Shown here: positions 1 through 64,000 of the stretch, piece after piece
Layout of the letters: every line of letters begins with the position of its first letter
Numbering within the stretch: the first letter of the stretch is position 1
Source of the DNA: Syncephalis fuscata S228
Taxonomy: Eukaryota; Fungi; Zoopagomycota
Assembly (NCBI GenBank): GCA_025786725.1
Contig: JAHLTZ010000045.1
Coordinates: 87,724 to 151,723 of the forward strand
DNA: 64,000 bases
Direction of reading: 5' to 3'
Program-made: the position numbers and the translations under genes
Notes under the pieces: generated by a model
Told to the model about the DNA's origin: nothing
The model's input: the letters and a program-made list of their open reading frames with translations, nothing else
Databases searched by the model: none

Positions 1-3000
1 GTGCACCAACGGCTGATGTGCGGCGTACGAAGCGGCGGCCATTGCGAACGACAATTGCCTCAGAGCTGGCTTCAACGCTTGCGGCTTCTTTAACGTCTTC
101 AACCGCGACTTCAGCTTCACGCTGGACTTCTCGGTTCTCTTCAACGCTCCACCAAGTGAACACACGACGTACAAACAAGCGGCCATTGCGTACAACTACG
201 CCAGATGTAGCAACAGTGTCGGCTGCTACCACTGTGGCAAGCGTAGAGCCAGACTCGGCTTCTACTTTAACTACTTCGTCGCTAACTTGCTGGACATCAT
301 CCACGGCAATCTCGACCTCGTCAGTGACCGTCTTGTTCTCTTCAGCACTCCAGCGTGTAAATTGGCGGCGTACAAAGCGACGACCATTGCGCTCAACAAT
401 CGATTCAGAGTCGACATCAATACTGGCTGCTTCTTTGACTTCATCGGCAGCCAACTCGACTTCAACCTGGACCTCTTCGTTCTTTTCAGCGTCCCAACGC
501 GTGAATAGACGACGAATAAACACACGACCATCACGAACGGCTGAGCTGGCAACAATGGCGACGGCTCCGGTAGCTGCTGCAACACCAACAACGGCAGCTG
601 TCGTGGCTGCAGCGGCACTTGTAGTGATTGCTGTCACAAGTCCACTGCCGGCTTCCGACTCGACCTTGGTGACCTCGACTGTAGCTTCTTGCACTTCATC
701 CACGGCAAGTTCGACTTCTTCGGTCACCGTCTTGTTTTCTTCGATGCTCCAGTACGTAAATACACGACGCACAAAGCGGCGGCCATTGCGCTCAACAACC
801 GATTCAGATGTCGACTCGACAGTAGCTGCTTCTTTAATGTCTTCTACCGCAACTTCGACTTCTTGCTGCACTTCCTTGTTCTCTTCAACACTCCAGCGAG
901 TAAACAAACGACGAACAAATAGACGGCCTTGACGGACTGCAACTCCAGCTGAAGCTGCTGTGGCAACTGCGGCTTCGGTCAATATGCTGCCAGACTCGGC
1001 CTCTACCTTAACCACTTCTTCGCTGGCCTGTTGCATCTCATCGACGGCAACTTCGACTTCATCGGTCACCGTCTTGTTCTCTTCAACGTTCCAGTGCGTG
1101 AATTTACGACGTACAAATCGACGGCCATTGCGCTCGACAACGGCTTCGGCCTCGGCCTTGGCGGTGATGTTGGCTGCTTCTTTGACTTCTTCAGCGTCAA
1201 CTTCGACCTCGACTTGGACCTCTTCGTTCTTTTCAGCATCCCAGCGCGTAAACAAGCGGCGAACAAATAGGCGGCCTTGACGGACTGCAACTCCTGCTGC
1301 TGCTGTGGCAACGACTGCTGTGGCTGCTGTGGCTGCAACTGCTGTCGTCAATATCGAGCCAGACTCAGCCTCGACCTTCACCACTTCGTCGGTGACTTGC
1401 TGCACATCGTCCACAGCTACTTCAACTTCTTCAGTCACGGCCTTGTCTTCTTCAACACTCCAGCGTGTAAAGTAGCGACGCACGAAGCGACGGCCATTGC
1501 GCTCAACAATCGTCTCGGACTCTGCATCGACACTGGCTGCTTCTTTGACTTCATCGGCAGCTAGCTCGACCTCGTACTGGACTTCCTTGTTCTCTGCAGT
1601 ATTCCACCATGTGAATACGCGACGAACAAACACGCGGCCCTGTCGGACAACTACGCCAGATGTTGCAAGTGCCGATGTCGTCTCCGACTCGACCTTAATG
1701 ACCTCGCCGTGCACTTGCTGCACCTCATCGGCAGCTACCTCTACATCTTCGCTAACCATTGTGTTCTGTTCGGTGCACCAACGGCTGATGGTGCGGCGTA
1801 CGAAGCGGCGGCCATTGCGAACGACAATTGCCTCAGAGCTGGCTTCAACACTTGCGGCTTCTTTAACGTCTTCAACCGCAACTTCAGCTTCACGCTGGAC
1901 TTCTCGGTTCTCTTCAACGCTCCACCAAGTGAACACACGACGTACAAACAAGCGGCCATTGCGTACAACTACGCCAGCCTTTCAGCTGCTGCCTTAGCGG
2001 TCTCAGTCAGCTTGCTGTTAGACTTGGCTTCCACTTTAACTACTTCAACATTGGCACTTTGAAGATCATCGACAGCAACTTCAGTTGTTTCTTCAATAGA
2101 CTGACTAGTTTCACTGTCCCATCGTCGGAAAGTACGACGAATAAAGCGACGACCGTTGCGCTCAATAATTTTGCTTTCAGAAATGTTGGCAACTGCAGAC
2201 GAAATATCTTCAGCATCTACTTCAATTTCTTTTTGCTCTTCAGCGCCGGTAACTTCGTTCCAGTAGGTAAATGTACGAATAACGTAACGACGACGGACAC
2301 GAACAATAACAACGGCAGTAATAGTGGCTACTTCAGACTTGGCCAGTTCTAAATCATTGGCATCAATACACACTTCACGTTCAACAATGCGTTGCTTAAT
2401 CTGATCCCAAATACTGAATCGACGAACAATGTAACGACGTCCTTTACGCGTAATAACCGAGCCACGTAAAACTTCAGTCTGATCAGCGGCCTTATTAATG
2501 TCGTCTTCAGCCAGCTCAATCATAAAAGAGACCGATTGCCTTGCACGAGAATCCCAGAATCTCATGAACCGACGAATAAACCGACGGCTTTGTCGAATAA
2601 TTACAGAAGCCGATAGGCTAAGTACTTCAGTGTGTGCTGTCTGAAGATCTGAAGATTCTAAATAAATTTCTTCTTGTACTGACTCATTAGTAGCGGCATT
2701 CCAACGAGTAAATTGGCGAACCAAGAATGTACGGCCATCATGGCTAATGGTTTGGAAGGTGCCTTCTTGTGCCAAGGCAGTCTCTTCAATGTCCTGAGCA
2801 GCAATCTCAAGCTCCTTTTGTACAAGCTGGCGAGTGCTATAGTAGTAGACTGTATAGATTCGCTTAACAAAGCGACGACCATGATGAAAAACGACTATAT
2901 CAGCCGGTGAGGCGTTCAACGTCTTGAAAGATTCCTCACAGCAACGAGTAAGTTCCTCAGCGTTAAGTTCCAGCTCTTCTTCTGTCAGCTCATTTGTTTC

Positions 3001-5560
3001 ATCATTCCAACGGGCAAATACACGACGAACAAACTTGTGGCCATGACGGAAAATAATATAAGCACGGCATGTTGCCGCATGTTCTTTGGCTGAAGTTATA
3101 TCATCAAGAGCCAGCTCAACTTCAATAGGAATGGCACGGTCCTTTGAAACACTCCAGCGCATAAATGTATAGCGAATAAAACGTTCGTTATTGCGTAGAA
3201 TAACATGTTCGTTGCTGTTAGAGTATAGCTCTTGACGAGCAAGGTCAAAGGCACTATTGACATCGTCCAAATCTAGTTCAATAATTTCCTGAACAATAGA
3301 GCGAGTTCGAACATCCCAGCGACGGAATACACGGCGAATAAAGCGGCGCTCGTTACGAACCATCACAACTATAGACGATTGGTGAGCGTGAGCTGCAAAT
3401 TCCAGCTGGTCGAGCGGTATCTCAGCTTCCTCGTGAGTAATCGTCTGGCTTTCGTGGTGCCAGCGACTAAAGACACGACGAACAAATCGGCGGCCCGAAC
3501 GAATAATAACTTGTGAGGTGTAAGTGCCAGCATAATTGCTCTTCCTGCGCAAGAGATCACCAGTATCGGCTACGTAGATCTCACGGACTTCTTGGTGCTC
3601 TTGGCCACTTTCTTCGTTCCAGCGAAGAACCATTCGACGAACGTAGCGACGGCCCTGACGTGTGGACACAACATCATCCTTACCAGATGTCTCATTGTCG
3701 GAGTCATCGTTGGCCTTATCCATAACATGTACCATGGTTAAATCTTCACGTTGTGCTTTCTCGTCCCATAAATAGACATAGCGCCGAATAAAACGAATAT
3801 TACCACGAACAAGTACATTAACAGCAAATATAGGATTTAAAGCAATACTGCCGGCACGTTCTACATCGTCGACCAGAAGGTCAAATTCTTCAACAACTGG
3901 CTGACATTGCTTTCGACTCCAACGAGTAAAAGTATAGTGTCCAATGCGCTTGCCATTTTGTTCGGTGATTTTGATACTCTCATGGTTGTTAATAGTAGCT
4001 GCGGCAGCTAGACGCAGTTCTTCTTCATCGAATTCAAATTCATGTTCATTCAAACGAGCTTGCTTGGTGAACCAGCAAGTAAAGAATCGGCGTACAAATC
4101 GACGCGACTGGCGAACAATAACAGCCGTTGGAATGTTGGCAATGGCAACATAAGCCTGTTGTAAGTCATCAATGGCTACTTCGTTGCTTTCATCAACGGT
4201 CTTTTTGGCACGAGCATCCCATTTGCTAATAACATGCTTGTAAAAACGACGTCCATTATGGACAACAATATTGGCACACGAATTGTCGGTACATTCGCCA
4301 ATAATGTTGGCCACATCATCGACAAACATCTCGCCAACTCGGCGGTTCTCACGTCCGGCAACAGAGTCCCAGAAGGTAAATACGCGTCGTAGATAGCGCC
4401 GGCGATGGTGTACAATCGACACAGCGGCCAGTGTAGAGATTTCAGTTTGTGCCTGGCAAAGATCTTCTGACGAAATTGTCAGCTCTCCCTGACCAATACG
4501 GAAAGATGGCTGTCCCAGTAAGTAAATTGGATGCGGACATAGCGGCGACCATTGCGAACAACAATGTTAGCGCCATCACCGCTCAAAGCAATGCCAACAG
4601 CACGCTGTACATCGTTGGCCGACAGCTCAATTTCTTCGCGAGAGCTTGCATTAGATGTTTCGTCCCATCGAATAAATATACGACGAATTAAGCGATGGCC
4701 ACTTCGAATAACAATACTTGCTGCAAGGTTGGATGCCTCGACATCAGCCAGCTTAACATCATCTTGCAACAATTCAGTATCCAAATAGGCAACAGCATTG
4801 GTCTGAACATCCCATAGTGTGTAAACACGATGCACGTAGCGTTGGCCAGCGTGGATTTTGATTGAAGTAGCGTCTTGAGGCTCACTAGCAGCTTGGGCAA
4901 TATCTTCGGCCGCAACCTCGACCGGTTCCTGAATAGCAGAAGATGTATCAGCGCACCAGCGGCTAATGATACGACGAATAAAACGACGGCCATTACGGAC
5001 AATGACTTGGGAAGCGAAACGGGCTGCTTCGGCAATTGCAAGATCAACATCATCAACGGCCAATTCCATAACACTGCGGTCGCTCTTGGCAAGCTTCAAA
5101 TTCCATTGCGAGATAGAATATTTGATAAAACGGCGATTCTTATGCGTGGTATTGATGCCAGAAGACTTGCACCAGCACGACTAACCGCTTCAATAAGATC
5201 GTCGGCACTTAGTTCGAGCTCTCGAGTTTCAATACGAGCTCCCGAAGAGATGTAACAAGCGAAGGACCGGCGAATAAAGCGTCGGCCCGAACGTACAATA
5301 ACACGACCCGTGTCTTTGCTGTCCTTATTGCTCATTATAGTAGTGGTCGAGGCAAGACCAGAAGCCAAAGAAGAGCCGGGTTCGACATCTCGGCTCTTGG
5401 ACTTTTGAGGCTTGCCAAAGAACCAGGACTCAACTCGATGAACAGCAGTAGCTACCCCTTCGACGGCATCGTGAGCAACATGACTAATAATGTTCTCTGA
5501 AGCTTGTTCTTCAGTTACTGGCGTCTTTTCTTCTTGACGAGACGATGGCTGCGATGGCAA
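1..5560 (-). CDS. Giant tandem-repeat protein region (at least 34 copies of a ~50-aa unit, consensus ~VIVRNGRRFVRRxFTRWxxEExxxVxEEVEVAxDDVxxA); 3' end beyond window; probably the C-terminal part of the 7TM ORF upstream
   Basis: ORFs 5096-5560, 4479-5099 and 1969-4422 plus an unlisted minus-strand frame from 1968 towards 1 (VVVRNGRLFVRRVFTWWSVEENREVQREAEVAVEDVKEAA...) share the motif. They abut through 1-nt frameshifts at ~5150, ~4490 and ~1978. Confidence 0.85.
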
Positions 5561-7209
5561 AGGCTTAGTGCTGCTTCTGGTTGTGACGGCGGCTGTTGTG
5601 GTAGTACTGACATGCGTTTTGATGATGATGACGCAGCAGAAGCCGGGGCCGGTTTGGCTTCTATTTCAGTAGAGCCCTTCTTGGATTTCTTCGACTTGCT
5701 GCTACTGCCCCAAAGACGGCTAAAAAACCCGGACTTTTTATCATCGTCAGAGTCGGTCGAAAGCGGATAGGCAATAACATCTGTAGATACAACTGGGGCG
5801 TAGAGCTGCTCCTGAGCGGCGCAATTCAAATCAAGCCAGGAAAAATCAGAATCATAAGTAGTGTGAGATTTGGTGGGTACAGCACTGCTTCGACGAACGT
5901 AGCCATCATCAGACTGAGCACTAAGTGTGCGCCGGAAACGGGCGGGCTGCGAAGCTTCCCATTGACTAAACGCCGTAAGTAGACCATCCACACATTCCCT
6001 CACCTGAGGAGTGCTAGCAATATCGGAAAAGCTTTCACTCGGCGTGACGGCTCCAGAGCGACGGGTTTCGGCAACATTACGCAAGGCAGTAGCAATATCA
6101 AATTCAGTAAGTCCACGATGGCCTGGACGATGGCGATTACGTAGAGATTGCTCTGTTTCGTACACATTAATGTCTTTGCTAGCCAATAATTCATCGGACT
6201 CGTGCAGGGTGGCGAGCGTGCCGTCACTCTGGATAGCCAGGCCAGCAGCAGATTTGGCAGTCATTTCTTGAGAGATTTCAGTCGTTGAGCGACACTGATT
6301 TTCTGACGACATTTGAACAGTGGCCGTTTCACGAATAGTAAAAAGATCACAAGACGAAGGCAGCCAGCGTAGAAGCCACAAATAGTAAATAGCAAAGAAG
6401 AACGGTCCTGCCTGCGAGGTAATATGGGCCGAAAATGAAAGCATATTACTTGCATCATCAGTGCCGAAAAGAGCAACTGTAATATTATGTGATGCATACC
6501 AGCCTACCACTGCGGCGTAGACCAAAGAAAATACAGATAGGCGAAGCTTGAAACGCTTAAGCACAGAATCATTGGCCTTAACGGCTGTAATTGTGCTAGC
6601 GTTTGAATAGATAGTAGTAAAATTACGTAAAGCGGGAATGGTGACCACAAGCCAGGCCGTCATGGAAAGAGCGCCAATGACTGCGTGAATTGGACGTTCT
6701 GCCGATGGCTCTGGGCGACAAGCGACAGCACGACCTTGGCTATCCAATACAAGTGTCTGCCACCAGTCACGGGTCATCCATAAAAATCCAGTAGAAGCCA
6801 CACAACCAGCAACCCAAAGAGATGAAAGCAACGCGCCACGGCCACTTAGCATTGGACGAGCTGAAGTAGCTTGTGTAGCGTAACGCTGCGAATACGCAGC
6901 CAGAGCACCTGTATAGGCCATGCTAGCCATGCGAAGAATAAGCCGAGTTCCATGATTGTTGCGGCACGTATCCACAGTAAGATTGGATGCATTATTGCTA
7001 ACTGAAGCGTAGAGAGCCCGGAGCTCATCCAGCTCACCCAGTAAAGTGGATGCGGCACATGCGAGATCAATCAATACGGCAACAGATACAAGACGCACAA
7101 TTAAATGTTCACGCTTGCGCCACAGTAAAGTTAGACTGTAGGACAAGCCAACAATGGCGCATGCTTGTAGTCCAAGCAATGCAACCGAGAAATCAGGTGA
7201 GAACCACAT
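5515..7209 (-). CDS. 7-transmembrane GPCR-like protein (cAMP-receptor-like/Git3-type topology) with long Ser-rich cytoplasmic tail
   Basis: About seven hydrophobic segments in the first ~285 aa, TM2 'DL', Cys at the top of TM3 (DTC) and in ECL2 (VAC), basic segment before TM6 (LKRFKLRL), then a hydrophilic tail. Confidence 0.65.
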   Translation of the reverse strand: MWFSPDFSVALLGLQACAIVGLSYSLTLLWRKREHLIVRLVSVAVLIDLACAASTLLGELDELRALYASVSNNASNLTVDTCRNNHGTRLILRMASMAYTGALAAYSQRYATQATSARPMLSGRGALLSSLWVAGCVASTGFLWMTRDWWQTLVLDSQGRAVACRPEPSAERPIHAVIGALSMTAWLVVTIPALRNFTTIYSNASTITAVKANDSVLKRFKLRLSVFSLVYAAVVGWYASHNITVALFGTDDASNMLSFSAHITSQAGPFFFAIYYLWLLRWLPSSCDLFTIRETATVQMSSENQCRSTTEISQEMTAKSAAGLAIQSDGTLATLHESDELLASKDINVYETEQSLRNRHRPGHRGLTEFDIATALRNVAETRRSGAVTPSESFSDIASTPQVRECVDGLLTAFSQWEASQPARFRRTLSAQSDDGYVRRSSAVPTKSHTTYDSDFSWLDLNCAAQEQLYAPVVSTDVIAYPLSTDSDDDKKSGFFSRLWGSSSKSKKSKKGSTEIEAKPAPASAASSSSKRMSVLPQQPPSQPEAALSLCHRSHRLVKKKRRQ

Positions 7210-9399
7210 ATTATGTAGTACTTTGCCTGACTAAAACGATAAACCGAGAATCACACAACTTGCTACAAATGTTTGCAAGTATCAGTAATCAGCGTATAAA
7301 GTATTCACAATTAAAAAGATTGGCAAATAGTGCAAGCAAATGATAGTAATTAACAATTGTAATACTACTATCGATTTGGTTACTTTTAAGTTCAAAAGAA
7401 ACGCACCTTTTTACAAAATAGAAATACCGACAAATGTCGTGATAACTATTTGTAGAAAGTAAATAGAAATTACTTCAAAATATAATTTAGCTATTTAATA
7501 AAGCTATATTATAAATTTCGGCAATAGTTGACGAATAAACACGAATAAAAACGCTTTTTTTTAAGGCGTTGGACACCAAACGACAATGGTCAGCGCCAAA
7601 AACAACCACTAATTTTTTATAACGTAAACGAACCAACGTTGTATTTACGTTGTCGAAATATAGACCCACCAATAAAACACGAGTAAAAATGAATATATAC
7701 TAACGCACCCACACACAAATCAGCACAAACCAACACAAAGATACGCGTGAACGCGTAATAATCACAATAATTGCAAAAGCTAATTAATGGCGGGGATTGA
7801 ATGATTGGTCACACAATAAATATGACGTAGCAAATTTAAACCCCGACACCAATACACGAAAAGCAGCTATTTAGTAAAGAATAATTTGTAAAATAGACGA
7901 AACAAACCGGCAATTTAATAAAACGCCAGCGTCTACAGCTTATTTACAAATAAACCGATACTGAATAAACTGCAATAAACACGCAAATCCGCTATAATTA
8001 TGTCGTTGAGATAGAGTGAGAGCTGACTACTTGTTCAGCAAGTAGACACAGTTTGCACTTCACCTTTCTAGGCGTGCGCCAAACTACTTGCACTCTTGCA
8101 AGAAACACGTTGATATACCAGTTATAAGGTGCACTAATATGCACACAAATTGAAAATACACGTAAGTATTGATAATGCACAATAGCAAGAAAGTGCAGTA
8201 AACGTGTAGTAAGTTGGAATAACGGGAAAGAATATGTTGCAAGCACGTAGCGTCAACAACAAGAACAAGAGCGGCGACAAGAGAAAAAAAGGCCTACAAC
8301 TGCGAGAACGTACCCACTTTGTGCGCAAGCGCGTGTGTAACATCGACTTTTGTTAGGCAGGTCGGCTATCTGTATCTGTCTGTGTGTTCGCCACTAATAC
8401 CGAAGATGGTGACGAACGTGCCGAGCCTTTACTGGCTGGCCTTCAATGTCGTCAGCAGTCTATGGCGCTAAGCAGTGTGTCCATTGCAACATCCTGGCCT
8501 GCAGCAGTAGGCGCATATGCCAGCAGTGGCATTCATTTTTGCTTTTTCTTCACTTTTTGCACCGCTATTGCCGATAGATTTCTATTTCAGGTGGCAATAG
8601 CTATTTTTACAACTTGAACTGCCAGTTTAGACATCAATGGGCCAATAGTTGCCTAATCAAAAGTTTTATTTTCACTTTTTTCTTTTAACACTGCAAGATG
8701 CCGCGACAAAAAGACACACCAGCAAAGGATGATCTTTGTCGGGTGGAGATGGACATTCTCATGATAAAAAGACGTGGCAGCCAAAAACGACACTTCTAAA
8801 ACATGTGTGTACCCATATGCATTCGATAGGTGGTCTATTTTGCCATTTCTATCCTATTGGGGCTGAACAGCTATGTGACGTGGCAAGCGCTGCGCTATTG
8901 TTTCGAAATGGTGCCATTTCAGCCTACAGCATGCAATGGGATAGGTGTTTAACTGCATGTATAGGCCTAAACTAAACTGATGGCTAGCTGCTACTTGAAA
9001 TAATGGCACGGATGCACGTGTTGGCCGATGACGTGTATAGTTGTTCCCAATTGGCATGGCAATGGCCTTTTTTGAACAACGCAAGCTCATTTGTGTCCAG
9101 TGTGAAGTGTGCCGCTATCGACACCACTTATCAGCAATTAACGTACTAACCATCAAAAGCATTAGTAAGTGCTATTATTGTCTGTTTGTTGCTGTTACAG
9201 ATAGTATTTAATGGCATAATCTGGTAATAACGTGTACGGATAGTAGTGCAAAGTAAAACAGATGAACAAATAATTGAAAAAATTCGTATGATTATTTTCG
9301 AATGCAAGCATTGTTAAGGCAAATATCAACTACCACAAGACCAACTATTTTACTTAGTGTGATACTATTATAACGTATTTATGCCACATTTTAGTTGAA

Positions 9400-9605
9400 T
9401 TGTACTTTGACTCCCACATTATGAGTCCCCAAAGCAAAACTCGTTTCAATGGAAGTCAGCGCTGTTATGCATAACAAACATAGTTACAATGTTTTCATTT
9501 AACTACTTGCAATTCACGAGGCCTGTTGTTGTTGTTGTTGGCCATGTGTAGAAAGATTGATTGAATGTTAATAAAAACCATATGATTGCGATTCCACGTC
9601 GTTTC
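9400..9605 (-). mobile_element. Right end of Fanzor-bearing TIR element: decayed Fanzor C-terminus (9495-9605) plus ~95-nt 3' end and TIR
   Basis: Minus strand reads TTWNRNHMVFINIQSIFLHMANNNNNRPRELQVVK* (RuvC-III WNRD motif with D>N). It ends in AATGTGGGAGTCAAAGTACAA, the reverse complement of the family TIR. Confidence 0.75.
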
Positions 9606-10669
9606 CTATTACTTCTGTCGCTTGTTTGTCATACTGCACATCAACTATTACGTGATCTGCTCCTTTTCTATCTTATCTCAGTTCAATTGCGCCACACTTG
9701 CTTATTGTAATCACAATATTTAATCCTAATAATTTCCGGTTCTTTTATACTTGCAGATCATTTTTGACAAAGCTATTTAACAATCCAGTATAAAAAGCCT
9801 TTTATTTTGTTTAACGTTGTTACAATTAAATTAATATTGTAACATGCATAATACTACATTTACTAATAAACAGTAGTGAGTATGTAACAAATAGCCATTC
9901 GTTACGGAGAATAAACGTATAAAATATTTATGCATTTTCCCACGATACTTTAAGCTTTGTCCGGGATTAATTCAAAGTTTATTTTAGTAAAAATGCAATT
10001 CTTTCTTTTTACTTCACGTATAATTTACACTATCACAAATTGCATCTGGTGCTATTGGACTTTGAAGTTCATAGCTCTAAAATGGGTGCAAATGACAAAG
10101 AAAAGTAATTAAATAAAAGAAAGATCAAGGTTAATATAATTATTATAAAAGTCGTTTATTAAATAGCCACTTTCCTATAGCCAATCTGACTAAATAAATG
10201 GCATTTAAACAATTAATAGCATAATGACAATATATATATATATATTAAAGCAATAATAAATATAACTAATTAAACAATTAATAGAATAATGAACTGACAA
10301 ATAAACAAACAATTATTAACTAAGTAGTTAAATAAAATGATTTAATGAATTGGTGGAGAAATAGTGGAAAAAGGTAGAAGCACAAAGCAAAATAGCTTTA
10401 TTTATTTAATATGTGTCAGGCATATTCGATTCATATACAGCACATTGGATACCACACAGCTGCATTACATGAATTATTAAACAGTATTTGGTATAAATAG
10501 ATAGCATATGGTTATTAGCGGTAATAGAAAAAACAAAATGAATATAATGGTTAAGACATTGGTAGAGGGAAAACTTGTATAGACTAAAGCAGATGCACGC
10601 GGTGGGTTTATTACTATTGCAACTGCTGAGATTTTGACACTATAAAAAGACTAGATCAAGCTAGCAATT

Positions 10670-11116
10670 GTTTACAAAGATGAATGGTAGTCTAAAGTGC
10701 TGCTGTACTGTTTCGTTGCACTCAATCCTATGTGTAGAGGCACTACAAATGAGCAGGCATAATGGCTGATCCGGTTGCAACCCCAACGGCCGTGGAGCGC
10801 TGCCACGTGTAGCCTTGGAAAATCGGTGATCGATGAGCCGCACTAAACACTTGTTGATGATAGTGCGCCTCGATTTCTGGTGATGGATACGCGTTCTTTA
10901 ATGGAACAATAGCCATACGCGAGGCAAAGAAAGCTGGATGGAACCGAGCTGGGTCGGCTTCTGTGGTATAAAGAATAATACTCGTCATTAGCTATAACCA
11001 ACTAACGCGAGACTGCGCAATGACTATACGTCATCAGCAGCTGTCCAGGTAGACAGGCACTTGCCTTGACGCAATATAGGCGAAAGTAATTCCGAAGCAT
11101 TGCTAAATAACGACAT
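10670..11116 (-). other. Possible small orphan gene or pseudogene (GC-richer island with broken ORF)
   Basis: Coding-like composition inside an AT-rich intergenic region: MSLFSNASELLSPILRQGKC..., then YTTEADPARFHPAFFASRMAIVPLKNAYPSPEIEAHYHQQ. It is interrupted by stops or frameshifts, and no family is recognised. Confidence 0.25.
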
Positions 11117-11477
11117 ACTGAGAATGGGAAATGGTAAAACGATTAGAGTAGAATGAAAGAAAAGAAAAAGGCTACGGTGATGTAATTGCTACATATTTCC
11201 GAGCATCATTGTAATGAAAACCACGCGGTTATGCACAACGATTATAATGGTTTTTAATAAAATTATTATAAATCAATTGCTTTTTACGTAAAAATTCAAC
11301 CCATTGTTAGCAATACGTTTGGTAATATGTATTATCCGGTTATTTTCAATTCTTTACAACAAAAAATAACACTAAACGATTCCTAATATTTTTTAAAACA
11401 CAAAGAAGCACTTATATTAACTACATGATTTACATTTAAAATAGAGAATTGCTACTGTTGATTAATTAGAAAGCTAT

Positions 11478-12232
11478 TATACTTTGAGTCTCTAGCTTCA
11501 AACTGGGAACAAAAAGCTTCATAACTCAAATAAACCGTCAATCAACTTTTAATACTGAAAAGTGTTATTTGTTGAAGCAGTGTCACATCAACTCCGATTG
11601 AATTAGTTGAAGTTGAGCCAGTCCACACTATTTCAATACTCTATATCAGTGTTAATAAATGTTATAACATTTCGTGTTGCTTACAATAAAACATAATAAA
11701 TAGATAAATTATATTAATATGCTAATCCATATTATTGTTACTTTAAAGTATTCAAAGCATTATAATTGATACTTAATGTCATTCACCATCCAGTTCCATG
11801 TTCAATAGATTAAATGTTATTAAAAATAGGTATTTGATCACCAAATCATATTAAATATTAATAAATTCAACTCAATCGTATAATAATGCAGTTTATTTAA
11901 CTCAATTAACAAGTATTAAAATTAAAAGCTAAAAATGAAATGGTACACAGCATACATGTATATATATTGGTGCAACAATACTAACACATCAAATAGAACA
12001 ATTAACTAAATAATTATTGATATCATTGCTAAAGAGTGTAAGTTGTATTGAGATGTTTAAAATAACAGTTACTGATAAAATGTTATTTTACATTTTGTTT
12101 TATGGAAATGATAATGGACAACAATATTACGTTAATGTTTATTGTGAACGATGATTTAAACACAACCCAATTTAATTAAATCATTAGATTAATTGCGTAA
12201 AAAGATTTGCTGCTCTGAAGGATCAAAGTAGA
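11478..12232 (+). mobile_element. Non-autonomous MITE-like member of the Fanzor-associated TIR family (no Fanzor coding remnant seen)
   Basis: Left end TACTTTGAGTCTC...AATAAACCGTCAATCA is homologous to 18887 and 62853. Right end ...AAAAGATTTGCTGCTCTGAAGGATCAAAGTA is homologous to 20100-20277 and 21325-21510. Confidence 0.7.
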
Positions 12233-12432
12233 TGTTCACTTTTAATTAGTATCGTACAACACATAATAATGTGCAATTTACTAACATTTAGTATGATCTA
12301 GTGATCAAATGACTACATTTAATACTATTCATACATTTAAATTGCGCATTTATTCTATTGAACATGGAACTGGATGATAAATGGCATTAGTTATCAAAAT
12401 ATAATACCTCAAATACTCTACAGTAGCAATAT
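11730..12432. repeat. Inverted repeat pair (~11730-11852 / ~12290-12432) of a foldback-type repeat family, interdigitated with the MITE
   Basis: CATCCAGTTCCATGTTCAATAGA vs TCTATTGAACATGGAACTGGATG. The same submotif recurs at 58.7-59.4 kb. Confidence 0.6.
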
Positions 12433-13278
12433 TACTAAAAAAAGAGCAAATTGATATGCATCTATTACGGCATAGACCTTTATTAAAAAATTGCAATGTC
12501 ACATTGATAAGCAGATTATTACACTGTGTATAAAATAGTACAACGTTATAAATGATGCATTACATTTGTCGACAAGAAAATTAATATTTTTGAATTCAAT
12601 CGTCATTGCAATAAATTATTATGCCACTAGATTTATTTACACTTCGATCTCTTATACATGTTGTATTTTCCTATTGTATTGGACACTTAATTGTAAGCTA
12701 GAACGCAACAAGTACCCCTCTTCTTACATTATGCTTATAATTTTTGTTATTATAAATGAAATACTTTCGCCATATGGTATGATTTTTATAAGCAGTGTAG
12801 TGTCTACATATTTACACTGTATCGATCATAAATCAACATATGATCTAAAAACTTGCCAATCCTTGTCCCTATCAATGCCACAACACGCCCAGCTGTTAAA
12901 TGTTATGGAATCTTACGGTATTTAATTTAAATATAACATAGTTCAATTGAAGCGTCTAACACTGTTATTTATTATAGGTACACGCACCAAAAACTGTTAA
13001 AGATCCAATACAAGCTACAGCAGGGCGGACAGTGAAATTGGAACTTGGTATTGGCATTCAAATTATATCTTCCATGTCAGTCTGGAGCGTATATTGAATC
13101 ATTATTGGTTCAGTGTTTGTCACAGGTTATTGCTGATAAGCTATAGCTGGTGCTTGTGACTCCAAAGGCAGGCGCTTGACGTTGGCGTTCACATAAACCA
13201 AAACGATTCGTTGCTTCGCTTTTCTTTTTGCTATTATTTCACGCCTTGTCTACAAGATTTATATGTCACAACAACAAC

Positions 13279-14051
13279 ATGCTTGCCTATTACTATAACG
13301 CGGACACCAATGAAGACCAACGTGGTGAGCACCAATATGTGCCTTCACGTCCCGTCACCATTGAACAGCTTAAAAGCGTCGGTGTGCTTTATTGGCGACT
13401 AGATTCCAGGGACCATATGGAAAAACTGGAAACCATTACTAAAGAACGTGCCTATAGCAATCGCGACGAGGTATGCTTAAATACATCTTATAAATACCAA
13501 ATACATTAACATTATTATTATTATTATTATTATTATTGATTTCTTTAAGATTGTCATCTCCCCAGATCGTTTGCCAGATTACGAGGAAAAGATTAAAATG
13601 TTCTTTAAAGAGCAAGTATTATTTATTGATAAACACATAAAATGTTAATCAAGCTATTTCCATTTAGACATTTGCATGAAGATGAAGAAATTCGTTTATT
13701 CTAGATGGATCAGGTTATTTCGATGTTCGTGATAAAGACGATGAATGGATTCGTATCTATATGGAACGCGGCGACCTTATTGTGCTACCAGCCGGTATCT
13801 ATCATCGTTTTACCCTTGATAATACCAACTTTATTCATGCTATGCGCTTGTTTAAAGATGTATGTATTCTAATGCTATAATTTATTGGAATACAACTAAC
13901 ACGTGTGTTATTAATTAATAGGAACCAAAATGGACAGCAATTAATCGGTAACTAATATCGTCTGTGCTAATATGATACTAATAGATTTAACAGACCTGTA
14001 GCTGACGAAAACACTTTTCGTGTAGAGTATTTGCGCACAATTCACACATAG
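13279..14051 (+). CDS. ADI1: Acireductone dioxygenase (methionine salvage), multi-exon
   Basis: [36 protein letters not shown] and AMRLFKDEPKWT motifs across exons. Confidence 0.95.
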
Positions 14052-14109
14052 TCGTAATAAATTGTTATTTGTCCTATTTCTTTTGCTTTTACTCTATTTG
14101 CTTTTCACA

Positions 14110-15099
14110 ATGACTGAACCACAACGTCACTGGACGCAGGAACAGCTTGTTTCCGACGCAGTATCCAAAAAGATATTGTTACTTGGTTGCATGAACAAGC
14201 ATCTAACGATGTAAGCTGCTTAAAGACAACATTCTACGTGACGCTTAACTTTGTCCAAGTTTTTAGTATTGCGTAAACTTAATGGACAAGTAAAGAACGT
14301 AGCAAAGACTCAGAGCAAAGACGCACTGATTGCTGCTTACGAAGCGCTGTTTGTAGAAAAGGCATTTCGGTAAATCAGCGTACTTTGATTGTCAAGTAAG
14401 ATCTAACCAGAGATTTGTATCCGCAACAGAGCAACAGACGAAACGCCGGCCGCTAAAGCCAAAAAGGCTGAGCCCAAACCCGATACTGCTGCCGCTAATG
14501 ATGCCGCTGCATCTATCACAGCTGTTGAGGAAGAACAAGGACCTCCCAAATACACCAAAGCCATACTGAAGAAGGGCGATCGAGTTAACTTTCCTAAAAA
14601 AAATGAGCTTGTATCAGTTTGGTAGGTAACGTTATAGCAGCAATAATAATAGATTAAATATTTTATCAATCATTGTAATATCTATCACTATTATTTGTTA
14701 TTAATATAGGTATAAAGGCACATTAGAGAATGGCACAGTATTTGACACAAATACAGAAAAGAAGCGAGGAAAAAAGCCTATTCCATTGAAGTTTAAAGGT
14801 TTGTAACGCTTCTGTCTTAATATACAATTTAGAATTAACACACCACACAACCATCCAGTTGGTACAGGCCGTGTCATTCGCGGATGGGATGAAGCATTGC
14901 TTACAATGTCCAAGGGCGAAAAGGCTCAATTAACCATCGAACCTGAATGGGCTTATGGCAAAAAGGGTGCGCCTGATGCAGGGTAAGTTACATTTAATAT
15001 AAAACGTAAAAATATCTTATATTGTTGTATACTTGTGTTTGTAGCATTGGTCCAAATCAACGGCTTATTTTTGAAGTAGAACTAGTTTCTATTGAATAA
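14110..15099 (+). CDS. FKBP3: FKBP25/FKBP3-type peptidyl-prolyl isomerase (N-terminal helical domain plus FKBP domain), multi-exon
   Basis: WTQEQLVSDAVSKKDI N-domain; GPPKYTKAILKKGD...WYKGTLENGTVFD...VGTGRVIRGWDEALLTMSKGEKA...IEPEWAYGKKG...LIFEVELVSIE*. Confidence 0.9.
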
Positions 15100-15212
15100 T
15101 GCTAATAACGCTTTTATTTCAACTAATAAAAAACATTTACCATTTACTTTTTACTTTTTATTTTTTATTTCACGTCGTATCATTTTAAACTAAATACATT
15201 CTACTTAACACA

Positions 15213-16587
15213 ATGAATCAGCCACAGAAGCGTCGTCCTTTGGGATTGAAAAAGGCGTCAGAAAGTAAAAAAGCCAAGCAGGCTGAAGAGAACCAGGAAG
15301 AACAGACGGTGTGGCTGCAAGGCGGTGAAGAAGCCGACGACGAAGTGAGTGAAGCAGCGGTTCTTTTGAAAAATGCTGTTGCAATGTTAGGTAGGTTCGA
15401 CTATAGTTTGTTAAATAGCTTTATAGTAACTATTTTATAATTATTCATATACGATAGCGGATGACCCAGATAGAGCACAACTACTATTGCAAGGCACAGT
15501 CCATGAATGTGATCGTATTTTAAGAAACACAACGGATGCATCCCCACTTCCAGGTCGTTTCTATGCCACCTATGCACTGGCGCTGTGTGAACTTGGAGAG
15601 CTGTGCGCCAGTGACTCAATCGAAGAGTCCATTGGTTTCTTACAATTGGCGGATGATTTTGCGCAACAAGGGCAAGATATGACCGAGAACCAAGATACAG
15701 TGGATATCTATGAAACGTGTATTGCTAGTGGGCGTGTATCGCTTTCTCAAGTAAGCTAAATTGAAAATAAAACCATTGCAGATAGCTCACTAAATGTATA
15801 GGCACGTATAATTCTTTATCAAGCTGAACAGGAAAATGAACAGGGTTCAAATGATACGATTCCAGATGAACAATTGAATAATATTGACCAACTAGTTCAA
15901 AAAGCACATCAATACTTTACACAAGCCATAGAAGTAAAGGCTAAAACAAAAGATACGAATCCAACCGACTATACTGATGCAATACAACTAGCTGGTAGTC
16001 TACTGCAAACTCACGCAGACTTGCGAGATGATTGGAAAGGTCGCAATCAATGGAATACTTTGGCAATTACGCTATTTAAGACCATTGGTAAGCCAAGCTT
16101 ATAAGTATTTATTTGATTAATATAACCATTCAATAGAAACGAGTGAGGGTACAGCCTTAATTTGTCAAAGTATAGGTGCAGCATTTATGTCACAAGCAAA
16201 CTGGTGGCTAGAACGTCAAGACGACGACGATGAAGACGATGAAGACGATGAAGCCGCTAGTGATAAAGACAAGTCAGATGTTGGTAAAATAGTTGAATTA
16301 CTTCATAAAGCCGAAGCGAACTTTACACAAGCCAAACAATGGGCCGAAAAAGTCCAGAATCCATAACAACTGGCTCTATACTTGTACAATTGGCAGAATG
16401 TAGCATTAATCTTGGCAATGTTGCGGATACTGAAAATGATGAAGCAGCATGCTACACACGTGCAGCTGAATATCTTCAACAAGCCATTGGTTCTGGATAT
16501 TCTTTACCAGAACAACTATCTGCATTCCTAAAAGAATGGAATATGGATAGTGGTGATGATGATGATGATGAAAGTATGAGTGAATAA
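15213..16587 (+). CDS. ETT1: ETT1/Nro1-like protein (enhancer of translation termination / negative regulator of Ofd1), multi-exon
   Basis: N-terminal KRRPLGLKK and GTVHECDRILRN motifs, helical repeat body, acidic C-terminus. Confidence 0.7.
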
Positions 16588-17037
16588 ACCATTTTTATCA
16601 TATTAATTGACTATTTTCATTTATTTATTTCAATATACATTATGTATTGTAATTTAGCTAATTTTCTTTTTTATTTCTATATTATATTATATATTATTTT
16701 GGTATTTTTATTTAATTTACATCTTTTATTTATGTTTAAACAATAAAAAACAGTTTTTACATGGCGACTAACCTTGATAACATAAATTTAGTTGCTGTTA
16801 TCTTTATGCCACTAGATAGTTAATACTAGTGTATAATAAGGTTAACTTAGATAATAAATTCATAATAACTATAAGCAGACCTTTTCCAGATATGGATTAA
16901 GTAGACTATGGCCAATGTTCCGTGTTTATCGCTTGCCATCACACTTACACACTTCGTCATCACTCATTACTACTCTTTTACCTTACTACTTTTGCGTGGT
17001 TTATTCTTTACTAGCGTCGGTCGACTTCATCCACACG

Positions 17038-18686
17038 ATGGATGCATCTAAAACTTTAGTTGTTGATAATGGTACTGGTGTAAGTGCTAACCTACATACT
17101 TTAACGACATTGGTTAACACGTCTATACGTGCATACACGCACCACCTACTACGCCCTGCTTGTTTCGAGCTAGTTTGCCAAGGTAGGCTATGCCGGCTCT
17201 AACTTTCCCGAATTCGTCTTTCCGTCTGTCGTGGGCCGTCCTATTATTCGTGCTGAAGAGAAAATTGGCAATGTCGAGGTGAAGGATATTATGGTGGGCG
17301 ATGAAGCTGCCGCCTTGCGTAGTATTCTCCAAATGTCATATCCAATGGAAAATGGCATTGTTAAGAACTGGGAAGATATGTGCCATGTATGGGATTATAC
17401 ATTTAATGAAAAACTACGTATCGACCCAAAGGATAGTAAGATTTTATTGACCGAACCACCAATGAACCCGCTAAAGAATCGCGAGAAAATGGCCGAGGTT
17501 ATGTTTGAAGAGTATGGATTCCAGGGCATTTATGTGGCAATTCAAGCTGTATTGACCCTTTATGCTCAAGGTAAGCCATTAGATAATGGCATTAATTGTG
17601 ATCTTGTTCTAATAATAACAATTAAGGTTTATTAACGGGTGTGGTAATTGACTCTGGTGATGGTGTGACGCATATTGTGCCGGTCTACGATGGATTTTCT
17701 ATGCCGCATCTTACGCGGCGACTTGATGTAGCGGGAAGAAGCGTAACACGCTATTTGATTAAGCTGCTATTGTTGCGCGGATATGCCTTTAATCGAACGG
17801 CTGATTTCGAAACTGTTCGTCAAATTAAGGAGAAGTTATGCTATGTTAGGTGAGTAACATAGAAAATAAATAAACAAATAAATAAGCTATAGCATCAACG
17901 AACTACTTTATCTAGTTACGATCTTGACCTTGATCAAAAGCTGGCCAACGAAACTACTGTACTAGTAGAGAATTACACAGTAAGTTTATCTATGTTGTTA
18001 TTTATATATAAATACTAAATATGGGTATAGCTGCCAGATGGTCGAGTTATTAAAGTTGGATCTGAGCGATTTGAAGCACCTGAATGTTTGTTCCAACCTG
18101 AACTAGTTGATATCGAATCAGTGGGCATGGCCGGTAAGTCAATTGTAACAAATAGGGGACATAATTATAATAACTGTATATAATATATAATACAGAGCTA
18201 TTGTATAACACCATTCAAACTGCCGATATTGATATTCGATCTGAATTGTATAAGCATATTGTTCTTTCTGGGGGTTCTACAATGTATCCAGGTCTACCCA
18301 GTCGATTAGAAAAGGAAATTAAACAACTATATCTTACTCGTACACTTGATGGAGATATTGAGCGTCTTAAAGTAGGTTATTTATATATATATATATATAT
18401 AGAACGAGTATATTGATTAATATGATGTCATGATCATTTTTTTACTTATTAGAAATTCAAGGTACATATTGAAGATCCACCACGTCGTAAACATATGGTA
18501 TTCCTTGGTGGTGCCGTATTAGCCGATATTATGAAAGATAAAGATACTTTTTGGGTTACGCGACAGGAATGGCAGGAACAAGGGATACGAGCACTGGTAA
18601 GCACAAAAGCAATCAATAATAATAACAACAATACAATTAACACAATGAATACAATTTTTTAGGATAAACTCAGTCACAAAGCTTAA
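17038..18686 (+). CDS. ARP2: Actin-related protein 2 (Arp2/3 complex), multi-exon
   Basis: [88 protein letters not shown]. Confidence 0.97.
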
Positions 18687-18886
18687 TTAATATGGTTATC
18701 ATTATCCTAACTGCCACTAATACTAATGGTATTAACAACAGTAACATTAGTCAAGGTAAATGTGGATCATGCCAGTTGTCCACTCATCACTCATCATTAT
18801 CATCCGTAGAGCGAATAAAGTGCTTTCAAATTATTTCATATAAATTGGATTTATAAATAATCTATTAGTATTCTGGAGATACTTCC

Positions 18887-20280
18887 CTTTGAGTCCCTAT
18901 CCTTAAAACGGGACAAAAAATTCATAGCTTGAACAATAAACCGTCAATCAGTTTTTACTACTGAGAAGTGGTTTGTTGTAGTGCTACATCAACTCCAATT
19001 AAATTAATTAGAAAATTAATCAACACAATTTCCAATATCCGATATCAGTGTTAATAAATGTTAAATAGTATTTCATGTTACTTACAATAGAATATTACAT
19101 TTAATTATGATGTTGATGCAACAGTGTCAGTTTGATTTCTTATACTAATAGATGGTAAGAAATCAGAAGGCCTTGGTTCACCACTGGCCATTGTACTGAA
19201 TATACTGTGCATGTTTCTGCTGGCATTAACATCGCACTATTTATTCATTCATATAAACTATTGGTCTATTGCTTCATCGTCTAGAATATGACTATGTTTC
19301 ATTATTTTAATAACGACGCTTTCTATGGCTACACTTGTCTTTAAGAAACATTGGCTTTGATTGTATTTCCTACTACACTCAGTAATTTATTGGTAGTATG
19401 TTTTATAGCAACAACTTTAGTATTAAATGGCTTTAATGTTTCTATTGTACTTTGACTCCCGCATTTTATTTATCCATTTCGTCATCTTTTCCTATCGCTA
19501 TCTTGTTGTTCTATTCAGTAATATATTATGTGATAATGTTGAATATAACAATATAAATAGCATGCGTATTTGAGCATCAATAAAAATGTTATTCAATTTC
19601 TGGTTTTTATTTCTCTTATTTCACATTAACATTTGTTCAAGTAGCATCAACGGCATGCCGTATATTCTGGTTACAACTGCCGCCACAAGATATTCATGGT
19701 GAAGACACTCAATCTATCATTATTGCATATGGTGGAGGTAATTTGCTTGATCAATGGTCGACAAATAAACTGCGCCTACCAAGTTGATATCAAAAATGCT
19801 CAAGAAAATGGTGAACATCAGAAATGCTAATTATTCTACCTTTTGTCACCATAGGCGAGTATCTTACAGCGTAAATGTGCCCAAAATGCAACATTAGAAG
19901 ATTGTAAAATAGAACAGACCATTTAGATGCAAGAAACCACACTGTGCATAGTAACAACAATAACAGCTGCGGAACGATATGGAATTGCAATCAATGGCTT
20001 TTATTAATATTTGATCAACCTTTCTACACATGGCCAACAACAACAATGATCAACCTCAAACATTTCAATGGAATCAAATAGTATGTTACATTATTTATTT
20101 AAATGTTTAAAATAGCAGCTAGTGATACAATGCTCCGTTACATTTTATTTTATGAAAATGGTAATGTAATGTACTAACATTAGTGTTTATTGTAGATGGT
20201 CATTTAAACGTAATTCAACTATTCAAATCATTACAATTGATTGAGTAAAAAGATTTGCTGCTTTGGGGATTAGAGTAGAT
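18887..20280 (+). mobile_element. Composite non-autonomous TIR element with decayed Fanzor C-terminus; second left-type TIR at 19446
   Basis: Left end CTTTGAGTCCC, internal TTGTACTTTGACTCCC, right end TTTGCTGCTTTGGGGATTAGAGTAG. It is near-identical to 62851-64000. Confidence 0.8.
19670..20207 (+). pseudogene. Fanzor (eukaryotic TnpB) pseudogene fragment, lineage 1
   Basis: Frameshift-corrected reading: IIIAYGGG...APTKLISKMLKKMVNIR...FVTIGEYLTA*MCPKCNIRRL*...CGTIWNCNQMA.INI.STFLHMANNNNDQPQTF. This is RuvC-II (DE>GE), a zinc-finger CxxC and RuvC-III (WNRD>WNCN). Confidence 0.8.
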
Positions 20281-20781
20281 AGTCAATCAATAATAAATTT
20301 AAATTTAAATATCAAGTGAAAACGAAAAGTGTAATAAAATGAGTTCAAATGACAAATAATAATTTAAATATAAATAAATTTAATCGACTTGTCAATTGTT
20401 CAAGTCTTTATAGTTAATCTCGTAAAATAAGCAATTTATTTGGCATTTTTGACAAACTTAATGTTCAGTTAATAAATAAATAAATAAAGGTTACTTTGTT
20501 GTAATTTGTTACGTTTATGCAATAAAAATAGTAATTACATTAATTTAAGAATTGGTCAGGGTAGTCAGGGATTGAAAAAAGCTTAAATATTTTATTGATA
20601 ATATTAGATGTCTTCTTATGTAGTGTTTTCTATGTAATGCCATATCAACACTTGGAACATTTAGTAGGTGAATTCTGCATTTTTATAATACAAAGAGCTG
20701 TATAATCATAATGATTATATTTTATGACACACTTTTTAAAAGCTGTGAAGTATGAATAATTATTTATATATAATTAAATAG

Positions 20782-21292
20782 TGATCCACCAAGAGAGAAA
20801 GAAGGATGGTGTCCAGCAAGATTACAAACAGCTGACAAAATGCCACTTATTGTATTCAGCGATGCAGTGTTTGACAAGCAGAGCAATGTATACAAGGGCC
20901 ATCGATCTGCTGTTGTCAACAGGTGCTGGCAAATGTTGAAACGACGAGAGCATCGTGGAGACCTTGTTGCCATTAAGATTGATGAGAATCTTTCTCTCAG
21001 GTAAGTATTTAATATAATCACTATTTTATTTAACAATTTAACAATTTAATAGATTTGTCATGTCTGTAAGGAAAAAAGTCTGATAGAAAAGATTGCTGTA
21101 AATGGTCATACCCATCACACCACCTTAGTCTGCCAAAACTGCCAGGTGGTGTGGAATCGGTATGTCATGGCAAGCAAAAATGTTTTCCATATCGCCGAAT
21201 CAATCTGGGATGGAAATGGCAGACCAGCTGAGTTTGCCAGACCATCTCAGGCCAGTACAATCATTGCAGAGAACGCGGGTTCGTCTCAATGA
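20782..21292 (+). pseudogene. Fanzor pseudogene fragment, lineage 2, with spliceosomal intron 21001-21052
   Basis: KMPLIVFSDAVFDK..YKGHRSAVVNRCWQMLKRREHRGDLVAIKIDENLS | ICHVCKEK...LVCQNCQVVWNRYVMASKNVFHIAESIWDGNGRPAEFAR. RuvC-II DE, two CxxC pairs, RuvC-III D>Y. Confidence 0.88.
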
Positions 21293-21311
21293 GACTTTTC
21301 AGATTTTAAAC

Positions 21312-21515
21312 GTAAGTTTTATTCAAATGTTTAAAATAGCAACTACTAATACAATGTTCTGTTACGTTTAATTATATTTTATGGAAATGATACTGTTATT
21401 ACACTACATTAATGTTTATTATAAATAATGATTTGAACACAAATTAATCGAATCAAATTACTACGATCGATTGCGTAAAATGATTTGCTACCCCAGGGGG
21501 ATTAACATACAATTC
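21312..21515 (+). mobile_element. Conserved right-end block of the Fanzor TIR family
   Basis: AAATGTTTAAAATAGCA...TTTTATGGAAATGATA...TTGCGTAAAATGATTTGCT...GGGGATT...TACAATTC aligns with 12050-12230 and 20100-20277. Confidence 0.7.
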
Positions 21516-21787
21516 AGTCAATATTTTATCGGCATTAATGGCATGAAATCTAACCGAATTCAGACCGGATGTTTATTAATTTTATTTCACAATATTAATA
21601 ACACCTTCTTTCCTTTACTTTTTCTCCTTCTTGGCTATTCTTTCTTTCTTTCTCTTCTCATCTACCACTTTTGTTTTCAGATTTAACATCTACAATCAAC
21701 TAGCATCTACAGAGTGCCGTTTTTATTGCTTTTGGTCGATAGAACGCACACCCACAAATATAAACATACAAAAAGTATAATTATATC

Positions 21788-22533
21788 ATGCTTATCCAAT
21801 ATTGTCGTCCACGTCGACCTTTATTATGGCTATTTGTCATTACAGTAACTATTCTACTTATTGTGACCATTGTGTCACTTAGTAGCCGTTCAAATAGTTC
21901 TATTGACCATTTCTCCAACTATCAGCAAGACCCGGCTGTTTCATCCGGCTGGTTTAGTGGTATCGATCTAGCTACAGGGAATGATTTCTGGTCACCAGCC
22001 ATGACATCTGCTAATATAGGTGGTGGTGTTATTATGAGCGAGTTGGGTAATGCAACCATACGGTAAGTCAATAGAGTTGCATACTAAAGAGTTAATTAGT
22101 ATAATCTAATACATGATTTATATTATTAATGTTATCAATATTACTATAGAGCTGAATTGGGACAATCAGCTGGCGTGTACTGCACACTATGGCATCTCGA
22201 TTCCCCAAGCAGCCCACTGAAGATGAAAAGGGAGCACTACGCTCTTTTATCTATTTATTCGCTCGTCTTTATCCGTGTGGTCAATGTGCTAAGCATTTTC
22301 AACTCGTACTTAAGGAGCACCCGCCTGTAGTTGAGTCGCGATCAGAAGTGGCACAATGGGCCTGTAAAGTACATAATGTCGTCAATAAGCGACTTGATAA
22401 ACCAGTATTTGACTGCAGCACCGTTGAAACCCATTGGAAGTGTGGCTGTGCCGACGCAGATGGCGAAGACGGCAATGATAATGAGACATCAACTGAGAAG
22501 AAGACAGTATCTGCAGTAGCAGCATTACTATAG
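21788..22533 (+). CDS. ERV2: FAD-linked sulfhydryl oxidase of the ER (Erv2 type), 2 exons
   Basis: N-terminal signal anchor; LGNATIR|AELG..WRVLHT, YPCGQCAKHF, CKVHNVVNKRL, C-terminal WKCGC. Confidence 0.92.
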
Positions 22534-22659
22534 TATTATTTTGTATCTGCTTAGTGCACTTTTCTCTACAAGCCATTATTTTATATTTTAATTTGTTTCT
22601 ATATTACTGGAAATCTTTTAATTACTTTTATTATGTTTCTTATTATAATGGATGCATAT

Positions 22660-23486
22660 TTATTGAAATAGATTCCAATTGATAATGTTAAACGACGATA
22701 AAAGCGTTTTAATATGCGTTTCGCCGGCCATTGCTGATGTATTAGCATCAATAGGACTGCTGTTATTGTTGTTGGATTGTTGATTTATCGCACGACTACT
22801 ACTTGTTGATCCAATGGCCACAGGTACATTGACAGTAACTAATATCTCGGTAGAGATGTGCCGTAGTCGAAGAACGGCCATAAAAATATCTACAGTATTT
22901 AAGGACGTACTTGTTTTTTCGCGGAATTTAGCCACTTGTTGCTGGCCAGCAAGTAAATAGCCGACGGTATCCGAACTATATAGCGTTGTTACGTCATCAG
23001 TAGCGCATTGTTATTCAATAAATAGTATCGTATATGTGTCTTGGTCATTAATGACTATTTCTATTCAGTATACTTACGGAAGATGTGGTAGATCAGCTGT
23101 TGTTAATGATACTAAATTAATAATTTGTGTTTCTGGTGATTCATTATGTTGGGCAATTTGTTCAAAATGAAATCTATTAAATATTAAATGTTAATTAAAG
23201 TAAAATTAATATGGTTTATAATTAATTACTTGGCACACTCATTATCTGGGACATCTTCATCTAATTCAAGCAACTCAACAATAATGCTTTCTTCTGTTTC
23301 GGTAGCTGCAAAAACCTCTTGGTTATCAGGCACTTCACGAAATTGACTAGTTAGTAAAAATTAGTATTTGTATAATAAATAATCATTATTCTATTCTATT
23401 TACTACCTAACGTCACTAAAAGTACTGGGAATGACCGCTTCGATAGCCCCACCAAATAAAGCACGTTTTATTACAGCGTCTGTCAT
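22660..23486 (-). CDS. MOG1: Ran guanine nucleotide release factor Mog1, multi-exon
   Basis: LFGGAI..IP, QFREVPDNQEVF, ESIIVELLE, FHFEQIA, GQQQVAKF, AVLRLRHISTEILVTVNVP, FNIINWNLF. Confidence 0.9.
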
Positions 23487-25227
23487 TGCAATGTGTGCCA
23501 AGTTAGCCGAGTTATAAAAAGAAAAAAGAAAAGATTAATAAACACTTTGCGTGTGTGTGTACTAATCAATTTACTATCATGCCTATCACTATGACGCTTA
23601 TCATTACACTTCCGTAGTCAAGGACACGTGAAAATCGACAAGGGACATCATTTTTAACCGGCACTTGCCGTATCCGACCTCTTGCATCATTCCAATCTTG
23701 CCAACCTATTTTATCCAACGTATTGTGTGCGTGTTTGAATACAGTTCACTTCTTCTTTAGTTTATTTCTCGGTTCAGTTAAGCTATTTGTTGTTGTCATT
23801 ATTGTGAATGCCGTGAATTGAATCGCTTTTACTTTGGTCAACGACTAATCTTTTGACATGCCAAAGGGTAAGTGCCAAGGCTATAGCGCTATCGTTTAAA
23901 GGGCAGAAAGCAGTCGTGGTGATTATTTTTGGTATAATGCTTTAAAGGGTCAATGCTGGTGGCTATACTCAGTATTCGGTATTCAGTACGGTGTTGTTGA
24001 CTACTAGGCGGCGGTCGTGTCTATTCATCTATATTGCATCTAAGGCGGGGCCATGTCTTGGGTAGCGTTCCTTTGTACGCGTATCACGTGTTGAGCTACC
24101 CCACATTTTAGTTACTGTAAAGTATCAACATCCAAGTAATACATCGTCTTTGGTAAAGAACTGTCGTACAAATAGTTCAAACTTTTATTCGCTGATTAAA
24201 ACAGCAATATCTACTGTGGTTATTTATAGCGTAGTTTGCTTCTATAAAGTAGTATATTTACTAGCAATAGTTTGTTTAATAATGCGTAATGGCGGCAAAG
24301 GCTTATCATGACACGGGTGGAGTTTATATTAAAGGGCCGGTGTTGATAGGCTGTTTGTTTTGTCATTGGATCTAAAAGGATCACATTGGCTTTAGATAGA
24401 AAATTTCTACTTTTTCACATCGCCGCCTTTTATCGTTTGTTTATGCAAATATGCGCATCAACCTTTTTTAATTCATGCTACTGCTTAATTCTCGTATTTT
24501 TGTTTCCTAATTGCTCTCATTAAGTATTTTATGAGTTGGTGCGTTTATTGACCACCACAGCCATTGATAAGTCTAGGTAAGTAAGATGTGACATATGTTA
24601 TGCTTTACCTTTTCTTTTACTGCTTAACAACAACAACGGGGGTGTACACTTTGCAGATTGCATATGCAGTACAGTAGATTGCGTATTGCGTTGCATACAG
24701 TTCTATTTCTTTATACGCTTTTATGAGTGTGATTAGTGGCAACAGTAACAAAGTAGCTGCAAAAGCTAAGAACGCTTTACATTGTCCTTTTATTTGCTTA
24801 TTTCTACAAGATCGCCACAGTACTTGCTTGTATCCCTTTTATGCTTTGTATAGTCACTGTTATGCATAGTATAGTGTTTGTTTAAGGTAATGAGGCATAA
24901 CAACATTTTTTTTGTAGTGTTTGTATTGAAGATTGGTACACTAGTTGTCAAATACACTTGCTTGGCATTATTCTACTATTGATAATAGATAATAGCTGGC
25001 ATATTATCTCTATTATTATACTATTCCTATACTGTAGTTTTCAAAGTTTTTTCTTCTTATGACTGAGCTGTGGTCACATCTCCTTGTTTCATTGTGTAAC
25101 TACTGATGACTATATTTATGCTAACAGCACGTGTGTCTTTTATTCTTGATGATTTATCAGGTGACAGTTGAACATTTGACTTGAGACGGTGATATTGTCC
25201 TTTTTTACGAACTGGTATCGCCTACTG

Positions 25228-25290
25228 TAACAACAATAACAATAACAACAATACTAACAACAATAACAATAACAACAATAACAATAACAG
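25228..25290 (+). repeat. (AAC/AAT)n trinucleotide microsatellite in presumed 5' UTR
   Basis: aacaacaataacaataacaac... tract. Confidence 0.8.
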
Positions 25291-25430
25291 CGACGAATTC
25301 ATTGCTTCATCTTATTTTTACTGATTTTGATCACCGAGCAATTAAATAAGCATTTATTTCATTTTATTTCCACTATTATTAGTTCAATTACACCAAGTTA
25401 TCGCTATAATCTGTGATTAGTTTATTCAAT

Positions 25431-27395
25431 ATGCCGCACATTAGTCCATCCTCTTCGGAGGAACTTACCTACAATACAATGCTACAGGTAAAGGTAGACT
25501 ATTTCTGCCATAGTTGGTGTCAAGAAGAGGCCACTCGAACACAGCGTCTACTATGGTACAGAGGCGATTTACTTGCTCGATATGGATATGGAACAGGTGT
25601 ACGTACACGCTGTGAAAATTTGCTTTGGCGTTTGCAATATATGTTATTGCCAGAACGAACGATTAAAGAACACGCCAATGGTAATTGTGCTGCTACAAAG
25701 GCTGCACGTTGTATGGTGTCGCATGTATGGCGTAATCGATTTGAGAAATACAATTCACCGTTAATTGGGCCAGTCTACTTGACGGGACGGCGATGGGGTC
25801 CACAACACCGTCCGCAAACCATTGGTCAAAGTAGTGCTATGCCTTTAAAGCGAACAGGCTCATTTAATGCAAAAATCAACCATGCTGATAGCAGTATGCG
25901 TTCTCTAACCGGCCAGCCTAATGGCTCTTATCGCTCAACGCCATCGATGCCGCGTGTTCTAAGTGATAGTGCACTTAGCTCTTGTATCAACCCGGCCAAT
26001 ATACATGGGGCTATGTCGATTGTACATTCTAAAAACGCCATAGCTTCTTCGTTAAACAGCGATAATGCCGAACTTGACTCTATTAAAGCCAGTATTATTA
26101 GCAACAACAACAACAGCAGCAACATGCCTATTATGAAAGGCAGTCTAAAGTCAATACCATCACAAACATCAATTGCTTCAAATGCATTTGCAGCACAAAT
26201 AGCTAATAGCAATTATTTAGGAACAGTACCTACAGCAGATAATATGGTACCTGGTCAAATGAACCTACCTATCAAATCAGCACTAAAACGCTCTTATGGA
26301 TCATTTATTCAAATGCATTCATCTGCTTACCAGCCTCACTTATGTGCATTGGATCATTTAGATCTAGCGGGCCAATTGACACCCAATCGACTTCGTAATT
26401 TGAATGAATCTCCTTGGGATGCCATTTCACTTCCTATTAACACCATACCCAGTACTGGTGATGGTCATGAGTCGTGTGATGGATCTTGTGATGGCAACGG
26501 AACGAATGAATGTGACTCGTCAGAAAATAGTTATATGACAGTTGCACCAGTACGTTCATTGTCGCATGGACAGGCGAGTGCTGCCAGTATTGATAGTCTA
26601 TGCAGTAATGTGAGCGGCAATAGCTCTAGTCCATGTCAATGTAAGCACAGAGACAGTGCACCGTCTACACCGCCCAAGCCTCGTCTTACGTTTAAAGATA
26701 CAGTAGAACGTCGTATCTACGTATCTGATTGTGAATATTCAATGCACCTGGAGCCATTGGATAATGCACTTTATATTCGACGAAAATCGTTTAGAAGACG
26801 ATCTCGATCAAATAATAAGGGCGCAATAGGCCATGACGATAATGCAGATCATCATAAAGATCATGTATTAGACGAGGAAGACGAGAGAATATATGATCAT
26901 GATCAAAAAGCCGGGATTATTGCCACCAATGACGATAATAAGCATTTAAGCCATTCAACCGTAAATATAATACAATCTAAAGAAGGTATGAATTTATGGG
27001 AAAGTAGCAATAATTCAAAGGACAATTTAATAGATCATTCCAGTGATGCACTTTCTCATTTAAGACCAAGTAATCATTTAGATGATGAACATGATATATC
27101 ATCATTAAGTATTGGATGGTCATTTGAAGACGACGACGATGAAGAAGACGAGGAAGAGGATGACGAAGAAGAGGATGACGAAGAAGACGACGATGATACA
27201 TTAGTAGAAGCAGAATCTAATCAAAATACGCTATCTCAGTTACGTTCTCGTCGTCGTCATCGACGTTGTCGTCGTGGACCTACAGCCGGTCAACGGGCAG
27301 CCGCAGTAGCCGGCAATATTATTGAACTAATTAACGAGGCCTGTGATCTTATTCATTGGATGGCTAGTGTATGGTTAACCGGATATTATATTTAA
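25431..27395 (+). CDS. Reg1-like PP1 regulatory protein (DUF1752-type N-terminal motif), single coding exon
   Basis: VDYFCHSW...RCENLLWR resembles Reg1 VDYLSHDW...RLENASWR. IKSALKR and RLTFKDTVER resemble the PP1-binding (K/R)xxF motif HIHFNDRVEQ; acidic tract near the C-terminus. Confidence 0.6.
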   Translation: MPHISPSSSEELTYNTMLQVKVDYFCHSWCQEEATRTQRLLWYRGDLLARYGYGTGVRTRCENLLWRLQYMLLPERTIKEHANGNCAATKAARCMVSHVWRNRFEKYNSPLIGPVYLTGRRWGPQHRPQTIGQSSAMPLKRTGSFNAKINHADSSMRSLTGQPNGSYRSTPSMPRVLSDSALSSCINPANIHGAMSIVHSKNAIASSLNSDNAELDSIKASIISNNNNSSNMPIMKGSLKSIPSQTSIASNAFAAQIANSNYLGTVPTADNMVPGQMNLPIKSALKRSYGSFIQMHSSAYQPHLCALDHLDLAGQLTPNRLRNLNESPWDAISLPINTIPSTGDGHESCDGSCDGNGTNECDSSENSYMTVAPVRSLSHGQASAASIDSLCSNVSGNSSSPCQCKHRDSAPSTPPKPRLTFKDTVERRIYVSDCEYSMHLEPLDNALYIRRKSFRRRSRSNNKGAIGHDDNADHHKDHVLDEEDERIYDHDQKAGIIATNDDNKHLSHSTVNIIQSKEGMNLWESSNNSKDNLIDHSSDALSHLRPSNHLDDEHDISSLSIGWSFEDDDDEEDEEEDDEEEDDEEDDDDTLVEAESNQNTLSQLRSRRRHRRCRRGPTAGQRAAAVAGNIIELINEACDLIHWMASVWLTGYYI

Positions 27396-27513
27396 AAGAG
27401 GTCGATATCATTTATTAAGAGGAATGCGCATTGCTTATTTTCTTTGCATATTATTTATGTTGCTGTTTTATATTAAATTTGATATTTTTAACATTTATTT
27501 AAATCTATTCATT

Positions 27514-29122
27514 TTAAGTGTGGAAAAGTTGATCCACATTATCGATGGCTTTACGTGGATCATCACGATAATAAACAAAATGGCCTTGTAATGCCGCGGC
27601 ACTTAATGCTTTACCGTGTTGTTTACTTTGAAGACGACAAGCGGCTACAAATGCATCAGCCTCGGTGTTATGTGTTTCGTAAAAGCGTAGGAATAGTTCA
27701 CGTATTTGGTGGTCACTAACATCACCAAGTAGCGCTTTAACATCCACTCGACCGGGTCTTATAAGTGCCGAATCTAATCGTTCTAAATGGTTGGTGGTCA
27801 TAAATATAATACGTTCTTCAGCGGCTGCCACACCATCCAATGCATTTAACAGTCCACTAAATGTTACCATTGAAGCATATCTAGTATCTAATGGTTAATA
27901 AAATGTATATATTATTATTATTGTTATGCCTATACCCTTGCTTATCCGATTGTATACGTTGACTAAATGCTGCATCGACATCTTCTAGTAATAGAATACT
28001 TCGTTCGGGCGTATTGCCCAATAAATGATTTAATCGATCATCTGTTAGTCCAGGTTCACTTAGATTCAATAAGCATATATTGTAACCAAGTTCGCCGGCC
28101 AATGCTTGAATGAATGAACTTTTACCACTACCTGGTGGTCCATATAATAGGTAGCCTCGTCGATAAGGAATACCTAGGTATTTTATGCTTAGTACTACTA
28201 TTATTAGTTAGATAGTATGGTGTACTACCTCTATTTGTATACCATTGGCCATTGGCAATAAATGACTTGACATCGTTGACTAGATGCTGTTTAAGATTTA
28301 GATCGAGAATGACCGAGTCTAAAGGCCGGCGTTTACGTGGCTGACCAAAAGGACGCCATTCTGGTCCATAACTACAATAAATAACGGTTTTGCCTTCTTG
28401 ACTTGCTAAGGCACGCGATCGGGCCTCCACTAGCATGTCATTGAGTACAGTACGATCACGCGATAGTGTGGTAATCATGATAGTTTCATAAGGACTACCG
28501 GTGGATAGATCCATTAAACGGCTATCACGGCGTCGTTCTACCTAATAAATATAATATAATAAATTATAGCGTGTTTTAATATAATGTAAATATTAATGTC
28601 ATCATAATGATATCGATAACAACAATATAATCGATTTACCTGCATCCAAGCACCATGCCAGCGAAACCAATGCTTGCCAGGTCCAGGCACTAGAGAGAAT
28701 TCAGTTGTTACTGCACCATTTTCGTGTTGTTTAAACGCTGTTTGTACGGCAAGGTGAGGACTATGTTGTTGTGCACCCCGATCAATCATCCAGTTAAGTA
28801 GCCAGGGATAGCTTTTATCACGCGACGGAATTTCCAGCGTAACAAGTAGACGACGTTGTAGTAGCGTACCCGTTTGCATAATACCACGTCTTAATAGCGA
28901 AAGTGCTACACCTACACCAACAAGGCCTAAACCGGCGCCAAAAAGCGGATTCGTCGACCAAGTATTTAATAAACTATTGCTAGAGCTATTATTACCCTGT
29001 TCTAATTGAATAGCTTTATGAGAAGGTAGCGTGTCGGTTGCCGTTACTGTCGGTGTTACTGTTGTTGTTGTTGGTGGTGGTGGTGGTGCTGTTTCAGCAC
29101 CTATAGAAGAAGATACGTCCAT
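27514..29122 (-). CDS. BCS1: Mitochondrial AAA chaperone Bcs1, multi-exon
   Basis: [91 protein letters not shown]. Confidence 0.97.
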
Positions 29123-29404
29123 TGTTAGTGTAGTATAGCTGGAAAAAGAAGAAACAAATCTATTGTAATAATATTTAGAATTACTACTTAATATTAGTAA
29201 ATGTGTTTGTAGTAATAAACAATTAAATCAATTATTAAGACTGTGATGACGATAATCATAACAATAGTAATACTAATAGGTTAATATTAATAGCCAATTC
29301 ATTTAAATCGTCTTTCCTTTATTCACCTTATACCTGCTCATCAACCGTGCACTACTATCTTTATTCTTTATTATCTGATAAGTAAAAGAGCAACAAACGA
29401 CAGT

Positions 29405-32301
29405 ATGGCGTCAATAGATAGCCTGTTCGAGTCATCTACATTTGACGTGTTTGTACCAGCTCTGCCACTTGACCAGGAAACAAGCCGTCCACTCCTAGAT
29501 GACCTAGTACTGGCCCATGAGCTTGACTATGCACTATTCGGTAAGTTATTCAACAATTCATATACTTGATTGAATAACAATGTTTAGATGAAAAGTTGAC
29601 CGTTTACGTAATGGGTCGGGTTCAGTTGCCAGAATCCGCGTCTTCTACAGTACAAGACAATGAGAATGACGACAACGATAGCAACAACAACAACAACAAC
29701 AACAATAGTAACAGTAATAATAAGAGCAAGCCAGACCAGGATGCTACAGTGCCTATTGCTATACAGTCGTTGTTTAAGAATCTAACCGTACAGCTCGATG
29801 CTACTATTGTCGAACCTATGGCACCGTCATCGCCTGTATTTTCACCATCCGATTCAAATACGAGTAGTTTGGGCACACCTACAGGCCGACCCGTATCTCC
29901 ATTACCGCCTGGACAACAACCAGTGCGTATGGATCCATCTACGCCTACACCTACACTACAACCACCATCGCCACATGCTAGTGCACCTACATCGCCGGTA
30001 ATAGGACCTAGTGGAACACCACAACGTACATTGCCACGCCGATCCTCGTCTATTCGTAATGTTTCGTTGTCGCCAGGCCTTGGACCGCGTCGTAATAGTG
30101 AAATGAGACAACTAAGCGATGGATGGGCTGGCACTCAAATATTCCAAGAGAAACAACTTGCTCGAGATAGTCTAACTAGTGATGGTGATATTCAACGCTA
30201 TAATGAGCAATGGGGCTGTGTATTTCAATTTACCGTGCCAGTTTGTAGGTTATTAGATACATATTAGCTGTAATAATAATGATTACTAAATTATAATGTT
30301 ACAATAGCATTTATTAAAATTGGTGATCGTTCCCGTACTCTTTTGTTAACAGCAACGATAACCAAACTAAGGAGCTCGGTTATGGGCGATGAAAAGAACA
30401 TAGCTAATATGGCTGAAAGTAAAATAATGATGACAACGACAGTGCCACAAATAGTTGCTAATGGTAATGGTACTGATGCTATATCAGGTAAGTAGATTGG
30501 AATTGTATTAATATTGGCTAATGTATATTGTATTTAATAAGATGCACCAATATCTGAAAGTCCACGACGTGGCTCAATAGCCTCAATTACCTCTATTAAT
30601 GCCGATGTACCCGATGTAGTTATAGACGATTCGAACGATTCAAGTCGTGTACCCACTGCCACTCCAGTGTCTCGATCGACATCTGGTATACAGGCCAATG
30701 AAGGCATTATTAAAAAGTCGGCCACAAAAACGATGTCCGTTAGATCGGCTGTCAACACAATTGCCAAAGTGACCTGGACTTCATTACTTGAAAATACACT
30801 TATTCTAGCCATTGATATTGATAATGAAGTTAATGCATCACACGACATTACACTAAATAGTCTCAAGGTTGATATTACTAGTGCAGTATTAAGGCCCTGT
30901 GGACCACACTTTGATCAAGTAAGTTTTAATAATATTTATAATATGAATATAAGTAATGATTTATTTAATTAGGCGGTTAAATTGTTACCTGGTGATCAAT
31001 ATACACAATTATATCATTTGACCATTTTGGATGATGATCGTAAGCCGTCAATTCAGCCACCACCACCACAAATGATGGTGCCATCATTTGCTAGACCTGG
31101 ACCGGATGGTGAATTTCCACAACTATTTACACCAGCACAAATCGAGAGTAAATTACGAGAAGTGCGTTTGCAGTTATCGTGTACAGTCCATACTGCCACT
31201 GAAGAGATTATGAAACGAGAAGTCAACTCAGACTGGCGATTCTTTGTTGATTCTAGCGATGCGGCAAAACGCCGTGTACAAGAACAATTTAGATCAGGTG
31301 GAGCACGTACTGTGCGTGTATTTCCTCCTTCAGAGCCTATGACACCGCAAGGTGGACCTCGTCCTGGACGACCTAGTGGTGGTAGTGGCACACCCAGTGG
31401 CGGTGGCACCCTAATATGTTAAGTCCATCTGCTCCTAATTCTACTCGACCTATGCTGGCCGTCACACAGGTGCTGGTGCTGGTGGTGCCGGTGGCGATAT
31501 TAAAGGCCGTGGTAGACGTGCATTTACACTCGATAGAACAAATGAAGACTCGTCATTTGGTGGACCTGGATTAGTTATTTCATTTTCAGGTAAATCGACT
31601 AATGTTACAATTACATTGATACTAATTATTGTATTAAATATAAATATGTTTAGTTAATGGACCAGTTATTTATGAACAAGAATTTGTCGTTGAAGCATTT
31701 CTAGTGAATCGATCACATCGTACAAAGAATTTTACTGTGCTTATTCCAAGTCGACAAAGTGTTGCAGTAATACACAGCGATATCGACGGTAAATAGCTAC
31801 AACAACAGTTTACTATTCGCTAATACATAGTCAATAATAGACCAACGATAGTAACAGAGACGCGTGCTGCAGGACTACATGTAGATACACATATGAGAGG
31901 TGATAGTAAGTAGAAGTGACTAATAGTTATGTAATAGTGTAAATTAATAATAACAATAACGTATATTCAACATGACATTATAGCCATTATTGAGAAACAA
32001 CGACGTAGTCTACAAAACCATGCATCTCTAGTCTGTCTCGACAATCATATCCGTTTAAGGTAAGTATCAATACTGTTATTGGTAATATTGAGTTATATAG
32101 ATTACAAATTAATTGTTATAATATCTGTTTCTTATTACTAGTCCATTGCAACCAGGTGCATGTCTTTCGGTCTATTTACACTTTGTTCCATTCCGTGAAC
32201 ATTTCAACACTATTGAATTAGTACAATTGTTTGACAAGGATACAGGCTCAATGACCAGTCTACGCGATGTTTTGGATGTTTATGTACAGCCCAGTGCATA
32301 G
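29405..32301 (+). CDS. TRS65: TRAPP II subunit Trs65/TRAPPC14-like, multi-exon
   Basis: C-terminal SLVCLDNHIRL.PLQPGACLSVYLHFVP...IELVQLFD..TG....LRDVLDV, LLPGDQYTQLY, GLVISFS, EFVVEAFLVNRS. Confidence 0.65.
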
Positions 32302-32460
32302 AATGTATGCTATAATCTATCATCGGATGTAGATTGAAACCAATGCTTTATTTTGTTTTATCTGCAGTCCAATATAACCACGTTCAATTCACGCTCACAA
32401 TACAAAGACAATAACGACGATAGCAACAACAACAACAATCATAACCATATCAATATGTCT

Positions 32461-33233
32461 TTAAGATGATTTCGGCATTACTTGTACCTCCGAGATACGT
32501 AATAGTGTGTAGTGGTGACGGTACCGAAGGCGACGATGATAATTTTTTCGTTTTTTGAATTTAATTTTAATTACCTAGTAAATGAATGCGCAGTAATAGA
32601 TATTAATAAATTAAATATTATTATTAATAATAATAGGGTCAGTGTTAATATTTACCTGACTGCCTTTGGGCTCTTCAATAACTGTGGCTCTTACACGAAT
32701 AATACGTGAATCAACCAATGGCTTGCCAAATAGCGTATAATCCATAGTACCTATTTCTCGGATTCGGTCAAGTTCAAGAATATCGCCTACTTTTGCGTTT
32801 CGAAGTCGATCTACAACAACGATATCGTTTTTGGTAACGAGAAATGAACGGCCCATAATCTCAGCTACAGCATAGTGTTCCTTTTGTTCACGTAGTAATT
32901 GGGCAGCTTGTTGAATGTCTTGTGGTATATCAGCGATTGCTGTATCCGTAGTAGAAGTAGCAGTACCGGTAAGTACGGTTGGCGTATTGGAAATTGCCGT
33001 TGCTACTGGCTCAATAGGCGGTATTGCAGGCTGTGTATTTGTCGTATAGAGAGGAATAATAGAAGCCGCTACAATCAACGACATGTTAAGCAAAGTAGGC
33101 ATATAAACTGTATTGTAGGTAACTTACTTGAAATCGGACGTAGAGTCAATAGATTTGGTGACATTGATCGCGTAGCCGGCATCGCCGTCGTCCAGGCACG
33201 AGATCGCGCAACAGTAGCCAGTCGTGACCACAT
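32461..33233 (-). CDS. Mitochondrial ribosomal protein bL21m
   Basis: Presequence-like N-terminus; YAVAEIMGRSFLVTKNDIV, VGDILELDRIREIGTMDYTLFGKP, RATVIEEPK, RKNYHRRLRYRHHYTLLRISEV. Confidence 0.9.
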
Positions 33234-33430
33234 AATGGTGTAGACAAGTGATAAATAAGAATGAACGATCTACAATCTGAATAAAAGAATTAATAAGATA
33301 TTACGCGCTTTTATTTTTATCTTTTTTAAATTACGGATCGTTTATTCTTTCCCAGCTGAACCACATTGAACACCCTTTTATTGGCCGTACTGGTCAGCTG
33401 TAAACTATAACTATATACGAATAAATAAAT

Positions 33431-34634
33431 ATGCGTCATTTGATTCGACTAAGTGCATCAGGTATACGGCGTCAATGTCGTTTAGGAGTAACTAGTGTTC
33501 AGGTAGGTGGGTCACCCTTAATTGATACCATAGCTAATATGTTTAATAGACGGTGGCTGGGCCTTTCCATTCACCAATGGTCTGTGCATCATCGAGTAGA
33601 CAAATGATGGTGCCGATGTTAGCCACATCAATGAACATGTTCATGCAGCCATGGCCGCAACAGCAGCGGTATTTTGCGGCAAAGAAGAAGAATAAGAAGG
33701 GTAAACGCGGTGCTGATGCCGATGAAGATATGAACGACGATATAGTAGAGGAGCTAACGAGCAAGAAGGGAGGAGGGAAGCGCCATAGTCTATCTGAAGC
33801 AGATGTTGAAGCTGCTGAAGGAGCCGCTAGTCAATTTCATATTAATACATTTGAAGATAAAATGAATGGCTGTATAAAGCGATTACAAAAGGAGTTTAGT
33901 CAATTGCGTTCAGTTCGTGCTAATCCAGGTAATTAATGATAAGTTATGATATATTTTAATAACGATATATGTATATGTATATGTATATGTATATTAGCTA
34001 TACTTGATACGGTTCAAGTACAAGTAGAAGGTCAAAAAGCACCATTACAACAACTAGCTCAAGTATCAGTACGTGATCCATTAATGCTTGTTGTAACAAC
34101 TTATGATCCATCAGTAAGTCATTTATGTAATATTTATTGTAATTGATACAAATGTTAAATAGATGATATCAGCGGTTGATAAGGCAATTCGATCCGCTGG
34201 TCTGAATCTTAATCCAACGGTGGATGGTAAATTACTTCGTGTTCCGATTCCAAAGTAAATTAGCTTTTTACAGCTACTATTACCTAGCGCTAAATCTATA
34301 TATTAGAATGACCAAGCAAATACGTGATGAAGTGGCTAAACAAGCAACGCAAATTGCCGAACAAGCACGTAGTCATATTCGTGCCGTTCGACAAGATGCA
34401 CTAAAACACTTGAAGAAATTAGAATTATCAAAAGATGATACACGACATATGGAGAAACAGGTATCGTAATAATAATAATAATAATAACAATAATAGTATA
34501 TCTAATTAACTAACTAACTATCAACGACGTATTCATTGTTTATATTTATTTAGGTACAAACACTTACGGATAAATTTGTACAACAAGTGGATCAAGCAAT
34601 GAAAGCTAAAGTGAATGATATTACATCTGGTTAA
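33431..34634 (+). CDS. RRF1: Mitochondrial ribosome recycling factor, multi-exon
   Basis: LRSVRANP, LDTVQV...LQQLAQVSVRDP, VDKAIRSAGLNLNP, VPIP, AEQARSHIRAVRQ, SKDD. Confidence 0.92.
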
Positions 34635-34720
34635 AACTGTAAACAGTTTTAAAGAGTAGTTTAGTTTTATGAACCCCTGTTTGATTTTAGCCATTCCGTA
34701 ATTGTCCACAGACACTTATG

Positions 34721-34764
34721 CACACACACACACACACACACAGACACAGACATAGACACACAGA
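34721..34764. repeat. (CA)n / CAGA microsatellite
   Basis: cacacacacacacacacacacagacacagacatagacacacaga. Confidence 0.85.
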
Positions 34765-35283
34765 CTATGGATATACGTACTTTTGACCACCATTTATAAT
34801 GATGATACGGAGAGTGATAGTTGGACAAGGATCTAGCATAATAATAAACAATTATTTTATTAATTAATTATAATTATAGTTGCTTATAATAATAATAATA
34901 TAGACTATTTATCGATAATACTAATTTATGATATTTACAAACGATGACGAATAGAAGGAATGTATGAATGAAACGGACAAATCAAAAGTCAATCAAAAAT
35001 GATAGTTCCTCTTTACTATCTTTAACTATTATTATAATGCTGTAATGGCTATCACATTAGTATTATGACAATAACTACAGCCATAGTGGATGATGTTCTA
35101 TAATGACTACGGCTCCGATCTTTCCGCCTGCCTCCGTTCATCCTCACGGATATACACGCCTAGTTCCTACCCTTCCCCCTCACACTATTCCCACTCGTGC
35201 CTTCTTCTCTCCTCTTTCGCGTCGGCTTTTACGCGTTTCTTCCCTTTAAACACTTTCTTACTTTGGTACTGTTGTTGTCTACG

Positions 35284-37475
35284 ATGTTCAGGAGCGTTGC
35301 CCGCCTTTCCTCCCGGCAGTTGGCCCGTCCTTCGCGGTCGGTCATTGCTCAACTTGTACGTAGCCATGATCCAAACAATAGTTGCACTTTTGAATAAACG
35401 TGTTGTGTCGGGATGTTGATGAGGATGGCGTCATAGCATTGCTGACTTTGATCTATGGCATATGCCGTTGAATCAAAGTCAACGACCCTATAATGGCATC
35501 GTCATCAGTGTTGTAGACCGCACGGATATGTTAAAAGGCGCATATACGGTGTTTGGATCATATTAATCCAGCGTTTTCAAATCCAGATGCTAATATAAAA
35601 ATGCTTTATATATGCTGTATTTAATGGTGTATTTAGGCCTCGCGCAATGTTGCTGCTGCTTCTCAAATGGGTCGCGCTTTGTCCACAAGCGCTATGAGCC
35701 AGGCTGCTGCTAAGCCAGGTAAGCGATCGGCTGAAATGCGCTAGAATAAATAGCGCTATGGCCATGTAGTCTATACATAAATAAATAAATAGCATTGACT
35801 GACTTTTAATACTGCTAGGTACCTCTGAGGTCAGCTCCATCATCGAGGAGCGCATTCTTGGCGTCAAGAGCGACGTCGATATCCAGGAAACTGGTCGTGT
35901 CTTGTCTGTTGGTGACGGTATTGCCCGTGTCTACGGTTTGAAGAACTGCCAGGCCGAAGAAATGGTGGAATTCTCCAGCGGTGTTCAGGTAGGCTAACTA
36001 GCATTTAGGCAGCCATTCATACCATATGTGCATCAAAAATGATGGATAATGTTATAGATTGGGTCTAATTGCATTGTTGTTGTATAATGTGTAATTAATC
36101 AATATAATAATTTAATATTATACAGGGTATGGCTCTTAACTTGGAACCAGACAATGTCGGTATTGTCGTGTTCGGTAACGATCGTTTGATCAAGGAAGGT
36201 GACACTGTTCGTCGTACCGGTAACATTGTCGATGTACCAACTGGCGATGCTTTGCTCGGCCGTGTCGTCGATGCTCTTGGTAACCCAATTGACGGTAAAG
36301 GTCCAATTAAGGCCAGCTCCCGTCAACGTGTCCAAGTCAAGGCTCCAGGTATTATCCCACGTCAATCTGTACACGAGCCTATGCAGACCGGTCTCAAGTC
36401 TGTCGACTCTATGTTGCCAATTGGTCGTGGCCAACGTGAGTTGATTATTGGCGATCGTCAAACTGGTAAGACTGCCGTCGCTCTTGATACTATTATCAAC
36501 CAGAAGAAATGGAACGATGGTGCTGACGAGTCCAAGAAGCTCTACTGTGTCTACGTTGCCATTGGTCAAAAGCGATCCACTGTCGCCCAGTTCGTAAAGA
36601 CCCTAGAGGAATACGATGCGCTTAAATACACCATCATTGTAGCTGCTACCGCCTCCGATGCTGCTCCATTGCAGTTCTTGTCGCCATACTCTGGCTGTGC
36701 TATGGGTGAACACTTCCGTGACAACGGCAAACACGCCCTTATCATCTACGACGATTTGTCCAAGCAGGCCGTCGCCTACCGTCAAATGTCGTTGTTGCTT
36801 CGTCGTCCACCTGGTCGTGAAGCCTATCCTGGTGATGTGTTCTACCTTCACTCGCGTCTTTTAGAACGTGCTGCCAAGATGAACAAGGACTTTGGTAGCG
36901 GTTCATTGACTGCCTTGCCAGTTATTGAGACTCAAGGTGGAGATGTGTCTGCATACATTCCTACCAATGTCATTTCCATTACTGATGGCCAGATTTTCTT
37001 GGAAGCCGAGTTGTTCTTCAAGGGTATTCGTCCAGCCATTAACGTCGGTATTTCCGTATCTCGTGTCGGTTCTGCTGCCCAGACCAAGGCTATGAAGCAA
37101 GTTGCCGGTTCGCTTAAGCTTTTCCTTGCCCAGTATCGTGAAGTGGCCGCCTTTGCCCAGTTCGGTTCCGATCTTGATGCATCCACCCAGTTCTTGCTTA
37201 ACCGTGGTGCCCGTCTTACCGAGTTGTTGAAGCAGCCTCAGTACAGCCCATTGCCAGTCGAACTCCAAGTTGCCATCATCTACGCCGGTGTCAACGGTTT
37301 CCTCGACAAGATTGAGGTCAAACGCGTTGTTGACTTCGAAGGCGCTTTCTTGCCATTCATGACCTCCCAGCACGCCGATATTCTTTCGTCTATTCGCACG
37401 GAAGGCAAGCTTACCGAGGCCACTGAACAGAAGTTGCGTTCGGTTATTACCGAATTCAGCAAGACGTTTGTCTAA
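35284..37475 (+). CDS. ATP1: Mitochondrial F1 ATP synthase alpha subunit, 4 exons
   Basis: Presequence [15 protein letters not shown]; [61 protein letters not shown]. Confidence 0.99.
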
Positions 37476-37920
37476 AGACATACACTGGCTGCTATATAGC
37501 AATCACTACGCGCCCTTCTTATTAGCGTAAGGAATCTTTTTCTTTGTTTCCTACAACGCCATTCGATTATCCCCCTTGCCCCTACCTACTACTACTACTT
37601 CTTCTTCTTCTATTCGACAATCATTGGATATAATTGTCGTTTTTTTGTTGGTTGTAACCAATGGTTGTATGATTGCAATCAGCTTTTGTCTACTTGAGCC
37701 GTTGCATATTGTCACCTTTGGCGCGATTGTGATGATAGGAAGAAAAAATTCAACATTATTCAATAGTTAGCTATAGATGTGTATATGTAATGTGTGTGTG
37801 TGTGTGTGTATGTATAGAGAAACAGTACAGAGCGATAGGTTAAATGTTTTACTAGCTATATAAGCGAATTAATGATACAAATGCAAGTGGCACAGAACAA
37901 TACTAAGTTAAAATGCATAT

Positions 37921-40900
37921 TCACTGATGATTGGCGTTATTTAGCGATGCCATTCGTTGATGCTGATTCATAATAGAACGTAAAAGACCCTATTAAATAA
38001 CAATAGGTTAATATTAAGTAATGGAAATAATAAAGGTGACTAAATAGTATATAATTTATACTCTAGATCACTTTTAATAACTTGCCTGTGACAATTCATC
38101 AATGCCCTGAGGTGAATCAAATCGCTTTGGATGTCTTTTATGATAATCAATGACAGTTTTTACAATTGTATTCATTAAATCAGGAGTAAGTGTTGGATAG
38201 ATAGATTTGGAGACTATAATAACAATAATGTTAATAATAATAGTAACAATGTTAATTAATAGTTAATTAATAACTAAATAGCCATTATTACTATTACATT
38301 AATTACTTACCTAAAGATACTCCTTGTCGACGTAAAATCGGATCAGCTAATAATTGCGGTATAGTAGCACGTTCCTTAGGATTACGAATAAGACACGATT
38401 TCAATACACGGATCAATTCAGGATCAACTGGAATGGTTCTTGACCTGGAACTGGTGATGTAGCCTTGGGTGGATAATTAATGACATAGTTTGGATTCTGG
38501 ATACATTGTAGCTTTTGCATTATGTTTAAGTGGGAAAATGGCGTATAGCCATAGACCATTTGATAAAGAATACAGCCCAGTGACCAGACATCACTTGCCC
38601 GACCAAGCTAAATTAAAAGCAACATAATAATATTACCATTATTAGCAGTACTATTGCTAGATAAACAAATACTCAATAGCCTACCTTCATTAATTGCTGA
38701 TGAGGCTGTCCCGGTCTAACCGAAGTATTTGTATCTTGGAATGCCTCTGGTGACATATAATTAAGTGTACCGATCTAGATAAACAAATTCAATTAGCGGT
38801 TATTTTATTAAATGATACCATTGATGTGCAAATATACATAATGTATTAATTGTACTTACATGTTGATCGCGATGAATATTCGTTGTGTCATTACCAATCG
38901 CTTTAGCAATACCAAAATCAATCAATTTCAGTGTTCCGCCTACTAAAAGAAAATTGGCCGGTTTTAAATCGCTATGTACAATTTTCTCTTCATGAATAGT
39001 CTCAACTGCTTGTAGCATCTAATATACAATAGTTAATATTTATATTATGCTTTACTACAGTGCTTTATCTACCTGTTCCCAGTATAAAAGAATGAAATTC
39101 ATACTAATGGGCTTGTCATGTTGCTTCTTTAATATCCCATCAAGATCGATATCACCACATTCCATTAGCTATATTATCCATATTATAGTAATTAATATTA
39201 TACAGTTCATATTATATCATCGTGCAATACTTGCCATCATAATCACTTTACGTTCCGTATCATATTCCCAATCGGCCAATTTAATAATATATTCTTGATT
39301 GGCCAGACGTTTCAGTAGATTAATTTCATTTAAATAGCCTTCAATTGTGGCCTGATCAGCCTTACGAAGTGTAACGCGTTTCAGTGCAAATATACGATTA
39401 TTGGGTGCCATTACTTTAAACACCTTGCTACTACCACCTTTACCGATAACACTAATACGAGAGAATGTTCGTGTATTAATCTAATTGATAGATATATTAG
39501 TATTATGTTTATTAAATAGCTTATTAGATAGTACTTACTGTAAATGTTGAGTTATTTGAAGCAACAGCAGCAGTAGTAGCAGCATTGGCAGCAGTATTGG
39601 CGGCAGTATTGGTAATGGTAGGATTGGTAATATTTGCAGTTCCATTAGTTACATTTGCATTCAAATTAGCTTTTGTTGTATTAGATGCTATTACTAATGG
39701 CATAGGTGTATTATTATTATTATTATTGCTAACTGGAACATTAGCATCAGTGGCTGGCGTCTATTATATATCAATATCGTCAATATTATTAATTTAATAG
39801 CTATAATAAATATTGTACTAACCTTTGTTGCTATAGGTGTCTCCAATACTGTGTGTAATTTAACTGGATCAGGTTCAGTCACAGGTACTAAATTGCTTTT
39901 TGGTTTTACTAAAGCATCAGCCATTGGATTGGTTGGGTAGTTTGTTTTTGACTGGTTTAGAATAAATGGGTTTTCTACTAAAGGATTTAGTGGATGGTTT
40001 ACTTCATGTTGTTGTTGTTGTTCATGGTGATTTAATTGACGTGAGTGTAATACTGGTTGTTTATCAGTAGAAGATCGACGAGAAAGTTCATGTGATATGG
40101 TTGAATTCAATGGCTGTTCTACAATATCTGTTGTTGGTGATATCGCCTTTGGTTTCATTGTAGATTGAGCTTCAAATGTTACTGATTCAGTACTTTTACC
40201 AGAAGATGGTGGCATTTGATAAGAAGTGGTTATAGGATGGGTTGACTGAATAGCATCGGATATTTCACGAAAGCTTTGTGATAATCTAGTATTTGGACGA
40301 TTATTTAATATATCTTCATTTGATTTAACTGATGCGTGATTCATTGTACCAAATGAATAAATATCAGGTTTTGATGAATTTACCGATTCTAATTAATAAT
40401 AAGTAAATACTAACGTATGTTGTATAGCTAATACCTACGTTCTACGTGTAAAGATGCTGTATGTGATTCATCATATAATTGAGATGCTAAATAGAAATTA
40501 AATATATGTAATATGTTATACATTATATATTAACGCATTAATACTATTCTACCTACCATTACTTATTCTCTTATTAGAATCTGTTACAAATGACGATGAT
40601 GGTAATTCATCCTCTTCTTCTTCATATTCATCCTTTCTCTCCTGTCTTAATGATCGAGCTGGTGGTCCCAATTTTACAGGTCGACGTGGAACTGTAGTGA
40701 TATGTCGTTTGGTAATTCGTGATGAAGATGCAAATCTATAATTTAATTGGTGATTGTTATTATAATAAATAAATTGTGCTAATTTAATTTAACTTACGTT
40801 GAAAGAATTGGACTAGTTAATCTTACCGCGGGTGTACTTGGTTGTTTCTCAGTTAATAGACTAGCTGATTTATCCTAATTATAATTTTATTATTCTATTA

Positions 40901-41331
40901 AATTATTATAGTTGATTTTGTTAAATAGAATTACCTTTTCATAATCATCCACCGGCGATGAAAAGAGCGCTGATCCACCAGAGTTGGCCGCTACATCACT
41001 ATGCTGTTCTGGATCAGATGTAATACTCAGTTTATGATCCATATTCTACTATTGATACTGCCATTGGCAAATAAACGACCCTGTAGCGGTTTAGGTAATG
41101 GCGAGTCCATGCCAGGTGAAGACGGCTCTATTCCGTAACGAGCAAAGAAGTCGCTGTCTAACATCGGTGGTACAGCATCTCCATCCGCATTTGAATCGAG
41201 TTTACCACCACTACTTACAGACAACGGTAACTGGCGTGGCGGTGTTGTTACCTTTGACTATATATATATATATATATATATATACTAATAAGTGATGCGA
41301 AGTACACAAAAGAATGACTTACATTATTCAT
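37921..41331 (-). CDS. MPS1: Mps1/TTK spindle checkpoint kinase, multi-exon
   Basis: [74 protein letters not shown]. The start exon is inferred. Confidence 0.93.
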
Positions 41332-41690
41332 TTTATATGTATATATTTACGACTAGACGGCAACAAAAAACAGTACACCAAGGTATGGTTTAGACAATAA
41401 TTACCGTCCAGTTCAACACGATCTGTAACAGACACAAGAATCAAGACGGACCTTGCCTTGTCGATAGCCCGTTAAGATGATACTAGGAGAGGTTGTTAGG
41501 AATCTGGCGGTGTTGTGTTTTGTGTGTGTGTGTACGTGTATACATGTTATGATGAGGAGAAGAGACTCATTAATATGACCAAGACCAAGAATAATGTCAA
41601 GATAATCACGTGATTTCTATGGTAATTAAGAAAAAAAGAAAAAAGTATTTTTTTCTTTACTCCTTATTCACCGTTGATATTATTATTATT

Positions 41691-42881
41691 ATGGCTCGTA
41701 AATCTCAAGGACCACCTGCTGCGTATAGGCAGAAGAAGACAAATAAGCCAAAGAAGGATGAGGAAAAGGCGATTGTAACCTCGGTTGAAGCTGAAGAGCT
41801 TGACTATTTGACTATGAATGCCGATGATAGCGATAACGGCTCTGACAATCTTGATGAAGCGCTACAGGATGCTATTGAATCAGATGACGGCGAGGATAGC
41901 TCAGATGCTGGTGAAGATGAAGATGTATCAGCAGATGAAGGTGATAGCGATGAAGATGGCGAGGAAGAAGTATCAGGCGATGATGCATTTGCCAAGAATA
42001 CATCGGTTGTAGCATTGGATCCAGCACAGCAAGAAGAGATTAATGCACGCTTACAAAAGGTTAAAGCAAGAGTAAGTATGGATATAGGCACTATAGAAAT
42101 ATATAGCTTATATGAAGTGTATAATAGAAGCAAGGTCAGGAAGTTAAAAGCCTACCTGGTGTTGTTTATGTGGGACGTATTCCACATGGTTTCTACGAAG
42201 AGGAAATGCGGGGATATTTTGGTCAATTTGGCACTGTATCACGTTTAAGATTATCACGTAACAAAAAGGTTAGCAATTAGACAGTTACATAAGTAATATT
42301 TATCATCTTTATATTAATAACACTTTTAATAGACTGGCCAATCAAAACATTACGCTTTTATTGAATTTATTGATGCTGATGTTGCCGAGGTTGTTGCCGA
42401 TACAATGAATAATTATCTATTATTTGGACATTTGCTAAAATGTAATTAACAATAGCTAGTAGATTAAATAGTATATAGCACTAATATTATGTAAATAGGC
42501 AAAGTGGTACCGCAAGAAAAGATCCATCCACGCTTATTCGATGGAGCCAATCGTAAATTCAAACCAGTGCCACGACACAAGCTTGCTCGTGAAGAACACA
42601 ATCGAGTAAGTTATTAGAGATGATATTAATATTAATACATATCTAACATTGTTTAGACTCGTACGGCCGAGGAAGCTCAACGTAATGCAACAAGACTACT
42701 ACGCAAAGAGAACCAAAAACGCAAACGAATCCAAAATGCGGGCATTGAATATGATTTCCCTGGTTTTGTAAGTAGCTTGGTATTCAATAGATAGAAAGTA
42801 GTTACTAATAGCAGCAAAATAATGTTGTTGTATAATTAGGCTGCGACACAAAAATCGAAAACAACGCATACTCGTTCTTAA
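41691..42881 (+). CDS. NOP15: Nop15/NIFK RRM ribosome biogenesis protein, multi-exon
   Basis: [69 protein letters not shown]. Confidence 0.93.
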
Positions 42882-42941
42882 ATCGGCGATTGATGCCAAA
42901 CAGATCATGATTAGTAAAGATAATATTCAACGTTTATTGAT

Positions 42942-44683
42942 TTATAGTTTGATTGGAGAACGTTTTAATAAATGGGCTAGACGTAATACAATCGTTAAGA
43001 GAACGAGTGAGCCTGCTTGATGCGATGCAGCAATTGGAATAGGTACTGAGTAGAGCAGTGTTGTAATACCTAATGAGACTTGCGCAAGTGCAGCAATAAG
43101 CATGCCATGTACAGTTAACATAGCAGGTCTAGACAATGGTAGTCTACGAGCATATGCCCATAATGCTACAGCAGCAGTAACCGTTGTTGTTCCCTAATAA
43201 TAAATTAATAACAATAGATTAATAACAATGTACTAGATTAATAGCTACTTACAAGTACACGATGATCAAATTGTACGGTAGTTGGATTCTCAAATATGTT
43301 TCTCCATCGAGTTGTGTCGCCTGGCTTCATAAACATTTCAGACCAAATATCGTGCTCTGGAGGAATCCAACGACTGCCCATCTTTGGGAATGTATCATAA
43401 AGTAGACCGGCATCAAGACCAGCTACAAAAGCACCTAATAATAATAATAAATAGATAAATAAATATATGATTAGATTGAATACTAATAAATATTAATTAA
43501 CTTACCTGACATGGCAGTTAAAAAGATAAGCGCTGATAGAGCTATAGAACCAACACGCACTGATTTAATAGCTGGATGGGCTAATTGCTGTTTATACCAA
43601 TGTATTAATATACTATTATATATTATAGGATAGATTGCTTACTCGCTGTATAGCTTCAGTAGTTGGACGCGCCTTTGATAGCACATCCCAACCAGTGGCA
43701 AGCATACCAATGTAGATTAGAAAGGCTGAGCCTAAATGAGCCGACAACCTATACTGACTAACTCGCGGTATCGTATTACTTTTAATAATCTCATCATCCA
43801 ATCCACTCTTCACCATATACCAACCAAGTGCACCCTATACAGCCATTAGCACACCACTACATTAACAGACATAAGTGTAACCTACTTGGAATCCAATAAG
43901 TGCACTGATGCCTAATACTCGCTTGCCAAGTGTACGCGGCAACCAACCACGTCGCCAAAAGTAAAGGGCTGGCAAAACAAAAGTAATGCCAATAACACGG
44001 CCCCATAAACGATGCCCCCATTCCATGTAGAATATACGTTTAAACTCTTCCAATGTCATACGATGATTAAGACTATAGTTAAATTAATAATTAATTAGTT
44101 AGCCAACATTATTACTAATAGTCACATTGTTACTAATATACATTTTATATTCTGGATATTGTTTGTACTTTTCAAATTCCTCCTCCCATGCTTGTTGACC
44201 AATAGGTGGCCATACACCTTTTAGTACATTCCATTCGACGATGGATAGACCACTCTCGGTTAGACGAGTTAGACCGCCCAATACAACAATGCCAAATACT
44301 AGAGCACCTGAACCAATAAGCCAATAGCCTACCAGAGGTGGTGTCTCTGTTTTTGTCTCTTTTTTAGTATCGTTAATAGCTTCCTTTAATGTTGTTTCTT
44401 TAATACTACTAGTATTGCTAGTGGTAAGAAGACGACGTGACGATAGCATTCGTGTTACTGGTCGCGCTATTGCCGAGTGATTTGCTAATAAAGAACGCGT
44501 CGATGCAAAGCTATGACAACCATGCTTTGTAGCGTCCTTACTACTATTGCTATAGCTATTGGTTTGAGACCAATGACGATAGGCTGTAGTCATAATAGTA
44601 CGACGTGTATATAATGTCGCTGTAAGGGGTAACCGACCTAATGGCGGTCGACTAGACCGTAATAAATTTAATAGTATCGTCAT
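42942..44683 (-). CDS. COX15: Heme A synthase, multi-exon
   Basis: [67 protein letters not shown]. Confidence 0.97.
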
Positions 44684-44929
44684 GGTGCAATTTAGTCAAG
44701 TAAAAGGTAACAACACAGTGTAAACAAGTGTTATAAAACAAAAAAAGAAAATATAGACTTATAGTTAGTAGTATTTAATAGTAATAACTTTAATGCCGAT
44801 GTGCCTCGGTAAATATCGGAATCATCACCCAAAGAGATTTATATATAAACACGGGTAATCAACAATACAAAGAATAAAATAATGATATGAATGGTTTAGC
44901 CGTTAAAAAGCATGTGCAAAGTAGTAAAA

Positions 44930-47589
44930 TTACTCTGCTCGTAAACGCTTTGCGGTTGGTGCCTCAGTGGTAGGCGTTAACTCGCTTGCTGTTCGTACTG
45001 TGGCATGTAGTAATGAAGTGGCAGTGGTGTTAGTATTAGAAGTGGCGGTAGATGTTAATGAAGAGGACGGCGTCATCATAGATGGTGCATATGCCGTTGA
45101 GGTAGCCGGTGGTTTACGACTTGTATCCATCTCATCCATATCCTGTCCGTTATCACTACCGGTAATACTGTTGGCTAGTGGCGTACGTGATCGAGTGGGT
45201 AATCGATTGATACTAATGCTATTCATTATATCGAGATCGTCGGTGCTCACAGAGTCACTTTGCTTTAATGGAGATGGATGGTGGACCATACCGCCATTAT
45301 TACTTGATCCGCTATTGTTGCCACTACTGCTACTACCAGCCATGTTATTGCCGCCACTTGGACCACGCGTCATTGGAGCAGGCCAATTAAATGAACCACC
45401 TGTACCTGACTTGGGTGTCGGCGTATTAAAGGACGGAAAGGGCGATGGTACGTCATTGCCTTGTTGATATATTTCACGGTAAAAGGCCGATGGCGATGGT
45501 AAATCACGAGCAAATTTAGAAGGAAGTGCCGAGTTAATATTGCTATCCTGTGCTGTATTGGATGAACGACCACCCATTGATGTGCCAGATATTGAAGATA
45601 TAAGTGGCATTGAAGGGCCATCTTCAAGTGTTGTTGCACCAGCTGTATTGGCCATTGTATTCATGGCATCTGTCTTTTTATGAGCATCGTTCTCAAATGC
45701 TTCATAGAGTGTACATTGTAGTGGATCCATTTTGGCTGGATCTTCAGTAGATTCACGACTGCTTGTCATATCATTAACGTTGTTGGGCCCGGTAATTTCT
45801 GGTGCTTCCGAACCGGCGGTGGCTACACCGGTTGCCATGGCACTTGAACGCATATCTTTGCCCATAGTGGTATTGGTAAGGTCTGTTGAGCGAGAAAGAC
45901 CTGATAAACGACGTGACATTGAGGCATGTCGGGCACGGCCACCGTGACTGTTATTGTTACCGCCTTGCATTTCTACATCGGCATTATCTTCAAAAGATTC
46001 ATTAGAGGGTGAGTAGTCAAATTGCATATTGTTAGCATTGGTGCCACCGGCTAAATGAGAACCGGAATTGGGTCGTTCTGGAATATGGACACTCAAACCG
46101 GCCGGCTTTTTAAGTATATGTGGACTGCGATGACCAGTAGGTGGTAATTCACCCAGCTTTTTGGCAAATGTCGGTAATGGTGTGCTTGTATCGGCATTGG
46201 CCGCAGCTACATTAATGTTCAATGAGCGACTTATTTTACCCGCTGCATTGGCATTCTCTTGTAGATCAGGAAGTGCCGCTGCCGCTGCTGCTACCATTGC
46301 TTCTGCGGTGGTAGTCGAGGTGGTTGCCATTGTGTTATCGTTGTTAATGACCGATGCACCTGTATTTGATGTCATGGCCGTAAATTGTAACTGTTCCTCT
46401 TCATCTTCTTGCATCGGCTTAATCGGCATAGGCGGAGACAGTGATTGGGACAGTAGAGTCAGTGGATGTGTTTCTTTCATTGGCTCATACGATGGGATCG
46501 CCGTATTATGCGTCTGAGTTGTGACCAGTTGAGGTAGCGAGTCAGCTGTGGTATATGGCATATTCTGTGCCGATGGATAGATAGGCTGTGAATTCTGTGT
46601 AGCCGGGTGAGTAGGGTAGACAGTCATATAGCTGTAGGAATTTGGAGCCATGGTGGCAGTAATTGAAGTGCCACCTGGTGATGCAACATAGGTGGTGCCT
46701 TGTAATGGCTGCATGTTCAATGGTGGCTGTGACTAAGGATATTAGGTAAATATAAATCAATTGAGTGTTATTAGTGGCATTTCATAATAGCTTACCTGTA
46801 CCATATAATTCTGCACCTGTTGCATTGAAGCAGCCTGTGGATAGACGTGCGAGTAGCCATTTGACAGTGCTACAGGCATGGGGCCTGACTGTGTCTCTGT
46901 CTTTATTGGTCCTGAATACATTGTTGCATCATTTTGGTTATAGTCCGACATATTGCCTGGCGCAGCATCGTTGCTTGTAAAACTAGGACCCGACTGGAGC
47001 GATACTGAGTCAGACTATTGTTAAATGGGTAGTAAAGTTAATTAATTGATCAATATAATTCGAATAATAATTAACTTACTCGAGATTTTGTTACAATGGC
47101 ATCTGGAAACCCATGTCGATTTGGATCACAATCTTCATTAATAAACTATAATGATTTAATATTTAATGTTTAGTGTTTAATATCTAATATATTTGTAATC
47201 CACTAATTATATACTTACATCTTCATTGGTACGACTTTCTGATGGTTCGCCATACTATATTCATTCAATATTGCTATATTAGTATATTTAATATTATCAT
47301 AGTTATAAATGCATTTACATTTGTATATCTTAATAAGATATGGTCCATATCACCGCTTGAATACTGAACCAGTTTATCTTGTGTATTAAAAATAATCAAG
47401 CCAATTTCACAGCTACATAGAACGCTTAACTCGTAAGCCTTTTTCATCAAACCATATTTGCGTTTCAGGAATGTAACCTAGTTGGCAATGACGTCAATAA
47501 CTGTGTACGCCATTAATAAGCTATGCGATAGTTACCTGACGGTTTCTATCGTCGGCAATGGGCGTAATCTTAATCTTGCGTCTTCCCAT
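44930..47589 (-). CDS. MEF2/Rlm1-type MADS-box transcription factor, multi-exon
   Basis: [18 protein letters not shown]|[30 protein letters not shown]...LVQYSS; C-terminal [18 protein letters not shown] motif typical of fungal Rlm1. Confidence 0.92.
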
Positions 47590-49202
47590 GATGTAATACC
47601 TTCTTCAGAGTGCCGGGTCTTTTATCACTTAAACTAATACAGATCGGTAGTTGACCTGTAGTATGGACCACAGCAGATGAACTAATGTAGATGAAATAAA
47701 TGTCAACTAGAAAGAAAATGCACTACTGCTAGGTGAGATAGAATCAAGGTGGTATTGCTATTGCTGTGTTAGCGTTGTTAAAAGCGCGATATACCAAAGG
47801 CGTACGAATCAACGAGGCCGATGGTAAAAACAGAAGATGAGAAAATGCACTAACAGGCCGATTCAACTACCGGCTGGATGTCCGATAGACGTAGTATAAA
47901 CAATCGGATGTTATCAAATAGAAAGAGAGAGAGAAAAAAAGAACAGCAACGGTAGAGAAAGTGAAAGAGTGAGAGCAAGTGTAGTGCACACGGCCGTGGA
48001 ATATCACTTAGTACTTTGTCGCCCCACACGTTTATCAGCAACAACAATAGCCGAGTGGATAGGGCAATATAGTTGCTATTGGCCACACAGAAACCAAGTA
48101 ACAAGAAATAAAGTGAGAGAAAGCTTGTTGCTTGTTTGCTCACTGGTTGGTTAAAACACGCACGTCGGGGAAATGCAAGCTGGGGAAAACAATGAGTGAA
48201 TAGGCGGGAGTGTATGCAAAAAAGTGTAGCTAGTAAGTCAGCTACTACCACACAAACTAGAGCTATAGGTCATATAGAAGTGCAGTGAGTGGTAGAGCGA
48301 GTGAGTGAATAAGTAAGTGAAAGAGCGTAGAAACGCGCGTGCAAAGTAGTGGCAGCGTATAAAAAAAAGGAGAAAGCAGGAACGTCGCGTCTCCCTGATC
48401 CGTGACCAGTGCTATATATAGCTCGGTCTCCGTCTACACCTACTGGCAACAGCGTTGCCGAACATGGTTCAATTGCTTGTTTAGCATCCAATAACGCAGA
48501 TGTGAGATTGAGGGGCCGCTGTTTCGCATAGATAATTATTATTATTCTGCTATCACATGGCGGGCCAATGGGAGGTCATAGCAATGGTAACAATGGCTGC
48601 CTTGAATCGAGCGAGAGAGCTAGAACCTAGGTAAGAGGAGAGAGAGAGGTCAGGCATGCATTCACATCCATACCTATTGAAAAAGCAAGTAAAATCTACT
48701 AGTCTCATACCCATATAGAGTATTAGCAGTGATATAGAACGTGTATAGAACGTGTATAGAATGTGTGTATATTATACATTTTACTAATACACACTCATTT
48801 TATGGTGGCGATCACAGTAGGTGTGAATTTAATAAGTAAAATGTCGTAATTAACTACAGATCGGGTTTTAGAACGCTTGGATCTTGCCGCTCTCGTTCGT
48901 TGGATACAGGTCGGCGCATTGCCAAGAACGAGATGGACCGCGATAATACACTACAGCCTCGTTATGGCGGTGTTTGTGTCTAACGTCTCCGTTTCAATAT
49001 ATTGTTTATCTAGATTAATTAGGTATGACTCGTTAGCCTTACCATTTCGGTTTGTTGAAGGGCCAGTCTATTGCGAATAGGCAATGTGCGAAAATAGTTG
49101 ATCTAAAAATAGCGACTAGATTTATTGTGAATAAAAGCTAAAAATAGCAAAGAAAGTTGACACACAAATTAAACATAGATAAAAAACAAAAATTAATAAA
49201 AC

Positions 49203-50088
49203 CTAATGCTGTTCCTTGATGCCCGTCTCATCCATAGACGATCGTTTCAGGACTACTGTCGGTTTAGGCGAGGATGTATAGTGGTGATTACTTTTATAAT
49301 TTGACTTTGTAGCAGCGATTGGTGTAGGTGTGCCTGGCGGTGATGCTAGAGGAATACCGCGTACACCAAGCCCAACTGAAATGGACGAATGATGGTGAGT
49401 GGTGGCAGTGCTAGGTAGAAATGATCGTGATGGTGATGGTGATGGTGTACGACAAGGCGGTAGTGGTGGTGAACCAGCATCACGGCCTCGGTGGCGGTGT
49501 GGACTTGCTCGTCGTCGTTTCTCTTCAAGTTCACGAAGAGCAGCACCGGCCAATAACGCCATAGCGGCTGGACTTGCTGGTCGACTTGCCGCAGTACTCG
49601 TTATTCCCTTTCGATAGCCATAGCCATTGGTACTGCTGCTATCATGTAGATGGTGTCGTTCTAGTGCACGCAGTTCCCGCAATGCATCACGCGCACTTGT
49701 CCATGCGTAGTAGAAGCATCCGGCAAGTACACCAATAATACAAGTTATCAAAAGGATCCGTGCCGAGTCCCAAGGGAATCCAGAGATATCAAAAGCATTG
49801 GTGTCTGTAAAAAGGAGTAGATACAGATTGTAATTAGCATTATTAATCAATAATAGTAACAATAAATAAAATAAATGACAAACATAGTCTAATGGAGTAA
49901 TAGATAACTAGGCAAGGCATAGTAGCGTAGGCCTTGCAGTTCAGGCAGTGCAGCCGCAAAAAAGCTATTCAGATTCACTGCTTGCCTAATCTGTAGACCA
50001 GTGCACTTTCTTTATCTGTTGCCACCCTACATAGATACTTACCAGTGGTTGTAACAGTTGTTCTAGTGCCGGTATTTGGCCAGCCCAT
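49203..50088 (-). CDS. Hypothetical single-pass membrane protein with basic, Ser/Pro-rich cytoplasmic tail, 2 exons
   Basis: ATG at 50088, exon 1 MGWPNTGTRTTVTTT, GTAAGT...TACAG intron in frame with DTNAFDISGFPWDSARILLITCIIGVLAGCFYYAW. Confidence 0.6.
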
Positions 50089-50707
50089 AGCGTGCTAGAT
50101 CTTGAGGTGGTCTACACACTCGTATACTGCTTGCCGGCTGATGAATAAACGGCAACAGCAAGGTGTTTGGCACAAAGAAAACAAAAAAATAGGTAGCCTA
50201 CTATCAGAAATAAAAAGTACTTGTATGTATTCACAATTCAAGAAAGATAAGTCTGCAATAACAACTACAACTTAGATGTGAGGAAATGGAAGCAATGCGC
50301 AATAACAAAATGGATGGTTGATGGGAACAAATCGTTGCTGTTTTTGGTATTCACTGAGAGTGGCGATGGTAACGCACCCGCGGCAATAACGACGTCAATT
50401 CGCCGTATCTTTCTAGCTCGTGCAGAGAAAATAAAAAGGAGGATAAGAAAGGAGAATCAACACTTTGCTCTTAAGTGGAGGAGTACCACTAGTGATAAAC
50501 CATCCTTATACGAGGCCTCACTGAAACATGATGGCGGTATAGTTAGACTATGGCTCATGATTATCATATGAGTAATGGCGTATGAGTAATATCATTGTGT
50601 CAGCGGTGTAGCCATTCTGATTAAGAAAACAGATATTCGCTAGATCTTTGCCTTTTTCACTTCACTTTGACATCCCTCATAGTAATAGTCGTGACGATAT
50701 AGTAACT

Positions 50708-51029
50708 ATGGAGAATCCACATGAACAACAACAGAGTGCGCTAATTCGACGCGTCATTCATAATGTGGTATGCAGTACAAGTTATTGTTATTATATAATT
50801 TATTGATTTGGTGATTGTAGAAAAAGCTAAATGAGGTACTTGAAGAGTTGAACGATCGTATGAAGGTAGTGTTATTGGCCAATGGTTTAGTAGACTGGAC
50901 TTATGTTGTTATTAGGACGTCAACGAACACAATCAAGACATTGTTACGCTTTCAAAGATTTGGAGCAATTACAGCCGAAACGTTTTATTTAACCTTGAAA
51001 CAACCGATTCTTTGCAGGCACCCGTATGA
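50708..51029 (+). CDS. DAD4: DASH/Dam1 complex subunit Dad4, 3 exons
   Basis: MENPHEQQQSALIRRVIHNV|EKLNEVLEELN...|...IWSNYSRNVLFNLETT. Confidence 0.93.
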
Positions 51030-51183
51030 AGCGCACGTGTATGTGTGTGTCTGTGGCCAGTGAGCACTTAAAGGCCGTATAATATAGCTTGAAACTTCAT
51101 AGTACTACTTAAGATTATAGTCGATTATGTATTCTTTATTAATACAATCTTAAATGGTGTTTATTAATGTGTGGCAAAGGAAA

Positions 51184-53565
51184 GGGAAATTTTGGAAAAT
51201 ACACCGTTTAGCAGTTTTAATTACAGAAATACTCTTTTTTAAATTCTAAAAAAATTTCCTTTTTTTTTGTTTTATAAAATAAATACACTGCTTTTCACTT
51301 TTATTTAGAAAAATACATTGTTTTAAACTTTATTGTAATAAATTATTTTTTAAGTTTATTAAATAAATTTAATAAATAAAAATAAATCGTTCTTTGCTTT
51401 TATCTATCGAGATACGCCGTTTTGAAAAGCCTATCGCAATGTCTACCAAACTATTTAAAAAAGCTATATTTAACAGTATTGCAAAACTGAGGATTGCTGT
51501 TGACGGGTTTAAGCTTGTTAACGGTTGCAATTTAAGAGGAAAAATAGCGATTCAACAAGATTACAGCTTATTTATCCTCATGAAGACCATTTTAGCAACA
51601 AATGTCAGTTTGTTTTGACTGCCAGAAAGCAGAAAACTGGCTTAGTAAAGATTGCTCAATGCAATCTTGAGCATTTTAATGACTGTCCATATAACACGGG
51701 TAATGGTACTATTAAGTCTATTGCTAAATATATTACAAGTGGTGTCGCTATATTCTTAAATGTAAAATTAACAGATGTACAAATAAAAGTATCAAAGTAT
51801 GTACATATTTGATTATTTAATATACACTAACAGCTGTAATAGTTCAACAAAAGTTGATATTTCTTATTACAAAGCTTGGTCCGCCCTTAATTCGATGAAA
51901 AAGAATGATATTGCTGTTAATATCATTCTTTTTCATTTATTAAAGATTACCTTATCAAATTTGAACATTTTAATCCGGGTTCTGTTCAGCACTTCTCGCA
52001 GAACCAGTCCGGTAACTTTGAAAGGGCATTTTTATGTCCTTCATCATATATTAAAGCTTACCACTATACTCGTAAAGTACTGGTAATTGATGGCTGCCAT
52101 CTAAGATCTTCTTATGGCGGTGTTGCTCTTACTGCAGTTGTTAAAGATGGAAATAACAATATTTTCCCTTTGGCTGTTGCCATAGTGTCTCATGAAAATG
52201 AAAACAATTGGGTTTATTTTCTTAAACATCTATCAGATTCAATACCTGAATTAAGAGAAAAAATCAAGTCATTATTAGCGACAGAGATAAAGGAATAGAG
52301 TCTTCGATAAGGACTGTATTTCCCTTGGCACACCACTCTGCATGTGTTGCTCATATTGAAAGAAACATCAATGCTGAATTTAAAACAAAGCTTAATGGTT
52401 TAATATGGAAAGCTGCAAAAGCTTTAACTAGTAAAGAATTTGATGGTATTTATATTTATTTAAATTACATTCAAAGTACTAATTTATTTTTTAGATTCAA
52501 TGAAAGTGATACGGTCATTAAATGAGCCAGCTTATAACAAGCTAATAGACTCAGCAAAAAACTGGGCTAGATCATCTTTTAAATGGCCAAGATTTGGTTG
52601 CGTTACTTCAAATTCATCAGAGTCATTGAACTCATGGATGAACGACCTTCGGAACAAATCCCATTATCAATTTTTTACTGAATTTGTCGCCAAAGTTGGA
52701 ACTTTGTTGAATAAGCGTATAATTAAGTATTCACAAGCTCAAGGATTGTTAACTAATAATAGCTATTTGTTGTATAAATCACCATTAACTGACGCCAATA
52801 ATTATATAATTGACGATTATTCTGATACCAAATTTCAAGTTAAAGATACCAAGTCTGGTATTGTCAGAACAGTAGATTTAACTGAAAAACCTGCACATGT
52901 GGATACTGGGAAGAGATGAAGTTTGTTTGTAGTCATGTGGCAATAATTTTGAAGAATTTAAGCTCTTATTAGATGATTTTATTGATAAATCTTACACCGT
53001 TAATTATCTAAAAAAGTATATGCTCTAGAAATTTGTCCGGTTGAAATGGAATCAATTACCGCAGACATTTCGTGTTTGCCACTGACAATAACGAAGAAAG
53101 CCAGTAGACCAAAAGTTAAAAGAATTAGATCTTGTGGTGAAGCTTTGGAAGCCTCTCAGCAATATGCTTGTCGCAATTGTAGCTCAAAGGACACAATACA
53201 AGAACATGCACTGTAAACACTAGCATTAGTAACGTTGAAACAAACATCTTTATTGAGGAACAAATACAAACTACTAGTGAAACGGCTATCAAAAAAAGAA
53301 AGCGTGTTATTAAAGAATGTTTAATTTGTGGTGAACGCCATTACAAGAAAACGAAGTGTGGGGTAAATAAAAAATAATTTTATTTATTAAATTTATTTAA
53401 TAAACTTAAAAAAATAATTTATTATGGTAAAGTTTTTTTGTAATTAAAAGTGAAAAGCGGTGTATTTATTTTATAAAACAAGAAAAAAAAGGAATTTTTT
53501 TTAGAATTTAAAAAAAGTATTTTTGTAATTAAAACTGAGAAACGGTGTATTTTCCAAAATTGCCC
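51184..53565 (+). mobile_element. Mutator-like (MULE/MuDR) DNA transposon with ~200-bp TIRs
   Basis: GGGAAATTTTGGAAAATACACCG... at 51184 and ...CGGTGTATTTTCCAAAATTGCCC at 53565; AT-rich arms extend ~200 bp. Confidence 0.92.
51439..53377 (+). pseudogene. MULE transposase (DDE, SWIM, zinc knuckle), frameshifted, with introns
   Basis: VLVIDGCHL..YGGVALTAVVKDGNNNIFPLAVAIV..ENENNW.YFL, ISDRDKGI, HSACVAHI, TSNSSESLN, CTCGYW....VCSH, CRNC...HN.RTC. Confidence 0.9.
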
Positions 53566-53712
53566 TAAATATTAATAAAATATAATAACATTGTCATTTT
53601 AATACTTGTTAATTAAGTTAAATAAAACATATCATCATATAAAATATTGTGTGCTATTTAAAATTATTATACAATTTAATTGAATTTATTAGCCATTTAG
53701 TATGATTTGTGG

Positions 53713-56700
53713 TTAAATGAACAGTGTCAATGTCGCTGTATTAGATGTAATTGCAATATGTTTATTTTTTATTTAATTAATAACTAAATAAAATATATGG
53801 TAACATATTGTTATTATTCTGCTTGGAGTAAGTAATAAGCAATACCACTAACATTGCACTAATTTTGAATGACCTATAATAAAGCTTGTTAGTATTTGAT
53901 AATGCTTACGTTATGTTTGGTTGAAATGGAGTTTGGGTTCATATCTTTTATTTCCAAAAAAATATGAAGCTTAAAGTAAAATCGTCCCGAAATGTGATTT
54001 AAGAGCATTTTGTGTATTTTTTGTTATTAGTATTATTGTTAAACTTGTAACGTTATGCAATTGTTTTAATTGCTTGAATCAATAACTTGTGAGTGTGTTA
54101 GGGGAGTCGTGGCGGCGTAAACAGCCAACACGCCTTTCCTTAGGAGGAAAATGTTGGTTTGCCTATTTTGAATTGCGTTTTCAGGAAATGCGTGATGGAA
54201 TCCTTTTGTAAGAGAAACGGTCGATATTCCAACACGTGAGAAAAGCCACCGACAGTTTCTGTTGCAGATGGCAAGTTCTGCGTTGCACGCGGATAGGTTT
54301 CAAAATGAGCCGTCTATTCTTCTATGGGTGGCAGGCAAATGCTGCAAATGCGCGGTTAGTTCTTACGGACCGTTGCCTCACTCAAGCTAGTAAAAATCAG
54401 ATCAAAGTCAAGGGATTACAAAAATGAGGCAAATAGATCATTAGCTCAAATGACAACTAAAAATAGCTACAATATATCTATGAAACGACAATGCATATTT
54501 GTGTTTCATAATTACACCAATCATACTTGGTAAGGTACAAATTTTAAATAGCCAAACGTAAATAGCATATGTAGAATAATCTACTATACAAACCACTAAC
54601 ATAAAGATATAATTACTTACTGATTGCACTGCATTTTATAAATCAGCTAATTATATATTTAAAGCGCATTGATTATTATAAATGTAATAAATTGATATTT
54701 AAAATCATTTGTATTTATTCTGTTATTTATGTAAAACAACGTAATTATTGCCAGTTTTAAAAAGCAAAGCCAAACTTAATGGTTTGGAATGTAATTGCTT
54801 TTACATCAACACAGCCACTAATTATTGAATTAAGCAATTAAAGAAATTATATAGTGCTACAAGTTAAAAATAGTTTATGACAAAATCATACACAGGATAA
54901 CCCTACATTACATTTTTATAATTGCATAATATAAAATGGTACGTGTATTCTCAGTGTTTCAAACGATAACCAACTAGTCCTTTGCATGGGATCATAAACA
55001 GGTAATTGTTACAGAAATACCAGCTACATTTGAGAACTTTTACATATTACAAACCGATTGCTTACCCAGTATCTTATTTAAATAAAGCAATGATTTTTAA
55101 TTTGTAAAGCAACAACTCACTACCAACTATTATTAGGATTACTGATTAATTTATATTTTCGTATCTCTAATACTCCTTTAAAACTTACAATGCATTTATC
55201 ACTTCATAAGCTACTTTTTGTGCTGGCACTAGCAATCAAATTGGATTTGCCTACTACAAGTAGTTTTAGAACTCAAATATATGTTTATTGTAATTACTAA
55301 TATGTACCGAATACTGGATAATTTTGGTAAAAACAACGGCTTAATTCCCGCAGAAGCTAACCCGCTTGATCTTGGCAATTCGGCTCAACCCGTCGTAGCA
55401 AAAACTCCTGACACCGGTAACAAGGCTTCACCCGTCCCGAAGTCGGTAATCCCACCCGAACCCGCCAAGTCAAGCCAAACTGCATCGGCAAAAAACACAC
55501 CTTCAAAGTCAGGTCAGGCCGATTGGAAATATCCTATTGTACGTCGTGACCAGTCTGTTGTCGAGACCATTCATGGCCATAAGATTGCCGATCCATACCG
55601 ATGGCTGGAAGATACTAAAAGCAATGAAACTAAGGTTAGATTTAGTCTAATCAGCTTTTAATAAAGCTAACAAATAACTAGGCATTTGTCAAGGACCAGA
55701 ACAAACTGACAGACTCTTATTTAAGCCGAAATAGCCAGCGCGATGCTTATACAAGCGCGTAGGTAGCATTAAATGTATTAACAAAATAGCTACTAATTAT
55801 TTGTTGCAGCGTTAGAGTTACTGAACTATCTAGCAGGGACTGGATGAGCGCTCCAGTGAAAGCTGGCAATTATTACTTTACTTTTTATCAATCTAATTCA
55901 GATAATCTGAGTATTTTGTATAAGCAGAAGTCATTGAATGCTGAAAAGACGGTTTTCCTTGATCCAAACCAATGGGACAAAAATAATCCTGTCACCCTCA
56001 ATCGAGATCTATTTTCTAATTCTGGAAAATATTTTGGTTATATTATTAGGAAAAGCGGCAACGACTGGGGCACCATACGCGTACGTTGTGTTGAAGACAG
56101 CCCACATTGCAAGGCTGGCCAGGATGCAACTGATGAAGTCAAGTGGCTTAAGCTCTTTGATATTGCCTGGTCCCACGATGAACTCGGCTTCTTTTACACA
56201 GTAAGTTATAGCTATTATTCACATTGTTTATATTTATTTATTTATTTACAATTGATTAGCGTTATCCAGAACCAAGTGGCGGCGACAAAGCTGCTAACAC
56301 CAAAACAAGCAGCAGAGAGAATGCTAAAGTTTACTACCATCGTCTTGGTACGCAACAGTCGAGCGATCAACTAATCGTTGAATATCCTGAAGCTCCTACA
56401 TATAATACATTTGCTTTGACAAGCGATGATGGCCGCTGGCTAGTAATAAGAGTTACTGATAATAAACGTAACGAAGATGTATGGATGGCTCGTATGGGTA
56501 AAGATGGAAGTGTACCAAAAAATATTACATTCAACAAGATAGCAAATGATATGAATGGCTATCATAATTAGTAGGTGACAATATACATATAGTTAATTTA
56601 GCTAAATCAATTTTATAGCATTACCAATGTTGGGGATCGCTTTTATTTCTATTCCGACAAGAATGCTCCTCGTTCTAAAGTTATTACATATGACATGGCA

Positions 56701-58584
56701 GCTCCAAAAAGGGATTCATCGATTTGATTCCTCAGCATGAAAAAGACATTTTAAATGATGCATATCCTGTAGGAGGCGATTATCTCTTGCTTAACTATAT
56801 GAAAGATGCAAAAAATGTTTTATCGATCCATCAGCTTAGCACTGGCAAAAAAATCCGTGATATACCATTGCCTATGGGCTCAGTGAAAGATATTTACACA
56901 CTTTAGACATACCGAAGTATTCTTTTCAGTGCAATCTTTTTTGAGTCGAGGTACCATTTACCGTTATGATGCTAAATCAAATACACTATCTGTGGTAAAT
57001 GAATTGAAAACGCCTGGATTCAATCCCGAGGAATTTGAAACACGCCAGGTATTCGTTAAAAGCAAGGACAACGTAGAGTTTCCTATGTTTATTACAGCAC
57101 GCAAAGGAATTTCACTCGACAAAAGTCACCCAACCATCTTATTTAGTGACGGCAGTTCCTCTCAATCACAAAAACCACAATTCAATACGCTATGGGGTGT
57201 TTTCCTCAAACATTTCAATGGTATTGTGGCTGTCGCTAACATACGCGGTGGCGGCGAATATGGCTCCGAGTGGCGTAAAGATGGTATGTTACAAAAGAAG
57301 CAAAACACTTTTGACGACTTCCAAAGTGCTGCCAAATATCTTTCTGAGCAAGGCTACACCAAACCGTCATTGCTAACACTTCAAGGTGACGGACTGGCGG
57401 CTTACTAGTTACCACTGCTGCTAATCAGGCGCCCGAATTGTTGGATGCGGTCTAGCCAATTATGGTCTTACGGATATGCTACGATTTTATAAGTTTCCTT
57501 TTGGAAGTGCCTGGACAACGAGATTGGCAATCCTGATGTTAAAAGTGATTTTGAATATTTATTACGGTATTCTCCATTACACAATGTCAATGCCAACAAA
57601 ACTTATCCAGCACTGCTTTTAAACACACCAGATCAATTGGACTTTATAGCAACATTGCATTCATACAAGTTAGCTGCTGAGCTTCAATATAAACTACCAA
57701 AGAATCCCAATCCATTGATGCTTCGTATTATTGAAAACTATGAAGCTAATGGACTATCAATAGCGGGTTCGATTGCTCAATCTGTGGATAAGCTTTCATT
57801 TCCATTAGCGGTTCAGGTTGCTCAAACTGTGGATAAGCTTTCATTTATGGCAATATCTCTTAATCTAAAGTGGCATAATTAGGTAATAATTAAATGGTTA
57901 TTAAAATTAATAAACACCGTTTAAATATAGCTGCTTATTATTTGATTAATAAGATGAAACTATTACAACGCAGATACAAGTGTATCATATTAAATTATAC
58001 TAAAATTGTATTGTTTTTTAAATGTTATAGCATCCATTGTTACTATTTCGAATATTTAATTATTTGGTGTTAAAGCTTAGTTATATCGATTACCAATTGG
58101 CAATCCGAATTAATTACTACTACTATTATCATATGATTTGCATCACATTATCAATACGCATGATTAGCTTGCAAATAAACATCCGGTCCTGCTGATTTCA
58201 AGTAACAATTTCAATTGATATTCTTACCAACAACTTAGGCCTTCTGTAAAATAATTGTTAATTGTTATCAACTATGTAACTTATTGCAAAGATATTATTT
58301 ACCTTAATAAATAGAATAATACTCATACTAATTGCTAAAAGAAAGAACAAATTATAAGTCTAAATTCTTTTTAAAATCCATTTATTATAAAATATAATTA
58401 CTATCTACTATTTTTATTATAGGTCATTCAAAATTAGTGCAATGTTAGTGGTATTGCTTATTACTTACTCCAAGCAGAATAATAACAATATGTTACCATA
58501 TATCTTATTTAGTTTATTAATTAAATAAAAGATAAACATATTGCAATTAATCTAATACAGCGACATTGACACTGTTCATTTTAA
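53713..58584. repeat. ~170-bp inverted repeats (53713-53884 / 58412-58584) enclosing the peptidase-like gene
   Basis: ATGAACAGTGTCAATGTCGCTGTATTAGA...GAATGACCTATAATAA is matched in reverse complement with few mismatches. Confidence 0.85.
55190..57882 (+). CDS. Secreted prolyl oligopeptidase (S9A) homologue, probably catalytically inactive; multi-exon with frameshifts
   Basis: Hydrophobic N-terminus MHLSLHKLLFVLALAI; YPIVRRD...HGHKIADPYRWLED, VFLDPN, SKDNVEFPMFI, ANIRGGGEYGSEW, KQNTFDDFQSAAKYL, YSPLHNV, HSYKLAAELQ. Confidence 0.88.
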
Positions 58585-58669
58585 CAATACTATCAAAATG
58601 TTTATTAAATATTTACTGTGATTTAAGGATCAAATGATTAAACTTATACTATTTACGCAGTTGAACTAC

Positions 58670-59455
58670 ACATTTAATTTATTGAAGATGGAGACGAGTG
58701 GTAAATTTCATTAATCATCAAATCATCACATTTATTGTGATCGGTGGTCAAATGACTAAATCTAACAATATCCAATCTATTGAACATGATGATGAGTGGT
58801 GAATGGCATTAAATATCAAATACTTATCATTGTGGATTTATTATCCAGTACGCATATATCCACCGTTTACCTATACCGTTAACAATGTATGTCTAGAATG
58901 TTATATATTGTTTTATGCTATACTGAAAATTGACATATTGTTATAAGTTTCAATTACATATAGCTTGTTAAATGAATGAGTTGAGATTTATTAACAATAA
59001 AGCTAGAACGAACATAAAAACAGATTTGGATAGAGGGAGTCTAGACAATTATAGAATAATATATAGAATAATAAATATACGATAAGAAAGTATATAAAAT
59101 AATGTTAAAGCTATAGTGCATATAGTATAATGAGAGGAATGAGTGGAGTGCATTGGAACATATAAACAATAGAATGTGTCCAGTATAACATAAAATCATA
59201 TATAATAATGTAAAATAGAGTGGGAATGATATAGGTAAATGGTGGATATATGCATACTGGATAATAAATCTACGATGATGAGTATTTGATGATTGATGTC
59301 ATTCACCACCCACCATCATGTTCAATAGAAAAAATATTTAGCTCAATTACGCAAATGTTATTAAATTTAGTCATTTGACTACCAAGTCATACTATAATGT
59401 GATAATTTAATCATTAATATTTTTCACCACTTGTTCCATGTTCAATAAAATAAAT
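58670..59455. mobile_element. Foldback/MITE-like element with ~200-bp imperfect inverted arms
   Basis: GATTTATTATCCAGTACGCATATATCCACCGTTTACCTATA (58835-58875) vs TATAGGTAAATGGTGGATATATGCATACTGGATAATAAATC (59230-59270). The arms extend outward through GGTCAAATGACTAAAT / ATTTAGTCATTTGAC. Confidence 0.7.
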
Positions 59456-59795
59456 ATTAGTTCAATGTAATCACTCCGACCCCCAATCATACTAAATGCT
59501 AATAAAATAATAATAATACTTGTTATAATTAACTTAAAGAATAAGTTTATAATTACTTTAATTACTTTGTTGTAGAGAATAGATATTGGTTGAATTGTAT
59601 TCAAATCATTAACAGCATTCAATAGCTGAGCAGTGTAGACTTTAATATTACTCATGTAATCATTAGCATGACAATAAACGATACACATTATTATTTTTTA
59701 CATTACAGCTTTACATATAATAAATAGAACTTTTATTTAAACTAACACTACTCAATTGTGCAAACTTCACTAACAACATAATATTATTAAATTTG

Positions 59796-61197
59796 CTAAC
59801 AGCATCCATAAGTACGATGTGATTTACCACTTAAACGTACTAGACAATAATAAATTAATTAATATAATCTTCATTGCATCAATTAGCTATTTACCTGTGG
59901 ATGTATTATCCATTTTTTTGTTTTGATTGGCCACTTGAGCCCAGTCTTCAGCTATTGCTATTTCAATAATTAGAACTTTTAATTGTATAAAAAATTACAA
60001 TTATATTTGACTTACCTTGAAACATAGCAGCAACGCCAGCACCTGTTCGATTCGAAATCTCAAATCGATTTGTCGCTTCTATTTCACTAGCTATTTGTTC
60101 AACCATTTGTGCGGTGATTGAACGCGGCAATAGCTTTTTGTTGTATTTAGATTGTTGTATAGTAGAATATTGTGCTATAGTAGTGCTGTTATAATAATCG
60201 TTCTTTTCTTCTTCTTCTTCACTGTCATATATAGTATCAATAAATTTAACAGGAGATGTTTTAGTACTGATCCAGGCTGGTTGAGATGGACATGAACACG
60301 TACGACGTCGTTGCGAAGACTTTATCGGAGATAGCGAAGAAGCAAACGTACCTACGGCTATAGTGCGATAGGATGAAGTGTTGTTATAGCTGGACGGTGT
60401 CGAAGTTAGTACAGTCGTGTTGGTAGTATGGGTTGTTGCCACGGCCAATGTACCACTACTGTTGTTCTGGTGTAGACCAAAAACCGGTAAGTCAATAGCA
60501 AGTGAAACTGCCGACTCTGTTGCCAAGTTGATACCCGAATCACCCCTTGATTTAGCGTAAGATTGATCGACTACACATTCAGTAGATGTATTTAACTGTT
60601 CAAGGGGCAAGTTATTCAAACTTATAGTAGAAGTGTTATCAGTGCCATTACATGACGCATAGTATTCATTATCTTTTTGGCCATATAACTCAGCAGGTGT
60701 TAAAAACGAAAATGGCCTTGTGCCTTGCCGCTGTCTTTTGCCCAGCGTTGATTCAACAGCTGTGATGAGAGGGGCCACTAAATCGGCCTTAACACCACAA
60801 AGAAAAAGCCGACAACTGGGCTCACATTGTCGTAATTCGTTGGCCCATCGGCGACAGCGATCCAACGACTCGGGATCTGTAAGACTGTAGCATAGAATGG
60901 CCGCTGACGCCGCACGATAATACATTTTTGTCATACCCGCATATCTTTCTGAGCCTGCTGTATCCCAAATACCCATAAGGTGGTGCTTTCGATTGCCTGC
61001 TACAAGTACATGCTTACGGCCAAATGCTGCACCAACCGTCTATAACGATAAGGTCAGTTATTGTAATCAAGCAAATGCCCACTTACCGCATGACATCCTG
61101 CTTCAGTAAAACGATCGTAAACGTATCGTTCAAGCAGCGAGGATTTACCCACACCTGCGGCCCCCAATAATACAACTTTTAAATCCACTCGATTCAT
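59796..61197 (-). CDS. RAB24: Rab24-like small GTPase with large internal insertion, multi-exon
   Basis: MNRVDLKVVLLGAAGVGKSSL.ERYVYDRF, TVGAAF, GIWDTAGSERY (Rab24-specific Ser), MYYR, LCGVKADL, C-terminal GCC*. Confidence 0.82.
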
Positions 61198-61584
61198 AGA
61201 AAACGCAGTATAGTTTTTTAATGTTAATAACGGTGAATACTCAAGATGAGTACTAGTATTGGTAGTTGCAGTCAAGTGAATATTTATTCAGGAGAAATAG
61301 AATAGTTACCAAAGATAACTCGTAATGATAACTCAGACGTATAGGCTAGGCGTTGCTGTTGTTAATGTTACTATTATTATTGCACTGCTGTTGATATGAC
61401 TGCTAATATGACTATTATTATATTAATAGTTATAATTAATATTATGAATACTATTGCTAAAATGTTGCTAGTAGTAAAAAGGGGAAGAAAAGGAATAAAC
61501 GGCTGGTTTAGTTAATGAAACGATATAGATAACCAAAAACTGGCTTTATTAAATTGTCCGACAATCATATGACCCATTCCATGC

Positions 61585-62710
61585 TTAGTTTGATGGTAGT
61601 TCTCCGCAATCTTGAATCTCTACAACTTTCTATTGGGTTTAACACATAGTTGATTTAGCTATTGACAAAAATGGTTTGATGTTCAGGTGGTTTTCTTACC
61701 GTTGTGGTACCATCCAAACTGCCAGCCTTTTCCATTTCCTTTAAGACCTCCAAACCTTCAGATACTTGACCAAACACTAGACCGATGTAATAGTTAGTAG
61801 ATATATACTTTTATCCATTTACTCCATCCTACCAACGTGGTGGCCATCCAGCCATGGCGTGGACTTGAACGTGATAAAGAATTGGCTGCCGTTTGTATTC
61901 TATAATGATAGACTTGGTTAATAATCCAACAGTACATTAATTAACATACCTTGCCCGCATTGGCCATACTCAGAATGCCCTATGAACAAATGATCGTCAA
62001 CATACTACAATCTACGAATCAGTGCATCAATAGTAATCTACCTTATCGGTATGCTTGAGGTTAAAGTTCTCACTAAGTCATTATAGTAAGTAAAATGCTA
62101 ATTATTGTAAATCAACTTACTCAGCAAATTTAGCACCATAAATCGACTCGCCACCACGGCCATCGCCCATGGTGAAATCTAATGGTGTAAAATGTGTTTT
62201 AATTACAAGTAATGGATTTATTAACAATTATTTACCTCCACCTATTTAGATAAAAGCCATTATATACACAATATCGTTAAAATGGGTATATAATAATTAA
62301 TCCGTTATTTAAATCTTTAATCTACCTTGAGCCATAAATTGAGGAATAATACGATGGCTAATTAAATAGTATTAATAGTGTTGCTTTTTGTAATTCATTA
62401 GACGGATCTATTACTTACAATCTGTTGCCCTTGAAATGAAGTGGCTTGCCTGAGACGCCCTTTCCTTTCTCTCCCGTGCTATATTGTTCAAGACAGCGTA
62501 TAAGCAATAGAATAAACGTTTATTTTATTTAATATATACCAGAGGGCTCGGAAGTTTTCTGCGGTCTTTGGTACCGTCTCGTTAAATAGTTTGAATACCA
62601 GACGGCCAGCTATTTGTAATTAGTTACTAAGCCAGTTGCAGTTTAGCATATCTACCTGGTTTGCCAGCAATGGCAATATCAAAAAATACTTTGTTGGCAC
62701 GAGAACTCAT
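61585..62710 (-). CDS. Cyclophilin-type peptidyl-prolyl isomerase, highly fragmented into exons
   Basis: VFFDIAI, VPKTAENFRAL, TGEKG, HRIIPQFMAQGGDFT, GGESIYG, ENFNLKH, LSMANAG, NTNGSQFFIT, WLDGHHV, VFGQV, IQDCGEL. Confidence 0.95.
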
Positions 62711-62850
62711 GTTGTAGCCGTTGTTTGGACAAGAATCAATCAAGTAGTGGCGACAATAGCAGCAATGAAATGTCGTTAAACTGAAAAAGAAAAAGAGCGC
62801 GTTTGATTTAATACATCACACCTATTTTATCGTTGATTTTACGAAGCTAT

Positions 62851-64000
62851 TGTACTTTGAGTCCCCATCCTTAAACTGAAGGACAAAAAGATCAATAACT
62901 CGAACAATAAACCGTCAATCAGTTTTTACTACTGAGAAGTGGTTTGTTGTAGTGCCACATCAACTCTGATTGAATCAATCAGTGTCAATTAATCTGCATT
63001 ATTTTCAATATCAAAACAAATATTAAATAGTATTTCATGTTACTTACAATAGAATATTACATTTAATTATGATGTTGATGCAACAGTGTCAGTTTGATTT
63101 CTTATACTAATAGATGGTAAAAAATCAGAAGGCCTTGGTTCACCACTGGCCATTGTACTGAATATACTGTGCATGTTTCTGCTGGCATTAACATCGCACT
63201 ATTTATTCATTCATATAAACCATTGGTCTATTGCTTCATCGTCTAGAATATGACTATGTTTCATTATTTTAATAACGACGCTTTCTATGGCTACACTTGT
63301 CTTTAAGAAACATTGGCTTTGATTGTATTTCCTACTACACTCAGTAATTTATTGGTAGTATGTTTTATAGCAACAACTTTAGTATTAAATGGCTTTAATG
63401 TTTCTATTGTACTTTGACTCCGCATTTTATTTATCCATTTCGTCATCTTTTCCTATCGCTATCTTGTTGTTCTATTCAGTAATATATTATGTGATAATGT
63501 TGAATATAACAATATAAATAGCATGCGTATTTGAGCATCAATAAAAAACGTTATTCAATTTCTGGTTTTTGTTTCTCTTATTTCACATTAACATTTGTTC
63601 AAGTAGCATCAACGGCATGCCGTATATTCTGGTTACAACTGCCGCCACAAGATCTTCCTGGTGAAGACACTCAACCTATCATTATTGCATATGGCGGAGG
63701 CCATTTGCTTGATCAGTGGTTGGCAAATAAACTGCGCCTACCAAGTTGATATCAAAAATGCTCAAGAAAATGGTGAACATCAGAAATGCTAATCATTCTA
63801 CCTTTTGTCACTATAGGCGAGTATCTTACAGCGTAAATCTGCCTAAAATGCAACATTAGAAGATTGTAAAATAGAACAGACCATTTAGATGCAAGAAACC
63901 ACACTGTACATAGTAACAACAATAACAGCTGCGGAACGATATGGAATTGCAATCAATGGCTTTTATTAATATTTGATCAATCTTTCTACACATGGCCAAC
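62851..64000 (+). mobile_element. Second copy of the composite Fanzor-remnant TIR element (truncated by window end); internal TIR at 63408
   Basis: TGTACTTTGAGTCCCC start; 63026-64000 is near-identical to 19063-20040. Confidence 0.85.
63630..64000 (+). pseudogene. Fanzor pseudogene fragment, lineage 1 (copy 2)
   Basis: IIIAYGGG...KLISKMLKKMVNIR...TIGEYLTA*ICLKCNIRRL*...CGTIWNCNQ, with the same lesions as the copy at 19.7 kb. Confidence 0.8.

Follow-up and report, generated by a model that had tools for sequence, protein, structure and literature searches.

At ~6,300 aa, the giant adhesion GPCR ADGRV1 (VLGR1) wears its repeats on the outside, with 35 Calx-beta repeats in its N-terminal, extracellular part. 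Among fungal proteins, Num1, with its near-identical 64-aa repeats, and Leashin are giant cortical or organelle tethers that also carry tandem repeats. Accessory domains at the C-terminus of a seven-transmembrane (7TM) protein also have precedents, among them the GPCR-bigrams (PMC6033456). In those of oomycetes and amoebae (GPCR-PIPK/RpkA and others), and likewise in plant 7TM-RGS proteins, a recognisably GPCR-like N-terminal domain shares one polypeptide with a C-terminal cytoplasmic part, the accessory being a single catalytic or regulatory domain (PMC6033456). Here we describe a locus of the zoopagomycete fungus Syncephalis fuscata S228 whose predicted product recalls each of these systems. 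Like ADGRV1, it would be a giant protein in which a seven-helix domain shares one chain with dozens of beta-rich tandem repeats, whereas its array is C-terminal, predicted to be cytoplasmic and unrelated in sequence. It shares with the bigrams and 7TM-RGS proteins the N-terminal seven helices and the C-terminal, putatively cytoplasmic part, but in place of one catalytic or regulatory domain stands a non-catalytic array of >3,300 residues of a new module (the tail pieces have no Pfam domain at all, hence none of the PIPK, AC, PDE, kinase or INPP kind), and its membrane domain matches no GPCR family. The original prediction knew of no described GPCR with such an architecture, a fair statement for a C-terminal cytoplasmic array; literature searches for Syncephalis and GPCR, and for the accessions of the two assemblies, found nothing. 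If our reading holds, the gene is an unusual addition to the seven-helix fusions, with a giant array instead of an enzyme, and contributes a confidently predicted small fold without recognisable relatives.

The locus was analysed in a window of 64,000 nucleotides, the whole stretch considered here (GenBank assembly GCA_025786725.1, contig JAHLTZ010000045.1, positions 87,724 to 151,723 of the forward strand). On its minus strand five open segments follow in succession (7209-5518, 5665-5099, 5180-4482, 4566-1972 and 1981-2), every frame change between them being in the same direction and of the 1-nt deletion type. As predicted, the 564-aa ORF at 5515-7209 (minus strand) contains seven hydrophobic or helical segments and overlaps the segment that follows, and the joined frame, foreseen at about 2,400 aa, comes to ~2,404 codons without a stop up to the window edge. 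When the contig is extended leftwards, down to contig position 83,238, the frame remains open for at least a further 4.5 kb, the C-terminus lying beyond the fetched DNA, and the tail is thus a longer repeat array than the original prediction could see. Counted to the end of that DNA there are at least 3,900 codons and at least 59 repeat units, lower bounds since no stop is reached; stop-free runs measure 865, 670 and 1,244 codons. Chance cannot have produced these segments, because a single 48-aa unit recurs in them 35 times and they align colinearly to an ortholog. The seven-helix ORF and the repeat ORFs belong to one intronless gene (Table 1). The linker between them has no Pfam match and contains conserved islands, such as RFRRTLSAQSDDGY and ENIISHVAHDAVEGVATAVHRVESWFFG. 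For database and fold searches the pieces were submitted separately; in comparison with the ortholog the junctions were read with an X at the break.

Table 1. Features of the gene within the window (positions of the window; all on the minus strand).
Feature	Position	Strand	Evidence or remark
Seven-helix membrane domain (aa 1-284)	6358..7209	-	Hydropathy, AlphaFold secondary structure, 75% identity to RKP27335.1
Ser/Thr-rich linker, ~350 aa, holds the first frame break	5312..6357	-	60% aa identity to ortholog, dN 0.32, dS near saturation
Diverged array, 22 units of 48-54 aa	2035..5311	-	HMM matches; 66-80% aa identity to ortholog, unit for unit
Start of higher-order tandem repeat: copy 1 at 205-1977, start of copy 2 at 1-204	1..1977	-	
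Frame break 1, 1-nt deletion type	5564..5568	-	Makes the apparent stop 5515-5517 of the 564-aa ORF; read with X, it matches the one frame of the ortholog, ...QQPDAFKPLPSQPSS...
Frame break 2, 1-nt deletion type	5166..5170	-	AVSRAGAxKSSGINTTHKNRRF aligns to ortholog ...AVSHAAVKSSGVNTTHKNRRF...
Frame break 3, 1-nt deletion type, within a repeat unit	4500..4508	-	YWDSHxFRIGQGELTISSEDL vs YWDAHNFRIAHDELAISLEDL, gap-free
Frame break 4, 1-nt deletion type, junction of diverged array and higher-order repeat	1978..1983	-	AKAAAExAGVVVRNGRLF vs AKAAADKAGLVVRRGRMF, gap-free

Evidence for the fusion comes from the only relative found, RKP27335.1 of Syncephalis pseudoplumigaleata, whose locus shares the start codon (MWFSPDFSV) and the order of gene neighbours (Arp2-ARD-this gene). 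There a single ORF (8393-11626 of the ortholog locus) spans membrane domain, linker and first repeats without interruption, passing the first three junctions, and the fourth is read through beyond a scaffold gap. The alignment is colinear throughout, with residues 1-549 of the first segment matching 1-556 of the ortholog, 20-164 of the second matching 531-678, 5-225 of the third matching 681-901 and 21-156 of the fourth matching 902-1037, while residues 187-863 of the fourth align to the ortholog frame past the run of Ns; all four junctions align with zero residues lost. Because the ortholog reads through the junctions we regard the fusion as real, and a feature of GPCR-bigrams, one ORF joining the 7TM and C-terminal domains, is present in the continuous frame of S. 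pseudoplumigaleata. That the locus instead holds two independent genes, a seven-helix receptor stopping at 5515 and, downstream of it, a second gene for the repeat protein, is extremely improbable: the assembly does have a stop at 5515-5517, and the first ATG of the second frame (MSNKDSKD...) sits just upstream of the first repeat unit, but the ortholog frame is continuous across the junction, each of the two window frames matches it on its own side of the break, and the repeat part would need at least three further frame repairs anyway. Introns were also considered as the cause of the frame changes and rejected, those of this genome being AT-rich GT..AG introns of 50-120 nt and no residue of the ortholog being lost at the junctions. 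Between the two Zoopagales genomes, which differ strongly in base composition (GC3 0.4 vs 0.85), substitution rates demonstrate purifying selection on the protein, with dN of 0.12-0.32 (0.12-0.23 in the diverged array) and saturated dS in all blocks, those past the breaks included.

A single continuous gene in the relative leaves the breaks of S. fuscata to be accounted for. All four sites named in the original prediction (5566, 5150, 4490 and 1978) lie within overlaps of the open frames, and are placed here at the intervals of Table 1. The accompanying argument, that the same kind of single-base deletion breaks housekeeping genes in this DNA, fails: in the five genes checked, ATP synthase alpha (35803-37472), Arp2 (~17040-18660), BCS1 (27517-29227), prolyl oligopeptidase (55233-57879) and a Rab-like GTPase (59966-61287), each interruption examined proved to be a short, AT-rich GT..AG intron and not a frameshift. 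Elsewhere in the window ~15 kb of coding sequence showed no frame break, and the sole other break of this type falls in a MULE transposase remnant. Breaks are therefore concentrated in this gene, and a uniform error rate is no explanation for them. This enrichment would fit frameshifts that are real, the gene having been recently inactivated or truncated in this isolate so that it yields a 564-aa seven-helix protein while its repeat region decays as a remnant; three breaks (5566, 5167 and 4505) do lie in sequence unique within the locus, where polishing should work, and the database annotation has a 564-aa product. We nevertheless consider such decay unlikely. From the start codon to the end of the fetched DNA, which takes in five breaks beyond the window at positions 17191, 17296, 20997, 21002 and 21250 of the fetched locus, nine of nine breaks are 1-nt deletions, with no insertion and no longer indel, and not one nonsense codon occurs in ~3,900 codons, ~3,300 of them past the first break. 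Furthermore, copies 1 and 3 of the higher-order repeat are intact at exactly 1,773 bp, whereas copies 2 and 4 carry two and three private 1-nt deletions against only one and three substitutions, a deletion-to-substitution ratio between sister copies of ~1:1 that is far above normal mutation; long-term purifying selection on all blocks also speaks against a remnant. The nine breaks are thus most likely single-base deletions brought in by assembly rather than biology, as had been proposed on the housekeeping argument, and they would illustrate how frame breaks in long-read assemblies can cluster in one repeat-rich gene amid clean neighbours.

The array itself is built on a 48-aa unit, detected by HMM at domain E-values as low as 1e-24, and with the consensus xVVxRNGRRFVRRxFTRWxxExxxxVxEExELxxDDVxxA, its diverged units being ~30% identical to one another. 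Beyond the diverged units the array continues past the window edge as a higher-order tandem repeat of 1,773 bp (591 codons), whose copies are 99.6-99.9% identical and number at least 2.6 more outside the window. Each copy comprises ten units arranged as five back-to-back pairs, with Ala/Val/Thr-rich linkers of 2-38 aa between, and the distal array was recently amplified as this 591-codon repeat. AlphaFold modelled a di-unit from a 23-row alignment with a pLDDT of 90.3 and a pTM of 0.77, placing strands at residues 3-7, 10-21 and 26-35 and a helix at 36-43, a pattern repeated in the second unit; the module is thus confidently predicted to consist of three antiparallel beta strands and a helix. 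Its charge is divided between a basic hairpin (RNGRRFVRRxFTRW, net +4 to +5) and a strand and helix that are acidic (net -6 to -8).

Relatives of this module were sought widely. Pfam searches of all five pieces returned sub-threshold noise only, a sequence profile search of the PDB with the di-unit profile gave nothing significant (best E 0.79), and Foldseek of the di-unit model against PDB and BFVD found nothing at E<0.08. Protein database searches with the fourth segment (candidates of 476-1,514 aa) and a four-unit profile (~110-350 aa) yielded no relatives, and scans of metagenomes and prokaryote genomes with the closer repeat alignment yielded pattern matches but no relatives. PUR and Whirly beta-beta-beta-beta-alpha repeats, which are likewise small beta meanders with a helix paired into one domain, were among the best Foldseek matches, none of them significant, and the paired units of the higher-order repeat are reminiscent of the PUR domain with its two repeats. 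With four strands against three here, Foldseek E>=0.15, TM-scores of 0.2-0.34 and no sequence match, membership of that family was rejected. To judge by these searches the module is previously undescribed, and Syncephalis-type fungi (Zoopagales) are so far the only source of the gene; as no other genome or metagenome covered contained it, it is a candidate for biology specific to obligate mycoparasites.

Seven transmembrane helices, as expected of a GPCR, are indicated by hydropathy and AlphaFold secondary structure at residues 8-29, 36-57, ~87-106, 124-144, 174-194, 221-240 and 266-283, with five strong hydropathy peaks and two weaker segments (TM3 and TM7). The AlphaFold model, from a two-row alignment, shows a hairpin at 152-164 besides the seven long helices and is poor (pLDDT 43, pTM 0.30). 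Loop charges (K+R/D+E) are 10/2 for loops 1, 3 and 5 and 6/11 for the N-terminus together with loops 2, 4 and 6, which favours a topology with the N-terminus outside and the C-terminus, and with it the tail, in the cytoplasm. The seven helices of the original prediction thus stand and a cytoplasmic tail fits the positive-inside rule, while the GPCR identity does not find a sequence match: Pfam at E<=10 returned no GPCR family and nothing relevant, a PDB profile search nothing relevant (best E 8.4), and phmmer against 1.84 billion representatives only the domain itself and RKP27335.1, so that homology to a recognised GPCR family is not supported. A true ligand-sensing GPCR, acting through heterotrimeric G proteins with the array as its signalling platform in the manner of a bigram whose enzyme has been replaced by a scaffold, would fit the helices and their predicted topology, the conserved Cys82 and Cys164 in predicted outer loops (the place of the GPCR TM3-ECL2 disulfide) and the QRY at residues 108-110 at the inner end of TM3. 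Sequons at 73, 76 and 242 in predicted outer loops 1 and 3 would fit too, but do not discriminate because three more (196, 203 and 213) lie in predicted inner loop 5. GPCRs likewise make up ~45 of the best 50 Foldseek matches to the membrane model, at E 0.28-2.3 and TM-scores of 0.2-0.34, though such a list is expected of any loose seven-helix model, because GPCRs dominate the seven-helix chains of the PDB. With every Foldseek E at 0.28 or above, no sequence similarity to any GPCR family and conserved motifs that rest on two sequences, we hold a GPCR in this strict sense to be unlikely.

Putting these elements together, we think it probable, by a modest margin over even chances, that one intronless gene encodes a giant membrane protein of seven helices, a linker and at least 59 modules, that its breaks are assembly deletions, and that its tail is a tether or scaffold. 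Of this reading, the single gene, the array, the predicted fold of the module, the purifying selection and the restricted taxonomic distribution are demonstrated, while the topology, the erroneous nature of the breaks and the function are inferred. A short extracellular N-terminus would lead into the seven helices, and these, through the ~350-residue Ser/Thr-rich linker, into the 48-residue modules in the cytoplasm; the membrane domain may serve as the anchor, and perhaps the gate, of an array extended as a long, regularly charged rod or string of beads. Our best guess is a membrane-anchored cytoplasmic scaffold, possibly at the cell cortex; the protein has no motif of known function. The functional analogy we tentatively favour is with Num1 and Leashin, tethers that are also very long, membrane-attached and built of recently homogenised tandem repeats; these attach through PH or other peripheral domains rather than seven helices and have no sequence or fold relation to the protein described here. 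Of the receptor with an intracellular repeat scaffold originally envisaged, the fusion and the long array are upheld, the loop charges fit an intracellular tail, and the receptor identity is not matched by sequence.

A wholly cytoplasmic tail is not certain, because the hydropathy of the Ala/Val/Thr-rich linkers in the higher-order repeat rises to membrane-like values (a maximum of 2.06 in 19 aa). Were the array extracellular or repeatedly threaded through the membrane, the protein might be a surface adhesin of the mycoparasite; NKT sequons occur in the units, Syncephalis fastens itself to the hyphae of its hosts, and the weak hydrophobicity of TM3 and TM7 would agree with another topology. 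This we judge very unlikely, as the loop charges fit seven helices with the C-terminus inside, no signal peptide is present, and a module so rich in Arg and Glu, poor in Pro and lacking conserved Cys is typical of intracellular proteins. A bolder and quite unlikely version of the cytoplasmic scaffold is a new class of receptor fusion restricted to haustorial mycoparasites, in which a ligand-responsive seven-helix domain would directly control the >3,300-residue array of a new beta-beta-beta-alpha fold, its basic, aromatic-rich hairpins, set at regular intervals, would bind an anionic polymer or surface such as RNA, single-stranded DNA or acidic phospholipid, and the resulting platform, of the order of a hundred nanometres, would couple surface sensing to local tethering.

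At a practical level, neither public annotation of the gene is right: in S. fuscata it is split into models of 564 and 441 aa, and the S. pseudoplumigaleata entry RKP27335.1 is an antisense translation in its second half.

On the minus strand, at the left end of the window, lie five open segments that overlap in succession, with every change of frame running in one direction and following the pattern of one missing base. Together they amount to about 2,404 codons, with no stop up to the window edge, and so bear out the original prediction of a 564-aa 7TM ORF that overlaps the next ORF and of 1-nt shifts that unite the repeat ORFs in one frame of about 2,400 aa, still open at that edge. The window is the final 64 kb of contig JAHLTZ010000045.1 (assembly GCA_025786725.1); beyond its edge, in a further 4.5 kb of the fetched locus (L001), the frame continues through five further breaks of this type and remains open where L001 ends, so that the giant gene spans at least 3,900 codons, counted from its start codon.

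Open segments of the giant gene (window positions) and colinear pieces, in order from the start codon, aligned to the ortholog frame (residues)
Feature	Position	Strand	Ortholog frame	Remark
Open segment 1	7209-5518	minus		stop-free, 564 codons from ATG
Open segment 2	5665-5099	minus		stop-free
Open segment 3	5180-4482	minus		stop-free
Open segment 4	4566-1972	minus		stop-free
Open segment 5	1981-2	minus		stop-free
Piece A	1-549		1-556	colinear alignment
Piece B	20-164		531-678	colinear alignment
Piece C	5-225		681-901	colinear alignment
Piece D	21-156		902-1037	colinear alignment

A phmmer search of 1.84 billion representative proteins with residues 1-300 returned only the query protein itself and RKP27335.1, a hypothetical protein of 1,766 aa from the mycoparasite Syncephalis pseudoplumigaleata (Zoopagales), whose membrane domain is 75% identical to that of the giant protein. 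On the corresponding scaffold (L002, KZ989225.1) a frame from the same MWFSPDFSV start runs from 8393 to an N run at 11627, 1,078 codons without stop or frame change, and residues 187-863 of piece D are 66% identical to the frame past the N gap, in opposite orientation there. When X stands for the break, each of the four junctions in the window can be aligned to the ortholog with no loss of residues. Since none is missing, and introns of the Syncephalis fuscata genome are 50-120 nt long, AT-rich and of GT..AG type, introns were rejected as the source of the frame changes, which are instead single-base frame breaks. On the evidence of the two genomes, the fusion of membrane domain and repeats into one gene is real, and the intronless frame proposed for the 7TM and repeat ORFs stands on an uninterrupted ortholog frame, colinear pieces and gapless junctions.

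Arp2 and ARD neighbour the giant gene in both Syncephalis genomes. Upstream of it in the window (13200-18660, plus strand) the order is ARD, FKBP (BTHB + FKBP_C), Nro1, Arp2, with at least ARD and Arp2 common to the S. pseudoplumigaleata scaffold; these four genes contain several short AT-rich introns. The RKP27335.1 model holds only up to residue 1037 or so; its C-terminal half is read from the strand antisense to the true repeat frame (L002 11427-14606). The L002 DNA past the 825-nt N gap is inverted relative to the DNA before it, suggesting a chimera produced by scaffolding or amplification.

Every block compared with the ortholog (membrane domain, linker, and repeats before and after each break) retains 60-80% amino-acid identity with a dN of 0.12-0.32, synonymous sites being saturated. 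The giant gene is under purifying selection, and these alignments indicate that all of it has coded for protein, in the inferred frame, ever since the two lineages diverged. Third-position GC is 0.36-0.42 in the giant gene (1-7209) versus 0.77-0.92 in S. pseudoplumigaleata (L002 8393-14606), a strong contrast in base composition despite the amino acids kept.

A unit profile finds 59 units between the linker and the point where L001 ends; the window contains 35 of these. The first 22 (5311-2035) are about 30% identical among themselves and each 66-80% identical to its ortholog counterpart. From 1977 downwards the array becomes a higher-order tandem repeat of 1,773 bp (591 codons), its copies 99.6-99.9% identical and each made of ten units in five back-to-back pairs, with Ala/Val/Thr-rich linkers of 2-38 residues between; this distal array was recently amplified. 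The unit consensus is xVVxRNGRRFVRRxFTRWxxEENKxVxEEVEVAVDDVQQA, with a net charge of +4 to +5 over the first 22 residues and -6 to -8 over the remaining 26. Pair linkers of the higher-order repeat (1-1977) reach Kyte-Doolittle values of 1.9-2.1 over 19 residues (aa 215-233 and aa 464-482 in the 1981-2 frame, for instance), which is the membrane-helix range, so that a portion of the tail could be membrane-associated; such linkers are absent from the diverged part of the array. The database annotation of GCA_025786725.1 splits the giant gene into a 564-aa model (5515-7209) and, within the repeats, a spliced model of 441 aa (window 2658-4329; L001 12881-14552), and calls no gene over the higher-order repeat. 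Long plus-strand ORFs across the repeats (18-932, 960-1280, 1497-1997 and others, the longest 304 aa) are not genes but arise antisense to a repetitive, codon-biased coding strand.

The original prediction ascribed the frame breaks to assembly errors, citing single-base deletions in housekeeping genes of the window. Those deletions were not confirmed: ATP synthase alpha, Arp2, BCS1, prolyl oligopeptidase and a Rab-like GTPase, the five genes examined, are interrupted by short introns and no frameshift was found in them, and the only other break of 1-base-deletion type lies in a MULE transposase remnant. This MULE/Mutator remnant (51522-52916, plus strand) is spread over overlapping frames, and a break between 52235 and 52256 splits its MULE domain, leaving no room for an intron. 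The breaks are concentrated in the giant gene, a pattern that a uniform error rate leaves unexplained, and their clustering there, together with three that sit in locally unique sequence, would suit real lesions in the gene. Neutral decay, however, predicts substitutions far in excess of indels, indels of varied length and of both signs, and several stop codons, whereas all nine breaks are exactly 1-base deletions and some 3,900 codons hold no nonsense codon. Copies 1 and 3 of the higher-order repeat are intact; relative to these, copies 2 and 4 carry two and three private 1-base deletions, yet only one and three substitutions. Real lesions are thus unlikely, and assembly errors are the better explanation and a probable one, as predicted, albeit not by the housekeeping-gene argument.

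Given a two-unit query and an alignment of 23 rows, made up of non-overlapping unit pairs taken from the two species, AlphaFold2 returned a di-unit model with mean pLDDT 90.3 and pTM 0.77, all five models scoring 87-90. The unit fold is confidently predicted, with strands at 3-7, 10-21 and 26-35 and a helix at 36-43. Foldseek found nothing significant for the model against the PDB and predicted viral structures (best E 0.15 and 0.08; TM-scores 0.2-0.4), its weak matches including Whirly, PUR and SsgB-type proteins, and no relative of the repeat appeared in Pfam, a PDB sequence profile search, two protein database searches, or metagenome and prokaryote genome scans. The giant protein's taxonomic range is very narrow.

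Hydropathy and predicted secondary structure agree on seven helices in the membrane domain; the second of the predicted outer loops contains a beta hairpin. The ratio of K+R to D+E is 10/2 in loops 1, 3 and 5 against 6/11 in the N-terminus and loops 2, 4 and 6, which fits an N-terminus outside and a C-terminus inside. Both species keep Cys82, Cys164 and a QRY at the inner end of helix 3, features that recall GPCRs and, coming from two sequences, are leads only. The domain has no Pfam match even at E=10 and none among PDB sequences; its AlphaFold model has a pLDDT of 43, and although GPCRs dominate the Foldseek list obtained with it, all are at E>=0.28, as expected from any loose seven-helix model against the PDB. 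The predicted GPCR-like receptor therefore keeps its seven helices, whereas nothing in these searches demonstrates GPCR homology, and we label it a seven-helix receptor-like membrane domain, with no family assigned.

A single gene thus encodes the membrane domain, the linker and the array, which numbers 59 units or more. The tail would be cytoplasmic and anchored in a membrane, extending as a long rod or as a string of paired modules with regularly spaced charge, and may act as a tether or scaffold. The closest functional analogies, without sequence relation, are Num1 and Leashin, giant repeat-bearing tethers. ADGRV1 combines a GPCR with dozens of repeats, but these lie on the extracellular, N-terminal side. 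Architecturally, the nearest class is that of 7TM proteins with a fused C-terminal accessory domain, namely GPCR-bigrams and plant 7TM-RGS proteins (PMC6033456). Because the accessory part in bigrams is a single catalytic or regulatory domain, the giant protein falls outside their definition: it is a seven-helix protein with a fused, predicted cytoplasmic extension carrying a new repeat module.

Elsewhere in the window, the Rab-like GTPase (59966-61287, minus strand) has a Ser/Thr/Asn-rich insert of more than 200 residues between its G4 (VKAD) region and C-terminal part, and the Ras profile covers only positions 31-118 of its large exon. Two pairs of same-frame open segments, 30541-30969/30973-31419 (plus) and 48273-48575/47853-48269 (minus), are each parted by a single stop codon, at 30970-30972 and 48270-48272 respectively.

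Follow-up and report, generated by a model that had tools for sequence, protein, structure and literature searches.

The closest precedent for the elements described here is the set of 'ghost' loci of Spu-1, a Fanzor1 element of Spizellomyces punctatus, of which 134 have been reported (Saito et al. 2023, PMC10432273). Spu-1 also has 19 full-length genes with a single-exon ORF, TA target duplications and omegaRNAs that have been shown (PMC10432273). [quoted passage not shown]

We analysed a stretch of 64,000 nt from Syncephalis fuscata (the window) together with the rest of the assembly. As in the Spu-1 ghosts, the inverted repeats of the S. fuscata elements are short, many copies keep only part of a gene or lack one altogether, a 3' region that covers the right repeat is conserved, and no transposase was found inside the repeats. 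Unlike in Spu-1, no intact gene was found, introns are present, the TSDs are of 8-9 bp, many elements have two 3' ends and three lineages share one TIR family. With the Mucorales elements, compared by element description, S. fuscata shares intron-bearing Fanzor1 and transposase-less elements, but it has hundreds of truncated copies, TIRs of ~23 bp, mixed 8/9-bp TSDs and a host in the Zoopagomycota. The arrangement is already known in other fungi, and the S. fuscata case is a dead one that has some unusual details. With it, the known range of Fanzor1 elements comes to include a mycoparasite of the Zoopagomycota, and the end state of such a family is put on view, with hundreds of ghost-like copies and a working nuclease not found. 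Three protein lineages on one TIR family also make a natural setting in which to compare the adaptation of omegaRNA scaffolds to a given transposon end. This assembly provides no usable enzyme, and the publication of the arrangement in 2013 and 2023 limits the importance of the finding.

Fanzor1 fragments in the window

In the window, decayed 3' fragments of Fanzor1 were found at six places, representing three lineages (A, B and C), besides one coding-free element with the same ends (Table 1). An earlier note on this DNA had claimed four fragments of two lineages. All four places were right, but the count was too low: two further tails, both of lineage C, were detected. The lineage B exons gave 135 bits against a profile of relatives. 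The two longer lineage A fragments are 95% identical to each other and gave 14-16 bits; stops and frameshifts occur in both, and the second ends at the contig end. The RuvC-III tail at ~9490-9605, also recognised in the earlier note, was 88% identical in DNA over 75 nt to a lineage A copy, and the profile of relatives gave no support for it. Upstream of the copy at 62843, at least 1.5 kb of flanking DNA matches that of a copy on contig C79 (99.8% identity), so the two represent one insertion that was later duplicated.

The C-terminal motif that defines Fanzor1 (RuvC-II E, [TS][TS]xx, C4 zinc finger, RD; Bao and Jurka) is complete in lineage B save for single-copy changes and decayed in lineage A, and RuvC-II to RuvC-III is present in the lineage C copy L051. 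The RuvC-I Asp was absent from all window fragments. These are pseudogene remnants, not enzymes. As RuvC-I and everything upstream is missing they cannot make a nuclease, and the Fanzor system is therefore a fossil in this assembly.

The assignment to Fanzor1 held: a profile of 18 relatives matched the window fragments and SpuFz1 (E 2.7e-17), with weaker matches to mimivirus L79 (1.4e-7) and TnpB/Cas12 (TnpB 5e-4). Judged by these sequence matches, the fragments are nearer to Fanzor1 than to the Fanzor2/TnpB references. Spliced models were searched exon by exon, and single fragment pieces gave nothing or weak matches against PDB and Pfam. The phylogeny (65 columns) did not resolve the three lineages, and its long lineage A branch is partly due to frameshifted reading. 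TIRs, TSDs, GT-AG introns and one spliced intron were seen as eukaryotic Fanzor1 traits. Mucorales relatives were found in Mucor flavus (GAA5808627.1), Apophysomyces (KAF7721224.1) and Mycotypha (KAI8971783.1), with 37-58% identity over pieces; these proteins belong to the same Fanzor1 subfamily as the window fragments and have PF07282 at the C terminus. The carrier of the M. flavus gene differs: its 92-bp TIRs start with CAG and have TA as flanking sequence, which makes them Tc1/mariner-like ends.

The RuvC-III residues of the four fragments first noticed had been correctly read as N, N, Y and N. Loss of the Asp in every copy did not hold as a rule, since GAT is kept in 11/15 lineage B and 13/47 lineage A copies. 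GtFz1 naturally has Asn at this position, and in SpuFz1 an Asn there raises activity (PMC11423790). Selective loss of the RuvC-III Asp was thus ruled out, the Asp being kept in many copies and Asn not being inactivating in Fz1.

Table 1. Fanzor-related features of the window.
Feature	Position	Strand	Remarks
3' (right) TIR of lineage A element	9393..9415	-	Outer end 9393; PWM match 33 bits
Putative omegaRNA-scaffold region; terminal hairpin takes in TIR	9393..9482	-	Fold z -2.2; 88% of family hairpin paired, without covariation
Lineage A Fanzor RuvC-III tail, intron-less 3' subtype	9490..9605	-	WNRN at 9585-9596; family homology runs on to ~9860, resumes at 10121-10273
Coding-free 'ghost' element	11470..12240	.	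Two outward-facing Fanzor-type 3' ends (C-type 11470, B-type 12240); 9-bp TSD, 8/9 match
2.6-kb composite	18875..21519	.	C tail (-), A fragment (+), spacer, B fragment (+); 8-bp TSD candidate, 6/8; second copy at C46:600113 (97%)
TIR, lineage C 3' end	18875..18897	-	
Lineage C terminal exon, putative omegaRNA scaffold	18875..18983	-	Two stem-loops predicted; 89% paired, covariation not above shuffles
Predicted GT-AG intron past lineage C stop	18984..19085	-	From sequence; one contig has a joint, imprecise and of low depth, at 18978-19098
Lineage C Fanzor RuvC-III tail	19105..19236	-	Asp retained (19225-19236); profile match E 2e-4; 89% identical to longer lineage C copy in L051
Internal 5' (left) TIR of lineage A module	19438..19460	+	Outer bases degenerate
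Lineage A Fanzor 3' fragment	19600..20080	+	Stops, frameshifts, decayed zinc finger; RuvC-II Glu 19857-19859, RuvC-III 19980-19991
GT-AG intron closing lineage A frame	20081..20195	+	Joint 20080-20196 in contig of family member
Terminal exon and degenerate B-type 3' TIR with hairpin	20196..20287	+	
Lineage B exon to RuvC-II Glu (20984-20986)	20782..21000	+	1-nt deletion at exon end
52-nt GT-AG intron, predicted	21001..21052	+	Sequence; gap between two protein matches
Lineage B exon, C4 zinc finger and RuvC-III	21053..21292	+	Asp to Tyr at 21161-21163; Pfam Cas12f1-like_TNB E 0.0014, below cut-off; sole PDB match SpuFz1, E 0.21
B-type 3' region and degenerate TIR	21318..21519	+	~77% identical to 20094-20259
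Second C+A composite, cut by contig end	62843..64000	.	C-type TIR 62843-62865, internal 5' TIR 63400-63422, lineage A fragment ~63560-64000
Second lineage C RuvC-III tail	63067..63198	-	Asp retained

Transposon ends and superfamily

The fragments had been proposed to be cargo of one short-TIR family, and this was borne out. The motif reported for the ends is real, with 5 occurrences at up to 2 mismatches in the window against 0.04 expected and 80 exact occurrences in the genome against 0 in the control. It is, however, the inner part of a ~23-bp TIR starting GG (250 genome matches against 1 in the control), and the terminus lies ~7 nt further out. The terminal GG was found in 28-29 of 40 TIR ends, and the Fanzor tails were oriented towards the 3' TIR types. 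The first motif bases were also considered as an IS200/605-like target-adjacent motif; this was rejected, as the conserved sequence runs outward to GG and is inverted at both ends. When TSD lengths of 2-13 bp were tested, enrichment was seen at 8 and 9 bp only (P about 0.003 each, uncorrected). The 9-bp cases matched at 9/9, 8/9 and 7/9 positions, with 8-bp cases alongside.

No transposase with matching TIRs could be tied to the ~23-bp TIRs. A MULE relic in the window was ruled out as partner by its different, ~200-bp TIRs, and of the 15 MULE transposase matches in the genome none was linked to the TIRs among the TIR coordinates listed (100 of 250). At C336:21728-27425 a MULE match and a C-type end stand about 5 kb apart. 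The carrier is most likely of the MuDR/MULE type, for which TIRs with a 9-bp (variable) TSD are characteristic and were found. A Merlin (IS1595-related) carrier, which would make this a Fanzor-Merlin association with the rest of the history unchanged, we consider rather unlikely. By definition, Merlin TIRs are 24-462 bp long with terminal GG, and the TSDs are of 8 or 9 bp; TIRs of 23-29 bp occur in many families, and Merlin is known from Mucoromycota and once from Zoopagomycota (PMC8101967). The S. fuscata family resembles Merlin in terminal GG, TIR length and TSD, and its mixed 8/9-bp TSDs with terminal GG fit that definition at least as well as that of MuDR. No report of Fanzor cargo in Merlin was found in the literature searched. 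On the other hand, the genome gave 0 candidates for an IS1595/Merlin transposase (PF12762, NF033547), a gene that may be extinct or very diverged. In addition, the Mucorales Fanzor elements with short TIRs and 9-bp TSDs have already been assigned to MuDR, and ROr-4 likewise starts GG.

Hairpins at the 3' ends

In lineages A and C, a hairpin that contains the TIR is predicted at the 3' ends (A, mean -11.9 kcal/mol, z -1.3; C, -14.8 kcal/mol, z -1.5), whereas the 5' ends are without a hairpin (mean -3.3 kcal/mol, z 0.1). B-type 3' ends folded no better than shuffles (z -0.15). Covariation in the A- and C-end hairpins was not above shuffles; RNAalifold found no consensus structure for the A ends, the consensus RNA structure of the C ends has five pairs, and an Rfam search gave no match. 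Most of the variation in the A and C hairpins can be accommodated by G-U pairs on the sense strand. The family was also present in a probable RNA run (its RNA nature is a guess), with the 3' intron of one member spliced, in contigs that cannot show small RNAs, strand or level.

As evidence for omegaRNAs at the A and C 3' ends, the predicted hairpins are suggestive only. That 3' ends were retained because they preserve guide-RNA cassettes, as the earlier note had suggested, is plausible, and a position adjoining the TIR would explain the retention unaided. The hairpins could instead be DNA features only, formed by an inverted subterminal copy of a transposase binding site, with the Fanzor tails as passengers kept by position. 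We regard this as possible, if somewhat unlikely. Internal deletion keeps anything that adjoins the TIRs, and the lack of covariation and of an Rfam match agrees with it. Against it, the inverted partner occurs at A and C 3' ends of differing sequence and is absent from the 5' ends, and a 3'-only partner matches the known overlap of the omegaRNA with the right inverted repeat (PMC10432273).

Copies across the genome

The large genomic family that had been predicted was found: the profile matched at least 84 times, each module has at least 40 copies, and first-look candidates number 176-714. These counts are lower bounds, from queries that had no N-terminal parts for lineages A and C. The intact parents expected elsewhere did not appear: the genome search, itself a lower bound and not proof of absence, found no full-length Fanzor gene. 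The only locus found to carry RuvC-I (C317:733322-734771, lineage B) has a shifted reading frame, and unrelated DNA stands in place of its zinc-finger/RuvC-III exon. Many elements are composites with two outward-facing 3' ends. The copy interiors are 94-100% identical, while the 200 nt of the C ends are only ~79% identical.

These elements combine homology to Fanzor1 with TIRs and TSDs, and they are present in high copy number, decayed and built into modular composites. In our reading, to which we give a probability of about 0.7, they are fossil, non-autonomous, internally deleted cut-and-paste derivatives, most likely of the MuDR/MULE type, that once carried Fanzor1 of at least three lineages. 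The ancestral family would have had ~23-bp TIRs starting GG, 8-9-bp TSDs and intron-containing Fanzor1 genes of these lineages, and each parent's gene would have ended just inside the right TIR. By analogy with SpuFz1, the last ~70-110 nt including the TIR may have been the omegaRNA scaffold, with the flanking DNA as guide. Internal deletions would have spared the termini together with the 3' gene portion next to them. Any inverted pair of ends, including two 3' ends, could have been amplified by a transposase acting in trans. The copies would have decayed afterwards, faster at CpG, and ectopic gene conversion may recently have swapped interiors between them.

Alternatively, the 3' ends could form a living guide repertoire, expressed as omegaRNAs that load an intact Fanzor absent from the assembly, as proposed for the Spu-1 ghosts; cutting of empty sites would then drive copying between loci. 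The recently copied interiors, the occurrence and splicing in the probable RNA run, the restriction of TIR hairpins to 3' ends with their mostly G-U compatible variation, and the assembly being in 371 contigs all point this way. So does one copy pair that shares exactly 14 nt of flank past a C-type 3' end, a guide-like length, with a TSD in just one of the two; this is, however, a single example inside a TAC microsatellite. With the ends 75-88% diverged and lacking covariation, and with the intact gene not found in the genome searches, we consider a living repertoire improbable. Slightly less probable still is a Merlin-type or otherwise unassigned family that acquired Fanzor1 of three lineages and multiplied double-ended omegaRNA cassettes, with scaffolds behind a spliceosomal intron, which would have guided Fanzor-driven copying between loci until recently.

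In the fossil derivatives that we favour, the rate of C>T/G>A changes was higher at CpG than at other sites in all three lineages (A, 0.27 vs 0.12; B, 0.15 vs 0.10; C, 0.32 vs 0.08).

Identification of the Fanzor fragments

By six-frame translation, the four Fanzor fragments of the earlier note were all found at their positions. In the lineage B fragment the RuvC-II Glu is followed by a C4 zinc finger and then by RuvC-III, and decay is heavier in lineage A than in lineage B. The pieces alone scored weakly (Pfam Cas12f1-like_TNB, E 0.0014, under the cut-off; SpuFz1 as the only PDB match, E 0.21) and left the identity open, and therefore the aligned RuvC-II exon was used for a large search. This gave 158 relatives, the named ones being from Syncephalis and Mucorales. 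A profile built from 18 of them matched SpuFz1 with an E of 2.7e-17, better than mimivirus L79 and TnpB/Cas12, and in the window scored 135 bits on lineage B and 14-16 bits on lineage A, which supports the Fanzor1 identity. Spliced gene models were searched one exon at a time, and broken frames were read in scripts with X at stops.

The four fragments had been assigned to two lineages; the profile added two RuvC-III tails of a third, lineage C, which share 89% identity with a longer copy from another genomic locus (L051). Identity was 34-41% between B and C and about 30% between A and C. The observation is real and richer than earlier described, namely a fossil, ghost-like Fanzor1 transposon family.

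Features of the window
Feature	Position	Strand	Remarks
Large multi-exon gene or gene cluster	1-7209	-	hydrophobic N-terminal ORF 5515-7209, then many ~48-residue repeats (ORFs 1969-4422, 4479-5099)
Lineage A tail	9490-9605	-	88% DNA identity over 75 nt to lineage A
Coding-free element	11470-12240		two 3' ends, 9-bp TSD, no coding relic
MITE-like nested inverted repeats	11760-12430; 58600-59500
Composite element	18875-21519		C tail leftward, A module, spacer, B fragment
Lineage C RuvC-III tails	19105-19236; 63067-63198	-	found by the 18-relative profile
5' TIR of lineage A module	19438		inside composite
Lineage A fragments	about 19600-20080 and 63560-64000	+	mutually 95% identical
Lineage B fragment	20782-21292	+	two exons, 52-nt GT-AG intron between
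Host gene	21790-22533	+	270 nt downstream of composite; transcribed, spliced at 22062-22148 (run guessed to be RNA)
ATP synthase alpha subunit gene	36129-37475	+	ordinary host gene
Decayed MULE transposase element	51184-53566		~200-bp TIRs, 86% identical
Pack-MULE-like element	53715-58581		170-bp inverted repeats, 97.6% identical, around spliced gene at about 55281-57882
GC-richer repeat	54101-54394		~290 bp
Ras-family GTPase gene	59963-61275	-	ordinary host gene; long insertion

The RuvC-III residue and intact parents

Loss of the RuvC-III Asp, earlier reported for every copy, did not hold as a rule: in lineage B, 11 of 15 copies have GAT, in lineage A 13 of 47, and both lineage C tails of the window retain this Asp codon. 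The lineage A codon is preceded by CGC, and the change from GAT to AAT is therefore a CpG transition; CpG sites decay faster in lineages A, B and C alike. Asn is natural at this site in GtFz1, and the D606N change raises the activity of SpuFz1 (PMC11423790); Asn may also have been a founder state. What makes the fragments dead is the loss of the gene's 5' part, and the state of this residue is not the cause.

Genome searches covered a fragmented assembly (29.4 Mb in 371 contigs, the window being the terminal part of C312) and give lower bounds. The 18-relative profile had 84 matches, with the RuvC-I part covered only at C317:733322-734771, where the longest protein relative (P0002) maps. This copy has RuvC-I but its frame is broken by frameshifts, and unrelated DNA stands in place of its zinc-finger/RuvC-III exon. 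With this sole RuvC-I locus broken, the intact parents proposed earlier are unsupported here, and Fanzor activity today is not expected, unless the assembly misses an intact gene. The replacing DNA (L041:1194-1482) is 84% identical to the GC-richer repeat of the window.

Terminal repeats and carrier

The end motif described earlier is the inner part of a TIR; the full end is ~23 bp long and begins with GG. A large genomic family had been proposed, and 250 TIR matches were found genome-wide vs 1 in the control. Among 81 loci picked through our own searches there were one 5' type and three 3' types of ends (A, B and C), the latter downstream of Fanzor tails. In 42 candidate end pairs, flanks of lengths 2-13 were compared with those of shuffled pairs, and identity was in excess at two lengths alone, 8 bp and 9 bp (P about 0.003 each, uncorrected). 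Seven pairs had 8-bp flanks at least 75% identical, vs 1.2 expected, and the TSDs include clean 8/8 and 9/9 examples.

Fanzor elements of Mucorales whose TIRs measure 31-42 bp and whose TSDs are 9 bp long were placed in MuDR by Bao and Jurka (PMC3627910), and we favor MuDR as the carrier also here, with a probability of roughly 0.6. The same TIR and TSD features fit the definition of Merlin (PMC8101967), but a Merlin carrier is less likely; its transposases were not detected in the genome search, whereas MULE transposases do occur in the genome. Among the TIR coordinates listed, none of the latter was tied to the Fanzor-family ends. The MULE relic of the window was ruled out as partner, its 200-bp TIRs being unrelated to these. 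In Mucor flavus, the gene of a closely related protein is bounded by mariner-like ends, unlike the ~23-bp GG TIRs, and this Fanzor subfamily therefore switches carriers.

Composite and ghost elements

Both outer termini of the composite are Fanzor 3' ends. In the genome the C module and the lineage A 5' end were each found in at least 40 places and together in at least 15, and the full composite was found again on contig C46. Compared with three other copies, the interior is 94-100% identical and the first 200 nt 79%; the right termini also differ. Because interiors are near-identical while ends have diverged, we infer that ectopic gene conversion recently replaced the interiors of copies with older ends, and not that these copies stem from fresh transposition. 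The copy at 62843 and a copy on contig C79 have at least 1.5 kb of common flank at 99.8% and are a segmental duplicate or assembly redundancy.

Parental elements would have carried the Fanzor gene just inside the right TIR, and internal deletion would have left the termini plus the adjacent 3' coding part. Transposase acting in trans could then have mobilized any inverted pair of ends, and copies may afterwards have swapped interiors.

On C46, two copies separated by 40 kb (L022:1485-1498 and L023:2898-2911) have exactly 14 nt of flank in common beyond a C-type 3' end, a guide-like length in a single case within a TAC microsatellite; only L023 has a 9-bp TSD. The MITE-like family often lies beside or within Fanzor elements at other loci.

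Structure and splicing of the 3' ends

The SpuFz1 omegaRNA spans the 75 nt including the right inverted repeat, and 134 Spu-1 ghost loci keep that region without the gene (PMC10432273). The last 62 nt of the A and C 3' ends are predicted to form a hairpin in which the TIR pairs with a partner upstream (means of -11.9 kcal/mol, z -1.3, for A and -14.8 kcal/mol, z -1.5, for C). The 5' ends have no such fold (-3.3, z 0.1), and B-type 3' ends were no better than shuffles (z -0.15). Among copies, 88-89% of the A and C stems are paired, chiefly through G-U-compatible changes, with covariation not above shuffles. By analogy, a putative omegaRNA scaffold at the Fanzor 3' ends is plausible.

In one run, guessed to be RNA, many family contigs lie over the lineage A fragment. 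One of them skips 20081-20195 exactly at GT..AG, an intron predicted from sequence before this contig evidence, and the adjacent host intron is likewise skipped. Separately, DNA subfamilies differ in a ~50-nt GT-AG intron at the lineage A frame end, which some have cleanly and others lack (window 9490-9510 vs L066, L070, L073 and L079; the window copy at 9393 is without it), possibly reflecting intron loss via an RNA intermediate.

Other genes of the window

For the gene or cluster at the left of the window, whose repeats have the core GRRF(I/V)RR..F..W, Pfam gave nothing above cut-off and Atlas no usable match. The spliced gene in the Pack-MULE-like element presumably encodes a prolyl oligopeptidase, judging from its translation. 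The C-terminal ORF of the host gene beside the composite has CxxC motifs and is, we assume, like Erv1/Alr sulfhydryl oxidase.
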